This document shows positions 1 through 22,986 of a DNA stretch of 22,986 bases, piece by piece. The stretch lies in the IMG/VR virus record IMGVR_UViG_2519899565_000007. The stretch is one strand, 5' to 3'. A program made the position numbers and the translations under genes. The notes beneath the pieces were generated by a model. The model made no database searches, was not told the origin of the DNA, and saw only the letters and a list, made by a program, of their open reading frames with translations. The stretch is from a virus. Lineage: Duplodnaviria; Heunggongvirae; Uroviricota; Caudoviricetes. Within the stretch, counting starts at the first letter, position 1. Every line of letters starts with the position of its first letter.

Positions 1-1526
1 TCGTTGCCATTAACTCTGACGCTCATACCGCCCTCAGCGTAAGCTGGCGTAAGTAAAACTCCACCGGCTCCGTTACCATAGATACGGTTGTTGATTATAT
101 TAATATTATTGCAGTGGCCACCAACATTAATACCGTTACCGGTGTTTTGAAACAATCGGCACCCAATGATGTCAATGGAGTAACCGTTAACTAATATTGC
201 GTTGTTATTAGTATTAACCACGTCAATATTTTCTATTTTAATGTGGTTGGCTTCAGTAAGACTGATGCCGTTAGCTGCGTAGCCATTTCCGTCAAGACCA
301 AAGTCCCTGAACTCGCAGAACGTAATTACTCCATCTTGTTGCGTGATTATCGGTGCCGCTGTACCCGTAGAGAAAATTCTGGACTGATATGCGCCAGCAC
401 CTCGTATCATGGTGACAGTATTCTTAATCGTAATACCAGGGTCAACAATGAACACCCCCTCTGGTATAACAATCTCAGTTGGCAACGTAGCATCATCAAT
501 AGCCTTCTGAAACGCCGCTTTGTTCTGAGAACCGGTGTTGCCAACTTTAAATCCGTAGTCTGAAAGTGTCACCAAATCTACAGAAAGTTTTTCATATACC
601 GACATCGAGACGGCATCATTAAATTTAGGGGTATATGTAACTATTGAGGAGCCTTTATCTGTCTCTTGACTAATCAGGTCGCTCCGCAACGATGCATCCC
701 CTACAGATACCCAGGCACCAAGGGAAACCCCACCTGTTGATTCAGGGGTTGAATTCTCAGGAACATCTTTTGGTAAAGATCCATCCCAACGGTAGTACTC
801 GCCATTTCCATCAGGACGTTTCCAGTGAAGTGCCTGAAATCTAGTTGTTATTGAAGCACCATCCTGAAACGAATCAATAAGGGAATATCCCCATAACCCA
901 CTACTTTCAGGATCAAGAAGAAGCGGTGATCCAGAATTATCAAAACTCAGTGTTTTATTCTTTCTCCCATCCGCATCAGGTAACTCATTTATAAACGATT
1001 CAGGTACTCTCAAGCTTCTGCTTAGGCTGGCACCAGAAAGAATATCAACATAATCTTTCGTTGCTGCGTCTTTCGGCCTGGATGGGGCACGAAGATTACG
1101 AATATAGTTGTCCATTGCGTCGTAATAGTTAGCAGCAAATGACGGCTTACGTAGCGCCAGGCTAAACCAACTACGAACCTGCTGAATCAACATTGTCAAC
1201 TTATCAAGCGCATCCTCATGCACCTCAGCAAAGAACTTACCCTGGTTACGGAGATCCGTTTCCTGCGTAACCGGCAATTCACGTGATATGGAAATCTGGT
1301 AACCATTAGCAAGAGCTGTTGCCAGTATTACATTACCACCTACATACCCACCTGCGCCGGTTACTGTGTAGTCAGTATCTAGCGTCAGAACAGTGATGTT
1401 ATCGTTCAGGTCTACAACCTGGACTACCAGATCAGACTTCTTAAAAATCCTGAAGGTATAATGGAATGTCGTTGTAACACCGTTACCGGTGTATTCGTTG
1501 TGGTCAACTTCGGTTGAGACCGTCAT
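1..1526 (-). CDS. Tailspike / tail fibre, 3' end beyond window; T7 gp17-like N-terminal adaptor domain followed by beta-helix-like repeats
   Basis: ATG at 1526-1524 with GGAG 7 nt upstream; frame open to position 1 (checked triplets 3-299, no stops). N-terminus MTVSTEVDHNEYTGNGVTTTFHYTFRIF...VLTLDTDYTV has the pattern of T7 gp17 N-terminus as recalled; Asn/Gly-rich repeats downstream (NTGNGINVGG, NNRIYGNGAGG) suggest a parallel beta-helix. Confidence 0.75.
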   Translation of the reverse strand, partial: MTVSTEVDHNEYTGNGVTTTFHYTFRIFKKSDLVVQVVDLNDNITVLTLDTDYTVTGAGGYVGGNVILATALANGYQISISRELPVTQETDLRNQGKFFAEVHEDALDKLTMLIQQVRSWFSLALRKPSFAANYYDAMDNYIRNLRAPSRPKDAATKDYVDILSGASLSRSLRVPESFINELPDADGRKNKTLSFDNSGSPLLLDPESSGLWGYSLIDSFQDGASITTRFQALHWKRPDGNGEYYRWDGSLPKDVPENSTPESTGGVSLGAWVSVGDASLRSDLISQETDKGSSIVTYTPKFNDAVSMSVYEKLSVDLVTLSDYGFKVGNTGSQNKAAFQKAIDDATLPTEIVIPEGVFIVDPGITIKNTVTMIRGAGAYQSRIFSTGTAAPIITQQDGVITFCEFRDFGLDGNGYAANGISLTEANHIKIENIDVVNTNNNAILVNGYSIDIIGCRLFQNTGNGINVGGHCNNINIINNRIYGNGAGGVLLTPAYAEGGMSVRVNGN

Positions 1527-1579
1527 GTTAAATCTCCAGATAGTCGCAGCACCCGTTGCGCCGCATATCCGGTTATTCT

Positions 1580-1646
1580 ATTACCTGAAAAACCACATAT
1601 GGATATATAACCCATAAATACGAACAGATATTACCTTTCAGGTGAT
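1580..1646. repeat. Copy 1 of a shared regulatory element: ATTACC-N5-AACCACATATG ... ACGNACA ... 17-bp palindrome ATTACCTTTCAGGTGAT (1630-1646)
   Basis: Direct comparison with 18509-18587: identical ATTACC, AACCACATATG and ATTACCTTTCAGGT blocks in the same order and orientation. Lies in the divergent region between the tailspike start and the plus-strand 85-aa gene. Confidence 0.7.
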
Positions 1647-1682
1647 TCGCAAAACGTGCTGGATAGCAAACAAATTATTTGA

Positions 1683-1702
1683 TACTGTATATTTATACAG
1701 TT
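1683..1702 (+). promoter_or_regulatory. LexA (SOS) box TACTGTATATTTATACAGTT, immediately after a -35-like TTGATA (1679-1684)
   Basis: CTGT-N8-ACAG with AT-rich centre; 18/20 match to the E. coli consensus TACTGTATATATATACAGTA. Arrangement resembles the recA promoter (TTGATA followed directly by the LexA box). The -10 is weak (TATTGC at 1702-1707). Sits 20 bp upstream of the ATG at 1722. Confidence 0.75.
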
Positions 1703-1721
1703 ATTGCATGGAGAAGATAAG

Positions 1722-1979
1722 ATGCAGCAGTATCACTATCCACTGGAAGACGGATTTACCGAAAGGATTCACACGCCGGGAGGCGTCAGGTCACTGGTGG
1801 AGGGATCGCACTTGATGAAATTACTCCGGGATCTCGATAAGGATGGATTTAATGTCGATGGCCCACTTGCCGAACTGACTGCACTGATTAACTACGTCAC
1901 CAGCTCACAGATGTCTATGCAGGATCTGCAAACACATCTCGACTATTGTGCCGAACAATTACGAAAACAAACCACATAA
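1722..1979 (+). CDS. Hypothetical 85-aa protein, putatively SOS-regulated; antisense to the structural operon
   Basis: ORF track 1704..1979 starts at TTG; in-frame ATG at 1722 has GGAG at 1710-1713. Soluble, no recognisable family. Confidence 0.55.
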   Translation: MQQYHYPLEDGFTERIHTPGGVRSLVEGSHLMKLLRDLDKDGFNVDGPLAELTALINYVTSSQMSMQDLQTHLDYCAEQLRKQTT

Positions 1980-2001
1980 AGAAAAGGCCGCGAAAGCGGC
2001 C
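1976..2001 (-). terminator. Intrinsic terminator (GGCCGC-GAAA-GCGGCC) with a T-tract on the minus strand
   Basis: 6-bp GC stem 1986-1991/1996-2001 with GAAA loop; minus-strand continuation TTTTCTTTAT (rc of 1976-1985). Follows the stop of the 98-aa membrane gene and sits at the convergent junction with the plus-strand 85-aa gene. Confidence 0.65.
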
Positions 2002-2002
2002 T

Positions 2003-2014
2003 GTGACATGTCAC
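2003..2014. repeat. 12-bp palindrome GTGACATGTCAC (copy a), overlapping the stop codon of the minus-strand gene 2011..2307
   Basis: Exact palindrome; the same 12-mer recurs at 21825-21836 and with one mismatch at 16521-16532 and 19560-19571. Confidence 0.7.
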
Positions 2015-2307
2015 GTCCCTTTTCTGAATGATAGCCATTCGAAAAATGATGACATTCCACCGCAGACAATAGCAAAGATGATCCCACCAAAGAAGAGAAG
2101 GCCAGCCTGCCACCACTCCCACCGCCATACATCCACAGCGCCAACCATACCAACAATCGCTCCAACAAATGGAATATAGCTCACGATGAAAGCAATGGGG
2201 GCTGCAATTATCCAGTGCAATCCCCACCATGATTCAAGCCCAGCCATAATTGCTGCCAACTGAAAAAGACCAACGACGATATAAACAATGAATCCTATAG
2301 CTTGCAT
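2011..2307 (-). CDS. Small hydrophobic membrane protein (98 aa, about 3 predicted TM segments)
   Basis: ATG at 2307 with AGGTGA 5 nt upstream; sequence dominated by hydrophobic stretches (FIVYIVVGLFQLAAIMAGL, IIAAPIAFIVSYIPFVGAIVGMVGAV, LLFFGGIIFAIVCGG). Confidence 0.6.
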   Translation of the reverse strand: MQAIGFIVYIVVGLFQLAAIMAGLESWWGLHWIIAAPIAFIVSYIPFVGAIVGMVGAVDVWRWEWWQAGLLFFGGIIFAIVCGGMSSFFEWLSFRKGT

Positions 2308-2319
2308 GTAGTCACCTAT

Positions 2320-2493
2320 TTACCCAGTAAAAATAAGAGGCCTCCCCTCAATAAGGCTTGCAACAAGAACTACTCCCTGCACAACAAAGATGAACCAGCA
2401 AATAGCTTGAGTCTGAGGGTTAAGAAAATATTTGTAGCGGTCAATAAATAACAATCCACCAGAAATTATCACACTCAAAATAATTAAAAACAC
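2320..2493 (-). CDS. Possible small membrane protein (57 aa, GTG start, 2 hydrophobic segments)
   Basis: GTG at 2493 four nt after AAGGAAG, directly after the upstream stop; translation VFLIILSVIISGGLLFIDRYKYFLNPQTQAICWFIFVVQGVVLVASLIEGRPLIFTG. Not in the ORF track (below length cut-off). Confidence 0.3.
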   Translation of the reverse strand: MFLIILSVIISGGLLFIDRYKYFLNPQTQAICWFIFVVQGVVLVASLIEGRPLIFTG

Positions 2494-2502
2494 AACACTT
2501 CC

Positions 2503-4977
2503 TTATTGCGGAGTGACATCCTGAGGTCGCCACCAGTATGTCTGGTTAAACTCTTTCTTCGAACGTTGCTCCATTTTACGCAAATAGCCTGGTGAAAAAT
2601 ACTCCTGCATCTGGTTAAAGATCATGTGATCGAGAGCCGCCTTCAAGTACCAGAGATTCGCACCAGGCATCAAACCTTTCCCCAGCTTCACCAGATCACC
2701 ACCAGTCTGCTCACTCTTCCCTTCCACAGCATTTAACGGTATGCCCTGAGCAATCTTCACTACGTCATCAACCAGACCAGCTACCGGGCCAAGCATCGAC
2801 GCCAGCGCGCCGCTTCCGTACCTAGTGTGATCTGACAATAAAAAGTCACCGTAAAGGCCAAGACCACCACCTTTCAGTAGAGCACCAAGCCAGAATTTTG
2901 CGGCATCTTCTCCTGTCATCTCTCGAGGATTACGACCAGACGCAAGGTCGTTAAGTTGCTGCGACAAAGCGCCAAGAATGGTCGTACTGGCAATAAACGT
3001 CGCAATATATGCCGCACGCCCACCAGCAGACGGCATACCCATAGCGCGTGACCAGTGACGCATAACAACCGAGATAGGGAACGATTTAAACAGGAAAACA
3101 CTTCTCGTTAATTCACCTTTCCATGTTCCACGCTGAATACCAGAACCGGTTATCAGTTGCTCACGTGCTCCCGGTGTAATAACAGCCATATCAACTTCTT
3201 CAGTTACGGCACCGAGCAGTTTACGCATTGCCTCAAATTTCACGCGTTCAGGCTCACCAAGATGTTTAACTGCTGAATCAGGGATACGCATAATGCTTTC
3301 CGGTGTCAGCATCGTATTATTACCGTTCCCCCAGTCCTCCTGTTGCGCCAGCTTCCATACGCTCCAGTCTGTGTCAGTAATCCCTTTACTTTTCAGGATA
3401 CGAAAATCAGAGTCATCGAGGCTACGAAGGTCTGGTGTCCGTGACACTACTTCTCCCAGGCTTCCCATCATGGTTACGCCATAGGCGCGCTTGTGCGCAT
3501 CTGACCATGCTGTAAGCCCACTGGCACGCATTACCGCCGTTGCCGCCCAACGAGACACAGACGGCCCCATATTATCCATCGCCCAGCGGTTAACGCTGCC
3601 AAGTAGAGATTCCATCGCCAGGCCAGCGCGGCGCGCCCGCGCAAGCTCAGTACGGTTCGTTGGGTCCATAGCTTCAAGCTGGTTGCGAAATAACTGGTTC
3701 ATTGGAAGGTTGGTAACCTTCGCAGACAGATACATGGTTCCAAGATCAGAGAACGATGACAGCAACGCGGATCCGAGTCTGCTGGCAACCAGCCAGTTGC
3801 GGATATTGTCAGACCATCGCGCGATGTGCGGATTCGCTACAGGCTGTGTTTTTCCGGAAATAAAGTTGTACAAGTTCTCTGTTTTGTTCGCCAGACGCTC
3901 GACGCTACCGGTTTTACTCGGGTTAGCTGTTGCCGTTTCTGCCTTAACCTGATCAAGAAGAGAGCGGAAAACATGATCGGGGTTTGGGCCATATGTTTCC
4001 ACCAGCGCAATATCTTTACTGATACCTTCCAGGTGACCGACCATGATTTCCCATAGAGAGCGATCGCCATAAAGTTGCTGATATTGCAGATAGGAATCTG
4101 CATCTTTGAAATGTATCTGTCGTGATGCATTACCACGGTTAGCACGTACGCCGGAAATTCGCATTCCGGTATCAGTAAGCTTATTCAGCCCACCAGTAGC
4201 GATCGTGTTATAAGCCTCTCCAAGAAATGCAGACAACTCGGCATCGTTCATCAGTTGTCCATCGGCTCGGGTATAATATTTGCGATCCAGCTTACCTATA
4301 ACATCGCTAACCCATTTATCTTTTGATACCGCCCCAACCTTTTCCATAGAATGATGTTGAGGGATCCCCCAGTTTTCGAGATAGCCAATGTCCCCACCAG
4401 CATCATTAAACCGGCGGCGCAGTAGATCTGTCACTTCTCTCCACGCCTTAGCACCTTTTCTTGCTTTAGCATTGCCAGTATTTTGCCCTCGCATTTCATA
4501 TACCAGGTCACGCACGCCCGCTTCATCTTCAAACAGGCCAAAAAAGCGAGGATCGACTGCTTCAAATGCCTCCTGCAATTGACTCAATGCATAATCACGA
4601 GTGGCTTTTGTTCTGGATTCAACAGAGAGGAAATTCGATTTACCGTCTGCATTAAAAGCAATAGTACGGTTAAGAGCGCCAAGTTTCCCATCAGCCCCTT
4701 GATAGCTATTGATAAATTTATCCAATCTCTGACGTGCGGCTATAGTGAGGGCCACACGACGTTTCTTTAATGCCGCTTCTCGCTGTAATTCTTCAGATGC
4801 CAATTGTGCTGCACGATACAACCGTTCTGATTCGGAAAGTTGTCGCCACGACATCGGGTCATCACGAGCAATGGAGCGCATATTTCGATAAATGCGGTCT
4901 TCAATGTTCTGTATTTCTCGCGCCGTTAACGTGCGCTGCGCCGCCTGCTGGACCGCTTGTATACATTCCTGTCTCAT
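2503..4977 (-). CDS. Internal virion / ejection protein (824 aa), gp16-like by position
   Basis: Long ORF, ATG at 4977, five nt after the upstream stop; position equivalent to T7 internal core proteins; C-terminal hydrophobic segment. Confidence 0.7.
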   Translation of the reverse strand: MRQECIQAVQQAAQRTLTAREIQNIEDRIYRNMRSIARDDPMSWRQLSESERLYRAAQLASEELQREAALKKRRVALTIAARQRLDKFINSYQGADGKLGALNRTIAFNADGKSNFLSVESRTKATRDYALSQLQEAFEAVDPRFFGLFEDEAGVRDLVYEMRGQNTGNAKARKGAKAWREVTDLLRRRFNDAGGDIGYLENWGIPQHHSMEKVGAVSKDKWVSDVIGKLDRKYYTRADGQLMNDAELSAFLGEAYNTIATGGLNKLTDTGMRISGVRANRGNASRQIHFKDADSYLQYQQLYGDRSLWEIMVGHLEGISKDIALVETYGPNPDHVFRSLLDQVKAETATANPSKTGSVERLANKTENLYNFISGKTQPVANPHIARWSDNIRNWLVASRLGSALLSSFSDLGTMYLSAKVTNLPMNQLFRNQLEAMDPTNRTELARARRAGLAMESLLGSVNRWAMDNMGPSVSRWAATAVMRASGLTAWSDAHKRAYGVTMMGSLGEVVSRTPDLRSLDDSDFRILKSKGITDTDWSVWKLAQQEDWGNGNNTMLTPESIMRIPDSAVKHLGEPERVKFEAMRKLLGAVTEEVDMAVITPGAREQLITGSGIQRGTWKGELTRSVFLFKSFPISVVMRHWSRAMGMPSAGGRAAYIATFIASTTILGALSQQLNDLASGRNPREMTGEDAAKFWLGALLKGGGLGLYGDFLLSDHTRYGSGALASMLGPVAGLVDDVVKIAQGIPLNAVEGKSEQTGGDLVKLGKGLMPGANLWYLKAALDHMIFNQMQEYFSPGYLRKMEQRSKKEFNQTYWWRPQDVTPQ

Positions 4978-4982
4978 TTAAT

Positions 4983-6785
4983 TTAACCTCTCAAGAAACA
5001 CGCCACAGCAACATCAAACAGGCTGGAATCCTGTATTGCCTGCTCACTTTCCCTGTTCGCTTCATCCAGTACTTCACGCGCACTGCGCGATTGTGGATTA
5101 CCATCATCATCCAGCACGGTGATTATCATGTCCGGAGATTCAAGCAGCGAGTCTTCAGCTATACGCAGATCAATATCTCCTGCCGGATCTGCCATCATTT
5201 TTTGTTCTGTCTGTTGCAATATCTTACCGGGCTCAAAAGGAGCTACTTCGTCTGGCGTCCTGACCTCTGCTGTTTTATAGAATGAAACAGCCTGAGCATT
5301 AAGTTCACTTTCTGCCTGCTGTCTCCGAGCCAGTTCTGCTCGAGCTTCAAAAAACTGACCGCCAGGCTCATGCGGTGCCAACGCGTTACGAGAAAATTCC
5401 AGGCGTTCTTGTGCCTGCCGGATTCGTTGGTCAATATCGCGAAGTCTGGCCTGTTTATCTGATCGAGCACGAGACAAAGCTTTACCGCTACCGGTTGGCT
5501 CTTCTGCAAGAATTTGTGCACGCTGTTCAGTGAGATTTTCAATAATTCGTTGGCTATTAGCGATTTCAGACTGGTAAACCTGTCTATCTCCACGCGGCAA
5601 AAGCTGCGCGGCCTGTTCTTCAAGCAACCGATTTTCTATAGCGCGCGCCGTTACTCCATCATCTACAGATGACAGAGCCTCATTAACTGCCTGAGACAGC
5701 AGACTCTTGCGCCCAGGAATTTCACTGAAAGATGCAGACTCAACAATGCTGGCAACGTCTACAGGTCTCCCCTGGCTAACATCAGACATAGCTTTTCGCA
5801 GAGCCTGAATGTGAGAATTGCGCGAAAGCACGTTGATCGGCACGCCGGGAGAAATATCAATTTCAGCATGATGAGCGGCATTCGCCGCCAGTGCCGCATC
5901 GACATCAACTGGTGAAAAATTGGGGGTGCTTGTAGCCTCACCGCGAGAGTTAATAAATCTGCCGACACCACCAAACGCCACCCCAAGAACAGCATCAATA
6001 GCGATTGCCTGTCGATCCAACACATCATACTGGTTAGCCATTTCGCTATAGCCACCATCACGAAGCGTTTTTGCAGTAAGCCCACGCTGTGCCATACCGA
6101 ACGCAATATTTGTACCTGCGGCATAGGCAATATCTGGCGTTGCACGTACTGCTGTTGCTGCGGCGCGTCGCACTGAACTTTCACCCGTCCGCGCAAGCTG
6201 AGCCGCCACACCTTCCGCCAGCGCACCACCAGCACGTAACCCGAGGCTCATAGGGATCAGTGTTCCGGCACCAGCAGTAATACCCTGCACTAATCCCGCT
6301 TCCTGCGCCGTCCTGAAATCAACACCCTGTGCTGTCAGCCGTTCAAACTCAGAAAAACCCTGTAGCGAAGTTACCGCCGCAGCACCTCCGACCGGACCAC
6401 CGAGCGTTGTACCGATAACAGCCTGCCCGCCCATATCGAACAACCCATAAAGAACCTGCCCGGCGGTTCCGGTTGTCGCGGCATCAGGCGTCAGCCGCTT
6501 AACCTGCTGCTCTGCTAGTTTTCTCTGCTCGGCAATGTATGAAACTGAAGTGTCATTGAGCGAGGTGTTTTCGTTAACAAACTGAGCAATCGGGGATACG
6601 ATTTTATCCATCCCTGCCCAGAGCAACTGATCTGGCTTTGCCACCAGCCCGGAGTACAAACCAGACAATGCCGCTCCTACAGCATTGTCGAAAAAACCAA
6701 CATCGCTGTTAAAGCCAACTGGATTTGATGCTGCTTCGTCAAGCTGCTGATTCTGGTTTACTGGATTAAGGCCAAAGTAACTCAT
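4983..6785 (-). CDS. Internal virion / ejection protein (600 aa), Gly/Ala-rich N-terminal half and coiled-coil-like C-terminal half
   Basis: ATG at 6785 overlapping the upstream stop (ATGA); composition typical of ejection/core proteins. Confidence 0.7.
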   Translation of the reverse strand: MSYFGLNPVNQNQQLDEAASNPVGFNSDVGFFDNAVGAALSGLYSGLVAKPDQLLWAGMDKIVSPIAQFVNENTSLNDTSVSYIAEQRKLAEQQVKRLTPDAATTGTAGQVLYGLFDMGGQAVIGTTLGGPVGGAAAVTSLQGFSEFERLTAQGVDFRTAQEAGLVQGITAGAGTLIPMSLGLRAGGALAEGVAAQLARTGESSVRRAAATAVRATPDIAYAAGTNIAFGMAQRGLTAKTLRDGGYSEMANQYDVLDRQAIAIDAVLGVAFGGVGRFINSRGEATSTPNFSPVDVDAALAANAAHHAEIDISPGVPINVLSRNSHIQALRKAMSDVSQGRPVDVASIVESASFSEIPGRKSLLSQAVNEALSSVDDGVTARAIENRLLEEQAAQLLPRGDRQVYQSEIANSQRIIENLTEQRAQILAEEPTGSGKALSRARSDKQARLRDIDQRIRQAQERLEFSRNALAPHEPGGQFFEARAELARRQQAESELNAQAVSFYKTAEVRTPDEVAPFEPGKILQQTEQKMMADPAGDIDLRIAEDSLLESPDMIITVLDDDGNPQSRSAREVLDEANRESEQAIQDSSLFDVAVACFLRG

Positions 6786-9295
6786 TGCGGAATATCTCCG
6801 GAGAATCTCTGACGCTTCTGTGTCAGATCAAGAACAACGGGAGAACCATCATCTTTTAGCAGATAACCAGTACCAAGTTTCACCAGGTACTGACTATCGC
6901 CGTAACTTTGCAAACCATACTGACCAGGCGGTGTTTTTATCCCTGTGCCAACAACTTGTTCATTCCAAGCCTGATTAACCTGCTTATCGAATTGCTCTGC
7001 AGACATTCCCCACGGCAAAAGAACATTCCCCATTCCGTTATAGTCATGCACGCCACCTGTAGCTACGTTAACAGCCTGTTTCCAGATATCATTGTCAATT
7101 TCGCCTGATACCACGCCTTTTTTCGCCATCACACCAGCGTAATAGTCCTTTGCGATCTCGTATGCCATTGATGCCCCCTGAGCATCACCAGCAAATGCAT
7201 CCTTCACCATGTCAGAAAACTCAAGGCGAAGATCAGCATCTTTAGGCATCGGAATACCTTTCGCGTCATCAGTACCTTTACGAGCCGCCGCGCCAGCAAG
7301 AATTGTCTGCGCAGCGGTTTCTGGAGACACGGAAACATCCGGATTAAACCAGTTTTTTTCTGCCAAAATACCACCTGGCTTATCCATCAGTATCCCGGCA
7401 ACGGCAGCAGATGGAGCGTTGGCACTGATCTGCTGTAGTGCTGACATATACACCTGCCCACCACCAGTGCTCTGCCTGATGGTATCGAGATATGCTGCCT
7501 GTTGGGAAACGGGCGCATCACGAAAGAAAACACCGATCTGATTGGCCTCGTCTTTGGAAAAGAACGTCAGTGGAGTGCCATATGACTTAGCAAGGTCACT
7601 AACCTGAGCAGCACGCAAGGCAACGCTCTGTCCAAAGTTATCCTTATTGCTCATGTCGATAGGCTTTGCCTGTCCGGCGGCAAGAGAGAACTGTACAGGA
7701 TCAGCCTGTCGCTGCTTTATCACCTGACTTGCAGCCGACACAACGTTGTCATAAAGAGCGGCTCGTGCCGCATAACCCTCCCCTGTCTCACCAGTATCCG
7801 GGCGTAATTGCTCAACATATGCTGTAATGCTGCTTGTCGGCATGTTGCGGAAAGAGCCTATATACTGTCCGGCGATTTGCGTATTTCTGAACTCGGTATA
7901 TCGCAGGTTTCCTTCTCTTACTCCATAAGCTGCAATAAAATCAGCCTCACCAGGTGGGTTAGGAAATTCAACGCCACGCATATACGCAGCTGTCGCATCG
8001 CGAACCTGGCTGTCAATCATCGTTTTATATTCAGCCTGCTGCTGCCGACGCAGTTGATCCGCCTGTCGCATAAAACTTGCCTGCGCCTCAGGAGATGCCG
8101 CATCGAATGCTGCATTACCGGTATAGCGTTTGGTGTTGGTTGGAATTGTTGATAAACCAAGTGCTGCACTGACACCAGCAGTTAACTGCTGATCACTGTA
8201 TGGCTGGCTACCGTTCTCATGATGGATAATGGCTGCACAAAGCGCCTTCAGGGTATCAGGATTAGATGCATCGAGAGGCTCATCAGCAGAAACGCCAAGT
8301 TGTTCGCACACTGCTTTGATATACGACATAGTGTCATTTTTATCAGCAGGCGGTGCCCAGCGATTAATTATCTCGCTGACGGTATCAATACCCTGCCTCT
8401 GATACGACATCAGGTTCCGCCCTAATGCACGAATCCCGTGTTCAGGTGTTTCGAATTTAGCAAATCGACCATCATCACCGGTCTGGCCTACCCACGGATT
8501 AGTTTTGCTGTATTCGAGATTTCCTGGGTTATTGTTGCGTATGCCACGGGCACGCTCGGAAGAGTCACTATCTGCTACAGCACGGCGAGCTCCAGCAGCA
8601 GTATCACTTAACTCGCCATTACTTTGGATGAATGCGGTCGCATTGTTTGCCGACCACTGGGACAATGCAGCATCAGCAACCTTCTCTTTAAACTCGATTT
8701 TCTTGGCATGGATTTGCTCGTTGCTCCAGCCATGTGCAACACCGTACTCCTCAATTTGCTGGAAAGTTTGCTTGTTAGCCAATACGTATGCGGCGTTGTC
8801 GCCATACAATGCTGCGGCATTTTTACCATTGTTCAGCAGTGTCGCCTGAAACTGGCCTTCTTCGTAGGCATTAATTTGCCCTATCTCGTGTCGCCCGGCC
8901 TGCGTAGTGAACTGAATGCGCTGCTGCTGCGCCTGCTGCATGAAAGCATTACGAGCCTGTTCATCCGGCAGCGACATAGCCAGTTGTTCGACCTGAGCAT
9001 CAAACTGCTGCGTATACTCATGGCCTTTTCCAATAGCATTTTTCCCTTTCAGGTTAAGCAATCCTGTTTCAGGATTATTCAGCAGATCGCTGCTTATCTG
9101 ACTGAGGTTAAGAGATGCCTCCTGAGCCAGAGCGATATTGGCACGCTGTTTTGCCTGCCCCAAAACATCAATTGCCTCTGTCCCTGCCCGAACAAAAGCA
9201 TCACCAATACCTTGCTGAGAAAACGTCTGCAAGCCTGCTGACTGAACTCCACGACTCTCAACCTGACGTCCGGATACTGTTGGTACGACTGGCAT
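6782..9295 (-). CDS. Internal virion protein (837 aa), gp15-like by position; candidate globular domain at residues ~273-400 of the ORF-track protein (nt 8171-8554)
   Basis: ORF track begins at GTG 9370; ATG at 9295 has CCGGAGGATTATA upstream and overlaps the upstream stop (TAATG). Conserved-looking block ARGIRNNNPGNLEYSKTNPWVGQ... Confidence 0.7.
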   Translation of the reverse strand: MPVVPTVSGRQVESRGVQSAGLQTFSQQGIGDAFVRAGTEAIDVLGQAKQRANIALAQEASLNLSQISSDLLNNPETGLLNLKGKNAIGKGHEYTQQFDAQVEQLAMSLPDEQARNAFMQQAQQQRIQFTTQAGRHEIGQINAYEEGQFQATLLNNGKNAAALYGDNAAYVLANKQTFQQIEEYGVAHGWSNEQIHAKKIEFKEKVADAALSQWSANNATAFIQSNGELSDTAAGARRAVADSDSSERARGIRNNNPGNLEYSKTNPWVGQTGDDGRFAKFETPEHGIRALGRNLMSYQRQGIDTVSEIINRWAPPADKNDTMSYIKAVCEQLGVSADEPLDASNPDTLKALCAAIIHHENGSQPYSDQQLTAGVSAALGLSTIPTNTKRYTGNAAFDAASPEAQASFMRQADQLRRQQQAEYKTMIDSQVRDATAAYMRGVEFPNPPGEADFIAAYGVREGNLRYTEFRNTQIAGQYIGSFRNMPTSSITAYVEQLRPDTGETGEGYAARAALYDNVVSAASQVIKQRQADPVQFSLAAGQAKPIDMSNKDNFGQSVALRAAQVSDLAKSYGTPLTFFSKDEANQIGVFFRDAPVSQQAAYLDTIRQSTGGGQVYMSALQQISANAPSAAVAGILMDKPGGILAEKNWFNPDVSVSPETAAQTILAGAAARKGTDDAKGIPMPKDADLRLEFSDMVKDAFAGDAQGASMAYEIAKDYYAGVMAKKGVVSGEIDNDIWKQAVNVATGGVHDYNGMGNVLLPWGMSAEQFDKQVNQAWNEQVVGTGIKTPPGQYGLQSYGDSQYLVKLGTGYLLKDDGSPVVLDLTQKRQRFSGDIPQ

Positions 9296-9840
9296 TATAA
9301 TCCTCCGGGTAATCTGGTTCCTGCTGCTGCCCCGATTGGCGCAGGAGTGCTTTGAGTAAACGGACTCCACGTCCCACCAAACATCTGGTACGCACCGTAT
9401 GCCTTCAGAGGCGCAGTGAGCAATGTTGTTGCTGCTCCCACATTCCCCTGTTTACGGGCTGAACTGGCTTCTGCTTTATAGTTGGCAGCCTGAACCTGAT
9501 AACCGTAAGCCTCGCGTTGCGCGTTATTCACCGTCGTCAGCGAATCAAGAGCGCCAAACTGGGCAGTGTCGCCAAATATATCCAGCGCGTTACCTGTAGA
9601 TAAATCAGCGCCGGTAGCCCCCATTGTCGCCGCCTGTGTACCAAGCCGCTGTCGGGTCTCTCTGCGTCGTTGCTCAGCTTCAGCGTTACCTCTGTTTATT
9701 GCATCATTTGCCTGAGCTGTGGCTATATCTGCGTTCGCTTCTGCAACCTTCGAGGCATACTTTCCCTGTTGGTACTGGGTGTATGCCTGAATGCCACTCA
9801 TGGCGAGCATTGCGCCACCAGCAATAACCGGATCGCACAT
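9295..9840 (-). CDS. Internal virion protein (181 aa), gp14-like by position
   Basis: ATG at 9840 overlapping the upstream stop (TAATG); Ala/Gln-rich. Confidence 0.6.
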   Translation of the reverse strand: MCDPVIAGGAMLAMSGIQAYTQYQQGKYASKVAEANADIATAQANDAINRGNAEAEQRRRETRQRLGTQAATMGATGADLSTGNALDIFGDTAQFGALDSLTTVNNAQREAYGYQVQAANYKAEASSARKQGNVGAATTLLTAPLKAYGAYQMFGGTWSPFTQSTPAPIGAAAGTRLPGGL

Positions 9841-10304
9841 TATTTTCTCTCCATGTGAAATCTGTGGAAATTAAGACCAAGAGCACCATAAGGCGCGGCT
9901 TCTTCAAGCCTGAATCCAAGCCAGTGCAGCCATGCTTTGGCAACATGGTTTCGCTCGTCGACGTAGTTTTCCAGGCGCGGATAAACTGCCAGCATCTGCT
10001 GCAATACAGGGCGGCAGTGGCGAAGAAATGTCTTCTGATATTTTTCAATACGGCTGGTTCCTACCAGCCAGGGCGTACCATTGCCACCGATCATTGACGC
10101 CGGAGATACACCAAACATGGTTACCAGTTCTCCGTTCGCGAACCCTGACCAGGCCATAGTCGCAGTGCGAAGACCAACACGTAGCGCATCTTCGGTAGTC
10201 ATCAGTGATACTGCATACAGTTCGTCAATATCAGCCTGACGAACATCCGGCAAAATCATCTGAAGATGCTCTTCGGTAGCGGGAATAATTTTAACGTCGA
10301 TCAT
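9840..10304 (-). CDS. Small virion protein (154 aa), gp13-like by position
   Basis: ATG at 10304 overlapping the stop of the 823-aa gene (TGATG); ORF-track start at 10307 is TTG. Confidence 0.55.
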   Translation of the reverse strand: MIDVKIIPATEEHLQMILPDVRQADIDELYAVSLMTTEDALRVGLRTATMAWSGFANGELVTMFGVSPASMIGGNGTPWLVGTSRIEKYQKTFLRHCRPVLQQMLAVYPRLENYVDERNHVAKAWLHWLGFRLEEAAPYGALGLNFHRFHMERK

Positions 10305-12775
10305 CAAAATCCCCCAACAGTAAGGCGAGGAATAACGGCAAGAACAGACAGCGGCAACGGGTCAAGCTGACGGATTCTTACACGTCCGTTTTTGCCCCAG
10401 TTACTGTCCAGTTTCACTTCTACTTTTCCGGTAGCGTCATCAACAGGATCATCGTAGAACTCGAATTCACGCTGTGGATATTCGTACCATTTACCGCCTG
10501 GCGTAGTCGCCCAGATGCCGCGGCTGGCATTCACAACCAGAGTAACGGACGGGATCACCTGTTTTTTGTCCAGCAGCGTTTCCTGTCCGTTAATGTTGAT
10601 ATCCAGTGTTTCGAATTCAGCAGTTATTGGCAGGCCGATGTGCACTACAGCCCCCGGTGATTCCAGCGTGACGGCACCTCCGGAAACCACTTTCTGTGGT
10701 TCCACGTTCGCATCAGAGAGAATGTTTACGGTCTGGCCTTCAAGATGAGACAGGCCTCCAAATGTCCGGCGCGCCATCTGCCAGTTCATGGTGGCCGCAT
10801 TCCTGAGGGATGGCGGGACGTTCCTGTTGGCACGAACCACTACAGCGGTATTGCTGGTTACAGAAATAATGTCGCAACGTAATTCTTTTGACACTTCATC
10901 GCCAGTACCAGGATCAGTTCCGGCATAAGGGAACTGTAGTTGCGCGCCGACATCACTACTGGTGAAGTACGCACCACCAGAAACACTGATTGTATATTCC
11001 GCGCGATAATCCCATTCGCCAGAACCACCAGTGATGGTCATCGTTCTGTCAGACGTATTTCTTCCATCATAGCTAAGGCCAGAATCAACAAAGAAAGCAT
11101 CTTCATCGCTGGTAAATAAACGGCTGGACAGTCTCTCGATGTATCTCACTGTTTGCCCGTTAACGGTTCTGTTAACGACGAAATACACCGCATCTTCATT
11201 GCCTTCGCTGATACTGCATGTGCTTTCATATTTTCCGGTACTGGATTGTGGTGCCCATGCAAAAACCTGCTGATCACGCAAATAGGTCATCACCAGTAAT
11301 TTACCGTCATCACGGATGCAGAAGGCGCTGGAGTAAGGGACTATCGAGAAGCACCAGTCAACAATGCTGTGCTTCTGAAAAAGATGATTGGCAAGGATAG
11401 TAAGGTCGTTCCCCTGATAGCCGTCAACATCGAATGAGTAGGCCAGATCACGGACAACACTGCCTTTCTCCTGGACGAACAGAGCAATATTCGCCACGGC
11501 AATTGGTGGGACATTGCTCGAGCCATTTGATCCCTGAGAGCTGAATGCAAATGATGATGGGGTAAGCACTTTGTTCTGGTCTCCAGTGATGACGTACTCA
11601 CCTCCGGAAGTCAGCGCCACCAGCGAACCAACATCAATCAGGTGGCGGATCTCATTAACCTGACGCCCGGCATAGGTGTAGATAATTCTGTCGTCATCCT
11701 GCGTAGGATTGCTTTTGCCAAAATCCTTATAATCACCAGTACGGCTGGCCCAGATAGTCTGAGGGAACGCAGTCGATGCGGCGAAGTAAAGACGTTGTTG
11801 ATAATAAACAACAGTGCCAGGATAACCATTAACACTGTTCCAGGCATATTTAGCCCATTTATAGCTGGCATTATCCTCGCCAACGACCTGCGAAGGGATA
11901 TAGGAAATCACCTCGGCAGTTGCAGTAGTTCCATTTGCAGCAGAGATACGGGCAATGCCAAAACCACTGTGCAGATACTCCCACTCAATGCCGGTATCAT
12001 CATCACCGGATCCGCCCCAGCCATCCCATGATGTGCCTTCTGTATGAGAAGGGCGCAAAGTGCCTGTTTTGCCTGCTGTAACGGCGCGATAGTAGTTACT
12101 GTCTGCACGGCGAATATCGCCAATCGACGTACTCTTACTGGTTTCCCATACCGGCACTGAATCCACTGCAGGCTGTTCCAGATAGAACAATTTGCCTACC
12201 TGCTCCGCGCCAAAAATAGAGGCGTTTGCCGTTAACGTAATTGTCCCGGTGCTGGCGCTGGCATAAACCGTCACTGACTCGTCAATATTGATATCTTCAA
12301 ATGGCCCGTTCTTCGTTACCACATCAACAAGTTGCCAGTTGTCATGCGCATAGCGCCGCAACTCTTTCGGCGGGTATTCCGGGTGAACCAGCGTAAGCAC
12401 GTCAGCGCTTTGCGTGAATTTAATTCGGAACAGATCAGCTTCAGTATATGGCGTGGCAATTTCATAAATAACATTGCTGCTGTTCAGCACCAACGCACCA
12501 TCTTTGATAACGCGCATGTACTGGTGTCCGAACTCCAGAGCATAGGTCTGAACCGTCGAGAACTGGAACGGGATCAGGCGGCATTTCCGATTTGGGTATT
12601 TGGCGGCACCAACAAAACGCGTACCAGGTCGATTCTCAACGCCGCCATACTGCCGCACGATAAAGTTATCGCACTTGCGCAATGCCACCTGGTACTTCGC
12701 CATGTCGATACGACCATACAACGATGGTCCAATCTCACCACCGGCAAAGCTGGGCTGGATCCAACTGATAGCCAT
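10304..12775 (-). CDS. Tail tubular protein B / nozzle (T7 gp12-like), 823 aa
   Basis: N-terminus MAISWIQPSFAGGEIGPSLYGR resembles T7 gp12 MALISQSIKNLKGGISQQPDILRY as recalled; internal SRTGDYKDF...DDD block; size and position after a gp11-like gene. Confidence 0.7.
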   Translation of the reverse strand: MAISWIQPSFAGGEIGPSLYGRIDMAKYQVALRKCDNFIVRQYGGVENRPGTRFVGAAKYPNRKCRLIPFQFSTVQTYALEFGHQYMRVIKDGALVLNSSNVIYEIATPYTEADLFRIKFTQSADVLTLVHPEYPPKELRRYAHDNWQLVDVVTKNGPFEDINIDESVTVYASASTGTITLTANASIFGAEQVGKLFYLEQPAVDSVPVWETSKSTSIGDIRRADSNYYRAVTAGKTGTLRPSHTEGTSWDGWGGSGDDDTGIEWEYLHSGFGIARISAANGTTATAEVISYIPSQVVGEDNASYKWAKYAWNSVNGYPGTVVYYQQRLYFAASTAFPQTIWASRTGDYKDFGKSNPTQDDDRIIYTYAGRQVNEIRHLIDVGSLVALTSGGEYVITGDQNKVLTPSSFAFSSQGSNGSSNVPPIAVANIALFVQEKGSVVRDLAYSFDVDGYQGNDLTILANHLFQKHSIVDWCFSIVPYSSAFCIRDDGKLLVMTYLRDQQVFAWAPQSSTGKYESTCSISEGNEDAVYFVVNRTVNGQTVRYIERLSSRLFTSDEDAFFVDSGLSYDGRNTSDRTMTITGGSGEWDYRAEYTISVSGGAYFTSSDVGAQLQFPYAGTDPGTGDEVSKELRCDIISVTSNTAVVVRANRNVPPSLRNAATMNWQMARRTFGGLSHLEGQTVNILSDANVEPQKVVSGGAVTLESPGAVVHIGLPITAEFETLDININGQETLLDKKQVIPSVTLVVNASRGIWATTPGGKWYEYPQREFEFYDDPVDDATGKVEVKLDSNWGKNGRVRIRQLDPLPLSVLAVIPRLTVGGF

Positions 12776-13380
12776 CAGGACAACCTCGCAATGGTAAACT
12801 CGTCAACCGGTGGCTGTGGTTCCTGTGATTCATTCTGGCTATGCGAGCCAGCACTAAGAATCACGCGATTGTACATATTGATGGCAAACGTACCGAGGTC
12901 TGCATTCCCAGTCAGCGCCATGTTAATAGCTGCCGCAAGACGCCAGGCCAACGCCTCCATAAAAATGGCATCAAACATGTTCACATCTGTAACGCGAGAG
13001 ACATACTTGAGCCATGCCTGAGGCTGGTCTGTGTAGATCAACTTTCCTGTTCCGTTGGTGTCTGCACCAACTTCGTACTGAACGCGCATTGGTGCTGCTG
13101 GATTGCGTACACCAGGAAGCATAATTTCAGTAATGCGCAGACAATCGGACGGGTACTGGTACGCATATTCCCAGTCAGGCGGTGGATTGCTCGTATCTGC
13201 AAGCGCCACGCGTTTGGTAGCAAAGTTCCAGTCAAAATCAGAAAGCACAGCATCACGGCAGGCCTCAAAGTGCAGCGAACATTCCCCCGCTTCCTTGCTG
13301 GCTTCCGTCAGGCTGTTAATGCTGCGGCTATTGCCAATATTGGACAGCGCACGATTACAGATCTCTACTACAGAGGCCAT
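12775..13380 (-). CDS. Tail tubular protein A / adaptor (T7 gp11-like), 201 aa
   Basis: ATG at 13380 overlapping the upstream stop; N-terminal EICNRALSNIGNSRSINSLTE...DFDWNF matches the T7 gp11 pattern (ILASIGEPPVSTLE...GWTFN) as recalled; followed by a gp12-like gene. Confidence 0.65.
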   Translation of the reverse strand: MASVVEICNRALSNIGNSRSINSLTEASKEAGECSLHFEACRDAVLSDFDWNFATKRVALADTSNPPPDWEYAYQYPSDCLRITEIMLPGVRNPAAPMRVQYEVGADTNGTGKLIYTDQPQAWLKYVSRVTDVNMFDAIFMEALAWRLAAAINMALTGNADLGTFAINMYNRVILSAGSHSQNESQEPQPPVDEFTIARLS

Positions 13381-13703
13381 CACTCACCTCCGTTACCGTA
13401 CAGAGTTTCAGCCGCTGATTTTTCTACATCCCCGGAAACAGGAGCGATCGCCATATCAGTGATCTGCAGATCGGCGCTGCGATTAACGCCATCGTCAGTT
13501 TCTCTGGCTGACAGGCCTCGAATAACAGCCTTTGCAGTTATCATCACTTCTGTTCCGACGCCCTTAGGTTGCGCCTTCAGCTTATTCAATGTGTCGTTAT
13601 TCAGCGTGATGCACAGCCCCCACGGGTATTCATCGCGAGTTCTGGTTTCTCCGCTCTCATCCTGGTAGCTGTCAGTGCCGGTTTTGAGGTTTACGAGTTC
13701 CAT
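13380..13703 (-). CDS. Hypothetical head/tail-joining protein (107 aa)
   Basis: ATG at 13703 with AGGAG 5 nt upstream; ORF-track start 13709 is GTG. Confidence 0.55.
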   Translation of the reverse strand: MELVNLKTGTDSYQDESGETRTRDEYPWGLCITLNNDTLNKLKAQPKGVGTEVMITAKAVIRGLSARETDDGVNRSADLQITDMAIAPVSGDVEKSAAETLYGNGGE

Positions 13704-13710
13704 ATACACT

Positions 13711-13736
13711 CCTGCAATAAAGGGGCCGAAGCCCCT
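13711..13736 (-). terminator. Intra-operon intrinsic terminator/attenuator (AGGGGC-UUCG-GCCCCU followed by UUAUUG)
   Basis: 6-bp GC stem 13721-13726/13731-13736 with a UUCG tetraloop on the minus strand, short U-tract, then the RBS of the next gene. Confidence 0.5.
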
Positions 13737-13753
13737 TGTCTGATTCGCGAGGC

Positions 13754-14089
13754 TTACACGCCCAGTTCTTTACGCTTATCTGCGATCTTCTCGCGGAGCG
13801 TTTCGGCTTTGGCGTTATGGTGTGGCTTCTCGTTAAAGAGCAATTCGTACTCTTCACGGAGCTTATCCAGTTCACCATCATCTGACACATCGTTGATGAT
13901 TTTGGTGCTGGTTGCTGCCATTGACACCTTTCCTGCAACTTTTGCTTTTGCCTGTCTGGCTGCATCGTTAACAGGTTCCAGTGCGCTACCAGGCTCACCT
14001 TCGTATTCGATTTCTGCCCCCTCCGGCCACAGAGTGTTATGGATATGAGAGAGGCGCAGAACGCGGTATCTTGGTTTCTCACCTGACAT
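13754..14089 (-). CDS. Hypothetical head protein (111 aa)
   Basis: ATG at 14089 with AAGGTGA 6 nt upstream; acidic helical composition. The overlapping ORF 13672..14082 in another frame was rejected. Confidence 0.55.
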   Translation of the reverse strand: MSGEKPRYRVLRLSHIHNTLWPEGAEIEYEGEPGSALEPVNDAARQAKAKVAGKVSMAATSTKIINDVSDDGELDKLREEYELLFNEKPHHNAKAETLREKIADKRKELGV

Positions 14090-14099
14090 CGATATCACC

Positions 14100-14537
14100 T
14101 TAACCAGTTACTTTTGAGCGGATCGGGTACGGCGTATTGGCATCAACATCCAGACTGATACCCGCAGTGAATTTGCCGGCCGTTAGTGGGCCAGTTGCGA
14201 CGGAGTAGTTAACACGCAGATATCGCTGAACACCGGCTGGCACCTTTGCAGAAACAACTCGCTTACCTGCTGTCAGGGTGGCCTTTGCCAACGCACCACT
14301 ATCATAAATAGTGGTCCAAGAGCTGTTATTCTCACTCGTCTGCAACTGGATGTTTACAGTTGCCTCACCACTTGCCGTGGCGGCTTCGTTAACCAGCACC
14401 CAAAACTCAAGCGGGTAACCCACACCGATATCGCGACGGTTTCCATCAATTGGACCGAGATCGATTACGTCAGTAGAAGCCGCGGTATTCGTAACCGCCT
14501 GAGCTTCGGAGAACATCAACAGTTTGTCGGTGATCAT
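14100..14537 (-). CDS. Hypothetical head protein (145 aa), possibly a capsid decoration/accessory protein
   Basis: ATG at 14537 with GGAG 7 nt upstream; immediately downstream of the major capsid gene; beta-rich composition. Confidence 0.55.
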   Translation of the reverse strand: MITDKLLMFSEAQAVTNTAASTDVIDLGPIDGNRRDIGVGYPLEFWVLVNEAATASGEATVNIQLQTSENNSSWTTIYDSGALAKATLTAGKRVVSAKVPAGVQRYLRVNYSVATGPLTAGKFTAGISLDVDANTPYPIRSKVTG

Positions 14538-14552
14538 CTTCTTTCTCCATTA

Positions 14553-14572
14553 GTGGGTCTGTTACGACCCAC
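14553..14572 (-). promoter_or_regulatory. RNA stem-loop (GUGGGUC-N6-GACCCAC) between the major capsid gene and the next gene
   Basis: 7-bp perfect inverted repeat directly after the capsid stop; no U-tract, so more likely an mRNA stabiliser or processing site than a terminator. Confidence 0.4.
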
Positions 14573-14588
14573 AGGTTAATAACAGGCG

Positions 14589-15581
14589 TTACACCACGCG
14601 GGCTTCTGTTTCCAGAAGCGCATCAGTTTCACGGATTGGTACACCACGGAATGAAGTCCACCACTCGCCTTCTGTCTCTTTTACGCTGATCGCCAGAGAT
14701 GTTTTCTCCAGAGATTGCAGATCAAGAGCCTGGCCTACAGTGCGGTTCATGTAGAACACCGGGCGACCCATGCCACGATTTGGAATGCGATGCAGTGCTT
14801 TAACCATCAACTTCGCAATATTTGCGGCAGAGGAAGGTTCTGAAAGATTGCTGACATCGATGTTTGCAATGCGAACAACATAACGCCAGTCACGCAGAGC
14901 AAGTCCGTTGTCCCATTTGTAATGGGTACGGTAGCCTTCGTACTTGCCGCCATTAGCATCTTCCAGTGTCACCTGGCCTTTATCTTCCATCTGAATGCCA
15001 GCCTTCTGCCCTTTCGGGAAGATGCCATGCACTGTGTTTTCGCCCCACACCACTAACCAGATTGAGGTGTTATCTGTACCCGTGCCACCAGCATCAATGA
15101 TGTTCTGAGCATTACCTGCAGACAGGCTGGAATAGCGGGAGGACAGTCCCATAAACTGCTGAGGGTTAACGCTGGAATCACCATAAAACAGCGTCTGCGC
15201 CATCTGCTGATTCATCGCTTCAATAAATGCGCGGTCTTCAGACAGGCGGAATTCGGCGGTATTACCGTTCAGATCAGCCAGTGACTTATCGACTTCAGCA
15301 TAGGTTTCCAGCATGCCAACGGAGTCGGTGACCTGCACTGTGGTTGATTTGCTTGGCTGTACGCCATAGTTCAGCAAACGCCAGGTAGCTGAAGGTAAAC
15401 CAGAACGAATGGTGGTTCGGTGTCCGGTAGGAAGGTTCCCTTCGACAAAAGGCATATCCTGAAGGATCGGGTTAGTTTGACCGAGAAGCTCGATAATCTT
15501 ATCGACTTTCCCGTTTGGATCGACGCGCTTACCCCAGTCAGCCAGCGTTAGCGCAGTTAAGCCTTTAACAGCCATTGTCAT
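14589..15581 (-). CDS. Major capsid protein (330 aa)
   Basis: Size, position after the scaffold gene, strong RBS AAGAGGAA; second in-frame ATG at 15575 may be the true start. Confidence 0.75.
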   Translation of the reverse strand: MTMAVKGLTALTLADWGKRVDPNGKVDKIIELLGQTNPILQDMPFVEGNLPTGHRTTIRSGLPSATWRLLNYGVQPSKSTTVQVTDSVGMLETYAEVDKSLADLNGNTAEFRLSEDRAFIEAMNQQMAQTLFYGDSSVNPQQFMGLSSRYSSLSAGNAQNIIDAGGTGTDNTSIWLVVWGENTVHGIFPKGQKAGIQMEDKGQVTLEDANGGKYEGYRTHYKWDNGLALRDWRYVVRIANIDVSNLSEPSSAANIAKLMVKALHRIPNRGMGRPVFYMNRTVGQALDLQSLEKTSLAISVKETEGEWWTSFRGVPIRETDALLETEARVV

Positions 15582-15589
15582 TTCCTCTT

Positions 15590-16285
15590 TTATTTGCCAT
15601 AGAGCACTTCGGCCGCACTACGCTGGCCTTCATTACCACCGGTGACCATGCCATCTTCAGACATCGCCTTTCCGATTTTCACGAACGTTTTGACCAGATC
15701 AGGGTGATTACCCAGCCCGGTGGTGTTCAGATATTCTTTGAGTTCAGGTGTCCCGAACTGGTCAAGCGCACGCTGTGCGGCGCTAAGGTTAGAAATCAAC
15801 TTGTCGCCACCGATTTCTTTGTCAGCTTTTACATCCGCAGCCCACTGCTCGGTTGTTTTCTGCCAGGCTTCTGCCTGGCGCTGCTGAACACCTGCCAGAA
15901 TCTTCGGATAAGCATCAACCAGCTTTTGCGCTTGCTCGTTGGTCAGGTTTAGTTCTCGCGCCACCGGCTCGAATTCCTTCAACGCTTCTGTATCCAGCTC
16001 TACGCCTTCGGCAGCCTGAAACTCGTACTTCTCAGGCGCACCCTCTGGTTTATCGCCGTCCTTTTTTTCATCCTGCTTATCGTTTTCAGGCTTTTTGTCA
16101 GCAGCAGGTTTATCGCCATCAGCAACAGGTTGTGGCTTATCACCTTCCTGTTGTGATGGATCACCAACTGGAGCTGGGTTATCACCTGCAGGCGCTGACG
16201 GTTCTGAAGCAGCCGGAGCTGCTCCACCATCGACTGGTTGCTCATTGCAAAGACGGCTATACAGCAAACGCTCAAATAAATTCAT
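15590..16285 (-). CDS. Scaffolding protein (about 231 aa from the ATG at 16285)
   Basis: Acidic, Pro/Asp/Lys-rich low-complexity N-terminus then helical region; located between portal and capsid; ORF-track start 16291 is GTG. Confidence 0.65.
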   Translation of the reverse strand: MNLFERLLYSRLCNEQPVDGGAAPAASEPSAPAGDNPAPVGDPSQQEGDKPQPVADGDKPAADKKPENDKQDEKKDGDKPEGAPEKYEFQAAEGVELDTEALKEFEPVARELNLTNEQAQKLVDAYPKILAGVQQRQAEAWQKTTEQWAADVKADKEIGGDKLISNLSAAQRALDQFGTPELKEYLNTTGLGNHPDLVKTFVKIGKAMSEDGMVTGGNEGQRSAAEVLYGK

Positions 16286-16287
16286 GA

Positions 16288-16584
16288 TCACTCCTGTTCA
16301 CTGGCCTCTTTGGCCATCTTCAAATACTGTTCAGGGCAATGCGCCATAACGCGCTGAAACAGTTCCAGCGCCAGATTGCGTTGCCCCTCATTAAATGCCA
16401 TTGCCATAGCATCCATCGGAGAGATAGCGGAAAACACCCGGCCTTTCTCCAGCACAGACCAGACAACGCGACGCCCCTGTTCACTGCTCATGACAAAGCG
16501 AATGTCATCAATTTCACGCTGTGCCATGTCACGTTGCTTACGGGCGTTTTCTTCTTTCAGTTGATCGTCTTCGTAATCTGTCAT
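16288..16584 (-). CDS. Hypothetical small head-module protein (98 aa)
   Basis: ATG at 16584 overlapping the portal stop (ATGA); AGGGTGGG upstream. Confidence 0.55.
   Translation of the reverse strand: MTDYEDDQLKEENARKQRDMAQREIDDIRFVMSSEQGRRVVWSVLEKGRVFSAISPMDAMAMAFNEGQRNLALELFQRVMAHCPEQYLKMAKEASEQE
16521..16532. repeat. Copy d of the palindrome family: GTGCCATGTCAC (1 mismatch), flanks match copy a (TGTG-CATGTCACGT)
   Basis: Direct comparison with 2001-2016; lies inside the 5' part of the 98-aa gene. Confidence 0.5.
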
Positions 16585-18260
16585 TGTGATTGCCCACCCT
16601 GACCACTAACTGCATTCGCCATAGCTGACAAAACACTCGGATCCGAAGTTTTAGCTTCGCTTAGCGTCTTGGCACCCTGTGCCGCCGCCATCCCCATCGC
16701 CATCATTTGTTGCTGCTGTTGCTGCTGTGCCCGTTGCTGGCGAGCCTGATCAACCTGTTCCTGCGGAACAATGACGGTTGGAGACACTCCGGACATATCA
16801 GCGAATGCATCGATCGCCTGATCAACGTTGAGTTTGTCGAGAGCTTCTGGTTTCGCTTGCGCAAGTTGACCAATGAAGTTAACCGTGGACGCCAGACTGG
16901 ACAGGCCGATAGACTTCTGCGCCTGAGCCATGACGGAAATGTATTCGACCTTCAGGGGCATGCCTTCCATCGCGTCAGGCGGTGGCGGCAGCATGTTTTT
17001 ACGCACCATCATCGAGAAAGCGCGGTCAATGAGAGGATTAAGACATTCGTCGTTCAGACGCTCCAGAACCGGCCCCAACATCAGAAGTTTTTCTTCTTTC
17101 ATTTCGATCACCGCTTCAACAGGCATCGAGCGGGTATTGATGTTCTGCAACATCATGAACAGATCGACAAAGTAGGCGCTGTTAATGATTTGACGAGTGT
17201 CCTGAATGTCTGCTACCAGATCTGCTGTACTGGGGTTAACCAGATAAGCAGGCCTGAAACCATCCTGACCAGTAATCTGATCGATATACGTGATGTCGCC
17301 AGGAAGAAGGGAGGCGCGCTGATTCTTGAGGGAAGTCGGAGCAACCATCGGCGGATTGGTGGCTTTATCAATCAACTGCGACTTGCGCTTCTGAAGAAGC
17401 TGCAATGCCTTAACAGGTCCAAGCGCCAGCATACCCGGGCATGATGATCCATAAACATCTTCGCCGTTAACTTCCCAGCGCGGAGCCATAATTGGAAACT
17501 CATCGAATCCGGACTCACGCAACAACTTGTCGTTATCGCCGCCAACCTCGTAATAAACCGATTTGAATGGCTTGTTCTTGCTATCCAGCTTCGATGTATC
17601 GCGGTCAATGTTCGGGTAAACCGAATGCATCACCTCAATCCACTTCTCGTAGGTGCCAATTTCCCACATGCTTTTTACGTATTCGCTGACGTTATTTAGC
17701 CCGAACTCCTGAACAAGCTGACGAACAGTCATAGAGAACTTGCGAAAACAGGTGTCCACACTGCCACGAGGTGAGTTAGCCAGGTAGTAACTACCTATCG
17801 GGAATGGCATTGTGCGAATGATGTCCTCGTCATCCTCCAGCACCGCCATTGCACCAGTGCTGTATGTGCCGAGGCTTCCGTATAACTGCGGAAGAGACTG
17901 GTAGAGATTCGAATTATTGAACATATCATTCATGCGGTTCTGCACCGCCTCAAGCCACAACTTAACAGGGCCATAATCCATCATTTCAGGATCTGGCGTA
18001 GCCAGGCGAAACCACGGACGCGCGGGGCTTGTGATGCCTGACATCATGCCGCTGGCGAGAGTGCGCGCCGCCATAGTCCCGGTCGAATCAATAATGCGTG
18101 TATTGCGTCGATCGTTACGGTTGACCTCAGAAGTCAGAAAGCGGGAACCACGCGGGTTGATGTAATCACTCAACTCGCGCCAGTGCGGCTCGAACGACTG
18201 ACGCTCGCTTTCAAGTTGTGCGAACTGTTTGTTCAATCGCTCTTTAGTTGTTTCCGCCAT
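16581..18260 (-). CDS. Portal protein (559 aa), T7 gp8-like head-to-tail connector
   Basis: Size and position after the large terminase; C-terminal Gln/Met-rich tail (QQRAQQQQQQQMMAMGMAAAQG) resembles the T7 gp8 C-terminus as recalled; GGAG RBS. Confidence 0.8.
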   Translation of the reverse strand: MAETTKERLNKQFAQLESERQSFEPHWRELSDYINPRGSRFLTSEVNRNDRRNTRIIDSTGTMAARTLASGMMSGITSPARPWFRLATPDPEMMDYGPVKLWLEAVQNRMNDMFNNSNLYQSLPQLYGSLGTYSTGAMAVLEDDEDIIRTMPFPIGSYYLANSPRGSVDTCFRKFSMTVRQLVQEFGLNNVSEYVKSMWEIGTYEKWIEVMHSVYPNIDRDTSKLDSKNKPFKSVYYEVGGDNDKLLRESGFDEFPIMAPRWEVNGEDVYGSSCPGMLALGPVKALQLLQKRKSQLIDKATNPPMVAPTSLKNQRASLLPGDITYIDQITGQDGFRPAYLVNPSTADLVADIQDTRQIINSAYFVDLFMMLQNINTRSMPVEAVIEMKEEKLLMLGPVLERLNDECLNPLIDRAFSMMVRKNMLPPPPDAMEGMPLKVEYISVMAQAQKSIGLSSLASTVNFIGQLAQAKPEALDKLNVDQAIDAFADMSGVSPTVIVPQEQVDQARQQRAQQQQQQQMMAMGMAAAQGAKTLSEAKTSDPSVLSAMANAVSGQGGQSQ

Positions 18261-18274
18261 TTCAATGACTCCGG

Positions 18275-18481
18275 TTACTGACCAAGCAGCGTTTTACCGC
18301 TGGTATTAGCGGTTGATGTGTCGCCCTGAGAACCGGTAAGCAGCGTAGAACTACGACCAGCAGCAGCGCGACGGCGACGTGTTTCTTCGTCGCGGGCATC
18401 AACAACGGCGGCATCCTGCTCCTGTGGTGCTGCCTGAACTTCTGGTGTTGCAGGCACTGATGGTGAGCTACCCATGCACAT
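18275..18481 (-). CDS. Hypothetical small low-complexity protein (68 aa) immediately upstream of the portal gene
   Basis: ATG at 18481 with GGAG 8 nt upstream; its initiation region (ACGGAGTCATTGAT-ATG) nearly duplicates the portal one (CCGGAGTCATTGAA-ATG). Confidence 0.45.
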   Translation of the reverse strand: MCMGSSPSVPATPEVQAAPQEQDAAVVDARDEETRRRRAAAGRSSTLLTGSQGDTSTANTSGKTLLGQ

Positions 18482-18508
18482 ATCAATGACTCCGTACGCA
18501 ATTAAATT

Positions 18509-18587
18509 ATTACCAATTTAACCACATATGATTTATTTATCGTAGATAGTTGACATTTAACGCACAAATTATTACCTTTCAGGTAAT
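18509..18587. repeat. Copy 2 of the shared regulatory element, with a 12-bp insertion carrying TTGACA (18550-18555); perfect 17-bp palindrome ATTACCTTTCAGGTAAT (18571-18587)
   Basis: See copy 1; lies between the minus-strand 68-aa/portal genes and the plus-strand tRNA unit. Confidence 0.7.
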
Positions 18588-18908
18588 CAAAGGGTTCATT
18601 CCGGTTATTAACCTGACTGGCTTGTCGTTAAATTGAACAGGTGGAGTGAGCTTTTATTTTGAGCAGTACGGCGTATGGCACATGCGCCGATAGCGGTCTG
18701 GATACGTTTAAGGGGCACCCTCCCTTGCTCGGGCAAACGAACCAGGTAGCCGGGATGTGCAAGTCGAGCGGTTTTATTCCGCGCACGGGGATTCACCATC
18801 CCGGCGATTCGGTGTGACGCCTCGGAAGAGACGAGGGTACAACGATGAGAGCATTTATGGAGCCGCGACAAAGTGTGGCGCCTTAACAGGCTAAGTGCTC
18901 TCAGCGTT
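18588..18908 (+). other. About 320 bp ORF-free, GC-rich, hairpin-rich segment upstream of the tRNA; candidate structured RNA or long tRNA leader
   Basis: No plus-strand ORF above ~25 codons; several local stems (e.g. CCTCG-N7-CGAGG at 18820-18836); followed directly by the tRNA. Confidence 0.3.
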
Positions 18909-18985
18909 GTGGCATTAGCTCAGTTGGACAGAGCAACCGCCTTCTAAGCGGTTGGTCGCAGGTTCGAATCCTGCATGCCACGCCA
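18909..18985 (+). tRNA. tRNA-Arg (anticodon UCU), argU-like, CCA encoded
   Basis: Hand-folded cloverleaf: acceptor GTGGCAT/ATGCCAC, U8-A9, D-arm GCTC-AGTTGGACA-GAGC, anticodon arm ACCGC-CTTCTAA-GCGGT (UCU at 18943-18945), T-arm GCAGG-TTCGAAT-CCTGC, discriminator G, CCA. D, anticodon and T arms match E. coli argU as recalled. Confidence 0.9.
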
Positions 18986-19028
18986 GAATCACGCCTAAGG
19001 ACCGTGATGCCAGAAGTTCCAGGTGCTT

Positions 19029-19070
19029 GGCGGTGATAGTTTCCCTTGAAGGACTATCACCGCCCTTTTT
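19029..19070 (+). terminator. Strong intrinsic terminator after the tRNA (12-bp perfect stem plus CTTTTT)
   Basis: GGCGGTGATAGT (19029-19040) pairs with ACTATCACCGCC (19053-19064), followed by TTTTT at 19066-19070. Confidence 0.85.
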
Positions 19071-19100
19071 ACAGCAGGACGCCATTGCGATGACTTCATG

Positions 19101-19116
19101 CTGTAAACCCGTACAG
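19101..19116 (+). promoter_or_regulatory. Weak LexA-like site CTGTAAACCCGTACAG (CTGT-N8-ACAG), between the two tandem terminators
   Basis: Correct half-site spacing but the centre is GC-containing and the flanks are non-consensus. Confidence 0.25.
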
Positions 19117-19148
19117 CCACGGAAAGCATAACTCATTGCTTCCAGTTC

Positions 19149-19172
19149 GCCCGGTTCGCCGGGCATTTTTTT
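19149..19172 (+). terminator. Second intrinsic terminator/attenuator (GCCCGG-UUCG-CCGGGC followed by A and U7) ending 11 nt before the start codon of the 123-aa ORF
   Basis: 6-bp GC stem with UUCG tetraloop and seven Ts (19166-19172); then AAGGTGAG (SD) and ATG at 19184. Confidence 0.7.
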
Positions 19173-19183
19173 AAGGTGAGATT

Positions 19184-19555
19184 ATGAACGACCAGCAAAT
19201 CGAAAAAGAAATCGTTGAGAAAGGCAAAACGGCACCGCGCGTTACGCCAGACCATATCGAAGGCATTATTGCTCAGGAGGCATATTTCACAGCAGAAGAT
19301 GGTGCCTTTGGCAAAGCCATAAAAGCGAAACATACTGGCGGAGAGGTAAACTACCAGCCGCACGAATCACTTTCTCTGCTGACGTTCTGCGTCCTGGTGC
19401 TGCGCAACGGCTTCACCGTCACCGGAGAGAGTTCCTGTGCAAGTCCGGAAAATTTTGATGCAGAAATTGGTCGGAAGATTGCCCGGCAGAATGCTGTAAA
19501 CAAAATCTGGATGCTCGAAGGTTACTTGCTGAAGCAGAAGTTAAGCGAGCAATAA
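19184..19555 (+). CDS. Hypothetical 123-aa protein (moron), antisense to the structural operon
   Basis: ATG with AAGGTGAG SD; flanked by intrinsic terminators on both sides; no family recognised by eye. Confidence 0.6.
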   Translation: MNDQQIEKEIVEKGKTAPRVTPDHIEGIIAQEAYFTAEDGAFGKAIKAKHTGGEVNYQPHESLSLLTFCVLVLRNGFTVTGESSCASPENFDAEIGRKIARQNAVNKIWMLEGYLLKQKLSEQ

Positions 19556-19559
19556 CACC

Positions 19560-19571
19560 GTGGCATGTCAC
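19560..19571. repeat. Copy b of the palindrome family: GTGGCATGTCAC (1 mismatch), 4 nt after the 123-aa stop and 3 nt before a terminator hairpin
   Basis: Direct comparison with the copies at 2003 and 21825. Confidence 0.55.
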
Positions 19572-19574
19572 AAA

Positions 19575-19602
19575 CAGCCAGCCTATGAGCTGGCTTTGTT
19601 TT
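19575..19602 (+). terminator. Intrinsic terminator (AGCCAGC-N6-GCTGGCT then TTGTTTT) at the convergent 123-aa/large-terminase junction
   Basis: 7-bp stem 19576-19582/19589-19595 with T-tract 19596-19602; A-tract upstream may give weak activity on the minus strand. Confidence 0.7.
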
Positions 19603-19645
19603 ATCCTCACCAGAGGATATCAACGACATTATCCCCACCAGCGGA

Positions 19646-21121
19646 TTAAGCATAAGGGTCATAATCCGTTATGGCCCTTCCCTGCTGGCTTTGCTGTCCT
19701 GGTATATTTATGCGTTTCGAGACCGGGAAAGCAAACGTCAGCAGTAGCGCATCGCCTTTACCAGGAGAACGCCCAAGACGCTCTTTGATATCTTCCTTCG
19801 GTTCGATAACGATTTTACCGTCCACACGAACTTTGTACTCTGCCGCCGACAGGTCGTCTGCAGTTTCTTGGTCATCCAGCATGCCGCCCAGCCTCAGCCA
19901 TGTCTTACATGAGTTGAACATCTCCCCACGCTTGTTAAGCATCTGCGGGTCAGTGGACGCACCGCCGAACGGAACAAGTTGCCATGTACGTCCCCAGCCA
20001 TCACCGATTGACTTCAAACCGGTTCCATAACCGAAGTCGATGAACACCGCGTCAGCCTGATACTGGTCTTCAAAGTCAGCGATACGCTTCGCCATAATCA
20101 GATCGTCGGTGGTCTTGTTACCAGTCCATAGCACCTTACTGTGCAGCCCCTGCCGCAGGTATATCACAGCGTCATCAACGCCGGAGTATGCCGGGTCAAC
20201 GCCGATTATCACCGGAGCATGTGCAACCTGCGCAGCGGTTACCACCCGTTTCATTGCCTCGTCAGTAAGGCCGGTAGGGATAAACTGCAATTCAGATGCA
20301 TCCGGGAATATGCCGCGCACACGGATTTTAACGAAGTCGCTGTCTTCCCCGTAGTCATCAACCCATTTCTGCAACTGCTGTTTGTTAGTGCCTTCCACCG
20401 TCCGGCTGTCAATCTGCGCAGTTTTCCAGCGGTGTTTATATTTGCGGAAACATTCGCGGAAACGCCCGGTGTTACGTGTAGGGTTTCCGAATGCCACCCA
20501 GATAATCTCAGTGTCTTCGTCCGTCAGCGCACCCTCTGCTACCTCCCACACCAGATCGGCAATGTTGGATGCTTCGTCGAATACCACGATGATGCGTTTG
20601 CGCTCGTTGTGTAGTCCGGCGAATGCCTCAGTGTTGTGCTCAGACCAGGGGATTGCGTCAGCTCGCCACCGCTTGTCGTGCCCAGGGTCATTGCTGTACA
20701 TCGCGGTAGCGGTACAGGTAAACCAGTCTTTCGTGATAGCAAGGTTCGACCACTTGATAATTTCCGGCCAAGTCTTCGTTCGTAGCTGGTTTTCGGTGTT
20801 GGCGGTCACCACGACCTTACAATCCTCGCAAGTGGACATGCCCCAGTTGATCAGCATTGAGATGAATGCGGATTTACCAATACCGTGACCAGAAGCACGT
20901 GTCAGCATAAGCGGCTGATATCGCGTCTCTGGATTCTGCAGGTGATCACGTATCTCTCGGAACGCATCGGCCTGCCACTGACGTGGACCGGTGGCATGTG
21001 CCAGTTCAGTACCCTCTTCCCCCCACGGGAACGCATAGAGGGCATAGCCAAGCGGATCGTGAGTGAACCCTGCAATATCCTCGATTAACTGCTCTTCAGG
21101 AGATAACGCTGTATCTGTCAC
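19646..21121 (-). CDS. Terminase large subunit (491 aa)
   Basis: Size and position; ATPase-like segments (VVVTANTENQ, Walker-B-like VVFDEASN) and a C-terminal Asp-rich nuclease-like region (VIIGVDPAYSGVDDAVIY); GTG start at 21121 overlapping the small-terminase stop (GTGA). Confidence 0.85.
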   Translation of the reverse strand: MTDTALSPEEQLIEDIAGFTHDPLGYALYAFPWGEEGTELAHATGPRQWQADAFREIRDHLQNPETRYQPLMLTRASGHGIGKSAFISMLINWGMSTCEDCKVVVTANTENQLRTKTWPEIIKWSNLAITKDWFTCTATAMYSNDPGHDKRWRADAIPWSEHNTEAFAGLHNERKRIIVVFDEASNIADLVWEVAEGALTDEDTEIIWVAFGNPTRNTGRFRECFRKYKHRWKTAQIDSRTVEGTNKQQLQKWVDDYGEDSDFVKIRVRGIFPDASELQFIPTGLTDEAMKRVVTAAQVAHAPVIIGVDPAYSGVDDAVIYLRQGLHSKVLWTGNKTTDDLIMAKRIADFEDQYQADAVFIDFGYGTGLKSIGDGWGRTWQLVPFGGASTDPQMLNKRGEMFNSCKTWLRLGGMLDDQETADDLSAAEYKVRVDGKIVIEPKEDIKERLGRSPGKGDALLLTFAFPVSKRINIPGQQSQQGRAITDYDPYA

Positions 21122-21714
21122 TGATTGCCATCCTGACGTTCTTTCAGTCTCTTCCTGGCTGCCGCTATGCGATCAGCAATTGTCACATTCACATTAACAT
21201 CCAGGCGTTCTTTGAATGCGTTGACGTCGACGTGCTTACCAATCAGTTCGAGGTTCTTCACCTTGTCAGGCCATTTAATTTTTTTGAGGATTGTCTCTAT
21301 CGAATCCTCGTTCATGTTCATGATGGTCGATGACAGATCAAAGCCACTAAGCGTAGTGCGCCAGATTTTCGGCCACTCACGGATTGGTTTAAGGCTCCCA
21401 TCGTCGTTGAGGATATCGATCACGTCCATCTGGTCGATCTCCACCAGGCGCATGAGAACGTAATCAGCACTGACGCGCATTCGTTTGTTGCGCTCCTCCA
21501 TCAACTCGGCAATCCGTTTTTGAATGCGTTCATCGCGCATCATGACACTGGCTTTAACTGCCGCTGTATTTGGGGAGAATCCTGCGTTAATCGCTGCCTG
21601 AGTCTGGTTTTCAGGCGTTTTGATGTATGACTGGCAATAAGCCTCCTGCATTGCTGTTAGTGGCTTAAATTGCGTTGATTTGCGTTTATAGGTTTTAGGT
21701 TCAGCAGGCATCAT
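21118..21714 (-). CDS. Terminase small subunit (P27-like family), about 198 aa
   Basis: Immediately upstream of and coupled to the large terminase; motifs ...AINAGFSPNTAAVKAS... and ...LELIGKH... typical of phage small terminases as recalled. ORF-track start 21792 is TTG; tandem ATGs at 21714/21711 follow GGTGG. Confidence 0.75.
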   Translation of the reverse strand: MMPAEPKTYKRKSTQFKPLTAMQEAYCQSYIKTPENQTQAAINAGFSPNTAAVKASVMMRDERIQKRIAELMEERNKRMRVSADYVLMRLVEIDQMDVIDILNDDGSLKPIREWPKIWRTTLSGFDLSSTIMNMNEDSIETILKKIKWPDKVKNLELIGKHVDVNAFKERLDVNVNVTIADRIAAARKRLKERQDGNQ

Positions 21715-21721
21715 AACCACC

Positions 21722-21753
21722 GTGGTAATAGTTACCGTTGTGGTAATAGTACC
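21722..21753. repeat. Tandem imperfect direct repeat GTGGTAATAGTTACC / GTGGTAATAGT-ACC just upstream of the small-terminase start
   Basis: Two ~15-bp units separated by GTT; each contains GGTAA-N-TTACC-like half-sites related to the ATTACC/GGTAAT half-sites of the 17-bp palindrome. Confidence 0.55.
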
Positions 21754-21756
21754 ATG

Positions 21757-21783
21757 CAAAATAAAGCCGCCATAGTTGGCGGC
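21757..21783 (-). terminator. Intrinsic terminator (GCCGCC-N6-GGCGGC followed by UUUAUUUUG on the minus strand) upstream of the terminase genes
   Basis: 6-bp GC stem 21766-21771/21778-21783; minus-strand T-tract is the rc of 21757-21765. Confidence 0.65.
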
Positions 21784-21824
21784 AGTATTCAAAACACATC
21801 AAATTCATCATGCATAATCCACTC

Positions 21825-21836
21825 GTGACATGTCAC
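21825..21836. repeat. 12-bp palindrome GTGACATGTCAC (copy c), overlapping the stop codon of the minus-strand gene 21833..22171
   Basis: Exact match to copy a; same register relative to the TGA stop (G-TGA-CATGTCAC on the minus strand). Confidence 0.7.
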
Positions 21837-22171
21837 ACTATTAATTTCGTTTCATGCCAGCCTTTAGTCACCCAGCATTGCGAGTCACCATTGCACGGGC
21901 ATGAATTAACTGGAACTCTCTCGCCGCACTTACCGCAACGTTTTCTGCTGATCGATTTTATACGCCCGCGCACGCGTGCATCATCCTGGCGGATCAGTAA
22001 CGCTATATACTCACCAAATTCGTAAGGCGCACGCCCGGGGCGACGCGTGGCACAGTTACGCTCCAGCATTTCAATTTCCTGAGCATCAAGCACAATTTCC
22101 AGCTTACGCACACCAGATGCAGCTTGTCTGGCTCTCTGAGCGGCTTTGCGCTCTGCTGCTGATTTAGCCAT
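21833..22171 (-). CDS. Hypothetical basic protein with C-terminal Cys-rich zinc-ribbon-like motif (112 aa)
   Basis: ATG at 22171 (ORF-track start 22174 is TTG); CGKCG...CPC motif; 8-nt overlap with the upstream gene. Confidence 0.55.
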   Translation of the reverse strand: MAKSAAERKAAQRARQAASGVRKLEIVLDAQEIEMLERNCATRRPGRAPYEFGEYIALLIRQDDARVRGRIKSISRKRCGKCGERVPVNSCPCNGDSQCWVTKGWHETKLIV

Positions 22172-22445
22172 CAATATTTACCTTTATCGCGAACACCTTT
22201 ACCGGTTTATCACCGAAGTGGGGATGTGTGATTGTCTTGATTTCATATCCGTCATACGGGACGTTAATTCTGCGGCTGGAGTCGTCGCGCTTCGGATATC
22301 CCTTTGTGATAATCAGACGGTCATACTTACGGTTAACGAGGCGCTTTTTCCAGTAGTCATTACACAGGCGATACTCTTCCGTTTTCTCTCCGCGAATCAT
22401 GGCATCGAAGTATTCACCTTTGACGGCAAGTTGCAGGTTAGCCAT
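22164..22445 (-). CDS. Hypothetical phage protein (93 aa)
   Basis: ATG at 22445 overlapping the upstream stop by 8 nt (ATGGCTAA). Confidence 0.55.
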   Translation of the reverse strand: MANLQLAVKGEYFDAMIRGEKTEEYRLCNDYWKKRLVNRKYDRLIITKGYPKRDDSSRRINVPYDGYEIKTITHPHFGDKPVKVFAIKVNIDG

Positions 22446-22986
22446 GGTTAACCTCCTGCGGCGGTTCTGGTAGAGGCATCCAGTGAGTTACGTCATCCAA
22501 GATATTTCCTGATAAATACGTGAAAGCTCTATATTTTTTGTAATCAATTGGATTTACAACCCAGTTCCAATATGCGGCCACGATTTCACCTTGACTAAAT
22601 GCCAGTAACATTTTGGTGTCTTCCGGCATTCGATCACTACAGCTTATCCAACCACCCGGAGTTACCGGAGAATTGCCATTTACATCGAAGTTTGGTTCTG
22701 CGTCCTGAACTAGGAGGATGTAACCATTCTTGGCTGTATCAAGTTCTAACGCCTCGGTTACGGTACCGAAATAGCGATTACCTAAATCCGCATCACAAGT
22801 GCTTACATCAATGGAAACCTCCATGCCTTCGATTAATTCTGGCAAGTTGTAAGTTTGGCTTACAGGCTCTGCTTCCAGTGATGCCAGTGCAATTCGTGCC
22901 AGTTCTTCCGCTTCTTCTGCTGGCAGTACAACGTTGCTACCAGGTCCGTATGTTTCGCGCCACTGTTTGATTGTCAGCAGTCGCCC
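22438..22986 (-). CDS. DUF551-like phage protein, 5' end beyond window
   Basis: Reading frame stays open upstream of the ORF-track TTG start to the window edge; C-terminal motif ...GWISCSDRMPED...VTHWMPLPEPP matches the DUF551 family as recalled. Confidence 0.6.
   Translation of the reverse strand, partial: GRLLTIKQWRETYGPGSNVVLPAEEAEELARIALASLEAEPVSQTYNLPELIEGMEVSIDVSTCDADLGNRYFGTVTEALELDTAKNGYILLVQDAEPNFDVNGNSPVTPGGWISCSDRMPEDTKMLLAFSQGEIVAAYWNWVVNPIDYKKYRAFTYLSGNILDDVTHWMPLPEPPQEVNHG

Follow-up and report, generated by a model that had tools for sequence, protein, structure and literature searches.

Virion genes and the ant locus in the late region of a phiV10-like prophage of Escherichia coli

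Described relatives and identity of the region

Temperate short-tailed phages of this type have been covered by the epsilon15 and phiV10 genomes, by Hardies et al. 2016 (PMC4819975) and by the work on the Rep–Ant switch of SPC32H. Hardies et al. reported T7 homology of the tail and internal proteins together with a terminase and a capsid resembling those of siphoviruses (PMC4819975). For SPC32H the structure of the Rep–Ant complex was solved (PDB 5D50), and Ant binding disrupts the DNA-binding tetramer of Rep. The nearest solved portal, nozzle, connector and tail-fibre N-terminal domain are those of the Cobetia marina phage Carin-1 (cryo-EM, PDB 8CK0/8CK1), which differs in its marine host and in its receptor-binding/depolymerase part. 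A DNA-damaging microcin raised prophages of the phiV10 species 21- to 47-fold.

The DNA analysed here (the window) was found on the E. coli chromosome of strain 10153 with 100% identity across all 22,986 nucleotides. It is almost certainly the late (virion-gene) part of a complete prophage that belongs to the phiV10 species group of Uetakevirus and is integrated there. In strain 10153 the prophage has a size of 37.1 kb and is inserted at the 3' end of guaA, where 17-bp att repeats with the published core were found, exact at both ends and 37,118 bp apart. The surroundings of the window contain a tyrosine integrase gene, guaA, a repressor gene, replication genes of the lambda P type and a lysis cassette, and a single-subunit RNA polymerase gene was not detected anywhere in the prophage. 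The temperate lifestyle of the element is confirmed by its integrase, by the exact att repeats and by a Rep-type repressor that is uncleavable, and the original prediction was right in proposing a temperate relative that combines a T7-type tail machine with a different packaging module. At least 80% of the window was carried by 280 of the 5,426 complete E. coli genomes.

By nucleotide identity and gene order the prophage groups with phiV10 and its relatives (typing phages 9/10, vB_EcoP_PAS61, phiv142-3, vB_EcoP_ZX5 and TL-2011b), outside Autographiviridae. The nucleotide identity of the window to typing phages 9/10, PAS61 and phiV10 was 97.5–97.8%, and the relatives covered 86–91% of it. From terS to the tailspike anchor the genes follow one another in the same order throughout this group, which also shares the tRNA-Arg(UCU), the Gp49-family gene, ant with its LexA box and the guaA attachment core, but differs in the receptor-binding part of the tailspike (window 1–1043). 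The window is syntenic gene for gene with phiV10 and epsilon15, and in epsilon15 and SPC32H/SPN1S (Uetakevirus) the virion module has the same gene order at ~77% nucleotide identity (76.7% between epsilon15 and the window). Unlike the prophage, epsilon15 is without the tRNA and has a different O-antigen specificity and different serotype-conversion genes. The feature studied here is real but already known, and belongs to an ordinary, well-described temperate short-tailed phage.

Packaging, head and tail genes

The virion module is contiguous on the minus strand, in the order terS, terL, portal, capsid, adaptor, nozzle, core proteins and tailspike; the genes of this section lie on that strand unless stated otherwise. 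It is preceded by genes for a 113-aa putative regulator, an ASCH-domain protein and a DUF551 protein (21833..22845; phrog_536, RefSeq names and DUF551), the last of which starts beyond the window, at 23004 (RefSeq). The small terminase (21118..21792) is of the Terminase_2 (SPP1/SF6) type (PF03592, E 1.4e-29; SF6 small terminase 3zqp, E 1e-6) and not, as had been predicted, of the P27 family, for which no match was obtained in Pfam or NCBIfam. The large terminase (19646..21121; phrog_2, E 1.1e-52, and annotation) had no sequence match in PDB or Pfam. The terminase genes do not sit directly upstream of the portal, the position first assigned to them; a gap of about 1.4 kb holds the plus-strand Gp49-family gene, the tRNA and the small gp3 gene (68 aa, 18275..18481; phrog_831), which is the first of the portal operon. 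The portal (559 aa, 16581..18260) belongs to the T7 gp8 family (PF12236, E 7e-186; Carin-1 portal 8ck0, E 7e-177), and the likeness, which had been noticed at the C-terminus, is full length, with PF12236 spanning residues 7–496. The capsid block (14589..16584) consists of a Bbp19-like protein (16288–16584; PF25181), a scaffold/protease (15590–16291; phrog_458) and the major capsid protein (14589–15581; PF20911 GP7, E 2e-149). It is followed by an accessory block (13380..14537) with the Bbp16 cement protein (14100–14537), gp9 (13754–14098) and the gp10 staple (13380–13709), assigned from PF21628 (E 7e-52), PF21190 (E 5.6e-49) and RefSeq names.

The tail adaptor (tubular tail protein A, 202 aa, 12775..13383) has the T7 gp11 fold in an AF2 model with a pLDDT of 85, for which Foldseek returned T7 gp11 (7box_M, E 7.8e-6, TM about 0.6), the Carin-1 connector (8ck1_E, E 2.7e-16, TM 0.83) and KP32 TTPA among its matches; the adaptor itself matched 8ck1_E with E 6.6e-26. 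The nozzle (tubular tail protein B, 823 aa, 10304..12775; phrog_376) matched the Carin-1 'Tail Nozzle' (8ck1_A, E 1.3e-216), and its remote homology to T7 gp12 follows from the published HMM–HMM comparison of T7 gp12 with epsilon15 gp12 (E<1e-10; Hardies 2016, PMC4819975).

The core-protein block (10307–2503) begins with a 155-aa protein at the T7 gp13 position (9840..10307; phrog_308, internal virion protein), for which the match to PF11090 (T7 Gp13) was sub-threshold (E 0.089); a standard IVP-A homologue has been described in the literature (Hardies 2016, PMC4819975). The 181-aa product of 9295..9840 belongs to the T7 gp14 family (PF24072, E 2.5e-7, 31.2 bits, above the cut-off of 27) and bears the RefSeq name 'virion core protein, T7 gp14 family'. 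The 837-aa counterpart of epsilon15 gp15 (6782..9295) contains a lytic transglycosylase domain (phrog_992, phrog_1044 endolysin and phrog_7182, 'tail injection transglycosylase'), and the epsilon15 record note for gp15 cites an HHpred match to lytic transglycosylase. The 600-aa counterpart of epsilon15 gp16 (4983..6785; phrog_1145) had no Pfam family and no demonstrable T7 counterpart, and an IVP-C homologue is unconfirmed in the epsilon15 family (Hardies 2016, PMC4819975). The 824-aa internal virion/ejection protein (2503..4977; phrog_684, E 0) had no Pfam match; it corresponds to epsilon15 gp17, which was placed in the extended IVP-D family as a T7 gp16 homologue (Hardies 2016, PMC4819975), and would share that homology.

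A small membrane protein gene (2320..2493) occupies, by synteny, the position of epsilon15 gp18/phiV10p21, and a 98-aa membrane protein (2011..2307; phrog_3075) fills the variable cargo slot between ant and the core operon. The content of this slot varies among phiV10, TL-2011b, HEMP4 and phiv142-3, the genes found in relatives being Bro-N, Ant/Arc or YafO: the Bro-N antirepressor of phiV10 and ZX5 is absent from the prophage, and TL-2011b has Ant/Arc/YafO. The tailspike gene (1..1526; phrog_6518 tail fiber, E 2.8e-203) is cut at the window edge, which leaves 508 of the 873 codons of a 2622-nt CDS. In its product about 205 N-terminal residues form the virion anchor, which is followed by a Tail_spike_N domain and then by the receptor-binding part, a beta-helix (PF18668, E 7.5e-17; Beta_helix, E 3.8e-7). 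For this last part (window 1–1050) no close match was found among deposited phage records. The N-terminus of the Carin-1 tail fibre matched the tailspike with E 3.3e-23 in an alignment that covers the first ~129 residues only. The predicted gp17-like character of the anchor was sub-threshold in the window protein itself (PF03906, T7 gp17 N-terminal domain, E 0.64), but homologues 54–59% identical over the whole anchor matched PF03906 (~1e-9, 37–38 bits, cut-off 25.2), and the anchor would thus belong to this family only transitively.

Pairwise comparison (BLASTP/phmmer) of every window protein with T7 gp8–gp19 gave nothing significant, and the term 'T7-like' is therefore valid only at the level of family, profile or fold. 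At that level the predicted T7-type tail machine stands, through the portal family PF12236, the adaptor fold, the nozzle profile homology, the gp14 family and the transitive gp17-type anchor. T7 and the prophage share the order adaptor, nozzle, small core proteins, large core proteins and fibre. Unlike T7, the prophage is temperate and has no RNA polymerase, its terminase is of another type and is encoded ahead of the head genes, its capsid is of the GP7 family, tailspikes replace kinked fibres and the transglycosylase resides in a different protein. We propose that a terminase of the headful type, whose small subunit belongs to Terminase_2, would fill an HK97-fold, GP7-family capsid, which has the gp10 staple and Bbp16 cement, via the T7 gp8-family portal. 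The tail of T7 architecture would then comprise the gp11-fold adaptor, the gp12-type nozzle and six O-antigen-specific tailspikes on gp17-type N-terminal anchors, and the internal proteins would be those at the gp13/gp14 positions and, after them, three large ones, of which one has the transglycosylase.

Putative operators, a LexA box and the predicted Rep–Ant switch

A 17-bp palindrome of the Rep operator type, ATTACCTTTCAGGTGAT (1630..1646), lies between the tailspike and ant promoters; its homologue is labelled 'repressor' in the epsilon15 record, and the site is conserved in 7 genera. A second palindrome, ATTACCTTTCAGGTAAT (18571..18587), whose epsilon15 homologue is likewise annotated 'repressor', separates the gp3–portal operon from the plus-strand tRNA/Gp49 unit. 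The motif ATTACCT-N3-AGGTAAT occurs in 8 copies in the prophage versus 0.06 expected, and we infer an operator function at the late operons. A perfect match to the LexA box, CTGTATATTTATACAG (1685..1700, plus strand), is located 21 nt before the start codon of ant. It was present in the same position at all 10 related loci examined, with CTGT and ACAG halves that are invariant and a centre that is variable across 7 genera, and from its sequence we consider this predicted box genuine and conserved.

The gene downstream of the box, ant (1722..1979, plus strand), encodes an 85-aa antirepressor orthologous to SPC32H Ant (PDB 5d50_E 'Anti-repressor protein', E 1.3e-47; Foldseek match 5d50_H). It is 88% identical to the product of the gene annotated ant in SPC32H (84–88% for the Salmonella relatives) and shares 42% identity with the C-terminal end of a Bro-N antirepressor. 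The SPC32H ant locus is orthologous and has the same operator and LexA box, and in Salmonella Uetakevirus phages (PDB 5D50/5D4Z switch) operator, LexA box and ant are laid out alike beside the tailspike gene. The prophage Rep is of the same two-domain type as in those phages, without an S24 peptidase domain, and matched the other 5D50 chain (E 4e-42). Its identity to SPC32H Rep is only about 45%, so the immunity specificity may differ. Where an SOS-regulated insertion had been predicted, one credible LexA box was thus found, but the gene that it would control is by sequence the genus-wide antirepressor Ant of the lysis–lysogeny switch and no insertion.

Lysogeny would be kept by an uncleavable two-HTH Rep binding ATTACCT-N3-AGGTAAT palindromes scattered across the prophage, including those before the tailspike and portal operons. 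Upon DNA damage LexA would leave the box before ant, and the 85-aa Ant would bind Rep and break its DNA-binding tetramer, as in SPC32H. This mechanism and the inducibility of the prophage are proposed by analogy with the literature on its relatives.

Alternative readings and the tRNA/Gp49 region

The T7-type portal, adaptor, nozzle, gp14 and fibre anchor, the terminase located upstream of the head genes, unlike in T7, and the temperate nature of the element might also be explained if the element were a new or atypical temperate branch of the T7 group (Autographiviridae-like) that has formed a new mosaic with a P27-type packaging module of foreign origin. This reading is scarcely credible given the ~97.7% identity to phiV10, sequenced in 2005–2009, the Terminase_2 small subunit and the lack of any RNA polymerase gene and of pairwise similarity to T7 proteins; the supposedly unusual relative is a member of the described genus Uetakevirus, and its mosaic pattern is already in print (PMC4819975). 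It is also very unlikely that the region is what remains of a defective prophage, or a structural module retained for satellite exploitation, although the gtrB gene beside the tailspike gene is truncated in strain 10153 and the Bro-N antirepressor of phiV10 and ZX5 is missing. Every virion ORF is intact, and the ORFs are collinear with those of infectious phages of ~97.7% identity, both att cores, integrase, rep, ant, replication genes and lysis cassette are present, and prophages of the phiV10 species have been induced and packaged in other isolates. Satellite-type genes were not seen within the 50-kb region, and nothing supported the suggested satellite-exploitable module.

Besides the LexA box at ant, a further question concerns the other CTGT-N8-ACAG sites of the window, which holds three (1685, 14559 and 19101) against a chance expectation of 0.38. 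The site at 19101–19116 has exact half-sites, precedes the Gp49-family gene by 68 nt and is conserved in near-identical E. coli phages, as would be expected if the tRNA/Gp49 region were also SOS-regulated and the window contained two LexA-controlled units. We regard this as unlikely: epsilon15 has AAGC for the ACAG half amid conserved surroundings, the centre of the site is G+C-rich (AAACCCGT), and two plus-strand terminators flank it, without a promoter-like site. The sites at 14559 and 19101 are probably chance occurrences, which leaves ant as the single gene of the window predicted to be LexA-controlled.

The Gp49/Sf6-gp66 family gene itself (19184..19555, plus strand; PF13876, E 4.6e-34) has epsilon15p50 as its counterpart in epsilon15. 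The tRNA-Arg with anticodon UCU (18909..18985, plus strand; Rfam 73.3 bits) has its own terminator (19029–19064) and was found in the phiV10 clade but not in epsilon15. This agrees with the predicted tRNA insertion, and by sequence comparison it is a small phiV10-clade-specific insertion, the sole one relative to epsilon15. The tRNA probably aids translation of AGA-rich phage genes, the AGA frequency in the genes of the window being 6.5 per 1000 codons.

Identity of the element and layout of its virion genes

The whole window was found to be 100% identical to positions 3581964-3604949 of the chromosome of E. coli strain 10153 (NZ_AP027191.1), and at least 80% of it was present in 280 of the 5,426 complete E. 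coli genomes. In comparison with deposited phages it showed 97.5-97.8% identity to O157 typing phages 9 and 10, PAS61, phiv142-3 and phiV10. Megablast alignments gave 97.8% identity across 88% of the window for phiV10 and 76.7% across 41% for the Salmonella phage epsilon15, and Enterobacter phage Tyrion was 81% identical. The gene order corresponded gene for gene to that of both phiV10 and epsilon15, and this identity and collinearity with the type members place the element in Uetakevirus, a genus of temperate podoviruses.

The original prediction had proposed a temperate or otherwise unusual relative, or a module exploitable by satellites, and had pointed to the sequence outside the window for an integrase, a repressor, a single-subunit RNA polymerase and attachment sites. 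The surrounding 50 kb of the chromosome (region L003) contained a complete prophage, at chromosome positions 3578298-3615432 between yfgI and guaA, with a lysis cassette, gtrA, replication and recombination genes, a helix-turn-helix repressor and a tyrosine integrase (PF00589 plus an arm-binding domain) adjoining guaA. Two perfect copies, and no more, of the attachment core that PMC9782041 gives for phiV10, epsilon15 and ZX5, ATTGAGTGGGAATGATT, were found at L003 positions 8299 and 45417; the distance between them is 37,118 bp, and the one at 45417 overlaps the guaA 3' end. No RNA polymerase gene was present among the annotated genes of the prophage. The complete prophage, with its integrase beside guaA, its repressor and the attachment core present twice, confirms the predicted temperate lifestyle, which is the known lifestyle of the genus. 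We found no evidence of satellite exploitation, and, given the close identity to the phiV10 group, the conserved gene order and features that have already been described, the element is not an unusual relative; it is a standard phiV10-type Uetakevirus prophage. By homology to the imaged phages epsilon15, ZX5 and Carin-1 (the last a phage of Cobetia marina with a portal and tail solved by cryo-EM, PDB 8CK0/8CK1), the virion would be short-tailed.

Nearly all long ORFs lay on the minus strand and formed one collinear virion module. The module starts with terS (21792-21118) and terL (21121-19646) and continues through the small gene gp3 and the portal gene (18260-16581) to the genes of a Bbp19-like protein, the scaffold/protease and the major capsid protein, then to those of the Bbp16 cement protein, gp9 and the gp10 staple. 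These are followed by the adaptor (13383-12775), the nozzle (12775-10304), two small and three large internal proteins (10307-2503), two small membrane proteins and the tailspike gene, which starts at 1526 and runs past the left window edge. Three plus-strand units break the module: an 85-aa ORF (1722-1979), a tRNA-Arg(UCU) gene (18909-18985) and a gene of the Gp49/Sf6-gp66 family (19184-19555).

The original prediction was largely correct in what it observed. The T7-type tail, the packaging module of foreign type, the tRNA, the attachment site and the LexA-controlled switch are all already known, and for the genus there are sequenced type members, virion structures from cryo-EM, a crystal structure of the induction switch and a published analysis of the distant homology of its tail to that of T7. 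The window is of little value for discovery, and its practical value is in annotation, namely in the naming of the antirepressor, the terminase label, the phiV10p04 ORF and the tailspike.

Relationship of the tail and packaging proteins to other phages

The predicted T7-type tail machine was first of all a matter for pairwise comparison, and here no significant pair was detected between the 24 window proteins and 14 T7 proteins (gp8 to gp19) by either BLASTP or phmmer --max. The relationship was then judged by family-, profile- and fold-level tests, and at these levels homology was detected. The portal is a full-length member of the T7 gp8 Pfam family (PF12236, E 7e-186, residues 7-496 of 559), and a 181-aa protein scored above the cut-off of the T7 gp14 family (PF24072). 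The 202-aa adaptor had no sequence-family match. Its AF2 model (pLDDT 85) matched the connector of Carin-1 at a TM of 0.83 and T7 gp11 (7box, 7ey7 and 6r21) with E values of 8e-6 to 2e-4, a probability of 1.0 and a TM of 0.55-0.6; this predicted structure also matched KP32 tubular protein A and other podovirus adaptors at a probability of 1.0. A profile of 21 adaptor homologues searched against PDB sequences did not reach T7 gp11, whereas the structure-based search did.

Evidence for the remaining tail components came partly from related phages. The nozzle matched the Carin-1 chain deposited as 'Tail Nozzle' (E 1.3e-216) and had no direct match to T7 gp12; a strong HMM-HMM match (E<1e-10) between epsilon15 gp12 and T7 gp12 has been reported (Hardies et al. 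2016, PMC4819975). With Pfam searched at E<=10, T7 gp13 and gp17 gave only hints, both of them sub-threshold: E 0.089 for the protein in the gp13 position and E 0.64 for the tailspike anchor against the gp17 N-terminal model PF03906. The cut-off of the latter model was passed, at about 1e-9, by seven homologues that are 52-59% identical to the anchor across its whole length. The 824-aa protein is a homologue of gp16 (IVP-D) according to PMC4819975. For the 600-aa protein there was no demonstrable T7 counterpart, and no homologue of gp15 was demonstrated either by Pfam or in PMC4819975. The relationship of the tail to that of T7 is real but remote, visible at levels deeper than pairwise similarity. 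Homology to T7 is not a topic of the Carin-1 Dpo31 paper, and our literature search found no paper that names the PDB code 8CK1.

The mosaic character that had been proposed for the module is real but already published, since the terminase and capsid of epsilon15 are stated to group with those of siphoviruses (PMC4819975). The true T7-like phages, the Autographiviridae, have a single-subunit RNA polymerase, are virulent and carry the terminase at the end of the late region. The prophage, in contrast, has no annotated RNA polymerase gene, is integrated and equipped with an integrase and a repressor, and carries terS and terL upstream of the portal gene, so that it differs from that family in all three respects.

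Two details of the packaging module had been misread. The small terminase had been called P27-type; its only Pfam match was PF03592, Terminase_2 (E 1.4e-29), its nearest solved relative is the SF6 small terminase 3zqp, and neither Pfam nor NCBIfam at E<=0.01 gave a match to the P27-family model (Pfam Terminase_4/TIGR01558). The P27 label should not spread in annotation. Ten proteins, terS and terL among them, had no NCBIfam match. Nor is the terminase directly upstream of the portal gene, as about 1.4 kb containing plus-strand cargo and gp3 lies between the two. The annotated terS (21118-21792, minus strand) has a TTG start and an odd N-terminus of 27 residues, MNTAANYGGFILHGTITTTVTITTVV. Its Terminase_2 domain starts at residue 45, and a shorter gene of 594 nt is annotated in TL-2011b; the real start may be an internal ATG (MMPAEPK...).

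The antirepressor Ant, its predicted LexA box and the putative repressor operators

A predicted LexA box, CTGTATATTTATACAG, was located at 1685-1700, with 21 nt between it and the start codon of the 85-aa ORF, an ATG. Ten related loci, from seven genera, have the box at an unchanged position, with invariant CTGT and ACAG halves and a variable centre, a pattern that would be expected from selection on LexA binding; the position is shared with SPC32H, epsilon15, phiV10, TL-2011b and five other genera. The window contained three CTGT-N8-ACAG sites, compared with 0.38 expected by chance, and of the three predicted LexA-like sites only that at 1685-1700 is credible. The two others, at 14559 and 19101, are probably due to chance and were discarded. 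The site at 19101 sits between two terminators, and its ACAG half is lost in epsilon15 though the surroundings are conserved.

The 85-aa ORF matched the 'Anti-repressor protein' chain of PDB 5D50 (E 1.3e-47, residues 2-85 against 3-86), which is the Rep-Ant complex of the Salmonella phage SPC32H, another Uetakevirus, and was 88% identical to the SPC32H gene annotated as ant. The prophage repressor matched the Rep chain of the same structure (5d50_A, E 4e-42 over residues 1-190; about 45% identity to SPC32H Rep) and has two helix-turn-helix domains, the only domains found by Pfam, and no S24 autocleavage domain. Three features of an SPC32H-type switch, an Ant homologue, a Rep without S24 and a LexA box at the ant promoter, were recognized at the sequence level, and the order tailspike, operator, LexA box, ant is the same in both phages. 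The original prediction had regarded the SOS-regulated gene as an insertion; because it matches Ant, with a matching Rep and the same locus layout, it is instead the SPC32H ant orthologue and part of the conserved induction switch of the genus. In the published account of SPC32H, DNA is bound by a Rep tetramer, which is broken when tetrameric Ant, produced after LexA self-cleavage, binds two dimers of Rep. By homology, with a Rep about 45% identical, Ant of the prophage would likewise bind Rep and break its tetramer. Prophages of the phiV10 species are induced by a DNA-damaging microcin (bioRxiv 10.64898/2026.05.26.727859).

The initial case for an undescribed antirepressor was built on the uncleavable repressor, on SOS inducibility and on homology to the C-terminal ends of Bro-N, AntA and Rha antirepressors. 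With the C-terminal domain of the Bro-N antirepressor of TL-2011b the ORF shares 42% identity, and the Ant domain also forms the C-terminal module of proteins headed by Bro-N, AntA or Rha. The idea of an undescribed antirepressor was dropped when a fold search, followed by a PDB sequence search, led to SPC32H Ant, whose structure had been solved before. The Ant structure predicted by AF2 was of moderate quality (pLDDT 72.5, pTM 0.45) and served only as a pointer to the match that sequence then confirmed. Searching genome contigs with Ant returned 5 loci only. The ORF is labelled 'hypothetical protein' in RefSeq and in every E. coli Uetakevirus record (phiV10, ZX5, TL-2011b, PAS61 and others), and only the Bro-N protein was tested as an antirepressor in the ZX5 study. 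It can safely be renamed LexA-controlled antirepressor Ant, and the sole new point of the switch analysis is this clerical one.

A 17-bp palindrome of the Rep operator type, ATTACCT-N3-AGGTAAT, occurred in the window at 1630-1646 and 18571-18587, and eight times in the 37-kb prophage compared with 0.06 expected (L003 positions 13594, 30535, 36609, 36671, 38617, 39002, 39714 and 45268). The copies were placed before the tailspike and gp3-portal operons, ahead of the block from DUF1064 to the terminase, around rep/cro and beside int. Both window copies separate a minus-strand virion operon from a plus-strand unit, the tailspike from ant in one case and gp3-portal from the tRNA-Arg-Gp49 unit in the other. 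This distribution suggests direct repressor control of many transcription units. It is conceivable, if rather unlikely, that Rep and Ant gate the late structural operons, and the tRNA/Gp49 transcript antisense to the late direction, directly and without a transcription cascade, so that Rep would reach well beyond the immunity region. Since the epsilon15 GenBank record already labels the homologous sites 'repressor', such broad control, if true, would only refine known biology and would not represent a new kind of system.

The tRNA insertion and the variable region around the tailspike

Phages of the phiV10 clade carry the tRNA-Arg(UCU) gene, and epsilon15 lacks it. Together with a strong terminator of its own (19029-19064, 14-bp stem), the gene forms an insertion of about 330 nt, which splits a noncoding block conserved in epsilon15 (region 18590-19172) into the segments 18618-18702 and 19065-19172. 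This shared block could be a part of the tRNA/Gp49 unit. One hairpin of the block pairs as CGGCG..CGCCG here and as CGGCA..TGCCG in epsilon15, a compensatory change. A second terminator closes the block immediately ahead of the Gp49 gene, and part of the block is labelled an RNase III site in the epsilon15 record. When Rfam was searched at E<=1, the tRNA was the only match, and none was obtained for the conserved block. AGA is used at 6.5 per 1000 codons in the genes of the window, about three times the E. coli average, from which we infer only that a translational benefit of the tRNA is plausible. The Gp49/Sf6-gp66 family gene, which lies between terL and the portal operon and opposes the late genes, is conserved in epsilon15 (p50) and is therefore older than the tRNA insertion. 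The phiV10p04 ORF (83 aa, 18915-19166, minus strand) overlaps the tRNA-Arg gene on the opposite strand; its absence from the gene calls that RefSeq now gives for the prophage makes it a probable spurious CDS of older phage records.

The receptor-binding part of the tailspike (1-1050, minus strand; Tail_spike_N plus beta-helix) had no near match by megablast in 50,697 phage records and was 100% conserved in several STEC chromosomes, including that of the O26 strain RM10386. Similarity to phiV10 breaks at 1043-1044, about 160 codons into the gene and inside the N-terminal anchor, which is about 205 aa long as delimited in PMC10408124. A receptor-binding part that is missing from deposited phages and common in STEC chromosomes should be useful for mining O-antigen-specific tailspikes.

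The slot at 1980-2500, between ant and the core-protein operon, holds variable cargo, with a bidirectional terminator at 1985-2002. A 98-aa membrane protein occupies it here, in HEMP4 and in phiv142-3, whereas phiV10 has the Bro-N antirepressor in this slot and TL-2011b has Bro-N, a YafO toxin, Ant and an Arc-like repressor. To the left of the window, downstream of the tailspike (L003 10370-10830), gtrA is followed by a truncated gtrB-like glycosyltransferase pseudogene, and because of this truncation the O-antigen modification (superinfection exclusion) module may be defective in strain 10153.

Follow-up and report, generated by a model that had tools for sequence, protein, structure and literature searches.

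The window, i.e., the whole stretch of 22,986 nt that was analyzed, is 97–98% identical to phages of the phiV10 group (megablast) and is, judging by this relationship, the late-gene half of a phiV10/epsilon15-like Uetakevirus. One end is occupied by the 5' part of the tailspike gene on the minus strand (1..1526, start codon 1526-1524, continuing beyond the window), which is followed by a plus-strand gene encoding a protein of 85 aa (1722..1979). A second divergent intergenic region separates a gp3-like gene (18275..18481, minus strand, 68 aa), which opens the portal/head operon, from a plus-strand cassette comprising a tRNA-Arg gene (anticodon TCT, 18909..18985) and a gene of the PF13876 family (N4 gp49 / Sf6 gp66; 19184..19555, E 4.6e-34). 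In searches with Rfam covariance models, the tRNA alone reached threshold (gathering, and E<=1), and an RNA-level role for the element described below was not supported, this tRNA being the only match. The rep gene and the immunity region are located outside the window. The 97–98% identical relatives encode a Rep protein homologous to SPC32H Rep, and the phiV10 repressor aligns over its full length with the latter (PDB 5D50_A, E 1.9e-41).

Both divergent regions carry the same two-part element on the plus strand. The pattern ATTACC-N5-AACCACATATG was found at 1580-1601 (copy 1) and 18509-18530 (copy 2), followed by the palindrome ATTACCTTTCAGGTRAT at 1630-1646 and 18571-18587, respectively. 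In shuffles of the window, 0.07 occurrences were expected per pattern, and the observed count was reached by no shuffle. These positions agree with an earlier note on this DNA, which had placed one element in both divergent regions, in the same order and orientation. The 17-bp palindrome fits the consensus ATTACC-N5-GGTAAT, to which copy 1 (ATTACCTTTCAGGTGAT, 1630..1646) shows one mismatch and copy 2 (ATTACCTTTCAGGTAAT, 18571..18587) none; allowing up to two mismatches, five matches were found in the window versus 0.63 expected. The linker between box and palindrome is longer in copy 2 (40 nt) than in copy 1 (28 nt). This net difference of 12 nt bears out the proposed 12-bp insertion in copy 2 that adds a TTGACA hexamer (18550-18555). 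A further ATTACC had been claimed about 45 bp upstream of the palindrome in each copy, which holds for copy 1 (gap of 44 nt, 50 bp start-to-start) but not for copy 2 (56 nt and 62 bp). Moreover, the ACGNACA motif is present in both copies as described; since relatives do not conserve the linker containing it, it was removed from the element.

The record of phage epsilon15 (AY150271 / NC_004775) lists seven 'repressor / lysogeny' sites, all of the form ATTACC-N5-GGTAAT, as record annotations that may be purely in silico. Among them are sites in front of gp3 and of terS and one that separates gp19 (ant) from the tailspike gene. The epsilon15 positions 12-27, 2931-2947 and 19895-19911 align with the terS, copy 2 and copy 1 sites, respectively, so that both phages share the 17-bp consensus and the same three late-region positions, in addition to clusters at OL/OR. 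The paper tied to these repressor-binding sites is reportedly that of Kropinski et al. 2007. The common consensus and the orthologous positions argue for the suggestion that the palindrome is an operator; its reading as the site of a simple dimer was given up, since Rep is described as a tetramer in PMC9638917.

The motif search across the phage and its relatives proposed in the earlier note revealed about ten positions that are shared by six genomes, the hosts of which belong to four genera. For the whole phiV10 genome, 15 matches were counted versus 1.3 expected, and in its intergenic DNA the motif was present at 11 loci versus 0.12 expected. The copy 1 operator was detected in 59/59 distinct ant-upstream sequences and the copy 2 operator in 70 of the 72 distinct gp3-upstream sequences. 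Furthermore, in six related complete genomes the repressor gene has clusters of this motif on either side (OL/OR), and where full operators are paired, at OL and before p45, the distance is 62 bp in 11/12 cases. A de novo k-mer search of whole genomes was dominated by codon-bias repeats such as CTGCTG. Within phiV10 intergenic DNA, the top 8-mers other than A/T runs were operator half-site words, e.g., GGTAATAA and AGGTAATA, and a targeted pattern count of the same DNA found operator and box both enriched. In phage ZX5, a close relative, overexpression of the identical repressor decreased endolysin and holin transcripts by >99.9% (PMC9782041). An IHF site is annotated beside the epsilon15 operators; in 1527-1722, 18481-18640 and 21700-21830 of the window, the IHF consensus WATCAANNNNTTR had no exact match, and matches with one mismatch only were obtained.

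By its sequence, the repeated element is the already annotated repressor operator of epsilon15/phiV10-type temperate phages. The predicted operators are joined to the candidate promoters of the tailspike and portal operons and are, on this comparison, an ordinary part of the known lysogeny switch. The assignment as Rep operator is supported by homology, annotation and conservation.

On the minus strand of copy 1, a candidate tailspike promoter was located at 1575..1603, with a -35 hexamer TCCATA (1603-1598), a 17-nt spacer and a -10 hexamer TAGAAT (1580-1575). It contains the AACCACATATG box at 1591-1601, and a predicted Rep half-site, GGTAAT (1580..1585, minus strand), lies in its spacer at a centre-to-centre distance of 50 bp from the operator, a spacing kept in 58/58 sequences. 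The hexamers are weak in the window (PWM 8.6), and the PWM scan placed the candidate at the same position in all seven genomes with scores of 8.6–12.3. The promoter blocks are kept across ten sequences from seven genera, while their flanks vary. In the multi-genus alignment, the conserved blocks comprise the -10, the half-site, the -35, the operator, the ant -35 and the SOS box, connected by variable linkers.

Residues 2-85 of the 85-aa protein encoded on the plus strand match chain E of PDB 5D50, the 'Anti-repressor protein' of SPC32H (E 1.3e-47), and no Pfam family scored above threshold for this protein. A candidate promoter (1660..1688, plus strand) consists of a -35 TGGATA (1660-1665), a 17-nt spacer and a -10 TACTGT (1683-1688); it occupies the same position in six of seven genomes, and the sequence GCTGGATAG at this promoter is conserved in the multi-genus alignment. 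Its -10/start region is overlapped by a LexA (SOS) box, TACTGTATATTTATACAGTT (1683..1702, plus strand), with two mismatches to the 20-bp consensus and 0 expected in shuffles. This box follows the operator after 36 nt in 59/59 distinct sequences, which were gathered by anchoring on the SOS box itself. The gene is divergent from the tailspike gene, as are SPC32H_020/021 and epsilon15 gp19/gp20. By homology, it is ant, encoding the LexA-controlled antirepressor of an SPC32H-type Rep/Ant switch. The earlier note had regarded it as an insertion; it is instead a conserved antirepressor gene with a candidate LexA-controlled promoter of its own.

For copy 2, a candidate promoter of the gp3/portal operon was placed at 18504..18532 on the minus strand (-35 ATCATA, 18532-18527; 17-nt spacer; -10 TAATTT, 18509-18504). 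It includes the box at 18520-18530 and has the same geometry as the tailspike candidate; its PWM score is weak (~5) and the exact hexamers are uncertain. The predicted half-site in its spacer, GGTAAT (18509..18514, minus strand), is separated from the operator by 62 bp centre-to-centre, and this spacing was found in 55/60 sequences, with 64 bp in the other five. The block CATATGTGGTTAAATTGGTAATAATTTAAT represents the most conserved part of the 72 distinct gp3-upstream sequences. On the plus strand, a candidate promoter at 18550..18578 combines TTGACA (18550-18555), a 17-nt spacer and TACCTT (18573-18578); its -10 and start region are located inside the operator and it points at the tRNA-Arg/PF13876 cassette. 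TTGACA-17-TACCTT achieved the second-best sigma70 PWM score in the whole window and shows the same geometry in all seven genomes. Moreover, the offset of TGTCAA is fixed at 15 nt in 44 of 60 relatives, and five more have it at 3 nt. As far as can be read from this pattern, the TTGACA of copy 2 is a conserved -35 with its -10 inside the operator, constituting a candidate promoter.

The stricter built-in promoter scan reported no promoter in either intergenic region, so our own sigma70 PWM, combined with positional conservation, was used for the promoter candidates, and the hexamer assignments are provisional. Two tandem operator-like sites with one mismatch each (21713-21729 and 21731-21747, together 21713..21747) lie between a terminator hairpin (21766-21783) and the terS start codon (21711-21709); the PWM scan revealed no sigma70 candidate between terminator and terS. 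The supposition that these repeats belong to the same regulon gains support from their matches to ATTACC-N5-GGTAAT and from a 'repressor' site annotated for epsilon15 at the corresponding place (12-27). One common architecture for all late promoters was rejected, since the lysis-cassette promoter, which is without a half-site and deviates by 3 nt in its box-to-(-10) distance, departs from the tailspike/gp3 arrangement. In addition, no partner half-site was found for the lysis-cassette operator at either 50 or 62 bp.

Based on these results, each copy is proposed to act as a compact control region for divergent transcription in a phiV10/epsilon15-type temperate podophage, and a probability of roughly 0.8 is assigned to this Rep-operator/divergent-promoter model for both copies as a whole. 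The 17-bp palindrome would serve as operator for the CI-like repressor Rep, with about ten such positions over the genome. Towards the minus strand, the operator would be followed by a late-operon core promoter (tailspike in copy 1, gp3/portal/head in copy 2), the spacer of which would carry one extra Rep half-site 50 or 62 bp from the operator. Towards the plus strand, the putative LexA-repressed ant promoter would follow the operator in copy 1, and in copy 2 the operator would overlap the -10/start region of the promoter presumed to drive the variable tRNA-Arg cargo cassette. The earlier note had left it undecided whether the element controls the plus strand, the minus strand or both, and the arrangement points to both. 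Its placement of the element in front of the plus-strand genes is correct as to position, but the oriented half, i.e., half-site plus AACCACATATG, appears to belong to the minus-strand late promoters.

Bound to the operator in a lysogen, tetrameric Rep would keep both divergent promoters silent, including the internal late promoters and the cargo promoter, and would probably also contact the promoter-embedded half-site via its second pair of DNA-binding domains. Following DNA damage, inactivation of LexA would permit synthesis of Ant, which would dismantle the Rep tetramer, and all operators would be vacated together. This scheme draws on three publications, in which Rep is reported as a tetramer on palindromic sites that is dismantled by tetrameric Ant (PMC9638917), the tetramerisation domain of Rep is found to resemble those of DNA-looping regulators (PMC9986798), and the route from LexA via Ant to repressor inactivation is summarized (PMC7380047). 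It is further based on the sequences themselves, their non-random recurrence, positional orthology, the homology of Ant and Rep to the solved SPC32H proteins and a footprint-like conservation; from these, we infer Rep binding at the sites, the exact hexamers and start sites, and bridging between operator and half-site. The inferred late start sites lie ~70–85 bp downstream of the full operator, a distance too great for plain occlusion, so that late-promoter repression would depend on the unproven half-site/bridging step. The pairs spaced by 50 and 62 bp at the late promoters have only a half-site as proximal member, and the 50-bp spacing, with 4.8 helical turns, is not as well phased as that of 62 bp (5.9 turns).

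That a single Rep tetramer bridges distal operator and half-site and that, in addition, a second regulator acts at CCATATGTGGTT is put forward as a tentative combination that we consider rather improbable in its entirety. Its first part, bridging at 50/62 bp, would be a mechanism not yet described for Uetakevirus late promoters and would mirror the 62-bp pairs at PL and p45; for its second part, a Cro-like or early-to-late switch protein or the second HTH domain of Rep may be considered. A stronger version, in which the shared block is chiefly the site of such a second regulator (Cro-like or early-to-late switch), with the Rep operator as a separate module, is doubtful. The target of this protein would be the near-palindrome CCATATGTGG(TT), which is AACCACATATGG read on the minus strand. 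All genomes share a CCATATGTGGTT-like box at gp3, tailspike, lysis cassette, OL, p42 and p45 and have a weaker version of it close to the rep promoter; in phiV10 intergenic DNA, the box was found at seven loci versus 0.18 expected. Measured from centre to centre, box and operator are 19.5, 40.5-43.5 or 52.5 bp apart, near whole helical turns (~2, 4 and 5, in at least six regulatory regions), and in the PL and p45 candidate promoters it occupies the same spacer positions in opposite orientations, as would a symmetric protein site. On the other hand, the box position relative to the candidate -35/-10 varies between promoters (about -19.5, -26 to -30 and -40), part of the box can simply be read as the -35 hexamer in the tailspike and gp3 promoters, and Salmonella tailspike copies, reading TCATATAAGG, lose the CC...GG symmetry. 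No Pfam domain was found in the small early proteins p41, p42 and p55. A second regulator would add to the Rep-operator reading and not replace it. Interpretations of the box as class II activator site, DnaA box, CRP site or sigma54 promoter were rejected by eye due to misfits in spacing or core bases.

The location of both copies just upstream of plus-strand genes that interrupt the minus-strand late region would suit a promoter/operator end of mobile cassettes (morons), travelling with the insertions in order to express them. The variable cargo of copy 2 (tRNA-Arg and PF13876 in the window, DUF551 and others in Tyrion, different genes in BUCT711) and its strong plus-strand promoter candidate fit as well. 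However, the oriented block is fixed relative to the minus-strand starts (in 55 of 60 sequences, 29–31 nt separate GGTAAT and the gp3 ATG) and is kept whatever the cargo; the lysis cassette, p42 and p45 likewise have operator and box, p45 being without an opposite-strand cassette; and ant is a conserved core gene with its own candidate promoter and SOS box, 14 nt beyond the operator. The cassette explanation is accordingly highly improbable. Slightly less credible still is a role of the conserved blocks mainly as recombination anchors at module boundaries, enabling cargo and tailspike exchange with no regulatory function. Both copies do lie at boundaries of the mosaic, bordered by variable cargo in one direction and by host-specific tailspike genes in the opposite one, and megablast matches of many relatives break near 1043-1123 and 1403. 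Conservation is nevertheless confined to short blocks matching operator, half-site, -35/-10 and SOS box, and since these alternate with unconserved linkers, they resemble a pattern of protein-binding sites rather than homology arms; furthermore, the palindrome also flanks the rep gene in a classic OL/OR arrangement. Chance similarity of two regions that are both AT-rich, with ACGNACA and the linker not being conserved, can practically be dismissed, as it is already refuted by the shuffles (expectation 0.07 per box, observed count never reached) and by genus-wide positional conservation.

The divergent Rep-operator regions resemble several known systems. One is epsilon15, the record of which has no annotation of the promoter-embedded half-site, the 50/62-bp spacing or the CCATATGTGGTT box; the phiV10 record annotates no operators. 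The phiV10-group repressor is only 42% identical to that of epsilon15 (PMC9782041), and despite this divergence both groups share the same operator arms. In the SPC32H Rep/Ant/LexA switch (PDB 5D4Z, 5D50), ant occupies the same locus, divergent from the tailspike gene. SPC32H is a Salmonella phage of the SPN1S type, whereas the phage in the window is of the E. coli phiV10 type. Descriptions of the SPC32H switch are said to be those of Kim & Ryu 2013 and Kim et al. 2016.

In mycobacteriophage L5 (cluster A), the genome is dotted with numerous repressor sites, termed stoperators, which are asymmetric, orientation-dependent and located inside transcribed regions. The predicted repressor sites of the phage studied here are likewise spread over early and late regions, and the tandem terS sites, being without a promoter candidate, could act as roadblocks in the manner of L5 stoperators. 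Assignment to the mycobacteriophage type was rejected, as the sites are symmetric and lie at promoters, the terS pair excepted. Palindromic 17-bp sites that overlap promoters, flank the repressor gene and form pairs of fixed spacing (62 bp, 11/12) are reminiscent of OL/OR in lambda and P22. In contrast to these phages, extra operators are predicted to guard every late transcription unit and the attP/int region, and Rep would be inactivated by an antirepressor and not by RecA-stimulated cleavage, as described in PMC7380047. According to the same publication, coliphage 186 (Tum) and the Gifsy/Fels-2 prophages follow the same logic, in which LexA cleavage leads to an antirepressor that inactivates the repressor by protein-protein contact; unlike in these phages, the ant gene considered here is embedded in the tail-gene region.

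With the proposed model, two unannotated intergenic regions of phiV10-type E. coli prophages gain an assigned function, and ant, which is only hypothetical in the phiV10 annotation, would be the SOS-controlled trigger of induction. One repressor is predicted to guard the early genes and every late unit (packaging, head, tailspike and lysis). This is of relevance for phage engineering, as phiV10 derivatives serve as O157 reporter phages, and for predicting cross-immunity and cross-induction among Uetakevirus prophages of E. coli, Salmonella, Klebsiella and Citrobacter, in which operator arms are common and repressors have diverged. The second motif and the fixed 50/62-bp geometry represent modest leads. 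In the two most divergent IMG/VR groups, operator arms and embedded half-site were both changed, a co-variation that is suggestive and, being limited to two groups, was not used as evidence: one group reads ATAACC...GGTAGT together with GGTTAA, and the other ATAAAC...GTTAGT together with GTTTAT.

Judged by position and sequence, the element repeated at 1580–1646 (copy 1) and 18509–18587 (copy 2) is a member of the operator set of Rep, the repressor of epsilon15/SPC32H-like phages. Across roughly 90% of its length, the window was 97–98% identical to E. coli phages of the phiV10 group, which include O157 typing phages 9 and 10, PAS61, phiv142-3, phiV10 and ZX5; Tyrion, epsilon15, SPN1S/SPC32H and Klebsiella Uetakeviruses are remoter relatives. 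It represents the half of the genome that encodes late functions, in reverse orientation. The minus strand carries terS, terL, gp3, the portal, head, tail and internal-virion genes and the tailspike gene, and this run is broken by two short plus-strand units, namely an 85-codon gene (1722–1979) after copy 1 and, after copy 2, tRNA-Arg(TCT) (18909–18985) followed by a PF13876 gene (19184–19555).

Pattern searches located ATTACC-N5-AACCACATATG at 1580–1601 and 18509–18530 and the palindrome ATTACCTTTCAGGTRAT at 1630–1646 and 18571–18587, all on the plus strand and in identical order. In dinucleotide-preserving shuffles of the window, 0.07 occurrences were expected per pattern and the observed count was never reached, which bears out the ordered, same-strand element described in the earlier note. 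Its 12-bp difference between the copies was also confirmed: box and palindrome are separated by 28 nt in copy 1, whereas copy 2 has 40 nt between them, including TTGACA (18550–18555, plus strand). The ACGNACA motif, likewise assigned to the element, also recurs in copies 1 and 2; it was dropped because the linker holding it varies freely among relatives.

The epsilon15 records contain seven protein_bind features labelled 'repressor / lysogeny', and ATTACC-N5-GGTAAT is the sequence of all seven extracted sites. Three of these occupy positions orthologous to sites in the window: the one preceding terS corresponds to the terS repeats, the one preceding gp3 to copy 2, and the one separating gp19 from the tailspike gene to copy 1; the others flank the repressor gene or precede gp24. 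Accordingly, the operator reading of the palindrome stands, but not the proposed dimeric regulator, since Rep is described as a tetramer (PMC9638917). Inclusion of the terS repeats in the same regulon is supported by operator-like sites at 21713–21729 and 21731–21747 together with the epsilon15 repressor site at the orthologous position.

Allowing up to two mismatches, five operator matches were found in the window (0.63 expected). For phiV10, 15 matches were counted (1.3 expected), and its intergenic DNA (2,670 nt) harbours 11 operator loci compared with 0.12 expected, a count reached in 0 of 500 shuffles. The suggested motif search over related genomes covered six complete ones, from phages infecting E. 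coli, Salmonella, Enterobacter and Klebsiella, and showed operators kept at orthologous positions: terS (mostly as a tandem pair), gp3, tailspike, the lysis cassette, attP/int, OL and OR, which flank rep (2–3 sites each), p42, and p45 (two sites). Because motif and positions are annotated in the sister phage epsilon15 and the switch has been solved structurally, this part of the finding is already known. The operator-like sequence ATTACCTTAAAGGTATA lies in the attP region of phiV10 (26869–26885), just upstream of int, and at the same position in five other genomes; its conservation suggests that Rep may act on integrase expression or the attachment site. Furthermore, the most divergent relatives in the gp3 region (L140/L141 and L159–L167, from IMG/VR) possess changed operator arms (ATAAAC...GTTAGT; ATAACC...GGTAGT) and correspondingly changed promoter-embedded hexamers (GTTTAT; GGTTAA), which hints at differing immunity specificities with co-varying sites.

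The phiV10 repressor aligned over its full length with SPC32H Rep (PDB 5D50_A, E 1.9e-41), and NLVNRW in the N-terminal domain is identical in both. It is shared without change by ZX5, phiV10, phiv142-3 and typing phage 10 and shows 42% identity to the epsilon15 repressor (PMC9782041). According to PMC9638917, Rep binds palindromic sites as a tetramer in which the members of a DNA-binding pair come from two different dimers, and PMC9986798 likens its tetramerisation domain to those of DNA-looping regulators. A significant Pfam HTH_3 match covers residues 105–146 of phiV10 Rep (32087–32668, minus strand), i.e., in the C-terminal half crystallised as tetramerisation/Ant-binding domain; the N-terminal DNA-binding domain gave only a weak YdaS/Cro-like match. 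With HTH_3 in one half and the DNA-binding domain in the other, Rep therefore has two HTH-like modules.

The product of ORF 1722–1979 matched the 'Anti-repressor protein' of PDB 5D50 chain E (E 1.3e-47, residues 2–85), and in SPC32H ant is annotated at the equivalent place, divergent from tsp. Directly upstream, the plus strand carries the LexA (SOS) box TACTGTATATTTATACAGTT (1683–1702), with two mismatches to the 20-bp consensus and a chance expectation of none. On these grounds the gene, previously taken for an insertion, is the core gene ant. Since it encodes Ant and carries an SOS box, copy 1 is part of the central genetic switch rather than a neighbour of an accessory insertion, and the element is tied to an SPC32H-type LexA/Ant induction module. 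For this phage type, PMC7380047 (citing Kim & Ryu 2013) gives the induction route as LexA cleavage, production of Ant and inactivation of the repressor. Between ant and the tail operon, phiV10 has a Bro-N 'antirepressor' cassette (p22-p23, 2940–3990); the corresponding window region (1980–2503) is devoid of it and has an ORF for a 98-aa membrane protein (2011–2307, minus strand). In the ZX5 study, the protein examined as 'the anti-repressor' was the Bro-N one, and the small Ant homologue was left unconsidered (PMC9782041).

In order to assign the element to a strand, seven sequences were aligned in phage orientation and scanned on both strands with a simple sigma70 PWM. Four candidates recurred at constant position in all or nearly all genomes. 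On the minus strand, these are a tailspike candidate (-35 TCCATA, 1603–1598; 17-nt spacer; -10 TAGAAT, 1580–1575), reading TTCATA at -35 in most relatives and TACAAT at -10 in 65FD, and a weakly scoring gp3 candidate of the same geometry (ATCATA-17-TAATTT, 18532–18504). The third half-site of the earlier note is GGTAAT within the spacers of both, abutting the -10, and the minus-strand reading of AACCACATATG supplies the -35 and the upstream spacer part. A dedicated promoter scan missed these two late candidates, whose hexamers are weak. On the plus strand, the ant candidate (TGGATA, 1660–1665; 17-nt spacer; TACTGT, 1683–1688) has its -10 at the start of the SOS box. The copy-2 candidate (TTGACA, 18550–18555; 17-nt spacer; TACCTT, 18573–18578) has the operator left arm as its -10; only one other site in the window, counting both strands, scored higher in the PWM scan.

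The ant-tailspike intergenic region was aligned for ten sequences from E. coli, Salmonella and Klebsiella phages and Citrobacter, Erwinia, Pseudocitrobacter and Scandinavium prophages. Conserved blocks comprise ATTCTATTACC (-10 plus half-site) and AAnCC..ATATGAA (-35 region) on the minus-strand promoter side, the operator, GCTGGATAG (ant -35), the SOS box and the Shine-Dalgarno sequence, separated by stretches without conservation. Upstream of ant, the operator occurred in 59/59 distinct sequences and half-site plus box in 58/59; half-site and operator were 50 bp apart (centre to centre) in 58/58, and SOS box and operator 36 nt apart in 59/59. Among 72 distinct gp3-upstream sequences (gp3 identity 55–100%), 70 had the operator and 60 box and half-site, spaced by 62 bp in 55/60 and 64 bp in 5/60; the gp3 start codon followed 29–31 nt from the half-site end in 55. 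The distance between the operator and TGTCAA (TTGACA read on the other strand) was 15 nt in 44 of these 60 and 3 nt in 5. The plus-strand cargo after copy 2 differs in Tyrion and BUCT711. Because of the fixed spacings, the block is tied to the minus-strand genes regardless of what the plus-strand unit carries. Of the previously considered options of control over either strand or both, fixed spacings and conserved blocks support assigning the oriented half to the minus-strand promoters, albeit with candidate hexamers; the copy-2 operator also overlaps a plus-strand candidate.

At OL and before p45, where full operators come in pairs, their centres are 62 bp apart in 11/12 cases in the six genomes, with candidate promoters between or under them. 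Copy 2 has this 62-bp geometry with the proximal site cut to one arm, whereas the 50 bp of copy 1 fit the helical phase less well. The most economical account, in which we infer binding, start sites and bridging, is that in the lysogen a Rep tetramer would grip the distal operator through one DNA-binding domain pair, and the second pair would contact the promoter-embedded half-site and keep the late promoter closed. At copy 2, the Rep-bound operator would directly cover the -10 and start region of the plus-strand promoter; at copy 1, control of the plus-strand promoter would be left to LexA. Upon SOS induction, Ant would be made and would dismantle Rep, as PMC9638917 describes, releasing all sites simultaneously. 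Since about 70–85 bp separate the full operators from the inferred late start sites downstream, late repression would depend on the putative half-site contact. When the repressor identical to that of phiV10 was overexpressed in ZX5, endolysin and holin transcripts fell by over 99.9% (PMC9782041), which is consistent with this account but could be an indirect effect. No partner half-site was found for the lysis-cassette operator. The terS pair (21713–21747, sites 18 bp apart) fills the gap between a rho-independent terminator hairpin (21766–21783) and the terS start codon, where the PWM scan gave no promoter candidate; it may represent a roadblock to read-through into the packaging genes rather than a promoter operator. 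In logic, the window's operators are like lambda-type paired operators; they resemble the dispersed L5 stoperators in dispersal only.

On the minus strand, the box reads as the near-palindromic CCATATGTGGTT (1591–1602 and 18520–18531). Its positions in phiV10 are 3307, 20920, 24738, 33134, 35115 and about 31975. Beyond the two copies, close variants are placed at the lysis cassette, downstream of the p42 operator and between the operators of both OL and p45, with a weaker copy near the rep promoter. In each Uetakevirus genome examined, the motif accompanies Rep operators in no fewer than six regulatory regions, and phiV10 intergenic DNA has seven loci (0.18 expected). Centre-to-centre distances to operators, computed from positions, are 19.5 bp at OL, p42 and p45, 40.5–43.5 bp at tailspike, lysis, OL, p45 and OR, and 52.5 bp at gp3. 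Because its position relative to the candidate -35/-10 differs between promoters, the motif is not simply a promoter element. A Pfam search of small early proteins as possible binders returned no domain. This motif may be the only new part of the finding; together with the bridging geometry it represents a modest lead.

Around the plus-strand unit after copy 2, the hypothetical p04 ORF of phiV10 (PhiV10p04; window 18915–19166, minus strand) overlaps the tRNA-Arg gene in antisense and is unlikely to be a real gene. CTGTAAACCCGTACAG (19101–19116), flanked by two terminator-like hairpins shortly before the PF13876 gene, is one of three CTGT-N8-ACAG matches in the window (0.38 expected); it may be due to chance and, with its GC-rich centre, is a poor candidate for a LexA box. 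The approximately 320 nt from the copy-2 operator to tRNA-Arg (18588–18908) are GC-rich, matched no Rfam family and have an unusually high degree of predicted structure (MFE -122.9 kcal/mol, z = -3.3); in epsilon15, an RNase III site is annotated at the corresponding region.

Follow-up and report, generated by a model that had tools for sequence, protein, structure and literature searches.

The closest described counterpart of the locus analysed here is the induction switch of the Salmonella phage SPC32H. In Kim & Ryu 2013 (J Virol 87:11775), the repressor of that phage, Rep, is reportedly left uncleaved in the SOS response and is inactivated by the antirepressor Ant, the ant gene being repressed by LexA. 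The sources for the SPC32H Ant/Rep switch are Kim & Ryu 2013 and Kim et al. 2016, with structures deposited as PDB 5D4Z and 5D50. In a review, cleavage of LexA in these phages is described as leading to synthesis of Ant, which inhibits the repressor (PMC7380047). In two structural papers Ant is a tetramer; it engages a pair of Rep dimers and thereby breaks up the tetramer of Rep (PMC9638917, PMC9986798), and the second of these papers places the contact in the C-terminal domain of Rep. The mechanism considered below has therefore already been published for a sister phage, SPC32H, and is not new biology.

The window, that is, the whole stretch of DNA that was analysed, comprises 22,986 bases. 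Judged by sequence identity, it comes from an E. coli O26 prophage of the phiV10/epsilon15-like kind (Uetakevirus). Many E. coli O26 genomes contain a prophage to which its first 4 kb are 100% identical, and in strain E2865 the prophage matching the window sits between yfgI and guaA; most of the window is 97 to 98% identical to podoviruses of the phiV10 type (genus Uetakevirus, epsilon15-like). A preliminary description of this DNA had drawn attention to a small plus-strand ORF lying between a tailspike gene and genes for membrane and virion proteins. The flanking genes are as described, all of them on the minus strand, with the ORF on the plus strand; the features of the region are collected in Table 1. 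The stretch 2320-2493 carries no annotation in the RefSeq record of strain E2865. The hairpin at which the ORF converges with the virion-protein operon was called as a minus-strand terminator by a terminator scan. In that orientation it is followed by a T-run; on the plus strand no T-run directly follows. The equivalent site is annotated as a rho-independent terminator in the epsilon15 record. Elsewhere in the window, a tRNA-Arg gene (anticodon TCT; 18909-18985, plus strand) and a gene of the Phage_gp49_66 family (19184-19555, plus strand) separate portal from terminase genes within the minus-strand operon, and this stretch looks like an inserted moron region.

Table 1. Features of the ant locus and its surroundings, numbered by position in the window
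Feature	Position	Strand	Remarks
Tailspike gene	boundary at 1527	-	gene left of ant
Palindrome ATTACCTTTCAGGTGAT, candidate Rep operator	1630-1646		TTACC-N5-GGTRA; in the ant-tailspike intergenic region
Inferred -35 hexamer, TGGATA	1660-1665	+	within invariant TGCTGGATA; 17 bases upstream of TACTGT
Inferred extended -10, TG-n-TACTGT	1680-1688	+	TG and TACTGT invariant in 11 loci
LexA (SOS) box, TACTGTATATTTATACAGTT	1683-1702		18/20 consensus match; 20 bases upstream of ant ATG
Shine-Dalgarno sequence, GGAG	1710-1713	+	8 bases 5' of ATG; in conserved block GCATGGA
ant, probable 85-aa antirepressor gene	1722-1979 (stop included)	+	ATG 1722; TAA 1977-1979
GC-rich hairpin, GGCCGC-GAAA-GCGGCC	1985-2002		convergence point of ant (+) and virion-protein operon (-)
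98-aa membrane-protein gene	2011-2307	-	phrog_3075
Small ORF, up to 57 aa	2320-2493	-	position of 'putative integral membrane protein' genes SPC32H_019 and PhiV10p21
Virion-protein genes	right of the 2320-2493 ORF	-	824, 600 and 862 aa

The plus-strand ORF is very probably ant, an orthologue of the SPC32H gene, and would take part in the same LexA-Ant-Rep induction mechanism in a phiV10/epsilon15-like prophage. Over 84 of its 85 residues, the product shares 88% identity with SPC32H_020, a protein annotated as 'ant: anti-repressor protein'. A homology search against solved structures, which the preliminary description had proposed, returned chain E of PDB 5D50 ('Anti-repressor protein'; E = 1.3e-47) as the sole match of the ORF. 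In PHROGs the ORF falls into phrog_450, of unknown function (E = 1.4e-47), and residues 27-75 match the C-terminal end of PHROG 1760, 'anti-repressor'; neither Pfam nor NCBIfam holds a model matching Ant. The coding sequence is 60 to 100% identical at the protein level across eight genera, and the Shine-Dalgarno sequence and start codon are conserved in 11 loci. A search of genome contigs with the single Ant protein found five close relatives only. Among the roles suggested earlier for this gene, that of an SOS-derepressed antirepressor coupling induction to DNA damage is the one to which the identity with Ant, the shared synteny and a genus-wide LexA box point.

The LexA box departs from the consensus TACTGTATATATATACAGTA at positions 11 and 20, so direct reading of the sequence bears out the match at 18 of 20 positions claimed for it; TTGATA, read in the same way, occupies 1679-1684. 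It is the sole match in the 22,986 bases when up to three mismatches to the consensus are allowed, and a consensus LexA match was found in none of 100 dinucleotide-preserving shuffles of the window. Scoring by position-weight matrix had also been advised. The matrix, which draws on 27 E. coli SOS boxes of the Lewis 1994 and Fernandez de Henestrosa 2000 tables, is only approximate; with this approximate matrix the box scored 27.8 bits, above all 27 of the known E. coli sites compared, which ranged from 12.8 to 27.1 bits. The next best site in the window reached 9.8 bits, and the best over 200 shuffles 22.2 bits. Two matches to CTGT-N8-ACAG, at 14559 and 19101, reached no more than 9.3 bits, short of the score of any known SOS box, and probably arose by chance. 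The second of these is a 16-base match (19101-19116; 9.3 bits as a LexA site) that lies between the tRNA-Arg gene and the Phage_gp49_66 gene.

The preliminary description held that its reading depended on conservation of the site in related phages. In 12 of 12 orthologous loci from eight genera the box is present and keeps its spacing to the start codon; these are phages and prophages of Escherichia, Salmonella, Enterobacter, Klebsiella, Citrobacter, Erwinia, Pseudocitrobacter and Scandinavium. Its CTGT and ACAG arms are constant among the 12 loci, save for ATGT in the Klebsiella phages, and its centre differs from locus to locus (ATATTTAT, ATGTTTAT, ATAAGCAT, ACATATAT, ATAAACAT, ACATAAAT); constant arms around a varying centre are the pattern expected for a site constrained by LexA. 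A comparison of SPC32H with its sister isolate SPC32N over 6.25 kb showed two base differences, one of which changes ACAG to AAAG within the LexA box. In Kim & Ryu 2013, the box mutation of SPC32N reportedly results in constitutive Ant synthesis and in a lytic phage, and the difference between the two sequences agrees with that account.

Conservation of the promoter was assessed in the upstream regions of 11 orthologous loci. The invariant blocks are TGCTGGATA (1657-1665), TG (1680-1681), TACTGT (1683-1688), ATACAGT (1695-1701) and GCATGGA (1706-1712). The 13 to 14 bases 3' of TGGATA are freely variable, as for a promoter spacer; base 1679 is T or C, and base 1682 is A, C or T. This pattern favours an ant promoter in which TGGATA is the -35 hexamer and, after a spacer of 17 bases that ends with an extended -10 TG, TACTGT is the -10; TACTGT (1683-1688) doubles as the left arm of the LexA box. 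The two hexamers match the consensus at 7 of 12 positions, with the extended -10 TG in addition, and a scanner for canonical sigma-70 promoters reported none ahead of ant at its threshold. Under the TGGATA/TACTGT model, transcription would start near 1695 and give a leader of about 27 nt with the Shine-Dalgarno sequence inside it, so that an extra factor would be needless. The need for such a factor had been suspected earlier from a weak -10 and a very short leader; the conservation instead fits other hexamers and a leader of normal kind.

The recA-like layout put forward in the preliminary description (-35 TTGATA, box in the spacer, -10 TATTGC) was considered as the main promoter and rejected. 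Its bases are not conserved, SPC32H having CTGTTA and GTTTGC in their place; base 1679 and the -10 both vary, and the transcript would begin within or after the Shine-Dalgarno sequence. Because conservation favours TGGATA, TG and TACTGT, the recA-like layout is probably wrong. A third candidate, with a -10 TATATT (1688-1693) and a -35 TAGCAA, is an option that is less conserved than TGGATA/TACTGT. Under any of these promoter models, LexA bound to the box would cover core promoter elements.

Taken with the published switch, these features suggest the following course of induction. In the lysogen, host LexA bound at 1683-1702 would keep ant silent, because its site overlaps the putative -10 element and the region where transcription of ant would start. 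DNA damage would activate RecA and thereby cause LexA to cleave itself; once LexA was gone, ant would be transcribed, and Ant would bind the prophage's own Rep. Rep would then be released from its operators, and the lytic programme would begin. We infer LexA binding, SOS derepression and the interaction of Ant with Rep in this phage by analogy with the described system.

A homologue of Rep, WP_000836290 (194 aa), is encoded beyond the limits of the window by the E2865 prophage that is identical to it; there rep occupies 1205-1789 of the stretch compared and is transcribed divergently from a cro-like gene. The protein matches chain A of PDB 5D50 ('Repressor'; E = 4e-42) and is 42% identical to SPC32H Rep. 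A search for an S24 peptidase domain in WP_000836290 found none, and only HTH families were matched, in two HTH regions. Rep is 100% identical in phiV10 and most records of the phiV10 type and 98.5 to 99.5% identical in TL-2011b and HEMP4; in the phiV10-type phages it is accompanied by an Ant that is 97 to 100% identical. Homologues of Ant and Rep were found in essentially one common set of about 35 phage records. Since Rep and Ant are 42% and 88% identical, respectively, to the SPC32H proteins, the pairing of the two in this prophage is an extrapolation. The uneven divergence may mean that Ant recognises a conserved surface of Rep, or that immunity modules have been exchanged around a conserved ant. 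The corresponding identities to the Tyrion proteins are 86% for Ant and 78% for Rep, as against 88% and 42% for SPC32H.

The palindrome TTACC-N5-GGTAA is, from its sequence and distribution, probably the operator of Rep. The arms of the copy in the ant-tailspike intergenic region are invariant in 11 orthologous loci, and the equivalent site is annotated 'protein_bind repressor' in the epsilon15 record. If the palindrome is the operator, Rep would act at many dispersed sites, the ant-tailspike intergenic region included. The window contains four matches, against 0.43 expected (1630-1646, 18571-18587, 21713-21729 and 21731-21747); the sites recur at intergenic, promoter-like positions, and the pair at 21713-21747 is inside the small-terminase ORF. 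SPC32H has 18 where 0.58 would be expected (at 34390-34451 and elsewhere), and they cluster between rep and cro and also downstream of rep. In the prophage of strain E2865, where the motif likewise clusters between rep and cro, matches fall at 1087-1149 and 1847-1923 of the stretch compared.

Several conserved elements lie on the tailspike side of the same intergenic region. On the minus strand, the tailspike ribosome-binding site is closely preceded by a GC-rich conserved segment (1545-1564). This segment is unrelated to ant, and so are the other conserved blocks within about 1545-1601, the invariant ATTCTATTACC (1575-1585) and AACC..ATATG. TAGAAT (1580-1575, minus strand) could be the -10 element of the tailspike gene. 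An IHF site is annotated in the ant-tailspike region of the epsilon15 record.

Control of Ant by the SOS response would also be expected if its main target were something other than the co-resident Rep, with Ant acting in trans on the repressors of other prophages, in the manner of the Gifsy antirepressors, or having lost its partner after an exchange of the immunity module. Rep has diverged from its SPC32H counterpart far more than Ant has (42% against 88% identity), and LexA-controlled antirepressors that act in trans are documented in Salmonella (Lemire et al. 2011, PMC3121763). Throughout the genus, homologues of Ant and Rep nevertheless turn up together in the phage records, and a near-identical Rep (98.5 to 100%) is kept together with the same Ant (97 to 100%) in the phiV10-type phages, which argues for a working pair. 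Furthermore, the C-terminal part of Rep, which contacts Ant according to PMC9986798, retains conserved stretches in the alignment. We therefore regard a target other than Rep as quite improbable and retain the co-resident Rep as the partner of Ant. It is conceivable, if unlikely, that Ant has a broad specificity against heteroimmune Uetakevirus repressors and that the ant-tailspike region is a point of dual control by LexA and Rep. This idea derives from the conservation of Ant (88%) relative to Rep (42%) and from the presence of a Rep-operator-like palindrome upstream of the ant promoter; if it were true, cross-induction among related prophages would be expected.

The preliminary description had left room for two further products of the gene, a toxin or exclusion factor and an antisense RNA. 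An ORF that is small, host-controlled and opposed to its neighbours resembles a moron, and no Pfam or NCBIfam family gives it a name, as might be seen with an SOS-induced toxin, abortive-infection or superinfection-exclusion factor. The same ORF, however, is 88% identical to a protein that was crystallised with a phage repressor and named anti-repressor, it is matched by the PHROG 'anti-repressor' family, and neither a membrane segment nor a toxin family was detected in it at the level of Pfam and NCBIfam, so we give this explanation almost no credence. We think it equally hard to believe that the transcript is itself the product, causing SOS-induced antisense effects or interference on the virion-protein operon or the divergent tailspike promoter. 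The absence of a T-run on the plus strand at the hairpin where ant meets the minus-strand operon makes read-through conceivable, but it is the protein sequence that is conserved across the eight genera (60 to 100%), together with the Shine-Dalgarno sequence and the start codon, and the protein has a solved structure in complex with a repressor, its known partner. Antisense effects, if any, would be secondary to those of the antirepressor. We conclude that the ORF is best read as ant, a LexA-controlled antirepressor gene.

A survey of 5,426 complete E. coli genomes found the ant locus in 529, including those of EHEC strains of O26, O157 and O103, and ant would be the induction trigger of a prophage family found in about one tenth of such genomes. 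The switch would account for the DNA-damage response of a prophage whose repressor cannot cleave itself. The practical value of the finding is the annotation of ant: RefSeq gives its product as 'hypothetical protein' in all of the listed matches that carry a feature, and this label, combined with the absence of a Pfam or NCBIfam model, means that the switch is missed by automatic pipelines.

The locus can be compared with several known antirepressor systems. It resembles the immI region of P22 (mnt, arc, ant) in that a podovirus antirepressor gene adjoins the tailspike gene, far from the main immunity region. The Ant of P22, however, is a large protein under the control of the phage repressors Mnt and Arc, not of LexA. 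An Ant of the P22 type is ruled out here by the size of 85 aa, by the absence of Bro-N, ANT or KilA-C domains (Pfam), and by the absence of mnt- or arc-like ORFs near ant in the ORF list of the window. In Tyrion, ant is succeeded on its own strand by a second and larger 'anti-repressor' gene with a Bro-N domain, gp20 (2073-2777 of the stretch compared), whose product resembles Ant in its C-terminal third (38% identity over 78 aa, E = 2e-19). phiV10p23 (2071-2655 of the stretch compared) is a shortened copy of the Bro-N gene after ant. The window has no Bro-N gene at about 2003-2320, and the gene for the 98-aa membrane protein is found there instead.

A resemblance to Tum of coliphage 186 had been proposed, and it extends to the logic of the system, an antirepressor gene repressed by LexA and located far from the immunity region. 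It does not extend to kinship in sequence: as a candidate Tum homologue, Ant gave a BLASTP E value of 0.07 over 46 residues and no DinI family match in Pfam, whereas Tum has a DinI-like part. Phage 186 further differs in being a myovirus with an unrelated CI repressor. In the p95 promoter of 186, which drives tum, the annotated -10 is the first 6 bases of the LexA site (context gTGcTACTGTATGTTTATACAGTA), and the TG-n-TACTGT arrangement is common to the annotated p95 (gTGcTACTGT) and the inferred ant promoter. The LexA box of 186, TACTGTATGTTTATACAGTA, is identical to that of epsilon15. The Gifsy and Fels-2 prophages (Lemire et al. 2011, PMC3121763) offer another parallel: a small antirepressor made in the SOS response inactivates a repressor that cannot be cleaved, and induction proceeds via LexA rather than by RecA-mediated cleavage of the repressor. 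They are phages of other types, and the cross-talk between prophages that is known for Gifsy is conjectural for this Ant.

The closest correspondence is with the Ant/Rep/LexA switch of SPC32H. The present locus stands apart in its host, E. coli, in belonging to a phage species of the phiV10 type, in a Rep of only 42% identity, and in a box that lies nearer to the consensus (TACTGTATATTTATACAGTT) than that of SPC32H (TACTGTATGTTTATACAGTG). In other respects the two agree closely. The Ant proteins are orthologous (85 and 86 aa); the gene order is tailspike (minus), ant (plus), small membrane gene (minus) and 824-aa virion protein (minus) in both; the LexA box has the same offset from the start codon; and a Rep homologue without a peptidase domain is encoded in the same prophage. 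Every defining feature of the SPC32H switch that could be tested was found in this prophage.

Follow-up and report, generated by a model that had tools for sequence, protein, structure and literature searches.

What does a 12-bp palindrome do that recurs at the ends of transcription units of a prophage, twice sharing the stop codon of the last gene? We addressed this question in a stretch of 22,986 nt (the whole of the DNA analysed, here called the window), which megablast comparisons identified as a prophage of the phiV10/epsilon15 type (Uetakevirus) whose late genes are read from the minus strand, at ~97.5% identity to phiV10, the O157 typing phages 9 and 10 and TL-2011b, and at 76–81% identity to Tyrion and epsilon15. 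Phages of the epsilon15/phiV10 type include O157-typing and serotype-converting phages, and control of their late genes is not settled in the literature found. This motif is missing from the annotation of the curated epsilon15 record, which lists sites for repressor, IHF, RNase III and integrase, and a full-text literature search of incomplete coverage returned no publication of it. Taken together, the comparisons below predict a conserved protein-binding site, with a strong candidate for the binder encoded on the spot.

Recurrence and layout of the palindrome in the window

A motif scan of the window found GTGACATGTCAC exactly at two places (sites a and c) and with one mismatch at two more (GTGGCATGTCAC at site b, and GTGCCATGTCAC inside a head gene; Table 1). 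These four matches compare with an expectation of 0.04, and none of 100 shuffled sequences reached four. The initial annotation had chosen its motif freely, after seeing the sequence, and to correct for this choice any 12-mer palindrome family with ≤1 mismatch was counted in dinucleotide shuffles, of which 1 in 300 reached four, so that the excess of four copies over chance was borne out. The list of open reading frames also agrees that both exact copies overlap the stop codons of minus-strand genes: in 2011..2307 and in 21833..22174 the terminal TGA occupies motif positions 9–11, which places both in a common G-TGA-C register. A C-terminal peptide common to these two genes was considered and rejected, since their upstream codons differ. 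The copy at 19560 begins 4 nt past the stop of the plus-strand 123-aa reading frame (19184..19555) and ends 4 nt from the scanned terminator stem, and thus lies between stop codon and hairpin, as first described.

Read along the late strand, the 113-aa gene is followed by site a, a terminator, two repressor-type operators, TerS and TerL; next come a hairpin, site b, an opposite-strand gene of the N4-gp49/Sf6-gp66 family together with a tRNA-Arg gene, and a further operator; the portal gene and the structural genes then lead to site c, a terminator, an opposite-strand anti-repressor-like gene and the last operator. By this layout a site plus hairpin closes the early-right operon and each of the first two late units, and the sites adjoin terminators at unit ends, which upholds the placement originally proposed for the palindrome. 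Site a marks the end of the early-right operon, with its hairpin 41 nt and the repressor operators and TerS about 80 nt downstream. Site b directly adjoins its hairpin, and site c lies immediately 5' of its own, in a convergent gap with the plus-strand anti-repressor-like gene; at sites b and c the palindrome is always on the hairpin side that has no T-tract. Each late unit starts with a prophage-repressor operator of the class annotated as 'repressor' protein_bind features in the epsilon15 record, and this placement suggests three late units, each directly under repressor control.

Table 1 Positions of the palindrome copies and associated features in the window and, in the last four rows, of palindrome copies in lambdoid-type contigs (numbered within each contig).
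Feature	Position	Strand	Sequence or class	Context
Site a, exact	21825..21836		GTGACATGTCAC	Overlaps TGA 21833-21835 (-) of the predicted RHH regulator gene
Site b, one mismatch	19560..19571		GTGGCATGTCAC	Convergent gap between TerL (-) and the N4-gp49/Sf6-gp66-family gene (+)
Site c, exact	2003..2014		GTGACATGTCAC	Overlaps TGA of 2011..2307 (-), last gene of the long structural operon
One-mismatch copy	16521..16532		GTGCCATGTCAC	Within the Bbp19-like head gene 16288..16584
Candidate binding-protein gene, 112/113 aa	21833..22174	-
Intrinsic-terminator-like hairpin	21766..21783	-	GCCGCCAACTATGGCGGC + TTTATTTTG	Between site a and TerS
Terminator hairpin	19576..19595	+		Proper T-tract on + strand only; site b on the other side
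Terminator hairpin	1985..2002	-	AGGCCGCTTTCGCGGCCT + TTTCTTTATG	Closes the structural operon; abutted by site c
Two tandem prophage-repressor-type operators	21713-21729, 21731-21747		ATTACC-N5-GGTAAT class	Just upstream of TerS, start of late unit 1
Repressor-type operator, exact	18571..18587			Start of late unit 2 (portal to structural genes)
Repressor-type operator, 1 mismatch	1630..1646			Past site c on the late strand; next late unit starts here
Two palindrome copies, contig L271	2532, 4755
Two palindrome copies, contig L273	1191, 3380
Two palindrome copies, contig L284	6429, 9757
Two palindrome copies, contig L295	624, 2733

Several simple identities for the palindrome were rejected at this stage. 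It is not itself a prophage-repressor operator, as the epsilon15 'repressor' sites are a different motif (ATTACC-N5-GGTAAT). A cos site or genome end is contradicted by the three copies per genome, and the phiV10 record is merely cut after the TGA of its last gene; TerL is annotated in the records as P1 PacB-like and Sf6 gp2-like, which we take to be headful-type enzymes. PADLOC returned no defence-system match.

The stretch between site b and late unit 2 has features of its own. ARAGORN places a tRNA-Arg gene (anticodon TCT) at 18909-18985 on the plus strand, opposite the late genes, where it overlaps an 83-aa minus-strand reading frame (18915-19166, homologue of phiV10 p04) that may for this reason be spurious. 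Together with the N4-gp49/Sf6-gp66-family gene (19184-19555), the tRNA gene gives the impression of a single opposite-strand insert whose end is at site b. Between the tRNA gene and the 123-aa gene, inside this otherwise single unit, lie two strong terminator-like hairpins on the plus strand (19029-19064 and 19149-19164), one of them with a 14-bp stem.

Conservation of the sites and their linkage to one gene family

Conservation in related phages, a check that the initial annotation had proposed, was found for the copies at 21825, 19560 and 2003, which are kept at syntenic positions. Sites a, b and c are syntenic in phiV10, TL-2011b, Tyrion, epsilon15, SPN1S, 65FD and BUCT711, with not all three in every genome, and in the complete genomes of the last six the motif is exact at the syntenic positions; around these conserved sites the flanks diverge and the central dinucleotide sometimes differs. 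Site a is exact and in the same place in these six phages and in ST11-OXA245phi3.2. Site b, which has one mismatch in the window, is exact in phiV10, epsilon15, Tyrion and SPN1S, and TL-2011b, BUCT711 and ST11-OXA245phi3.2 each have one of sites b and c missing from the sequence examined. The phiV10 copies at sites b and c are exact, and that at site a spans the record junction and deviates at one position (GTGACATGTTAC). The hairpin at 21766-21783 is conserved in epsilon15, Tyrion, SPN1S and 65FD, and in TL-2011b (at 32282) site c and its terminator have moved together as a unit. The early, lysis and integration regions contain no copies of the palindrome.

The fourth copy behaves differently from these three. 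The homologous codons of epsilon15, Tyrion, SPN1S, BUCT711 and 65FD carry no site, nor is the copy conserved outside the phiV10 subgroup, and the copy at 16521-16532 is therefore probably fortuitous, a lineage-specific chance near-match. Of the recurrent family of four first proposed, the three conserved copies stand and the intragenic copy falls away.

Two observations on individual records concern site a. The phiV10 GenBank/RefSeq record (L001) is linearised inside the palindrome, ending with ...GTGA and starting with CATGTTAC, so that site a is split and invisible to ordinary motif scans. In BUCT711 (L195, about 380-430) and at loci L208 and L082, a LexA-box promoter driving a UmuD-like gene directly follows site a; this insert (TTGACT ... 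TATACT with CTGT-N8-ACAG, 6 nt from the palindrome) is an SOS-controlled element that separates the regulator from TerS.

These comparisons bear directly on the simplest explanation, that the recurrence reflects chance or forms part of the RNA structure of the terminators. The probably fortuitous copy at 16521 and the position of three copies beside hairpins would fit it. The shuffle statistics given above and the exact syntenic conservation in diverged genomes argue against chance, and the palindrome folds weakly as RNA (-1.2 kcal/mol, z about 0, or -0.03), with strict sequence conservation and no compensatory changes in a stem. We accordingly rejected both an RNA element and an intrinsic terminator hairpin, the real terminator hairpins being separate, adjacent elements. 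The comparative data effectively refute this explanation, and we give it a negligible probability.

We then considered which gene the palindrome accompanies. The regulator gene that ends at site a is present in every Uetakevirus fetched, a search for one without it as a natural negative control having found none. Translated searches found homologues at 31–42% identity in N15 (gene 46), phiKO2, P2-like Yersinia phages, and Vibrio and Aeromonas phages; the family spans N15-like, P2-like, lambda-like and Vibrio phages. Of all 227 fetched loci encoding a homologue, which are highly redundant and in effect amount to a handful of independent lineages, 209 contain an exact copy of GTGAC-NN-GTCAC no more than 300 nt from the stop codon of the homologue, and 198 of the 227 have it in the same G-TGA-C register. 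The loci cover several deeply separated lineages with unrelated neighbour genes. Most misses fall at record ends, in truncated genes or among the most distant homologues, and one of the last group, at 29% identity, still has GTGACGGGTAAC at its stop. When bacterial genomes were counted once per species, the site was present in 21 of 23. By chance, the site would be expected at about 3e-4 per locus, and base composition predicts about 0.3 copies per 4.6-Mb genome; the roughly 17 kb of flanking Klebsiella chromosome in one locus (L227) contain none.

The centres of the sites are family-specific, and the homologues at 31–42% identity (N15, a P2-like Yersinia phage, Chlobot, K308) all have GTGAC-NN-GTCAC nearby. 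The same-register overlap with the stop codon recurs in N15 (GTGACTGGTCAC) and in a Yersinia phage (GTGACGCGTCAC). In lambda-like Chlobot, a phage with an N and a Q of its own, the gene is accompanied by a single site, 6 nt past its stop, and Vibrio phage K308 has three copies in 23.7 kb, two of them 19-20 nt before start codons, one being that of TerS. In N15-like elements a second copy lies inside repA in nearly all loci, and a third, upstream of the anti-immunity promoter, is often kept. Across these loci, the true motif is the 12-bp GTGAC-N2-GTCAC, with strictly conserved half-sites and a variable centre. We consider it likely that the protein encoded at site a binds the palindrome, and gene and site make up a compact cassette that moves between podo-, sipho- and myovirus genomes.

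N15 itself (L005) has GTGAC(TG/CA)GTCAC at 28550, 33237 and 39269; one copy is at the gene 46 stop, one within repA, and one about 25 nt upstream of a promoter (TTGACG-17-TAGAGT) in the leader of the anti-repressor operon (genes 32-30). The only non-enterobacterial named species among the matches is Limoniibacter endophyticus, whose contig (L224) encodes a homologue 38% identical to the window protein with an N15-type site (GTGACTGGTCAC); this could be a plasmid prophage, a transfer or contamination.

The persistence of this linkage is also the main difficulty for a reading in which a host factor binds the palindrome, or in which the palindrome is a short recombination linker for mosaic genomes, as the initial annotation had offered among its suggestions, and the gene is linked to it only through a module boundary. 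Homology between the window and BUCT711 begins exactly at 2003, a unit of site plus terminator was transplanted in TL-2011b, and some contigs have two copies with no visible homologue in the fetched stretch, all of which would suit such a reading. Against these stands the one small gene family that stays linked at 29–42% protein identity in podo-, sipho- and myovirus genomes, and a 12-bp linker would not stay beside one gene while the neighbours are unrelated and the central dinucleotide changes; the conservation is explained without it. Nor does a known host factor have this spacing (CRP, N6; MatP, N3). We regard this reading as very unlikely.

A predicted ribbon-helix-helix protein and its known counterparts

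The gene at site a belongs to the family of phiV10 p55, epsilon15 gp49 and N15 gp46 (PHROG 536), which bears the label 'transcriptional regulator'. The 113-aa window protein matched no Pfam or NCBIfam family. Its AlphaFold2 model (pLDDT 90.8) is a ribbon-helix-helix (RHH) with a cysteine cluster, and an alignment of 56 members has invariant Arg residues in an N-terminal basic helix, a variable strand, two helices and a cysteine cluster made of CxxC plus two more Cys. From model and alignment together, the protein is predicted to have an RHH fold with an N-terminal basic helix, an RHH domain and a C-terminal cysteine cluster. Curated RHH models touched the family weakly (E 0.01-0.07: RHH_5 and RepB-RCR_reg in 2 of 56 members each, RHH_1 in 1 of 56), a profile search against PDB gave weak hits to TraR (E 0.026) and YbiI (E 0.029), and the sole match in a viral fold library was a fragment of the same protein family. 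The ribbon varies in step with the centre of the site, while the Arg residues of the basic helix are invariant, and a dimeric protein of the predicted RHH kind fits a 12-bp palindrome with fixed arms and a variable centre. Binding as a dimer is suggested by the two-fold symmetry of the site and by its co-occurrence with the gene. Of the two kinds of recognition site first proposed, protein or RNA, the fixed half-sites and variable centre favour protein, and the weak fold speaks against RNA.

RHH repressors such as P22 Arc, Mnt, CopG, omega and the type II antitoxins have the ribbon-helix-helix fold in common with the predicted phage protein, which adds the N-terminal basic helix and the C-terminal Cys cluster and is missed by Pfam RHH models. 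The operators of these repressors overlap a promoter upstream of the regulated gene, often their own; the primary phage site instead lies at the 3' end of a gene or operon, often with the stop codon, and the extra sites lie beside terminators. The phage sites did not show the operator-over-promoter arrangement; they lie at 3' ends, in convergent gaps or just before a ribosome-binding site. An RHH regulator with its operator is a kind already known, and it is the 3'-end, terminator-associated placement that is atypical.

The closest likeness at the level of DNA is to matS, the site of MatP, which organises the Ter macrodomain of E. coli; the 13-bp matS consensus GTGACRNYGTCAC has a 3-bp spacer (PMC6907758). 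The phage half-sites equal the matS half-sites (GTGAC), but the phage sites are all 12 bp with a 2-bp spacer and lie at operon ends, whereas matS lies in the chromosomal terminus region; by its spacer, the palindrome is no member of the matS/MatP system. The phage protein, like MatP, has an RHH-based dimeric DNA-binding fold by prediction, but it has the cysteine cluster in place of a four-helix bundle. An hhalign comparison with E. coli MatP (single sequence) gave E 0.098 and a probability of 0.6%, and neither the window protein nor any of the 56 family members matched the MatP Pfam models PF06303 and PF17414. The MatP relatives retrieved in a protein search were all near-identical E. coli sequences. 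Protein and site may be related to MatP/matS by descent or may have converged on it, and the identical half-sites raise the question of how one spacer base separates host from phage recognition. At position 6769 of K308 (L193), the phage with three 12-bp sites, there is also a 13-bp sequence, GTGACACCGTCAC, that fits the host matS consensus.

This likeness is the starting point of an architectural reading, akin to MatP/matS or to a plasmid centromere, in which dimers at dispersed sites would bridge or loop phage DNA and so organise the structural region or serve segregation or replication. Besides the identical half-sites, it would account for dispersed sites of which some lie inside genes (N15 in repA, BUCT711, K308); the long helix after the RHH could mediate higher-order assembly, N15 is a plasmid prophage, and K308 encodes a ParA-like protein. 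However, many phages (the P2-like group, Chlobot) have a single site and thus nothing to bridge, a centromere would be of no use to an integrated prophage, the spacer lacks one base relative to matS, and the MatP comparisons above show no relation at the sequence level. We consider an architectural role improbable.

Two further resemblances were examined and set aside. Copies a and c read TGTGA...TCAC(A), as in a CRP site (TGTGA-N6-TCACA), but the half-site spacing is 4 here and 6 in CRP, so the initial statement that this is no CRP site was confirmed, and we likewise agree that it is no LexA site. Residues 49-110 of the protein have weak profile similarity to the TraR/DksA C4 zinc finger (E 0.026-0.03), with a long helix followed by CxxC; in contrast to TraR/DksA (CxxC-N17-CxxC), the second Cys pair of the phage family is not CxxC, and the phage helix, which belongs to the predicted RHH fold, cannot enter the polymerase secondary channel as that of TraR does. 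The TraR/DksA match is below any reliable threshold.

Candidate roles at the ends of transcription units

How might such a protein act at these places? Our leading reading, which we hold tentatively, is that the palindrome is the predicted operator of the phage RHH protein and acts at transcription-unit boundaries. An RHH dimer from the gene at 21833-22174 (-) would bind GTGAC-N2-GTCAC, with one site at the end of the regulator's own operon, usually with the TGA inside GTGAC as the stop codon, and, in epsilon15/phiV10-like phages, with two extra sites next to the terminator hairpins at which the TerS-TerL unit and the long structural unit end. Once bound, the protein would form a DNA block or insulator, keeping polymerase from the next unit or from the antisense strand of a convergent gene; it would also limit the expression of whatever directly follows its own operon and, by overlap with the stop codon, may limit the regulator's own message.

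Known roadblock terminators include Tus-Ter, the eukaryotic TTF-I and Reb1, the mitochondrial mTERF, and bacterial repressor roadblocks resolved by Mfd. The device proposed here would resemble them in that a sequence-specific protein at the 3' end of a transcription unit sets the boundary, but there is no homology, and the phage sites are coupled to intrinsic hairpin terminators. Being palindromic, the phage sites would act in both directions.

Several observations favour a boundary or roadblock as the effect, which we consider possible if somewhat short of probable. Divergent promoter regions contain none of about 17 distinct sites, the rare convergent gaps contain several, and the favoured places are operon ends, convergent gaps and positions a few bases before the next ribosome-binding site. 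Where an extra gene follows the regulator gene (L208, L082, L218), the site follows the stop of that gene instead. In an Enterobacter sichuanensis prophage (L212, 10336-10400), a strong intrinsic terminator, CCGCCGGAAACGGCGG with a T-run, replaces the palindrome after the regulator, and at another locus (L198) a convergent gap without a canonical terminator is occupied by two sites. In the E. sichuanensis prophage, palindrome copies are found 6.4 kb upstream and 5.3 kb downstream.

Other findings count against this effect. In one direction sites b and c are directly followed by a good terminator, which seems to make a roadblock superfluous, and polymerase coming from the other side would stall about 15 nt before the site with the hairpin unfinished. 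The K308 sites do not adjoin terminators. At site a, GTGACA resembles a -35 hexamer and is followed 17-18 nt on by a -10-like hexamer in three sublineages, which promoter control would fit equally well.

A narrower variant, in which the protein is a sequence-specific phage termination or insulator factor that binds the palindrome at its own stop, truncates its own message and is thereby self-limiting, and binds other operon ends too, seems to us rather doubtful. The initial suggestion of an RNA processing site found no support.

The arrangement at site a also invites comparison with lambda Q: a regulator gene stands immediately upstream of the late genes, and the gene is followed by a DNA site and then a terminator. 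In a late-operon switch of the lambda-Q or late-activator kind, binding at site a would lead to terminator read-through or control a late promoter, with sites b and c as auxiliary or reload sites. The regulator is the last early gene, and the order of site a, terminator and TerS equals that of Q, PR', tR' and the late genes; a lambdoid locus (L201) has the same order, with a site at the stop, hairpins, and then holin and lysozyme; in K308 the TerS start codon follows a site at a distance of 19 nt; and a site precedes all three late units, with none after the last. The promoter-like hexamers described above would suit such a switch as well, yet a promoter at site a matches the consensus at 9 of 12 positions, no better than in shuffles.

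Several features are hard to reconcile with a late-operon switch. The protein family is unrelated to that of lambda Q (element at PR', tR'), with no Pfam (including the Q-family models), NCBIfam or structural match between the regulator and Q proteins, and no pause element was identified here; unlike in lambda, there are several sites, one also at the end of the late operon. The cassette occurs in phages with their own Q (N15 and Chlobot), where it stands in non-late contexts, and Ogr is present in the P2-like phage. Site b comes after the hairpin, not before it, on the late strand, and antitermination at site c would send late transcripts antisense to the anti-repressor gene. Only 12-20 nt separate the site from the next start codon in N15, Chlobot and K308, too few for an activated promoter between them, and each late unit has its own prophage-repressor operator. 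We judge the late-operon switch as a whole unlikely, and treat a Q-like or promoter-control role at site a as a serious rival to the boundary reading.

Whatever the effect, a family with a generic label (PHROG 536) is here tied to a precise predicted DNA target, with an unusual placement of the operator at the 3' end of a gene, a stop codon in common, and other copies beside terminators. If the boundary reading is true, a protein-defined transcription boundary would be a regulatory device not yet described for phages, comparable in bacterial viruses to TTF-I, Reb1 or mTERF, and would offer a compact insulator part for synthetic biology.

A separate set of lambdoid-type viral contigs carries two copies of TGTGACATGTCACA each, 2.1-3.3 kb apart (Table 1). 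The fetched 6-14 kb of these contigs contain no homologue of the RHH gene, which makes another binder or a distant copy of the gene possible, and the phage collection yielded no complete relatives. In L271 the copies flank a cI-like HTH repressor gene and both lie inside reading frames, where they are read as C-D-M-S-Q; a YdaT-family gene contains one of the copies in L271, L273 and L295.

Follow-up and report, generated by a model that had tools for sequence, protein, structure and literature searches.

Exclusion of superinfecting phages at the inner membrane has been described for P22 SieA and HK97 gp15, which act by interfering with the DNA conduit of the incoming phage; to our knowledge, an inner-membrane block of the ejection conduit of a short-tailed phage has so far been addressed only through P22 SieA. 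The sieA gene of P22 sits between gene 16 and gene 9, beside mnt/arc/ant (PMC10883804). In HK97, exclusion is exerted by gp15, a small inner-membrane protein whose gene lies in the tail operon beside the tape-measure gene and which has non-phage bacterial homologues (PMC3594210). It is described as a moron, a kind of element that brings along a promoter and a terminator of its own, and it is expressed by the prophage (PMC3594210).

The window, by which we mean the whole stretch of 22,986 nucleotides that was analysed, was assigned from its sequence to a Uetakevirus, an epsilon15/phiV10-like prophage of E. coli. The initial annotation had pointed to two small multi-TM membrane proteins, one of 98 aa and a possible one of 57 aa, encoded between the ejection-protein genes and the tailspike gene of this phage. 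The features of the region and of the upstream operon are:

1-1526, minus strand: N-terminal part of the tailspike gene (start codon 1526-1524), which runs off the window start.
1683-1702, plus strand: LexA box TACTGTATATTTATACAGTT, which precedes the 85-aa gene (pattern search).
1722-1979, plus strand: convergent 85-aa gene, epsilon15 gp19-like (phrog_450); the product resembles the C-terminal part of anti-repressors.
1975-2002, minus strand: intrinsic terminator (stem-loop 1985-2002 and U-tract 1975-1984), which closes the late structural/ejection operon (terminator scan).
2011-2307, minus strand: gene of the 98-aa membrane protein, ATG start at 2307-2305 (ORF listing; RefSeq WP_001147904.1).
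2312-2317, minus strand: ribosome-binding site AGGTGA of the 98-aa gene, just after the TAA of the 57-aa gene and inside the 57/98 junction TAAATAGGTGACTACATG.
2320-2493, minus strand: gene of the 57-aa membrane protein, GTG start at 2493-2491 and TAA stop at 2322-2320 (ORF listing).
2498-2504, minus strand: ribosome-binding site AAGGAAG of the 57-aa gene; it overlaps with the stop codon of the 824-aa gene (TAA, 2505-2503; read from the sequence).
2503-4977, minus strand: 824-aa gene, the last and largest ejection/internal virion protein gene, epsilon15 gp17-like (phrog_684 virion structural protein, E=0; annotation of phiV10 and SPN1S).
9295-9840: gene of the T7_gp14 family, located upstream and followed by the 862-, 600- and 824-aa genes.

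The genes upstream of the small pair are, as judged from their sequences, genes for ejection or internal-virion proteins, and the pair follows directly after the phrog_684-matching 824-aa gene, which agrees with the original placement at the end of an ejection-protein operon. Both small genes are co-oriented with this late operon, with gaps to the respective upstream gene of 9 nt (57 aa) and 12 nt (98 aa). On the other side, the start regions of the tailspike gene and of the tail fibre gene of phiV10 are 93% identical in DNA sequence, and the tailspike assignment is supported by the annotation in RefSeq of a prophage from E. coli whose sequence is 100% identical at positions 1980-2510. Of 5,426 complete E. 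coli genomes, 222 carry the 57/98 gene pair, among them those of O26 strains and of other strains that are pathogenic or come from livestock. The LexA box has one mismatch to the 20-nt LexA-type pattern, for which 0.12 chance matches are expected in the window; its location in front of the convergent 85-aa gene bears out the earlier remark that an SOS-regulated neighbour lies across the terminator. That this terminator closes the pair and is shared with the SOS-regulated neighbour was confirmed by the terminator scan and by RNA folds. The stem of 7 bp (AGGCCGC/GCGGCCU, 1985-2002) is followed by UUUUCUUUAU in minus direction, and the fold had a free energy of -19 kcal/mol and a z of -2.3 on the minus strand; on the plus strand z was -3.4, but the U-tract is poorer. 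The GC-rich hairpin is common to the small-gene operon and the convergent 85-aa gene. A further terminator-like hairpin at 2334-2350, at the 3' end of the 57-aa ORF, was rejected with a z of +1.3 versus shuffled sequences and was not conserved in relatives. A sigma-70-like promoter matching at least 9 of 12 positions was not found upstream of the small genes, the best promoter-like site being an 8/12 match inside the 57-aa ORF; therefore, expression in the lysogen is unsupported.

Both multi-TM ORFs were found again in the ORF listing, that of 98 aa with an ATG and that of 57 aa with a GTG start, and were confirmed as genuine genes that are conserved and encode hydrophobic, helical proteins. 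Further ORFs that overlap them, at 1943-2230 (minus), 1946-2179 (plus), 1959-2168 (minus), 2302-2451 (plus) and 2441-2533 (minus), were discarded as by-products of these two genes. The junction TAAATAGGTGACTACATG is invariant across the aligned copies from E. coli, Klebsiella and IMG/VR. The initial estimate of about three TM segments for the 98-aa and two for the 57-aa protein is in line with hydropathy and AlphaFold2, which gave hydrophobic helical segments for both, and homology searches against Pfam, NCBIfam, PADLOC and PHROGs matched neither protein to a soluble-protein family.

The hydrophobic segments of the 98-aa protein comprise residues 1-26, 29-60 and 65-90 (Kyte-Doolittle), and AlphaFold2 predicted helices at 2-28, 32-42, 46-59 and 65-97 with a pLDDT of 90.9. 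The protein has Trp-rich loops and a basic C-terminal tail. Since a census of its charges fits a topology with both termini inside (N-in/C-in) and a re-entrant hairpin, the middle hydrophobic segment may be such a hairpin and not a third crossing. The gene is under very strong purifying selection (dN/dS of 0.02 against Klebsiella phage BUCT711), its sequence is far better conserved than that of the adjoining ejection protein, and homologues with as little as about 45% identity are still of about equal length. Over its full length (residues 1-98 of a 98-position profile) the protein matches phrog_3075 (E=1.6e-54), which carries no annotated function. The hydrophobic segments of the 57-aa protein comprise residues 1-20 and 27-51 (Kyte-Doolittle), the helices predicted by AlphaFold2 span 2-19 and 26-49 (pLDDT 76.7), and the motif DRYKYFL in the loop is conserved. 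The family consists of 13 clusters from five genera with 67-98% identity, its length is held at 56-58 aa, and the dN/dS of 0.19-0.28 speaks for purifying selection; matches in Pfam, PHROG, NCBIfam and PADLOC were not found. Judged from its sequence, the ribosome-binding site of the 57-aa gene is a strong one, and the site is kept together with a GTG or TTG start in Klebsiella and Salmonella copies, as AAGGGGG with TTG in BUCT711 and as AAGGAGG with GTG in Salmonella L015. The same arrangement is present in phiV10 (AAGGATG with ATG), but there it serves an unrelated 46-aa protein. The GC content is 0.37-0.39 across the 57-aa gene and 0.44-0.52 across the 98-aa gene versus about 0.45-0.62 in the 824-aa gene, a modest contrast that is confined to the 57-aa gene.

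The family of the 98-aa protein is large. At E<=1e-3 it comprises 749 representative clusters (50% identity) from several phyla, among them Alphaproteobacteria, Desulfovibrio and Chloroflexota, and its members are encoded in prophages, islands and plasmid-like contigs. Distant homologues are found on other mobile elements, beside integrases or on a plasmid-like contig, some homologues have no ejection-protein gene nearby, and some members are fused to DUF805, RDD or MORN domains or to a zinc ribbon. When 99 diverse members and 20 fusion proteins were scanned with Pfam, no family covered the domain; DUF4112 matched 4 of the 99 members with a best E of 5e-4. The names in the clusters and in two further large homology searches were only "hypothetical protein", and an "MntP" label on one member was dismissed as a spurious automatic annotation. 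Fold matches of the 98-aa protein were at noise level, many of them being K+-channel pore domains. A literature search revealed no paper that mentions either small protein.

To see what occupies the position behind the last ejection-protein gene in related phages, ORFs starting between -25 and +150 nt from the stop codon of gp17-type genes were collected, TM segments were called by a hydropathy heuristic and random positions served as control. At 76 of 78 epsilon15-gp17-type loci the next ORF encodes a lipobox or one or more TM segments, compared to 6% at random positions, and at least 8 families without relation to each other are represented among the occupants of this slot. Of 24 loci of the T7-like Salmonella group, only 7 have an ORF for a membrane protein or lipoprotein in the slot. 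Among 81 loci of close relatives (80 from IMG/VR and one Klebsiella genome), there are 80 in which no more than 556 bp separate the 98-aa gene from a preceding gp17-type gene, and in 65 of the 80 loci the 57-aa gene lies between the two; the remaining 15 are devoid of it, and the nine of these that were read encode signal-peptide or 2-TM proteins in its place. In Cronobacter prophages a 99-aa homologue starts 1 nt after an 849-aa gene. In relatives, the corresponding region also harbours other cargo with roles in conflict or regulation, namely HicAB, a YafO toxin, Bro-N antirepressors and lipoproteins. 98-aa genes with 94-100% identity follow gp17 variants that are only 24-27% identical to one another, which suggests that they were moved horizontally between ejection-protein backgrounds. 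In phiV10, SPN1S and epsilon15 the 98-aa gene is absent and a homologue of the 57-aa gene was not detected. The position of the latter is taken by epsilon15 gp18 and by phiV10 p21/SPN1S_0020, which share with the 57-aa protein the place after the gp17-type gene, the arrangement of the ribosome-binding site and a two-helix hairpin with a short basic loop, and which are likewise uncharacterised; a sequence relationship of gp18 and p21 to the 57-aa family was not detectable (hhalign probabilities of 0.4-0.5%).

The slot content thus looks like movable envelope cargo in a position like that of P22 sieA and HK97 gp15. Like sieA, the pair belongs to a temperate podophage and lies in the interval from the last ejection-protein gene to the tailspike gene, near antirepressor genes. 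SieA and, by prediction, the 98-aa protein are small inner-membrane proteins with about 3 predicted TM segments, and both SieA and the pair are present only in some related phages, with several sequence types at one position. Unlike the 98-aa protein, SieA has 162-164 aa; homology between the two was not detectable (hhalign probability of 0.2%), and the FxRYPxEAxxFNK motif of SieA is missing from the translations of both small proteins. Furthermore, sieA in P22 is oriented convergently to the late operon and is served by a promoter of its own, whereas the small pair reads in the direction of the late operon, to which it is tightly joined, and we found no promoter for it. With HK97 gp15, the pair has in common the location in a late structural operon adjoining the gene of a DNA-conduit protein and, in the case of the 98-aa family, the presence of non-phage relatives. 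However, HK97 is a siphophage, and the gp15 family (YebO-like) is unrelated, as no Pfam family including YebO was matched. Presence or absence among similar phages, one hallmark of morons, applies to the pair, the 98-aa gene being missing from phiV10, SPN1S and epsilon15 and a 57-aa homologue not being detected in them; of another hallmark, an own promoter and terminator, only the terminator was seen here and a promoter was not found upstream. As to a third hallmark, a base composition unlike that of the neighbours, the modest difference in GC content is limited to the 57-aa gene.

Because of the sieA-like position and the diverse envelope proteins in the slot, we consider superinfection exclusion, by analogy, the best guess among the readings of the pair, with a probability of about 0.35: the two genes would form a cassette of accessory inner-membrane proteins in a movable cargo slot. 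Production of the 57- and the 98-aa protein would coincide with that of the late proteins, possibly with a low level in the lysogen as well, and both would insert into the inner membrane, where they would serve as exclusion factors by interfering with the trans-envelope DNA conduit that an incoming podophage builds from its ejection proteins. This interference would protect an infected cell or a lysogen, and progeny would be kept from wasting their DNA on sister cells. The exclusion role named as a candidate in the initial annotation is favoured by the position and by the diversity of the envelope slot, whereas homology to SieA or to Pfam and PADLOC families and a promoter for expression in the lysogen were not found. 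In PADLOC neither protein had a match at E<=1, no exclusion or defence family was matched in Pfam (Imm_superinfect, SieB, YebO etc.) or NCBIfam, and all family members are named "hypothetical protein" in every source, none of them being linked to an exclusion phenotype. A more far-reaching version, which we regard as improbable, takes the 98-aa protein as a member of a widespread and so far undescribed family of small, pore-loop-like membrane proteins (TM, re-entrant helical hairpin, TM, with cytoplasmic termini) that was recruited by podophages, along with at least 8 unrelated envelope families, into the slot, where it would block or gate the trans-envelope conduit through which competing podophages deliver their DNA. 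In that case, epsilon15-like phages would possess in this slot a general exclusion locus that generates diversity.

The location behind an ejection-protein gene could also mean that the small proteins are late helpers of the ejection proteins, which shield the inner membrane of the producer (self-immunity) or aid handling before packaging. Such a role would suit the co-oriented arrangement, in which the overlap of the 57-aa ribosome-binding site with the 824-aa stop codon leaves no room for a promoter, the small TM proteins in the slot of phiV10, SPN1S and epsilon15, the TM segments or lipoboxes at 76 of 78 other loci and the 1-nt spacing in Cronobacter. On the other hand, the occupants of the slot are non-homologous and some are lipoproteins or secreted proteins, only 7 of 24 loci of the T7-like Salmonella group have a membrane or lipoprotein ORF there, 98-aa homologues occur away from any ejection-protein gene, and phiV10, epsilon15 and SPN1S are viable without the 98-aa gene and without a detectable 57-aa homologue. 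[quoted passage not shown] The earlier idea of partners of the ejection proteins is weakened accordingly, also by the viable relatives that are devoid of one or both genes, and we consider a helper role unlikely. Lysis control, with the 98-aa protein as a holin/antiholin-like protein and the 57-aa protein as its partner in tuning lysis time, would fit late-operon expression. Like class I holins (e.g. lambda S105), the 98-aa protein has about 100 aa, three hydrophobic segments, a basic C-terminus and presumed late expression, features that are not specific to holins, and Phage_holin_5_2 matched it weakly in Pfam (E=0.027); this match is, however, far below threshold (15.2 bits versus a cut-off of 29.2) and was seen in only 1 of 99 family members. 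Unlike class I holins, it belongs to no holin family, has no adjoining endolysin and has a wide non-phage distribution, on plasmid-like contigs and islands and in fusions to non-lysis membrane domains; its topology probably differs as well, the charge census speaking against the N-out/C-in topology of class I. In agreement with the first description, no endolysin is encoded in the window. In the E. coli prophage that is identical over 1980-2510, a complete lysis cassette is found some 3.7 kb past the tailspike gene and comprises Phage_holin_8, Phage_holin_3_7, a GH19 endolysin and a DUF2514 spanin; the same layout is found in phiV10 and epsilon15. Therefore, a holin role for the pair is unlikely. 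Profile similarity to the two holins of this prophage was not found, and with the family search and the separate cassette this disfavours the holin/antiholin candidate of the initial annotation, so that we give lysis control very little credence.

A general membrane function is possible, if doubtful. According to this explanation, the 98-aa protein is a phage-borne copy of a widespread small membrane module of bacteria, e.g. an ion-conducting one or one of membrane homeostasis, and its gene is kept for the sake of fitness (lysogenic conversion); the gene of the 57-aa protein is small membrane cargo independent of it. The 749 clusters from several phyla and non-phage settings argue for it, as do the fusions to DUF805, RDD, MORN and zinc-ribbon domains. 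A dN/dS of 0.02 and a conservation above that of the ejection protein are unlike a fast-evolving arms-race protein, the charge census fits an N-in/C-in protein with a re-entrant hairpin, and the fold matches, at noise level, include many K+-channel pore domains. A general function leaves unexplained, however, why the gene is found behind the last ejection gene at 80 of 81 close-relative loci of enterobacterial podophages and why envelope proteins, from many unrelated families, have this slot to themselves.

In sum, the 57/98 pair, if it acts in superinfection exclusion, would give the epsilon15/phiV10 group its first described exclusion determinant and would be a second, non-homologous system for an inner-membrane block of the ejection conduit of a short-tailed phage. 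If the proteins do nothing measurable, the pair would be ordinary hypothetical phage cargo. The pattern of the slot offers a simple route to candidate exclusion genes, i.e. to look for an envelope protein encoded after the last ejection-protein gene. Furthermore, the 98-aa domain represents a large, well-conserved membrane family that has neither a name nor a Pfam model or structure, and a function assigned to it would carry over to hundreds of protein clusters.

The window covers the late region of a temperate podophage of the epsilon15/phiV10 type (genus Uetakevirus). Its structural genes lie on the minus strand in the order 823 aa, 155 aa, T7_gp14 family, 862, 600 and 824 aa, and are followed by two small ORFs of 57 and 98 aa. 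Beyond these come first a hairpin, then an 85-aa gene that converges on them from the plus strand, and lastly the tailspike gene. The DNA around the small genes is 98-99% identical to that of Escherichia phages YDC107_2, HEMP4 and phiv142-3, and 531 bp at 1980-2510 are 100% identical to prophages of many E. coli chromosomes; this segment is present in 222 of 5,426 complete E. coli genomes. The features are:

9295-9840 (-), T7_gp14 family gene, upstream of the 862-, 600- and 824-aa genes
2503-4977 (-), 824-aa protein, last ejection-protein gene, counterpart of epsilon15 gp17, phrog_684 'virion structural protein'
2320-2493 (-), 57-aa ORF, GTG start at 2493, AAGGAAG 4 nt upstream and overlapping the TAA of the 824-aa gene
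2011-2307 (-), 98-aa ORF, ATG start at 2307, AGGTGA 4 nt upstream and just past the TAA of the 57-aa ORF
1985-2002, terminator with a 7-bp GC-rich stem and a U-tract in the minus direction
1722-1979 (+), 85-aa gene, listed as a 91-aa TTG ORF, which probably begins at ATG 1722, RefSeq's annotated start
1683-1702, near-consensus LexA box, TACTGTATATTTATACAGTT
1526 to past the window edge, tailspike gene, next to the 85-aa gene

The ORF listing bore out the claimed places of both small ORFs. The 57-aa protein, regarded in the initial annotation as a possible product with a GTG start, turned out to be encoded by a real gene: the non-ATG start is kept as TTG in Klebsiella phage BUCT711 and as GTG in a Salmonella prophage, each with a strong ribosome-binding site at the equivalent place, and the junction of 18 nt between the 57- and 98-aa genes did not vary across E. 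coli, Klebsiella and IMG/VR copies. The 57-aa family comprises 13 clusters of 56-58 aa with 67-98% identity from Escherichia, Citrobacter, Klebsiella, Salmonella and Enterobacter. By Nei-Gojobori counts, dN/dS amounted to 0.19-0.28 for the 57-aa gene; for the 98-aa gene, comparison with BUCT711 gave 0.02 and comparison with a Cronobacter copy 0.16. Since these values are low, both genes are real and constrained. In E. coli strain E2865 (NZ_AP018808.1), RefSeq annotates the 98-aa gene as WP_001147904.1. The conserved 57-aa ORF (3341-3514 of prophage locus L025) is missing from the RefSeq/PGAP annotation of this genome, probably because of its GTG start and small size; the protein is called in other NCBI records. 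A terminator-like hairpin flagged by a scan at 2334-2350 (-), within the 57-aa ORF near its 3' end, is probably due to chance, its stability being no better than that of shuffled sequence and relatives showing no conservation of it.

A terminator common to the small genes and an SOS-regulated neighbour had been proposed, and the hairpin and the LexA box agree with this. The hairpin lies 6 nt past the stop of the 85-aa gene, and its U-tract is poor on the plus side. Because the LexA box is located directly ahead of the 85-aa gene and the encoded protein is related to epsilon15 gp19, phiV10 p24 and the C-terminal part of anti-repressors (phrog_450, phrog_1760), the sequence suggests a small SOS-induced antirepressor.

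By hydropathy, the 98-aa protein has three hydrophobic stretches and the 57-aa protein two, as claimed, and AlphaFold2 predicted helices 2-28, 32-42, 46-59 and 65-97 for the former (pLDDT 90.9) and 2-19 and 26-49 for the latter (pLDDT 76.7). A charge census of the 98-aa family gave a strongly basic C-tail (mean 2.4 K/R), a mildly basic N-tail and two Trp-rich, net-acidic loops. Read with the positive-inside rule, this pattern fits cytoplasmic N- and C-termini. In such an arrangement, the kinked segment in the middle (helix 32-42, Pro46, helix 46-59) would be a re-entrant hairpin, which refines the earlier count of about three transmembrane (TM) segments. Potassium channel pore domains (TREK-1, KCNQ2, MthK, TASK3, NaK, GsuK, KtrB) recurred among non-significant fold matches of the 98-aa model; they would fit a TM / re-entrant helix / TM layout and are not evidence on their own.

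When 1.84 billion representative proteins were searched with a profile for the 98-aa protein, 749 clusters matched at E<=1e-3 and 320 at E<=1e-10. Members were seen in Enterobacterales, Aeromonas, Microvirga, Desulfovibrio, Mailhella and Thermoflexus. Q16, A19, P46, G49, G53, A57, W61, W63 and F72 are each at least 90% conserved in 99 diverse sequences, and in some members a DUF805, RDD or MORN domain, or a zinc ribbon at the N-terminus, is fused to the protein. Distant homologues stand alone, with long spacers upstream, and are found beside integrase and Bro-N genes, on an island with H-NS and integrase or on a plasmid-like contig; no gp17-type gene was nearby in eight distant genome loci. 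In Alphaproteobacteria (L019/L020 6364-6654; L109 4308-4646; L108 4276-5526), a DUF6804-like membrane-protein gene lies directly 3' of the 98-aa family gene, and the two may form a conserved pair. The sole family match of the 98-aa protein is phrog_3075, which has no annotated function; Pfam, NCBIfam and PADLOC gave no match for either small protein, and members of the 98-aa family are "hypothetical" in all sources examined.

In phiV10 and SPN1S the position of the 57-aa gene is occupied by an unrelated two-TM protein of 46 aa, and in epsilon15 by the unrelated two-TM protein gp18 (64 aa). The position directly after the last ejection-protein gene, here called the slot, was surveyed in 78 IMG/VR loci that have a gene of the epsilon15-gp17 type (L116-L195) for ORFs of at least 40 aa that start within -25 to +150 nt of the gp17 stop and code for one or more predicted TM segments or for a lipobox. 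Such an ORF was present in 76 of the 78 loci (TM segment 67, lipobox 9), compared to 6% of 800 random positions inside ejection-protein genes, and the occupants belong to at least eight unrelated families, including 126-129-aa proteins with four TM segments and a lipoprotein of 126-128 aa. The rule is weak in the T7-like Salmonella group (7 of 24 loci), most of which have a soluble 122-aa protein instead. The predicted lipoprotein (lipobox LVGC / LTGC; no Pfam match) is encoded past a 58-aa small-protein gene in a Salmonella Muenchen prophage (L015 6418-6804) and directly after the gp17-type gene in L194; in position and type it recalls the exclusion lipoproteins Cor and Llp. Up to the tailspike, various relatives carry HicAB, a YafO toxin, Bro-N and Ant antirepressors or a DUF2335 protein; this region is a general cargo zone. 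Of the toxin-antitoxin genes, Cronobacter (L007 8362-8820) has HicA with a DUF1902 protein, and phage TL-2011b (L024 5525-6070) has a toxin of the YafO family. In the E2865 prophage, a truncated gtr-type O-antigen glucosylation module adjoins the tailspike (L026 9268-9369), with gtrA intact and the glycosyltransferase reduced to a pseudogene fragment.

The 98-aa gene was followed through 81 close-relative loci (80 from IMG/VR and one Klebsiella genome). A gp17-type gene ends at most 556 bp upstream on the same strand in 80 of them; in the remaining locus the upstream sequence was too short. The 57-aa gene lies between the two in 65 loci and is absent in the other 15, nine of which were read and have other envelope proteins in its place (102-175 aa with signal peptides, 54 aa with two TM segments or 103 aa with two TM segments). 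In Cronobacter prophages a 99-aa homologue begins 1 nt past an 849-aa gene, and in a T7-like Salmonella prophage a 94-aa homologue begins 36 nt past an 833-aa gene. A clear mosaic joint at the slot was seen in L063, L075-L079, L090 and other IMG/VR loci, whose gp17 variant is of the Cronobacter 849-aa type and shares only about 24% identity with the 824-aa protein. Since 98-aa genes with 94-100% identity to the copy in the window sit behind gp17 variants only 24-27% identical to the 824-aa protein, the gene is horizontally mobile yet has the same landing place, which speaks against a specific pairing with the adjacent gene. The suggested partnership with the ejection proteins is thereby weakened, and a helper or self-protection role for them is rather unlikely. 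A holin/antiholin-like role, also offered before, lost ground: the match to Phage_holin_5_2 (15.2 bits against a cut-off of 29.2, in one of 99 family members) is due to chance, and the two holin-family proteins of the prophage itself showed no similarity when profiles were compared. In a prophage identical over the segment, a complete lysis cassette (putative holin, holin, GH19 endolysin, DUF2514 spanin) is located 3.7 kb past the tailspike, an arrangement shared by phiV10 and epsilon15. The small proteins are thus unlikely to serve primarily in lysis, and lysis control by them is very improbable.

We tentatively propose, with a probability of about 0.35, that the 57- and 98-aa genes form a superinfection-exclusion cassette. 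[quoted passage not shown] The small genes also recall HK97 gp15, an inner-membrane exclusion protein within the tail operon with non-phage homologues (PMC3594210). The cassette would act at the inner membrane, on the conduit for DNA, and co-expression at the late stage would agree with the notion that progeny, too, are protected by exclusion (bioRxiv 10.1101/2024.03.05.583538). Against exclusion, the small proteins have no homology to known exclusion proteins, P22 SieA included, and no promoter was found upstream of the small genes, whereas sieA has one. A general membrane or fitness role, which the very strong conservation and broad non-phage distribution of the 98-aa family fit equally well, is somewhat less probable than exclusion; the probability left over falls to something not considered.

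The sequences are not new, since they are already in databases as hypothetical proteins. The small genes, whose functional role is putative, are a good lead that is cheap to test, and they would not surprise a specialist. What is new is that both ORFs are constrained genes, that the 98-aa domain represents a family that is large, has no name and may have a re-entrant topology, and that epsilon15-like phages reserve the site after their last ejection-protein gene for envelope proteins of diverse kinds.

Follow-up and report, generated by a model that had tools for sequence, protein, structure and literature searches.

In phage lambda the nutL site and the N gene lie directly after the early promoter PL, and in HK022, an N-less lambdoid phage, the put RNAs (putL and putR) are cis-acting antiterminators. 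Structured RNAs are also known beside tRNA-shaped elements. The c4 RNAs of P1 and P7 and the CI RNA of P4 are matured by RNase P, transcripts of the MALAT1-mascRNA type use a tRNA-like structure to guide 3′-end formation, and GOLLD and ROOL, both large and ornate, occur in phages and prophages, often beside tRNA genes. Genes for tRNA-Arg(UCU), argN and argO, are carried by Stx phages. The HK022 put RNA is ~70 nt long, consists of two stem-loops and is present in two copies, one after PL and one after PR (PMC9378689).

We analyzed a window of 22,986 nucleotides, which is a phiV10/epsilon15-type (Uetakevirus) temperate prophage of E. coli, and compared an RNA encoded next to its terminase genes with these systems. 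As with HK022 put, this non-coding RNA would be the first product of an early promoter, is found in lambdoid phages lacking an annotated N at the position equivalent to nutL/N, and has terminators to pass downstream; early promoter upstream and terminators downstream were seen in the window, in phage cdtI, in a third phage context described below and in Kosakonia. Unlike put, the RNA is ~240 nt (~3 times larger) and has six or more helices besides a pseudoknot. Each genome has a single copy, a tRNA or tRNA-like module follows it, and its occurrence extends beyond lambdoid phages; by eye, no similarity in sequence to put was seen. The P1/P7 c4, P4 CI and MALAT1-mascRNA systems resemble it in that a structured RNA adjoins a tRNA-shaped element, from which it would here be excised, but the present RNA is much larger and has no match to the Rfam C4 family. 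It shares with GOLLD and ROOL its large size, conservation, structure, prophage location and adjoining tRNA, but it matches neither in Rfam, is smaller, belongs to Enterobacterales and forms the 5′ leader of an early operon. The tRNA is, like argN and argO, a complete tRNA with anticodon UCU, but differs from them in being fused in register to the structured RNA and driven by a predicted repressor-operated early promoter.

The structural genes of the prophage lie on the minus strand, with TerS at 21118–21792, TerL at 19646–21121, a 68-aa gp3-like ORF at 18275–18481 and the portal gene at 16581–18260. The gap between TerL and the gp3-like ORF (18482–19645) holds an accessory unit on the plus strand, running antisense to the structural operon, as the original prediction had proposed, and each of the features it listed was found where it had been placed. 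The unit is common among phiV10-like phages, and its protein belongs to a family that is by now characterized; both points go part of the way towards outcomes that the original prediction had named as refuting it. Its description as unexplained survives in part, since the unit contains a conserved structured RNA with no Rfam match. The whole is best explained as an accessory operon that a temperate phage of the phiV10 type uses early in the lytic cycle; in it the protein and the tRNA are ordinary and the RNA looks like an undescribed phage RNA family.

What had been taken as a single 320-bp non-coding segment is composed of a 5′ leader hairpin (18588–18668; −22 kcal/mol, z = −2.1), which varies in length and in the alignment is conserved only among uetakeviruses, and the structured RNA proper of ~240 nt (18669–18908), all on the plus strand. 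Domain I of this RNA (18669–18836) was delineated with RNAalifold and pair counts on 25 representatives. It comprises P1 (18669–18689); P2 (18694–18700 with 18743–18752), followed by the invariant strand GGAUGUGCAAG (18753–18763); the variable hairpin P3; P4 (18788–18791 with 18799–18802); a proposed pseudoknot between CACC (18794–18797) and GGUG (18811–18814); and P6 (18820–18824 with 18832–18836), which is capped by a GAAGAGA loop. The long-range helix P7 (18839–18857 with 18892–18910) encloses a hypervariable insert of about 40 to >100 nt across homologues, and its last two nucleotides are the first two of the tRNA.

These base pairs are kept by compensatory substitutions across diverged homologues. 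In the set of 25 representatives (<93% identical), scored with RNAalifold and pair counts, the proposed partners can pair in 98.6–98.7% of alignment cells versus 31–45% when the partners are slid. Compensatory double changes occur at 13 pairs of the nested structure and at 14 of 46 pairs once the pseudoknot is added, a count reached by none of 500 shuffles, and slid controls give 1–4. Five of the pairs concerned are in P7, and a pair of the pseudoknot switches between C-G and A-U across homologues. The minimum free energy of 18570–18990 has a z-score of −5.4. The expectation of a structured segment is confirmed and extended to a conserved one. The segment gives no coding signal: the three codon positions share the variable columns about equally (37, 38 and 41), and homologues seldom differ in length by a multiple of three, so that a hidden protein gene was rejected. 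Among the 25 representatives, long unpaired stretches do not vary, and the stretch GGUAGCCGGAAUGUGCAAG recurs exactly in prophages of about 12 genera.

Searching 18000–20000 against Rfam 15 with cmscan (E ≤ 1) gave, besides the tRNA, a single chance match in antisense, which leaves no known RNA family at that threshold. Tandem Repeats Finder gave 0 rows at a minimum score of 30 and the region holds no repeat family, in agreement with the earlier remark that no tandem repeats are visible in the RNA. Literature searches with the exact sequences of four conserved RNA segments found no paper, and those on phiV10 and its tRNA, on yfdP and CPS-53 and on structured prophage RNAs returned nothing relevant, neither transcript data nor an experiment. 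The Pas prophage sRNAs were set aside by their description (restricted to Escherichia/Shigella and in other contexts) rather than by sequence comparison. The pseudoknotted RNA is thus possibly undescribed. A UCCYUUG-like motif is shared by the P2 loop and the loop of the first terminator, but co-evolution of the two loops is not demonstrated, since similarity within RNAs (6.0) barely exceeds that between RNAs (5.2). A likeness of the 3′ strand of P7 and of the P6 GAAGAGA loop to boxA/boxB was judged too weak to claim.

The RNA core is joined in register to tRNA-Arg (18909–18985, plus strand; anticodon UCU, TCT in the DNA), which has an encoded CCA end and an anticodon loop matching that of host argU. 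ARAGORN identifies it, and Rfam RF00005 matches it at full length (73.3 bits against a gathering score of 29), with a cloverleaf carrying the conserved tRNA elements, as predicted. An identical junction is found in 33 of 131 homologous loci, and most loci lacking the tRNA have at the same position a tRNA-like module whose arms resemble acceptor, D and T arms. A real tRNA 3′ of the RNA is absent in about three-quarters of the copies and in all 24 species-representative genomes. The suggestion that the tRNA could decode AGA gains from codon usage: AGA makes up 5.9 per 1000 codons in the genes of the window, concentrated in the tail and injection genes, compared with an E. coli average of about 2 per 1000, and the tRNA may supply a decoder for these AGA-rich genes. 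It is followed by a small hairpin, AUCACG-CCUAAGGAC-CGUGAU (18988–19008, plus strand), which is conserved in the leaders of the uetakevirus type and of the third context.

Three terminators on the plus strand were found by the terminator scan, as expected from the original prediction, among five terminator-like sites against 1.5 expected. T1 (19029–19070; stem 19029–19064) has a 14-bp stem and a U-tract (−23.1 kcal/mol, z = −5.1), conserved flanks of the form UUGGCGG..CCGCC-U5-ACA and a loop that carries the motif UCCCUUGA. T2 (19149–19172; stem-loop 19149–19164, −12.7 kcal/mol) consists of GCCCGG-UUCG-CCGGGC followed by A and U7, and is conserved in epsilon15. The 123-aa ORF begins at the ATG at 19184, 11 nt after the T2 T-tract and behind the Shine-Dalgarno sequence AAGGUGAG (19173–19180, plus strand). 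T3, supported by the scan and by folding (19576–19605; hairpin 19576–19595), ends the unit 41 nt from the convergent TerL stop codon, and phiV10 carries a terminator annotation there, on the strand of TerL. Because the promoter scan detected no promoter between T1 and the 123-aa gene, the gene would depend on read-through.

Upstream, epsilon15, Tyrion and Klebsiella phages conserve the element TATTACCAATTTAACCACATATG (18508–18530), the beginning of which is similar to an operator half-site; read as TATTACC..AACCACATATG, the element has a direct-repeat partner at 1579–1601 that is 78% identical. A perfect −35 hexamer, TTGACA, was read from the sequence at 18551–18556 on the plus strand. It is kept in Tyrion and epsilon15 and is one base off (TTGACC) in a Klebsiella phage. 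The predicted −10 is TACCTT (18574–18579), with transcription starting near 18586–18588. Since this −10 is weak, a consensus promoter scan does not call the promoter, which we therefore infer. The palindrome ATTACCTTTCAGGTAAT (18571–18587) overlaps both the −10 and the start, and a second copy, ATTACCTTTCAGGTGAT, lies at 1630–1646 with one mismatch, where 0.02 matches would be expected by chance; together with the repeat at 1579–1601 it precedes an 85-aa plus-strand ORF (1722–1979).

In epsilon15 the site homologous to 18571–18587 is annotated "protein_bind repressor, lysogeny," and like-annotated repressor sites occur elsewhere in that genome, three of them downstream of the repressor gene. 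The epsilon15 equivalent of 1630–1646 (19895–19911) is itself an annotated repressor site adjoining gp19. From this match to the epsilon15 annotation, the immunity region of the prophage being outside the window, 18571–18587 is predicted to bind the phage immunity repressor (Rep/epsilon15 gp38 type). A comparable arrangement is seen in phage cdtI, where TGTACC-N5-GATACA lies between the −35 and −10 of the promoter ahead of the RNA and the same type of operator occurs in the cI-cro interval. The unit would thus be served by a sigma-70 promoter whose −10 and start lie inside the operator of the phage's own repressor, so that it should be off in the lysogen and on at derepression or infection, with transcription running antisense to the structural genes. 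The original prediction was right about a shared promoter element and missed the predicted repressor operator, from which the early-lytic nature of the unit would follow.

More than 150 loci encoding the RNA were recovered by nhmmer and pattern scans. Of 5426 complete E. coli genomes, 889 carry the RNA, and it also occurs in several genera of Enterobacterales. Almost all contexts that were examined have it at the 5′ end of an operon of the early class. A repressor-operated promoter precedes it wherever the promoter was readable, and in most cases a tRNA or tRNA-like module comes next, with one or more terminators behind. All full-length copies inspected in detail have an early promoter of the sigma-70 type upstream and, downstream, one or two intrinsic terminators ahead of the first ORF. 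About 74 loci have the order cI, RNA, yfdP-DUF2303; about 48 are of the uetakevirus type; and nine belong to the third context, with a third repressor type and two terminators in the leader. In lambdoid phages the yfdP operon lies 3′ of the same RNA, which follows PL at the nutL/N position in phages without an annotated N; cdtI, which has no annotated N, does have Q. The prediction of an accessory unit at the terminase–portal junction holds, but the sharing of this RNA with lambdoid phages, just downstream of PL, had escaped it.

In related phages other genes follow the RNA, either Tad2-like, of the DUF551 type or encoding an unrelated protein of 115 aa. Kosakonia and Phytobacter prophages keep domain I alone, and in 65 of 80 yfdP-type leaders domain I is absent although the tRNA-like module and T1 are retained. 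In epsilon15 a deletion took the RNA together with the 5′ strand of T1. By nhmmer, cdtI and the window have one copy each and epsilon15 a single truncated remnant; a second, put-R-like copy was not found in any of the three. E. coli K-12 was dropped as a source of transcript data, as its CPS-53 prophage retains yfdP but has lost the leader. Several homologues have stop-free minus-strand frames in the RNA segment, and an ORF is annotated there in mEp460.

The 123-aa protein (19184–19555, plus strand) had been described as having no recognizable family, which does not hold: it matches PF13876 ("Gp49 family") over profile positions 1–82 of 82 with E = 4.6e-34 (117.2 bits against a cut-off of 27). 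PF13876 is equated with the Acb4 family (PMC11722364), which now takes its definition from SPO1 Acb4, a sponge for cyclic dinucleotides that counters CBASS. All 120 listed homologues carry this domain, many of them named "Gp49 family protein" by NCBI, and phmmer aligns the protein to SPO1 Acb4 (PDB 9E4W) with E = 0.0023. Its AlphaFold2 model (pLDDT 87.6) has the fold of the Acb4 protomer, composed of three antiparallel strands, flanking helices and a long C-terminal helix. A Foldseek search of the PDB placed 9E4W chains at ranks 1–13 (probability 1.00, target-normalized TM-score 0.58–0.69), with the next match at E = 0.08, so that Acb4 is the only fold match there.

The protein has in common with SPO1 Acb4 the conserved NF..EIGR motif and, of the six ligand-contact residues that were mapped, three; it differs from SPO1 Acb4 in an extra N-terminal region and in overall sequence (~20% identity). 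Mapped through the phmmer alignment onto the residues given in PMC11722364, the 3′3′-cGAMP contacts F48, F62 and I66 are kept (F77, F91 and I95 here), while E49, Y57 and T70 are replaced by T, A and I, respectively. The guanine-reading glutamate and the phosphate-contacting tyrosine and threonine are among the residues replaced, which suggests that the ligand preference may differ from that of Acb4. On the strength of family and model, the protein is a putative cyclic-dinucleotide sponge against CBASS that would soak up the cyclic-dinucleotide alarm signals early in infection. The PADLOC defense-protein models gave no match to it.

By analogy to the HK022 put RNA, we tentatively prefer to read the structured RNA as a cis-acting antitermination leader, at somewhat less than an even chance. 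The first ~480 nt of the transcript would be non-coding, containing the 5′ hairpin, the pseudoknotted RNA, tRNA-Arg(UCU), the small hairpin and T1, with T2 abutting the ribosome-binding site of the one protein gene that the unit has. As it emerged, the RNA would fold and render the elongating polymerase insensitive to the terminators by which the downstream genes are gated. This reading is suggested by the position of the RNA between early promoter and terminators in the full-length copies examined in detail, by its place after PL in lambdoid phages without an annotated N (with Q still present in cdtI), by an Acb4 gene for which the scan detected no promoter 3′ of T1, and by epsilon15, where loss of the RNA came with loss of one strand of T1. 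However, the 65 yfdP-type leaders that keep T1 and lack domain I indicate that domain I is not required for reading T1 there. The single copy per genome, with no put-R-like counterpart in the rightward operon, also counts against an antiterminator, as do the weak −10 of a promoter that the scan did not call and the antisense transcription that a fully processive form would drive into the terminase genes. The narrower proposal, that domain I and P7 form a new class of RNA-only antiterminator, unrelated to put, that would replace N at PL in a large group of Enterobacterales lambdoid prophages lacking an annotated N and would have been captured by uetakeviruses to carry anti-defense cargo past two terminators, is possible but rather doubtful.

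Release by RNase P accounts for the exact in-register joining of the RNA with a tRNA or tRNA-like module at least as well as antitermination does, and the main rival builds on such release: a free, trans-acting early RNA of ~320 nt that would bind a conserved host factor or a component of a defense system, cut by RNase P at G+1 of the abutting module, with P7 protecting its 3′ end, T1 ending the RNA gene and the Acb4 gene expressed by leakage. The junction is identical in 33 loci and most others substitute a tRNA-like module for the tRNA, there is precedent in the RNase P-matured P1 c4 and P4 CI RNAs, and domain I is present or absent in otherwise identical leaders and moves between unrelated phage types like a moron. 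A trans-acting RNA would also suit the invariant unpaired stretches and the exact recurrence of GGUAGCCGGAAUGUGCAAG, and its neighbors in the uetakevirus slot, Acb4 and Tad2-like genes, are anti-defense genes. Yet in the contexts examined the RNA was never seen as a gene of its own, separate from an operon's 5′ end, in some third-context copies T1 follows the core with no tRNA-like module in between, and for the partner there are only candidates (RNA polymerase, an RNase, CsrA or another binder of GGA loops, or a toxin directed at tRNA). We regard this explanation as somewhat unlikely, but the data allow an RNase P-released phage RNA that captures a conserved host factor as an alternative equally novel to a new antiterminator class.

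An attenuator- or riboswitch-like leader that tunes early read-through to a cue, such as an alarmone or a defense nucleotide signal, would account for the 5′ UTR position in all contexts, the one or more terminators downstream and a pseudoknotted multi-helix core with invariant unpaired nucleotides. In leaders with the tRNA-like module two CAAC segments are each able to pair with a GUUG, so that a switch would be possible. But core and T1 are 120–250 nt apart with a whole tRNA included, unlike known expression platforms, the downstream genes are heterogeneous and Rfam gives no riboswitch match, which makes a sensing leader improbable. We consider it similarly improbable that the RNA is only the structured 5′ leader of a tRNA precursor, guarding the transcript from Rho and RNases and aiding tRNA maturation, with function residing in the tRNA and Acb4. 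The long untranslated precursor, its strong structure (z = −5.4) and AGA usage above that usual in E. coli are consistent with such a role, but about three-quarters of the copies, and the 24 species representatives without exception, have no real tRNA downstream, and the invariance of the unpaired sequence goes well beyond structural need. The analogy to type III toxin-antitoxin loci can be dismissed almost entirely, as the unit resembles ToxIN only in its layout of structured RNA, terminator and small protein, but has no repeats by Tandem Repeats Finder, no ToxN/AbiQ-type endoribonuclease (the protein being of the Acb4 family and without a PADLOC match) and no fixed pairing, the cargo being swapped while the RNA stays, so that RNA and protein are not an obligate pair.

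The prophages of E. coli and the early operons of lambdoid phages are among the most studied objects in molecular biology, and in 1 in 6 complete E. coli genomes this RNA, which has no Rfam entry or annotation, heads an early phage operon. If it is an antiterminator, it would provide N-less lambdoid phages with a second, independent way to run their early operons and would represent a new mode by which an RNA reprograms RNA polymerase; if instead it is released, it would add a new phage RNA that acts on the host. The slot that it heads in phiV10-like phages carries sponge genes of the Acb4 and Tad2 types, and the RNA and operator could therefore mark early anti-defense cargo. Phages of this group are used as typing and reporter phages for O157, which gives an early, repressor-controlled expression site practical interest.

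The prophage studied here is an E. coli prophage of the phiV10/epsilon15 type (Uetakevirus); 18400-19700 shares 95% identity with phiV10 and the O157 typing phages 9 and 10, and the RNA core occurs with 100% identity in the chromosome of E. coli strain 2015C-4944. TerS (21118-21792, PF03592), TerL (19646-21121), a gp3-like ORF of 68 aa (18275-18481) and the portal gene (16581-18260, PF12236) lie on the minus strand. All features described in the original prediction for the unit between TerL and portal (promoter element, tRNA, terminators and ORF) were found at the locus, including the plus-strand 123-aa ORF, whose ATG at 19184 stands 11 nt past the U-tract of the second terminator, T2.

The unit promoter has a perfect -35 (TTGACA) and a -10 (TACCTT) so weak that the consensus promoter scan made no call, and its activity is therefore one that we infer. 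The element it was said to share was located in both places: the 17-nt palindrome ATTACCTTTCAGGTAAT (18571-18587) has a second copy at 1630-1646, against a chance expectation of 0.02 matches, and an upstream element (18508-18530) recurs at 1579-1601. In the epsilon15 record, repressor binding sites are annotated at the homologous palindrome, three times downstream of the repressor gene, upstream of TerS and at the equivalent of the 1630 site. Annotation and position suggest that the unit promoter is controlled by the phage repressor; with the operator overlapping the -10 and start point, the unit should be off in the lysogen and on early after induction or infection. The second promoter region (1579-2003), with the same two-part operator arrangement, is without a structured leader; downstream of it on the plus strand come an 85-aa ORF (1722-1979) and, for this ORF, a separate terminator-like hairpin (around 1983-2003). 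The ORF matches phrog_450 and has weak C-terminal similarity to an anti-repressor PHROG; together with its operator region it corresponds to epsilon15 gp19 and the repressor site annotated there.

The tRNA-Arg(UCU) was recovered at 18909-18985 by both ARAGORN and Rfam; it is complete and shares its anticodon loop with host argU. E. coli genes average about 2 AGA and 1.2-1.6 AGG per 1000 codons; the genes of the window contain 5.9 and 3.5 respectively, codons that cluster in the large genes for tail and injection proteins and are almost absent from the head and terminase genes. Against these averages, the earlier idea that the tRNA supplies a rare AGA decoder is plausible. The terminator scan found 5 terminator-like sites versus 1.5 expected and recovered all three predicted terminators: T1 (19029-19064; 14-bp stem, -23.1 kcal/mol), T2 (19149-19164; UUCG loop and T7, -12.7 kcal/mol) and T3 (19576-19595; -12.3 kcal/mol). 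The tRNA and terminators are ordinary.

A distant blastn search matched 18668-18910, at about 82% identity, to non-coding DNA of the lambdoid phages cdtI, mEp460, Stx2c phages, Ayreon and 2H10. A pattern scan of IMG/VR (at least 120 stretches) together with phage records yielded at least 131 loci with at least 103 distinct cores, and 25 representatives with pairwise identity below 93% were aligned. RNAalifold folds these into helices P1, P2, P4 and P6 within domain I (18669-18836) and a long-range P7 (18839-18857 with 18892-18910) around a hypervariable insert. In this consensus 98.6% of cells are paired, versus 31-45% after shifting the partners by 1-3 columns, and 13 pairs show compensatory double changes, a number reached in none of 500 shuffles. 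A 4-bp pseudoknot is also proposed from the alignment, in which CACC of the P4 loop pairs with a GGUG further downstream; the pairing holds in 100% of sequences, with a C-G to A-U switch in three. Long single-stranded stretches such as GGUAGCCGGAAUGUGCAAG are unchanged in 25/25 representatives. No coding signal was detected in the segment (37, 38 and 41 variable columns per codon position), and length differences among homologues are mostly not multiples of three. The core is thus real and structured, as had been anticipated for this non-coding segment. Rfam 15 returned only the tRNA at E ≤ 1, with no family for the core, and literature searches with the exact sequences of four conserved segments found no paper.

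Of 5426 complete E. coli genomes, 889 carry the core, which is annotated in none, and an exact 19-mer of it occurs in species representatives of Kosakonia, Citrobacter, Klebsiella, Enterobacter, Kluyvera, Phytobacter, Buttiauxella, Pseudescherichia, Pseudocitrobacter, Superficieibacter and Candidatus Erwinia dacicola. The 19-mer is also found on two contigs (L221, L233) labelled as Oscillospiraceae and Bacillota MAGs, which are probably mis-binned enterobacterial phage contigs. The listed loci fall into three main settings. In lambdoid phages (about 74 listed loci) cI, which is of two immunity types, is followed by a terminator, the promoter, the RNA and a yfdP-DUF2303-yfdR operon. The cdtI promoter ahead of the RNA (TTGACA-aTGTACCCTTGAGATACA-TAATGT) carries an operator whose type also occurs in the cI-cro interval, which identifies this promoter, by sequence, as PL; Q is present in cdtI and N is not annotated. 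Uetakeviruses (about 48 listed loci) share the arrangement of the window, with the RNA behind the operator-bearing promoter. The third setting (9 listed loci, a third immunity type) comprises an HTH repressor, promoter, RNA and T1, then about 330 nt of further hairpins including a second terminator, and the first ORF. In the lambdoid and third settings the RNA directly follows the repressor gene on the same strand. Each genome tested has one copy. In a further, different context (Escherichia sp. MOD1-EC7003, L226 1-340), domain I immediately follows a tRNA (called tRNA-Met(CAU) by ARAGORN in comparable loci) and forms part of the 5' UTR of a gene for a DnaB-like helicase, without P7, tRNA-like module or T1.

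The core ends in GUUGUGG, and in 33/131 listed loci tRNA-Arg(UCU) starts with the four bases of that GUGG. Most of the others carry in place of the tRNA a tRNA-like module with an acceptor-like helix, D-like and T-like arms that covary compensatorily between variants, and two mutually complementary loops. In the yfdP operon leader (L006 2740-2880, L136 3640-3790 and many others) the acceptor-like helix is GUUGUGG/CCACAAC, and the loops of the D-like (GCUGAU) and T-like (AUCAGC) arms are the complementary pair. T1 follows this module directly in cdtI-type leaders; in uetakevirus and third-context leaders a small hairpin comes next, then T1 with conserved flanks. Sequence resembling a 451-nt query that covers the tRNA-like module, T1 and the stretch immediately ahead of yfdP occurs, unannotated, in 2782/5426 complete E. 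coli genomes; K-12 has lost this leader sequence from CPS-53. In Kosakonia and Phytobacter prophages domain I is kept and P7 is either missing or shifted away by several hundred nucleotides.

The 3'-end GUUG of P7 (18839-18910) can pair either with CAAC at the P7 base or, in leaders with the tRNA-like module, with a second CAAC past the module; these mutually exclusive helices would allow a conformational switch, and the basal P7 pairs show one-sided changes only, so neither GUUG pairing is proven. Epsilon15 (L004 2790-2870 versus 18700-19064 of the window) lacks the tRNA and the T1 5' strand and has lost most of the core; its deletion fuses the apical loop of P2 with the loop of T1. Relatives carry a UUCCCUUGAUGCU-type motif in both loops, which suggests that the loss likely arose by recombination between two short UUCCCUUGAUGCU copies. 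Nearly all homologues have a UCCYUUG-like (anti-Shine-Dalgarno-like) motif in both loops. Third-type leaders (L084, L037, L068; about -130 to +600 from the core start) have 6-8 short hairpins, their loops of GGAAAGAC type, on both sides of the core and T1, the P6 loop GAAGAGA being of the same kind; such GGA-loop arrays suggest that an RNA-binding protein, either CsrA or a boxB/N-like factor, could bind at repeated sites. Between T1 and yfdP in cdtI (L005 2916-3005), the arms ACAAAACAGAGAAGA and TCTTCTCTGTTTTGT of a perfect 15-bp inverted repeat flank about 58 nt shortly before the ribosome-binding site of yfdP; kept in hundreds of loci, the repeat may be a target of RNase III or may control translation.

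An operator-bearing promoter, a non-coding precursor that joins the structured RNA and the tRNA, and two terminators make up the upstream part of the unit, and the promoter scan found no promoter belonging to the 123-aa gene itself. The unit would fire early, RNase P would free the tRNA, and polymerases passing T1 and T2 would express the protein. We tentatively favor the core as a cis-acting antiterminator because nearly every examined copy forms the 5' end of an early operon, 1-2 intrinsic terminators separate RNA from first gene in the full-length leaders read in detail, and the RNA occupies the nutL/N position in lambdoid phages without an annotated N. Early-operon place, downstream terminators and nutL/N position match the logic of HK022 put RNA (PMC9378689); the likeness to put or nut is positional, and the test for membership in put failed. 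The odds remain somewhat against this reading because most yfdP leaders do without domain I (absent in 65/80 yfdP-anchored leaders, most of which keep the tRNA-like module and T1), because there is a single copy per genome, and because the in-register fusion to a tRNA-shaped element suits RNase P release of a free RNA at least equally well. That the core represents a new class of antiterminator is doubtful. A released trans-acting RNA, which that fusion fits at least as well and whose anatomy recalls RNase P-matured phage RNAs, is rather unlikely; a sensing leader and a mere protective leader of the tRNA are each improbable.

The 123-aa protein, described earlier as having no recognisable family, belongs to PF13876 (Phage_gp49_66; E = 4.6e-34), the family of Acb4, the anti-CBASS cyclic-dinucleotide sponge of SPO1, which has 1,331 members and in which 8/8 homologues tested bound 3'3'-cGAMP (2024 preprint, PMC11722364). 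In the PDB, phmmer matched it to Acb4 (9E4W, E = 0.0023), and its AlphaFold2 model (pLDDT 87.6) retrieved only Acb4 chains (ranks 1-13, probability 1.00, target-normalised TM-score 0.58-0.69). It is a new member of the known Acb4 family; 3/6 mapped ligand-contact residues are kept, so its ligand preference may differ. Behind the same RNA, tRNA and terminators, the Klebsiella uetakevirus ST512-KPC3phi13.3 (L008 2685-3206) has a Tad2-like (PF11195) gene; Tad2-like proteins are an anti-Thoeris sponge family. In this slot phage Tyrion has other genes, among them a DUF551 gene, and TL-2011b an unrelated 115-aa gene. The suggested resemblance to a type III toxin-antitoxin pair is almost certainly wrong: the repeat search confirmed that there are no tandem repeats in the unit, the RNA failed the membership test for type III antitoxin RNAs, and the protein is of the Acb4 family. 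Given the differing genes among relatives, RNA and protein are not obligate partners, and the slot behind the RNA is an exchangeable cargo site, often with anti-defence sponges. The whole cassette is an early moron with an anti-defence gene, a known kind of thing, and the Tad2-like gene in the Klebsiella phage indicates that its slot may be a hotspot for anti-defence genes.

Follow-up and report, generated by a model that had tools for sequence, protein, structure and literature searches.

A portable non-coding platform ending in an intrinsic terminator precedes an exchangeable cargo slot in epsilon15/phiV10-like phages

Within the 22,986-nucleotide stretch of phage DNA that we analysed (the window), a gene for a 123-residue protein lies on the plus strand at positions 19184–19555. 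A Pfam search placed its product in the family PF13876 (Phage_gp49_66), with E = 4.6e-34, a score of 117.2 bits against a cutoff of 27, and coverage of the whole model (1–82). This family has been named as the Acb4 sponge family (PMC11722364), and a direct comparison with the solved structure of SPO1 Acb4 (9e4w) returned a weak match (E = 0.0023). The product is predicted to be an Acb4-family nucleotide-sponge homologue, and we refer to its gene as the cargo gene. A terminator scan identified terminator T3 (19576–19605, plus strand; hairpin 19576–19595), which closes the cargo gene and whose hairpin is also annotated as a terminator in the phiV10 record. The large-terminase gene (19646–21121) lies on the minus strand and is convergent with the cargo gene.

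Directly ahead of the cargo gene, the terminator scan and sequence conservation define a second plus-strand terminator, T2, which consists of GCCCGG-TTCG-CCGGGC (19149–19164), an A (19165) and seven T residues (19166–19172). Its transcript forms six G-C pairs capped by a UUCG loop and followed by A and U7; the U-tract is absent on the minus strand. The Shine-Dalgarno (SD) sequence AAGGTGAG (19173–19180) abuts the U-tract, from which the start codon ATG (19184–19186) is separated by 11 nt. An earlier note on this DNA had drawn attention to this arrangement, and every motif that it named is present where it had placed it. With 11 nt only, a promoter cannot fit between T2 and the start codon, as the note had also argued, and because there is no such room, the gene can be transcribed solely by polymerases that pass T2. 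A terminator placed in the leader of a single gene is, taken alone, an ordinary arrangement.

T2 was found at 180 loci, which represent 131 unique variants. Of the cells of its stem, 97.7% are paired; U7 is retained in 116 of the 131 variants and the A spacer in 128. Compensatory changes occur at two stem pairs (GC to or from AU, and GC to or from CG) in 10 of 36 representatives, and since both are present in the identical ten sequences, they probably reflect one evolutionary event. Recurrence together with compensated stem pairs is far beyond chance, and a rho-independent terminator is annotated at T2 in the epsilon15 GenBank record. Judged from sequence, T2 is a genuine conserved intrinsic terminator, and its abutment on the ribosome-binding site is confirmed as a recurrent feature. 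The junction T7-AAGGTGA(G/A)-N3-6-ATG stands ahead of unrelated open reading frames in 113 of the 131 variants, and the SD sequence is common to many different cargo genes. An independent promoter follows T2 in 18 of the 131, where T2 closes the upstream unit. The variants without the abutting SD (18) include cargos that carry their own promoter and an operator-like TACC-N5-GGTA repeat directly after T2, which indicates that T2 normally ends the upstream unit. At two loci (L009 and L078) T2 is absent, and the hairpin HP-A, described below, is followed directly by a cargo gene that has an SD of its own. T2 is also absent from a Stx2a phage, in which the counterpart of the 123-aa gene stands in another context.

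Upstream of T2 lies HP-A (TTTACAGCAGGACGCCAT-TGCG-ATGACTTCATGCTGTAAA, 19068–19107, not assigned to a strand), an imperfect hairpin of 18 pairs that is conserved with covariation. The 6-bp inverted repeat ACAGCA/TGCTGT reported in the earlier note is real but was under-described: it forms the base of HP-A and belongs to a longer, perfect repeat of 9 bp, TTTACAGCA/TGCTGTAAA. Among 30 unique variants, pair 11–30 covaries (AU 16, GC 12, GU 1), as does pair 12–29 (AU 20, GU 7, GC 3), and RNAalifold independently recovers the hairpin. The apical loop is hypervariable and carries a 5-nt insertion at locus L149; at locus L150, HP-A is missing, with T2 and the cargo kept. As RNA, HP-A is more stable on the minus strand in 25 of the 30 variants (−16.1 versus −13.0 kcal/mol), and 88% of its cells are paired on that strand versus 83% on the plus strand, a bias that T1 and T2 do not have; the strand signals from G·U versus A·C conflict. 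The 5′ arm of the hairpin is overlapped by the U-tract of T1, a terminator discussed below. A genome scan with HP-A returned six Enterobacterales prophages and an unrelated perfect palindrome in a Flavobacterium. HP-A was also compared with integron attC sites, REP elements and, as a possible mimic, CRISPR repeats, and matches none of their consensus sequences. The RNA spanning 19066–19190 folds better than 200 of 200 shuffles (z = −3.1).

Between HP-A and T2 runs a variable plus-strand linker (19108–19148), in which RNAalifold predicts no pairs. It contains a semi-conserved GCCAnGGAAGGCA and a 13-mer, CATTGCTTCCAGT (19134–19146), that is identical to the RyhB core. The 12-mer CATTGCTTCCAG is present in 57 of the 131 variants and TTGCTTCC in 32 more, and 42 have neither. 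On the linker, the Rfam RyhB model (RF00057) scores 18.4 bits, below its gathering score of 55 (E = 1.9). The HP-A–T2 module matches no Rfam family; across the window and five relatives, searched with gathering and E-value thresholds, Rfam returned only the tRNA, chance-level terminator matches and, in the slot of phage Tyrion, an int-alpA RNA.

The nearest conserved promoter upstream of the cargo gene is a sigma70-like sequence located by relaxed scan at 18550–18587 on the plus strand, with a −35 element TTGACA (18550–55), a 17-bp spacer and a −10 element TACCTT (18573–78). It is overlapped by a palindromic operator, ATTACCTTTCAGGTAAT (18571–87). In 120 of 125 unique loci, the pattern TTGAC[ACT]-N15-ATTACC-N5-GGTAA stands upstream of the module and in the same orientation; the −35 element is conserved and the spacer varies. 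Seven ATTACC-N5-GGTAAT sites are annotated as ‘repressor’ sites in the epsilon15 GenBank record, and the window contains two copies of TACC-N5-GGTA, where 0.14 would be expected. The promoter at 18550–18578 is presumably active. Its orientation is suggested by the perfect, conserved −35 element and the 17-bp spacing only, because neither the weak −10 element TACCTT nor the palindromic operator indicates a direction.

From this promoter to the tRNA, an RNAalifold analysis of 16 diverse relatives defined the core of a structured non-coding RNA on the plus strand (18670–18908), with 47 pairs, nine of which show compensatory changes. A local hairpin at 18670–18688 is stable on the plus strand only (−8.35 versus −2.97 kcal/mol), and the RNA has no Rfam match at E ≤ 10. 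With covariation and no Rfam family, this RNA and HP-A are both candidate new phage RNA motifs. A tRNA-Arg(UCU) follows at 18909–18985 on the plus strand (ARAGORN; Rfam tRNA, 73.3 bits); 72 of 125 related loci carry it, and it is missing from epsilon15, among others. A minus-strand open reading frame of 83 codons (18915–19166; p04 in phiV10) overlaps the tRNA and T2 indel variants and is not credible as a gene. The terminator scan places T1 at 19029–19070 on the plus strand, as a stem-loop (19029–19064; 14-bp stem, 8-nt loop) followed by CTTTTT, giving C and U5 in the transcript. Its stem variants (GATAG/CTATC, GGCAG/CTGACC, ACCAG/CTGGT and CACAGG/CCTGATG) all preserve pairing. Epsilon15 and minimal loci have lost the left arm of T1 by deletion, and BUCT711-type loci have another terminator there. 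Two such minimal loci (L048 and L169) comprise the promoter, 128 nt, HP-A, T2 and the cargo, without the tRNA and without an intact T1.

A promoter inside the leader, as proposed in the earlier note, was not found. In the interval from T1 to the ATG, a relaxed scan of 145 unique variants detected no recurrent sigma70-like site in either orientation, and neither the relaxed scan of the window nor the terminator/promoter scan returned a sigma70-like promoter in the window segment 18660–19175. These scans use the sigma70 consensus, which other promoter types or activator-dependent promoters would escape; by eye, the leader contains no match to sigma54, sigma28 or sigmaE promoters. A sigma32-like CCCTTGAA-N12-CCCTTTTT in the loop of T1 was rejected, being not conserved and lying in a loop that is even inverted at locus L082. 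TTTACA hexamers flank both ends of HP-A. Read from the sequence, they have no usable −10 element at 16–18 bp on either strand, and the candidates at −10 spacing, TGACTT and TGGCGT, lack the A at position 2.

The LexA-like CTGT-N8-ACAG site of the earlier note, CTGTAAACCCGTACAG (19101–19116, not assigned to a strand), does have the spacing of a LexA box, but it does not hold up as an operator, and we judge the resemblance to be due to chance. The 3′ arm of HP-A supplies the first half of the site; the site differs from the LexA consensus TACTGTATATATATACAGTA at 8 of 20 positions, and its centre, AAACCCGT, reads as G+C-rich. The second half-site is missing in 84 of the 131 module variants and present in 47, and Klebsiella relatives read CTGTAAACCCTGTGACACC at this position. 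No promoter-like sequence overlaps 19101–19116 in the relaxed scan of the window or in the 145 unique variants. The pattern occurs three times in the window against 0.38 expected, and one of these occurrences, at 1685–1700, is a textbook SOS box (TACTGTATATTTATACAGTT, 1683–1702) ahead of an antirepressor-like gene. Given that position, any SOS link to the cargo gene would be indirect. The note's idea of conditional expression is retained by way of the only conserved upstream promoter (18550–18578), with its overlapping repressor-site motif, but not as direct SOS or LexA control in the leader.

Classical attenuation at T2, also put forward in the earlier note, is not supported. The only small open reading frame in the leader, 13 codons from ATG 19090, has no SD, and its frame is broken by indels in relatives. 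Pairing of the linker with the translation start, suggested by the minimum free energy fold, gave a mean z of +0.34 for 93 unique pairs compared with shuffles and was rejected. By eye, we found nothing upstream that is complementary to the T2 stem and changes along with its GCCCGG and GCCCAC forms, as an antiterminator would, and RNAalifold finds only HP-A and T2 in the leader.

Contrary to the earlier note, the leader is also not the 123-aa gene's own. Behind T2, we counted at least 25 different cargo gene families (29 cargo clusters), which include Acb4-family and Tad2-like genes and of which most are of unknown function. In a Klebsiella phage, homology stops right after the U-tract, and a Tad2-like gene starts there. 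The module occurs in 36 phage records, in more than 120 IMG/VR contigs and in 504 of 5426 complete E. coli genomes, as well as in prophages of six Enterobacterales species. By this comparison, the leader is a portable non-coding module that hundreds of epsilon15/phiV10-like (Uetakevirus) phages have in common and that is not specific to the 123-aa gene.

Our best explanation, to which we give an even chance, is that the cargo is expressed by read-through from the repressor-controlled promoter. The conserved plus-strand unit, opposite to the structural genes and situated between the large terminase and the portal, comprises, in order, the putative repressor-operated promoter (18550–18587), the structured RNA of ~240 nt, the tRNA-Arg, T1, HP-A, the unstructured linker and T2. 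The slot lies directly behind T2, with a shared SD, and relatives have different cargo genes there. With no promoter in the interval from T1 to the ATG, the cargo would need read-through of both T1 and T2, and it would be transcribed only from the repressor-controlled promoter. In the lysogen the cargo would be off. Upon induction, the SOS box would turn on the antirepressor, the repressor would be inactivated and the cargo would be switched on. T1 and T2 would scale cargo expression down and, together with T3, would keep antisense transcription out of the convergent terminase gene. We infer both the strength of the terminators and read-through as the route of expression. It speaks against this model that T1 and T2 in series should leave little transcript, which fits poorly with presumably abundant sponge proteins. 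HP-A is strongly conserved yet has no part in the model.

More tentatively, the HP-A/linker/T2 platform, perhaps together with the ~240-nt RNA, might constitute a new phage riboregulatory device. One possibility is an element that acts in cis, through antitermination or processing, to gate the hypervariable slot for anti-defence genes; another is a family of phage small RNAs with diversifying seeds, one of them mimicking RyhB, whose terminator also serves as the entry point for cargo.

Active antitermination, as with lambda N/nut or HK022 put, would mean that an RNA element in cis, be it HP-A or the structured RNA further upstream, makes polymerase from the repressor-controlled promoter terminator-resistant, either by itself or together with a factor of the phage or the host. 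T1 and T2 would then stop unmodified polymerases only, and the cargo would be made efficiently in lytic growth. This would reconcile two strong terminators with the expression of intact, diverse cargo genes, and it is consistent with a conserved, covarying HP-A that always lies just upstream of T2 and with the conserved structured RNA in the upstream leader. A variant of a helix strand just before the tRNA, UGCUCUUU, is in our own reading similar to boxA. This stretch, however, is not single-stranded but makes up the 3′ side of a covarying helix. In boxB the loop is the recognised part; that of HP-A, by contrast, is hypervariable and can accommodate an insertion of 5 nt. T2 and cargo persist in the minimal loci and in epsilon15, from which most of the structured RNA is missing, and at locus L150, which has no HP-A. 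In comparison with lambda nut and HK022 put, HP-A is conserved and upstream of T2, but it lies downstream of T1 and its loop is hypervariable. We consider antitermination of this kind unlikely.

Similarly improbable in our view is that the segment from HP-A to T2 (in minimal phages, the one that begins at the promoter) acts as an Hfq-type small RNA with a variable single-stranded seed, and with the cargo as a passenger expressed through terminator leak, as setA is behind sgrS. The architecture is suggestive: a hairpin, an unstructured linker of 40–60 nt and a GC-rich hairpin with U7, the U-tract being exactly seven residues long in 116 of the 131 variants. The 13-nt RyhB core, CAUUGCUUCCAGU, is situated just upstream of the terminator, related 8–12-mers are present in 89 of the 131, and at loci whose cargos have a promoter of their own, the unit that T2 closes is self-contained. 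Against this, a promoter of the RNA's own was found neither in the window nor in the 145 variants, and in tRNA-bearing phages the segment lies behind T1. The RyhB match is at chance level (see the Rfam score above), the linkers of 42 of the 131 variants are unrelated, and the RyhB-like stretch is able to pair with an upstream GGAAGGCA. A full-text sequence search found no published small RNA with these sequences. As with sgrS–setA and RyhB, a GC-rich hairpin with U7 stands just upstream of a coding gene and the RyhB core is shared over 13 nt; unlike in those cases, no own promoter was found and a third of the variants lack a conserved seed-like region.

Somewhat more doubtful still is an action of HP-A on the minus strand or as DNA, for instance as a hairpin that serves RNase III cleavage or stability of the late terminase-to-portal transcript, or as a protein or packaging site. 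T1 and T2 would then simply be insulators, stacked where convergent genes meet and accessory genes build up. If it acted in this way, HP-A would be irrelevant to the 123-aa gene. The greater stability of HP-A as minus-strand RNA, with T1 and T2 unbiased, favours this proposal, as does a conserved C·A mismatch at pair 15–26, which becomes U·G on the minus strand. T1, T2 and T3 have no U-tracts on that strand, which means that late transcripts could pass, and the epsilon15 authors annotated RNase III sites nearby on the same minus strand. The strand signal depends, however, on two positions, and pair 12–29 runs through A-U, G·U and G-C, with the wobble on the plus strand; the 5-nt loop insertion speaks against a double-stranded site for a dimer.

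The version in the earlier note, a LexA-regulated or other promoter inside the leader (19071–19148) with attenuation at T2, can point to the CTGT-N8-ACAG spacing and to a TTTACA hexamer after T1, but is very improbable in view of the missing −10 element, the mismatches and frequent loss of the second half-site at 19101, the real SOS box at 1683–1702 and the results on leader peptide, antiterminator and anti-SD pairing given above.

Known systems share parts of this layout. In lambda, the PR′–tR′ unit yields 6S RNA and is subject to antitermination by Q, and Stx phages produce the StxS small RNA. As in these, an intrinsic terminator at our locus separates the only available promoter from the genes, and in such an arrangement most transcripts would be short non-coding RNAs and the downstream genes would need read-through. 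Unlike in lambda PR′–tR′, the promoter here is located ~600 nt upstream and is repressor-operated, with a structured RNA and a tRNA in between; no Q-like factor or qut site was identified at this locus, and what follows is a single swappable accessory gene instead of a late operon. The slot also resembles the morons of HK97 and lambda, in that it holds a single accessory gene in opposite orientation between structural blocks, closed by its own terminator T3, and in that its content differs between otherwise collinear phages. The 123-aa gene itself has T3, and an own promoter was not found. In contrast to morons, 113 of the 131 junctions are promoterless and directly behind a terminator, and a minority has the classical layout with an own promoter. 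With the trp, his and T-box attenuators and with riboswitches, the leader has in common a 5′ UTR terminator a few nucleotides before the ribosome-binding site, but no leader peptide, covarying antiterminator or Rfam aptamer was found in it.

In content, the slot parallels anti-defence hotspots, where interchangeable small genes occupy a fixed position; Acb4 (PF13876) and Tad2 are experimentally defined sponge families. What stands out here is the conserved non-coding platform (HP-A, T2 and the shared SD) that precedes the slot. Such a platform was not found described in the literature that we searched, six sequence strings from the module had no match in a full-text literature search, and the titles and abstracts of the ten top-ranked of 403 literature matches did not mention an anti-defence slot in Uetakevirus.

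If the read-through model is true, one fixed non-coding platform would express any accessory gene that lands behind T2. About 9% of the complete E. coli genomes harbour prophages of this type, which are further found in Salmonella, Klebsiella, Enterobacter and Citrobacter. The slot between the T2–SD junction and the terminase gene may thus serve as a handle for collecting candidate anti-defence genes. The platform would further provide a testable case of cargo that is kept silent in the lysogen by a repressor and stacked terminators and is released on induction.

The window derives from a phiV10/epsilon15-like podophage of the genus Uetakevirus, and shares 94-95% identity with Escherichia phage phiV10 and its relatives over 18600-19700. 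The structural genes lie on the - strand here, among them the portal (16581-18260), the small terminase and the large terminase (19646-21121). A + strand block, which carries tRNA-Arg(UCU) (18909-18985) and a 123-aa gene (19184-19555), sits between the large terminase and a small - strand gene (18262-18501). The hairpin AATCACGCCTAAGGACCGTGAT (18987-19008, +), immediately 3' of the tRNA, is conserved and is also kept where another insert replaces the tRNA in relatives; that insert is closed by a GUUGUGGUG/CACCACAAC helix where the acceptor stem would be.

All sequence features named in the earlier note are present in the window. The + strand terminator T1 (19029-19064; 14-bp stem, then CTTTTT) is followed by a hairpin, HP-A (19068-19107; TTTACAGCAGGACGCCAT-TGCG-ATGACTTCATGCTGTAAA, 18 pairs, non-canonical at three positions), and by a second + strand terminator, T2 (19149-19164), in which GCCCGG-TTCG-CCGGGC precedes an A and T7 (19166-19172). 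The start region consists of AAGGTGAG (19173-19180) and the ATG at 19184. As had been proposed, a promoter between T2 and the start codon is impossible, because the U-tract and the ATG are only 11 nt apart. A terminator scan placed a third + strand terminator, T3 (19576-19595), behind the gene. PhiV10p04, an 83-aa ORF of the phiV10 annotation (18915-19166, -), runs across the tRNA, T1, HP-A and T2, is broken by indels in relatives, and is almost certainly not a gene.

The leader formed by T1, HP-A, the linker and T2 is a portable module that is not specific to the 123-aa gene. In Klebsiella phage ST512-KPC3phi13.3, the same genomic position is occupied by the same tRNA, T1, leader and T2, but homology stops just past the U-tract, and the next gene is a different one (173 aa, Tad2-like, PF11195). 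The reverse case is a Stx2a phage, in which a copy of the 123-aa gene with 98% identity stands in a different setting, without T2 ahead of it. Searches located the module in 36 records of Escherichia, Salmonella (epsilon15 and SPN1S among them), Klebsiella and Enterobacter phages, in over 120 IMG/VR contigs among the matches listed, in prophages of six Enterobacterales species representatives, and, of 5426 complete E. coli genomes, in 504, where no annotation lies beneath it. No Rfam 15 family matches it, and a full-text literature search with module sequences returned no match. Two lambdoid Klebsiella phages hold decaying copies in the nin region, apparently dragged along with the downstream gene: in KO-TP1 (L011, ~1480-1610) and ST11-VIM1phi8.2 (L012, 1503-1655), degenerating T1, HP-A and T2 precede a 264-342-aa gene, which in Uetakeviruses lies behind T2 with its own promoter. 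These copies are evidence that the module travels with its cargo between unrelated phages. Natural deletions (L009 and L078 without T2, L150 without T1 and HP-A, L044 without the linker, L128 without T1 and the left base of HP-A) indicate that each single element can be dispensed with in some genome, although defective prophages may be among these loci.

Behind T2 lies a slot of hypervariable accessory-gene content; the first ORF past the U-tract falls into 29 protein clusters. At 113 of 131 junctions the U-tract is followed by AAGGTGA(G/A)-N3-6-ATG regardless of the gene, so that the Shine-Dalgarno sequence belongs to the shared platform. The other 18 variants include cargos with a good promoter of their own (for example ATGACC-N17-TATAAT) and a TACC-N5-GGTA repeat directly after T2; there, T2 plainly terminates the upstream unit. 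The 123-aa gene is a full-length member of PF13876 (E = 4.6e-34), a family equated with the Acb4 cyclic-nucleotide sponges (PMC11722364). Two other cargos are Tad2-like (PF11195), and the remainder match no Pfam family and only PHROGs of unknown function. Apart from the Acb4 and Tad2 homologues, most slot genes are candidates for anti-defence genes; occupied slots include positions 19184-19555 of the window, L002, L005, L010, L014, L033, L037, L057 and L107, among others. In Enterobacter phage Tyrion (L005), an int-alpA RNA (RF02996; 2066-2130, +) lies in the slot between two cargo genes; its 44 bits exceed the gathering score of 35.8.

RNA from 19066-19190 folds more stably than 200 of 200 dinucleotide shuffles (z = -3.1). 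RNAalifold, applied to 36 non-redundant representatives, returned exactly two conserved structures, HP-A and T2, and no conserved structure in the 40-60-nt linker between them. Across their 20 pairs, 98.9% of cells are standard-paired, compared with 33-39% when the 3' partner is slid, and the covariation score of 0.171 (0.088 in shuffles) was reached by none of 500 shuffles. Among 30 unique variants, HP-A pair 11-30 is A-U in 16, G-C in 12 and G.U in one, and pair 12-29 is A-U in 20, G.U in seven and G-C in three. The apical loop is hypervariable (TGCG, TCCG, CGCG, CACG, CCCG, TGTG, TACG, TGCA), with a 5-nt insertion in one variant. Such features are more in keeping with a folded single strand than with a duplex site bound by a dimeric protein. 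In 25 of 30 variants the - strand form of HP-A is the more stable RNA (-16.1 versus -13.0 kcal/mol), a signal opposed by the + strand wobble intermediate at pair 12-29; T1 and T2 have no such strand bias. The ACAGCA/TGCTGT repeat of the earlier note exists, but is part of HP-A and much smaller than the full structure. In T2, already annotated as a rho-independent terminator in the epsilon15 GenBank record, a Salmonella-type stem (GCCCAC/GTGGGC in place of GCCCGG/CCGGGC) compensates two pairs, probably in a single event since both changes occur in the same 10 sequences. The U-tract has exactly seven U in 116 of 131 unique variants (180 loci), and the A spacer is kept in 128. In one IMG/VR locus (L082) the T1 loop is inverted relative to all other copies (TCCTTCAAGGGAAA, not TTTCCCTTGAAGGA), as if recombination between the two arms of the stem had flipped it.

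A promoter inside the leader, as once suggested, finds no support in the scans. No sigma70-like site was found on the + strand of 17929-19308 at the tool's threshold or at 18660-19175 in a relaxed scan, and a relaxed scan of 145 unique variants revealed no recurrent site from T1 to the start codon on either strand. The nearest candidate (18550-18578) reads TTGACA-N17-TACCTT, its -10 lying within the palindrome ATTACCTTTCAGGTAAT. This promoter/operator motif stands upstream of the module on the same strand in 120 of 125 unique loci, with a conserved -35 (TTGACA in 94, TTGACC in 21, TTGACT in five) and a variable spacer sequence, and the epsilon15 record annotates seven ATTACC-N5-GGTAAT copies as repressor sites, three of them adjoining the repressor gene. 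From this conservation and annotation we reasonably infer a working, repressor-controlled promoter. In the minimal relatives L048 and L169, which have neither tRNA nor intact T1, it lies just 128 nt upstream of HP-A; the tRNA and T1's left arm are missing from epsilon15 as well. A second operator-type repeat, TACC-N5-GGTA (21733-21745), lies just downstream of a - strand terminator (21783-21766) and just upstream of the probable true small-terminase start; it matches the first epsilon15 'repressor' site and suggests direct repressor control of the packaging and structural operon.

Between promoter and tRNA lies a conserved structured non-coding RNA of ~240 nt (18670-18908, +), also found in tRNA-less relatives and likewise matching no Rfam 15 family. 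Of its 47 predicted pairs (RNAalifold, 16 relatives), nine have compensatory changes, such as GAGAGCA/UGCUCUC to AAGAGCA/UGCUCUU. Hairpin inserts of variable sequence stand between invariant core segments, e.g. GGTAGCCGGRATGTGCAAG and CACCATC..GGTGTGAC-CCTCGGAAGAGACGAGG. One hairpin is stable on the + strand only, which supports + strand transcription from 18550-18578.

For class-a cargos, which include the 123-aa gene, the best-supported reading is transcription solely by polymerases that would start at this promoter and pass T1 and T2. Cargo expression would then depend on derepression, T1 and T2 would attenuate it, and with T3 they would protect the convergent terminase gene. The LexA-like site invoked in the earlier note (19101-19116) is treated as a chance match: its centre is AAACCCGT, the 3' arm of HP-A supplies its first half, and its second half is missing in 84 of 131 variants. 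CTGT-N8-ACAG occurs three times in the window (0.38 expected), and the occurrence at 1685-1700 belongs to a textbook SOS box, TACTGTATATTTATACAGTT (1683-1702). Adjoining a repressor-type operator, ATTACCTTTCAGGTGAT (1630-1646), it precedes a small ORF (ATG 1723) with a match to phrog_450 and a weak one (4e-7) to an anti-repressor PHROG. The epsilon15 record has the same arrangement, and 1630-1725 probably holds the antirepressor switch that LexA controls in this phage group. Derepression would be tied to SOS indirectly through this gene, by analogy with the SPC32H system. Read-through and conditional expression, as first proposed, are plausible on comparative evidence; the LexA and internal-promoter parts of that interpretation are wrong.

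Two good terminators in series should, however, leave scant message, and this quantitative weakness keeps two rivals in consideration. One, an unlikely alternative, is active antitermination in which HP-A or the structured RNA would serve as the cis element. The other, similarly doubtful, takes the short terminated RNA to be a riboregulator in its own right. The architecture of this RNA is sRNA-like, and CATTGCTTCCAGT (19134-19146, +), just upstream of the terminator with U7, is identical over 13 nt to the core of the iron-stress sRNA RyhB; but an Rfam RyhB score of 18.4 bits (E = 1.9) is no better than chance, and the motif is missing in a third of variants (the 12-mer occurs in 57 of 131, TTGCTTCC in 32 more). 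Inspection by eye revealed neither a leader peptide nor an antiterminator alternative to T2, and anti-Shine-Dalgarno pairing of the linker with the start site was rejected (mean z = +0.34). By the features compared, the module does not qualify as a LexA operator, classical attenuator or riboswitch, RyhB or self-promoted moron.

On the read-through reading, the module works like terminator-gated leaders such as lambda PR'-tR' and sRNA read-through units, and in its genomic setting it resembles a moron or a hotspot of anti-defence genes. The arrangement is of use chiefly as a conserved landmark of, and expression platform for, a slot with hypervariable accessory-gene content, and it draws attention to two conserved, uncharacterised RNA elements.

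Follow-up and report, generated by a model that had tools for sequence, protein, structure and literature searches.

Organization of the terS junction

The window, that is the whole stretch of 22,986 nucleotides analysed here, was found to belong to a Uetakevirus (epsilon15/phiV10/SPC32H-like) prophage of E. coli. The guaA-integrated prophage of E. coli 10153 is 100% identical to the whole window and O157 typing phage 9 is 97% identical to it, while the identity of the region is 97-98% to O157 typing phages 9 and 10, TL-2011b, ZX5 and phiV10, and about 80% to Salmonella phages epsilon15, SPN1S and SPC32H, all of these being Uetakeviruses. At least 80% of the window is present in 280 of 5,426 complete genomes; Uetakevirus prophages of this type are common in E. 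coli, and serve as reporter and typing phages. Between the terminase and head operons lies a tRNA (18909-18982, plus strand; tRNA-Arg in the host genome record), which is on the strand opposite to both operons and adjoins a Gp49-family gene. After an Rfam scan of the whole window, this tRNA was the sole match and nothing was found at the terS junction.

On the minus strand, the stop codon of a 113-aa open reading frame (21833-22174) is followed in order by a hairpin, its tail TTTATTTTG and the stretch CATGGTACTATTACCACAACGGTAACTATTACCACGGTGGTTATGATGCC, leading to the small terminase gene terS. Between the end of the U-tract (21757) and the conserved ATG of terS (21711) there are 45 nt. The first-pass annotation of this DNA had described about 45 nt filled by repeats in front of the small-terminase start, and this description holds. 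The features discussed below are collected in Table 1.

Table 1. Features of the terS junction and of related control sites (window coordinates unless marked L007)
Feature	Position	Strand	Remarks
Tailspike, head and lysis element, CATATGTGGTT(T/A)	1590-1601; 18519-18530; L007 11818-11829	- (window copies)	
Predicted operator between tailspike and divergent ant gene	1630..1646		1 mismatch; rank 3, 16.8 bits
LexA box CTGTATATTTATACAG	1685-1700		upstream of ant
Antirepressor gene ant	1722..1979	+	88% identical to gene annotated ant in SPC32H
Perfect predicted operator ATTACCTTTCAGGTAAT	18571..18587		upstream of head-gene operon; rank 1, 22.6 bits; the 17-bp palindrome of the first-pass annotation
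Small terminase gene terS (197 aa)	21118..21711	-	ATG 21711-21709; Pfam Terminase_2 match from residue 19
Predicted operator O2 (proximal, weaker), ATTACCACGGTGGTTAT	21713..21729		ATTACC-ACGGT-GGTTAT on minus strand; 1 mismatch
Shine-Dalgarno sequence GGTGG	21717..21721	-	5 nt upstream of ATG 21711, inside O2; kept in nearly all relatives
Predicted operator O1 (distal), ATTACCACAACGGTAAC	21731..21747		ATTACC-ACAAC-GGTAAC on minus strand; 1 mismatch to ATTACC-N5-GGTAAT
Predicted extended -10, TGgTACTAT	21746..21754	-	TG 21754-21753; hexamer TACTAT 21751-21746
Intrinsic terminator	21757..21783	-	end of upstream early-right operon; stem-loop 21783-21766, U-tract 21765-21757

The terminator and the sequence upstream of terS

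By a terminator scan, the hairpin was found to consist of the stem GCCGCCA-ACTA-TGGCGGC, in which six of the 7 bp are G-C pairs, followed by the tail down to 21757. The predicted RNA fold has an energy of -18.8 kcal/mol (z = -4.3), which was equalled by none of 200 shuffled sequences. The element thus has what defines an intrinsic terminator, a G+C-rich hairpin with a U-tract behind it, closing a transcription unit. Its orthologous hairpin in epsilon15, located at 39646-39672 where the linearised record ends, carries the annotation of a rho-independent terminator. The terminator that had been read from the letters at first inspection is therefore confirmed as a hairpin with a U-tract. The three-gene unit that it was said to end turned out to be an effect of the window edge, as in the full prophage the upstream genes continue in a long minus-strand run, and the 135-aa open reading frame of the window is the truncated end of a DUF551 gene. 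For the 113-aa upstream protein no match in Pfam or NCBIfam was detected, hence no Q-like family. In epsilon15 the gene just upstream of terS carries the label 'transcriptional regulator'. From the upstream gene to the terminator, the window-like and epsilon15-like groups do not share a conserved sequence.

Two other elements were noted in this upstream part. At the stop codon of the 113-aa gene, and overlapping it, lies a 12-bp perfect palindrome, GTGACATGTCAC (21825-21836), which is kept in epsilon15 and many relatives with the 113-aa gene, and is absent where the upstream gene differs. The phiV10 record starts within GTGACATGTCAC, and this start was considered as a cos or pac end; since it falls precisely on the stop codon that closes the last gene, it looks like an arbitrary linearisation. 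Just upstream of the terminator, ATGCATGATGAATTTGATGTGTTTTGA (21788-21814, minus strand) resembles the 3' coding end (YDEFDGL and stop) of another gene, which stands upstream in relatives such as L160 and L009, and this stretch looks like the relic of a mosaic recombination junction.

Predicted tandem operators O1 and O2

Using a repeat finder, we found the exact 11-nt repeat GTGGTAATAGT twice (21722-21732 and 21740-21750) with a period of 18 bp. Two direct repeats of about 15 bp had been listed for this region; the repetition stands as the exact 11-nt repeat with its 18-bp period, but one of the two 15-mers lacks a base of the other (GTTACC versus GTACC). These direct repeats are in fact out of register, each being composed of the right half of one palindrome and the left half of the next, and the 18-bp periodicity arises because two 17-bp inverted repeats, O1 and O2, adjoin. 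O2 starts one base after O1, extends over the Shine-Dalgarno sequence, and leaves 1 nt between its end and the conserved start codon. The half-sites that the repeats had been said to share with a 17-bp palindrome are indeed those of the perfect ATTACCTTTCAGGTAAT in front of the head-gene operon.

A weight matrix, constructed only from the immunity-region operators of epsilon15, SPC32H and the window prophage, was scanned over the window. Among the 22,970 window positions, O1 ranked second with 18.8 bits, and O2 ranked fourth with 10.3 bits, the best background match (rank 5) being at 10.26 bits. On score, O1 is a clear operator as far as binding can be predicted, and its ortholog in epsilon15 is annotated as 'protein_bind: repressor' at 12-27. 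O2 is weak on score alone and would be a marginal site, its assignment coming from the context; part of its conservation could stem from the Shine-Dalgarno sequence and the start codon contained in O2.

The prophage encodes a candidate for the protein that binds these sites, a 194-aa HTH protein (L007 40609-41193), which shares 42% identity with epsilon15 gp38 and, over the full length, matches SPC32H Rep (PDB 5D50) with E = 4e-42. Rep is known to bind palindromic sites as a tetramer and to be released by Ant (PMC9638917). The features expected of Rep operators are found together here: a 17-bp palindrome, a cognate repressor encoded by a gene that is itself flanked by the motif, an annotated ortholog, and half-sites under selection with free spacers. 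A repeat-binding regulator was one option raised in the first-pass annotation, and it is this option that gains from the repressor-operator motif, the epsilon15 annotation, the cognate Rep homolog and the matrix ranks. O1 and O2 are thus supported as probable tandem operators of the epsilon15/SPC32H-type prophage repressor. One Rep tetramer might bridge O1 and O2; the distance between O1 and O2, however, is not constant among relatives (18-20 bp, about 1.7-1.9 helical turns), and this is a poor fit to a rigid bridging tetramer. The LexA box upstream of ant, together with an Ant so similar to that of SPC32H, makes it very likely that the window prophage is induced through the LexA-Ant-Rep route rather than by RecA cleavage of the repressor.

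Distribution of the operator motif

The motif ATTACC-N5-GGTAAT, with up to two mismatches allowed, was observed five times in the window against 0.63 expected, a number reached by none of 100 shuffled sequences, and two of the five matches form the tandem pair at 21713-21729 and 21731-21747. At the same threshold the count was 18 for epsilon15 (1.15 expected from shuffles), 18 for SPC32H (0.91), 15 for typing phage 9 (1.27) and 14 for the full window prophage (1.41). In the latter the matches are mostly intergenic, being located on both flanks of rep and upstream of DUF1064 (nin-like), early-left, lysis, tailspike/ant, head and terS genes; those adjoining rep are at 40538, 41250 and 41312 of L007. 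The motif occurs on both strands, and in untranscribed positions as well. The orthologs of the head-operon operator (2931-2947) and of the tailspike/ant operator (19895-19911) are also annotated in epsilon15, the former as a repressor site.

At the early-left and DUF1064 promoters, which are outside the window (L007 38145-38223 and 41250-41328), the operators form pairs 62 bp apart. This distance, centre to centre, corresponds to about six helical turns, and the terS and rep-cro operators are adjacent at 17-20 bp, which suggests that the tetrameric repressor may use two binding geometries, looping and side by side.

Among the more distant terS homologs scanned (L017-L087), the motif was detected upstream of terS in two, one of them perfect (L018), and as judged from this survey the terS control unit is specific to epsilon15-like phages. 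No set with an altered operator specificity, as would serve a covariation test, was found among the terS homologs scanned.

A different element, CATATGTGGTT(T/A), is common to the tailspike, head and lysis upstream regions, with a TA-rich, -10-like hexamer 6 nt further on. A copy with one mismatch is located in the DUF1064 promoter, and terS has none in its upstream region. A late activator may act through this element. Its enrichment over the whole prophage is weak; the CATATGTGGTTT motif, counted with up to two mismatches, gave 10 matches versus 4.3 expected, a count of 10 being reached by 1 of 100 shuffles.

Conservation of the terS junction among relatives

We recovered the terS junction from 160 loci of bacterial genomes and IMG/VR contigs, which gave about 28 distinct sequences. 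Across these variants the half-sites are fixed and the spacers vary. In 15 distinct close variants, all equal in length, the 28 anchor positions (half-sites, TG and the TA..AT of the -10) are without variation, as against variation at 6 of the 14 positions that make up the spacers, the inter-operator gap and 'n' (our own Fisher calculation gives p about 6e-4). With the half-sites alone, the difference is 0 of 24 positions against 3 of 10 spacer positions, and each of the four bases occurs at the centre of O2 among the variants. In the divergent groups, the operators are kept with 0-2 mismatches (1-2 in the O2 half-sites), while the inter-operator gap ranges from 1 to 3 bases, giving the spacing of 18-20 bp.

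Two groups, L008/L146 and L010/L166/L167, carry a different upstream gene and no terminator adjoining terS; a search near terS revealed no hairpin for L010 and, for L008, just a weak one located in coding sequence about 110 nt upstream. In both groups the block TGnTA(C/G)TAT-O1-O2-SD-ATG is intact. Since relatives that lack the terminator keep the TGn-10, the operators and the Shine-Dalgarno sequence, the terS control unit is independent of the terminator.

A predicted promoter of terS-terL

A consensus scan from the terminator to the ATG gave no -35/-10 pair. Extended -10 (TGn) promoters of sigma-70 have TG at -15/-14 and do not require a -35 hexamer. Directly upstream of O1, we noticed TG, one base and a hexamer with T1, A2 and T6, as is characteristic of an extended -10, and the last two bases of this hexamer are the first two bases of O1. 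In the relatives the block reads TGtTACTAT, TGtTAGTAT, TGaTAGTAT, TGaTACTAT or TGgTATTAT, and thus TG, TA and AT are invariant in the approximately 28 junction variants, while n (g, t or a) and the middle of the hexamer vary. Because TGNTANNAT is expected about ten times by chance per window, it is this conservation that carries the promoter prediction. The same block was also considered as a third operator half-site, GGTACT, upstream of O1; relatives read GTTACT, GTTAGT, GATAGT or GATACT at this place, indicating that it is not maintained as an operator half-site and is better explained as TGn-10. An extended -10 is predicted from this pattern, in which TG is fixed and n is free. Transcription would then start near 21739. 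An alternative -10 might lie at the A/T-rich O1/O2 junction (AACTAT, 21733-21728; TAAAAT in group D), and with either choice of -10 the operators overlap the core promoter.

The earlier view that the repeats leave no space for a conventional promoter is contradicted by the other promoters of this phage family. The early-left promoter, TTGACA-17-AATTAT|TACC, has a good -35 and its -10 and operator overlap in the register seen at terS. The DUF1064 promoter, TTGATT-17-TTTAAT|TACC, likewise has a good -35 and a terS-like -10/operator register; its operator overlaps the Shine-Dalgarno sequence, with the ATG following 2 nt later, and the space taken up is similarly small to that at terS. Promoter, operator and ribosome-binding site are thus routinely placed within about 50 nt, and the argument from lack of space fails, the more so as the extended -10 is invariant in all junction variants.

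Alternative explanations for the repeats

Readthrough or antitermination control had been suggested for the packaging genes, in which case terS-terL would lack its own promoter, be expressed through the terminator at 21783-21757, and have the repeats as an accessory or roadblock site. The strong terminator at only 45 nt from the ATG, the weak promoter-like match GTGACA-18-CATGAT upstream of the terminator (21836-21807), the lack of a -35/-10 pair between terminator and ATG, and the 'transcriptional regulator' label on the epsilon15 gene just upstream all agree with such control. We nevertheless regard it as improbable: in L008, L010, L166 and L167 the TGn-10, the two operators and the Shine-Dalgarno sequence are present with no terminator adjoining terS and an unrelated upstream gene, the invariant TG with variable n is the signature of an extended -10, the sequence between upstream gene and terminator differs between window-like and epsilon15-like phages, and the 113-aa protein has no match to a Q-like family. 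In an arrangement of the lambda PR'-tR' type the terminator would be an integral and conserved part, whereas here relatives keep the unit without an adjoining terminator. Even less probable is the recognition of the repeats by the small terminase as a pac or cosB-like packaging signal beside terS. The position directly upstream of terS would fit, as the R sites of lambda are located upstream of Nu1, and the database records of several relatives are linearised near the terS junction. These record starts, however, are not the same in all relatives and fall on the ends of genes or terminators, pointing to arbitrary linearisation, and epsilon15 annotates the sites as repressor sites. The motif is present in at least ten other places per genome, concentrated at rep and other promoters (14-18 copies per genome in all); as a packaging signal must be unique, a multi-copy motif largely excludes this function.

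The repeats could also be coding, if terS started at TTG 21792 and they encoded TITTTVTITTVV. The reading frame is indeed open from 21792, and PGAP/RefSeq (NZ_AP027191.1) and phiV10 place the start there, giving a protein of 224 aa (21118-21792, minus strand; L007 34618-35292). However, this TTG is located just upstream of the terminator, and the extension would run through the terminator hairpin and the operators. Relatives have in-frame stops at 6-42 nt before the conserved ATG, and their TG and ATG are 43, 44 or 45 nt apart, which shifts the frame; these stops and frameshifts exclude the coding reading, to which we give the lowest probability of all. In addition, polymorphisms within the putative extension are mostly non-synonymous, the codon at the centre of O2 has each of the four bases at its position 2 (giving Thr, Met, Lys or Arg), and the ATG start is annotated in epsilon15, SPC32H and typing phage 9. 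A neighbouring ATG at 21714 is lost in relative L133. On these comparisons, TTG 21792 is an over-extension and ATG 21711 the predicted real start of terS. A translational operator, likewise proposed at first inspection, would require the palindromes to fold in the mRNA leader and there to sequester the Shine-Dalgarno sequence or bind a protein. O2 is palindromic and contains the Shine-Dalgarno sequence, and a small hairpin can be drawn; yet the predicted leader fold (-9.3 kcal/mol, z = -0.84) was matched by 37 of 200 shuffles, Rfam gave no match at the junction, and the motif behaves as a DNA operator, being present on both strands, in untranscribed positions and at many places of no relevance to translation. 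Control at the RNA level is therefore about as unlikely as a packaging signal.

A model for repressor control of the terminase operon

Taken together, these observations make it highly probable that the 45 nt between the terminator and terS constitute a self-contained promoter-operator-RBS unit under the control of the prophage repressor. The terminator at 21783-21757 would stop transcription from the long early-right operon and thereby insulate terS-terL. Directly after it, the extended -10 (21754-21746) would work without a -35 hexamer. O1 (21747-21731), starting within the last two bases of the -10, would cover the predicted start site, and O2 (21729-21713) would cover the Shine-Dalgarno sequence GGTGG up to just before the ATG at 21711. 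The ATTACC-N5-GGTAAT palindromes would be recognised by the tetrameric repressors of the epsilon15 gp38/SPC32H Rep family. With Rep at O1 and O2, RNA polymerase would be blocked at the terS-terL promoter in the lysogen; upon SOS induction, LexA would release ant, Ant would disassemble Rep, and the terminase operon would be expressed.

Going beyond this model, terS-terL might represent a separate regulatory class in Uetakeviruses, with an activator-independent extended -10 held off only by the double Rep operator, while the head, tailspike and lysis operons share CATATGTGGTT-N6-TAxT and are presumably late-activated. We consider this doubtful. If true, the terminase would be made once Rep is lifted, or would leak in partial derepression, with the possible consequence of an early packaging competence, or of a role of terminase outside packaging in lysogens.

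The main elements of the control described here are already known, as the orthologous site is annotated in the epsilon15 record and the Rep-Ant system is characterised in SPC32H. In the accessible literature that we searched, no description of these operators was found, and the ZX5 paper offers no details on an operator or promoter of terS. What we add is small: a second predicted operator over the ribosome-binding site, a predicted extended -10 that is conserved, and a corrected start of terS. No new kind of mechanism is involved, and the value is mainly practical: knowledge of the terS promoter-operator helps in phage engineering and in the interpretation of induction data, and the start correction recovers a compact control region that automated annotation had swallowed into coding sequence.

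Comparison with epsilon15, SPC32H and lambda

The closest parallel is epsilon15, of which the record (NC_004775.2 / AY150271.2) lists seven 'protein_bind: repressor' / lysogeny features. Its terS junction has the sequence TGtTACTATTACCAAAACGGTAATtATTACTTCGGTGGTAACaATG, and the architecture is as in the window: the repressor site at 12-27 lies directly upstream of terS (47-643) and right after the terminator (39646-39672), which ends a gp49-like gene. The motif ATTACC-N5-GGTAAT and TGnTACTAT are shared, as is a tandem second site 18 bp downstream (29-45, 2 mismatches). The record annotates the distal site only, leaving the proximal site over the Shine-Dalgarno sequence and the extended -10 without annotation. 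The spacers are ACAAC and ACGGT in the window as against AAAAC and TCGGT in epsilon15, and the two repressors are only 42% identical.

The window prophage is like SPC32H in having a Rep homolog, an Ant with a LexA box, and the operator motif at matching genomic positions; in SPC32H these include a perfect operator at 11-27 upstream of terS, where Rep would be expected to bind. The lysis-lysogeny switch of SPC32H is reportedly made of Rep, Ant and LexA, the Rep structure being available as PDB 5D50/5D4Z, and Rep is said not to be cleaved by RecA but to be removed by the antirepressor.

With the OR and OL regions of lambda, the window prophage shares tandem 17-bp palindromic operators over a core promoter and a repressor gene flanked by multiple operators. 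The lambda repressor acts only at PR, PL and PRM, and the late genes including Nu1-A are expressed through Q antitermination from PR'. Unlike lambda, the window prophage carries operator-motif sites directly at the terminase, head, tailspike and lysis operons, and its Rep would, by what is said of the SPC32H protein, be removed by an antirepressor instead of RecA cleavage. The location of Rep-type sites directly at the terminase, head, tailspike/ant and lysis operons thus differs from the single-late-transcript model of lambda.
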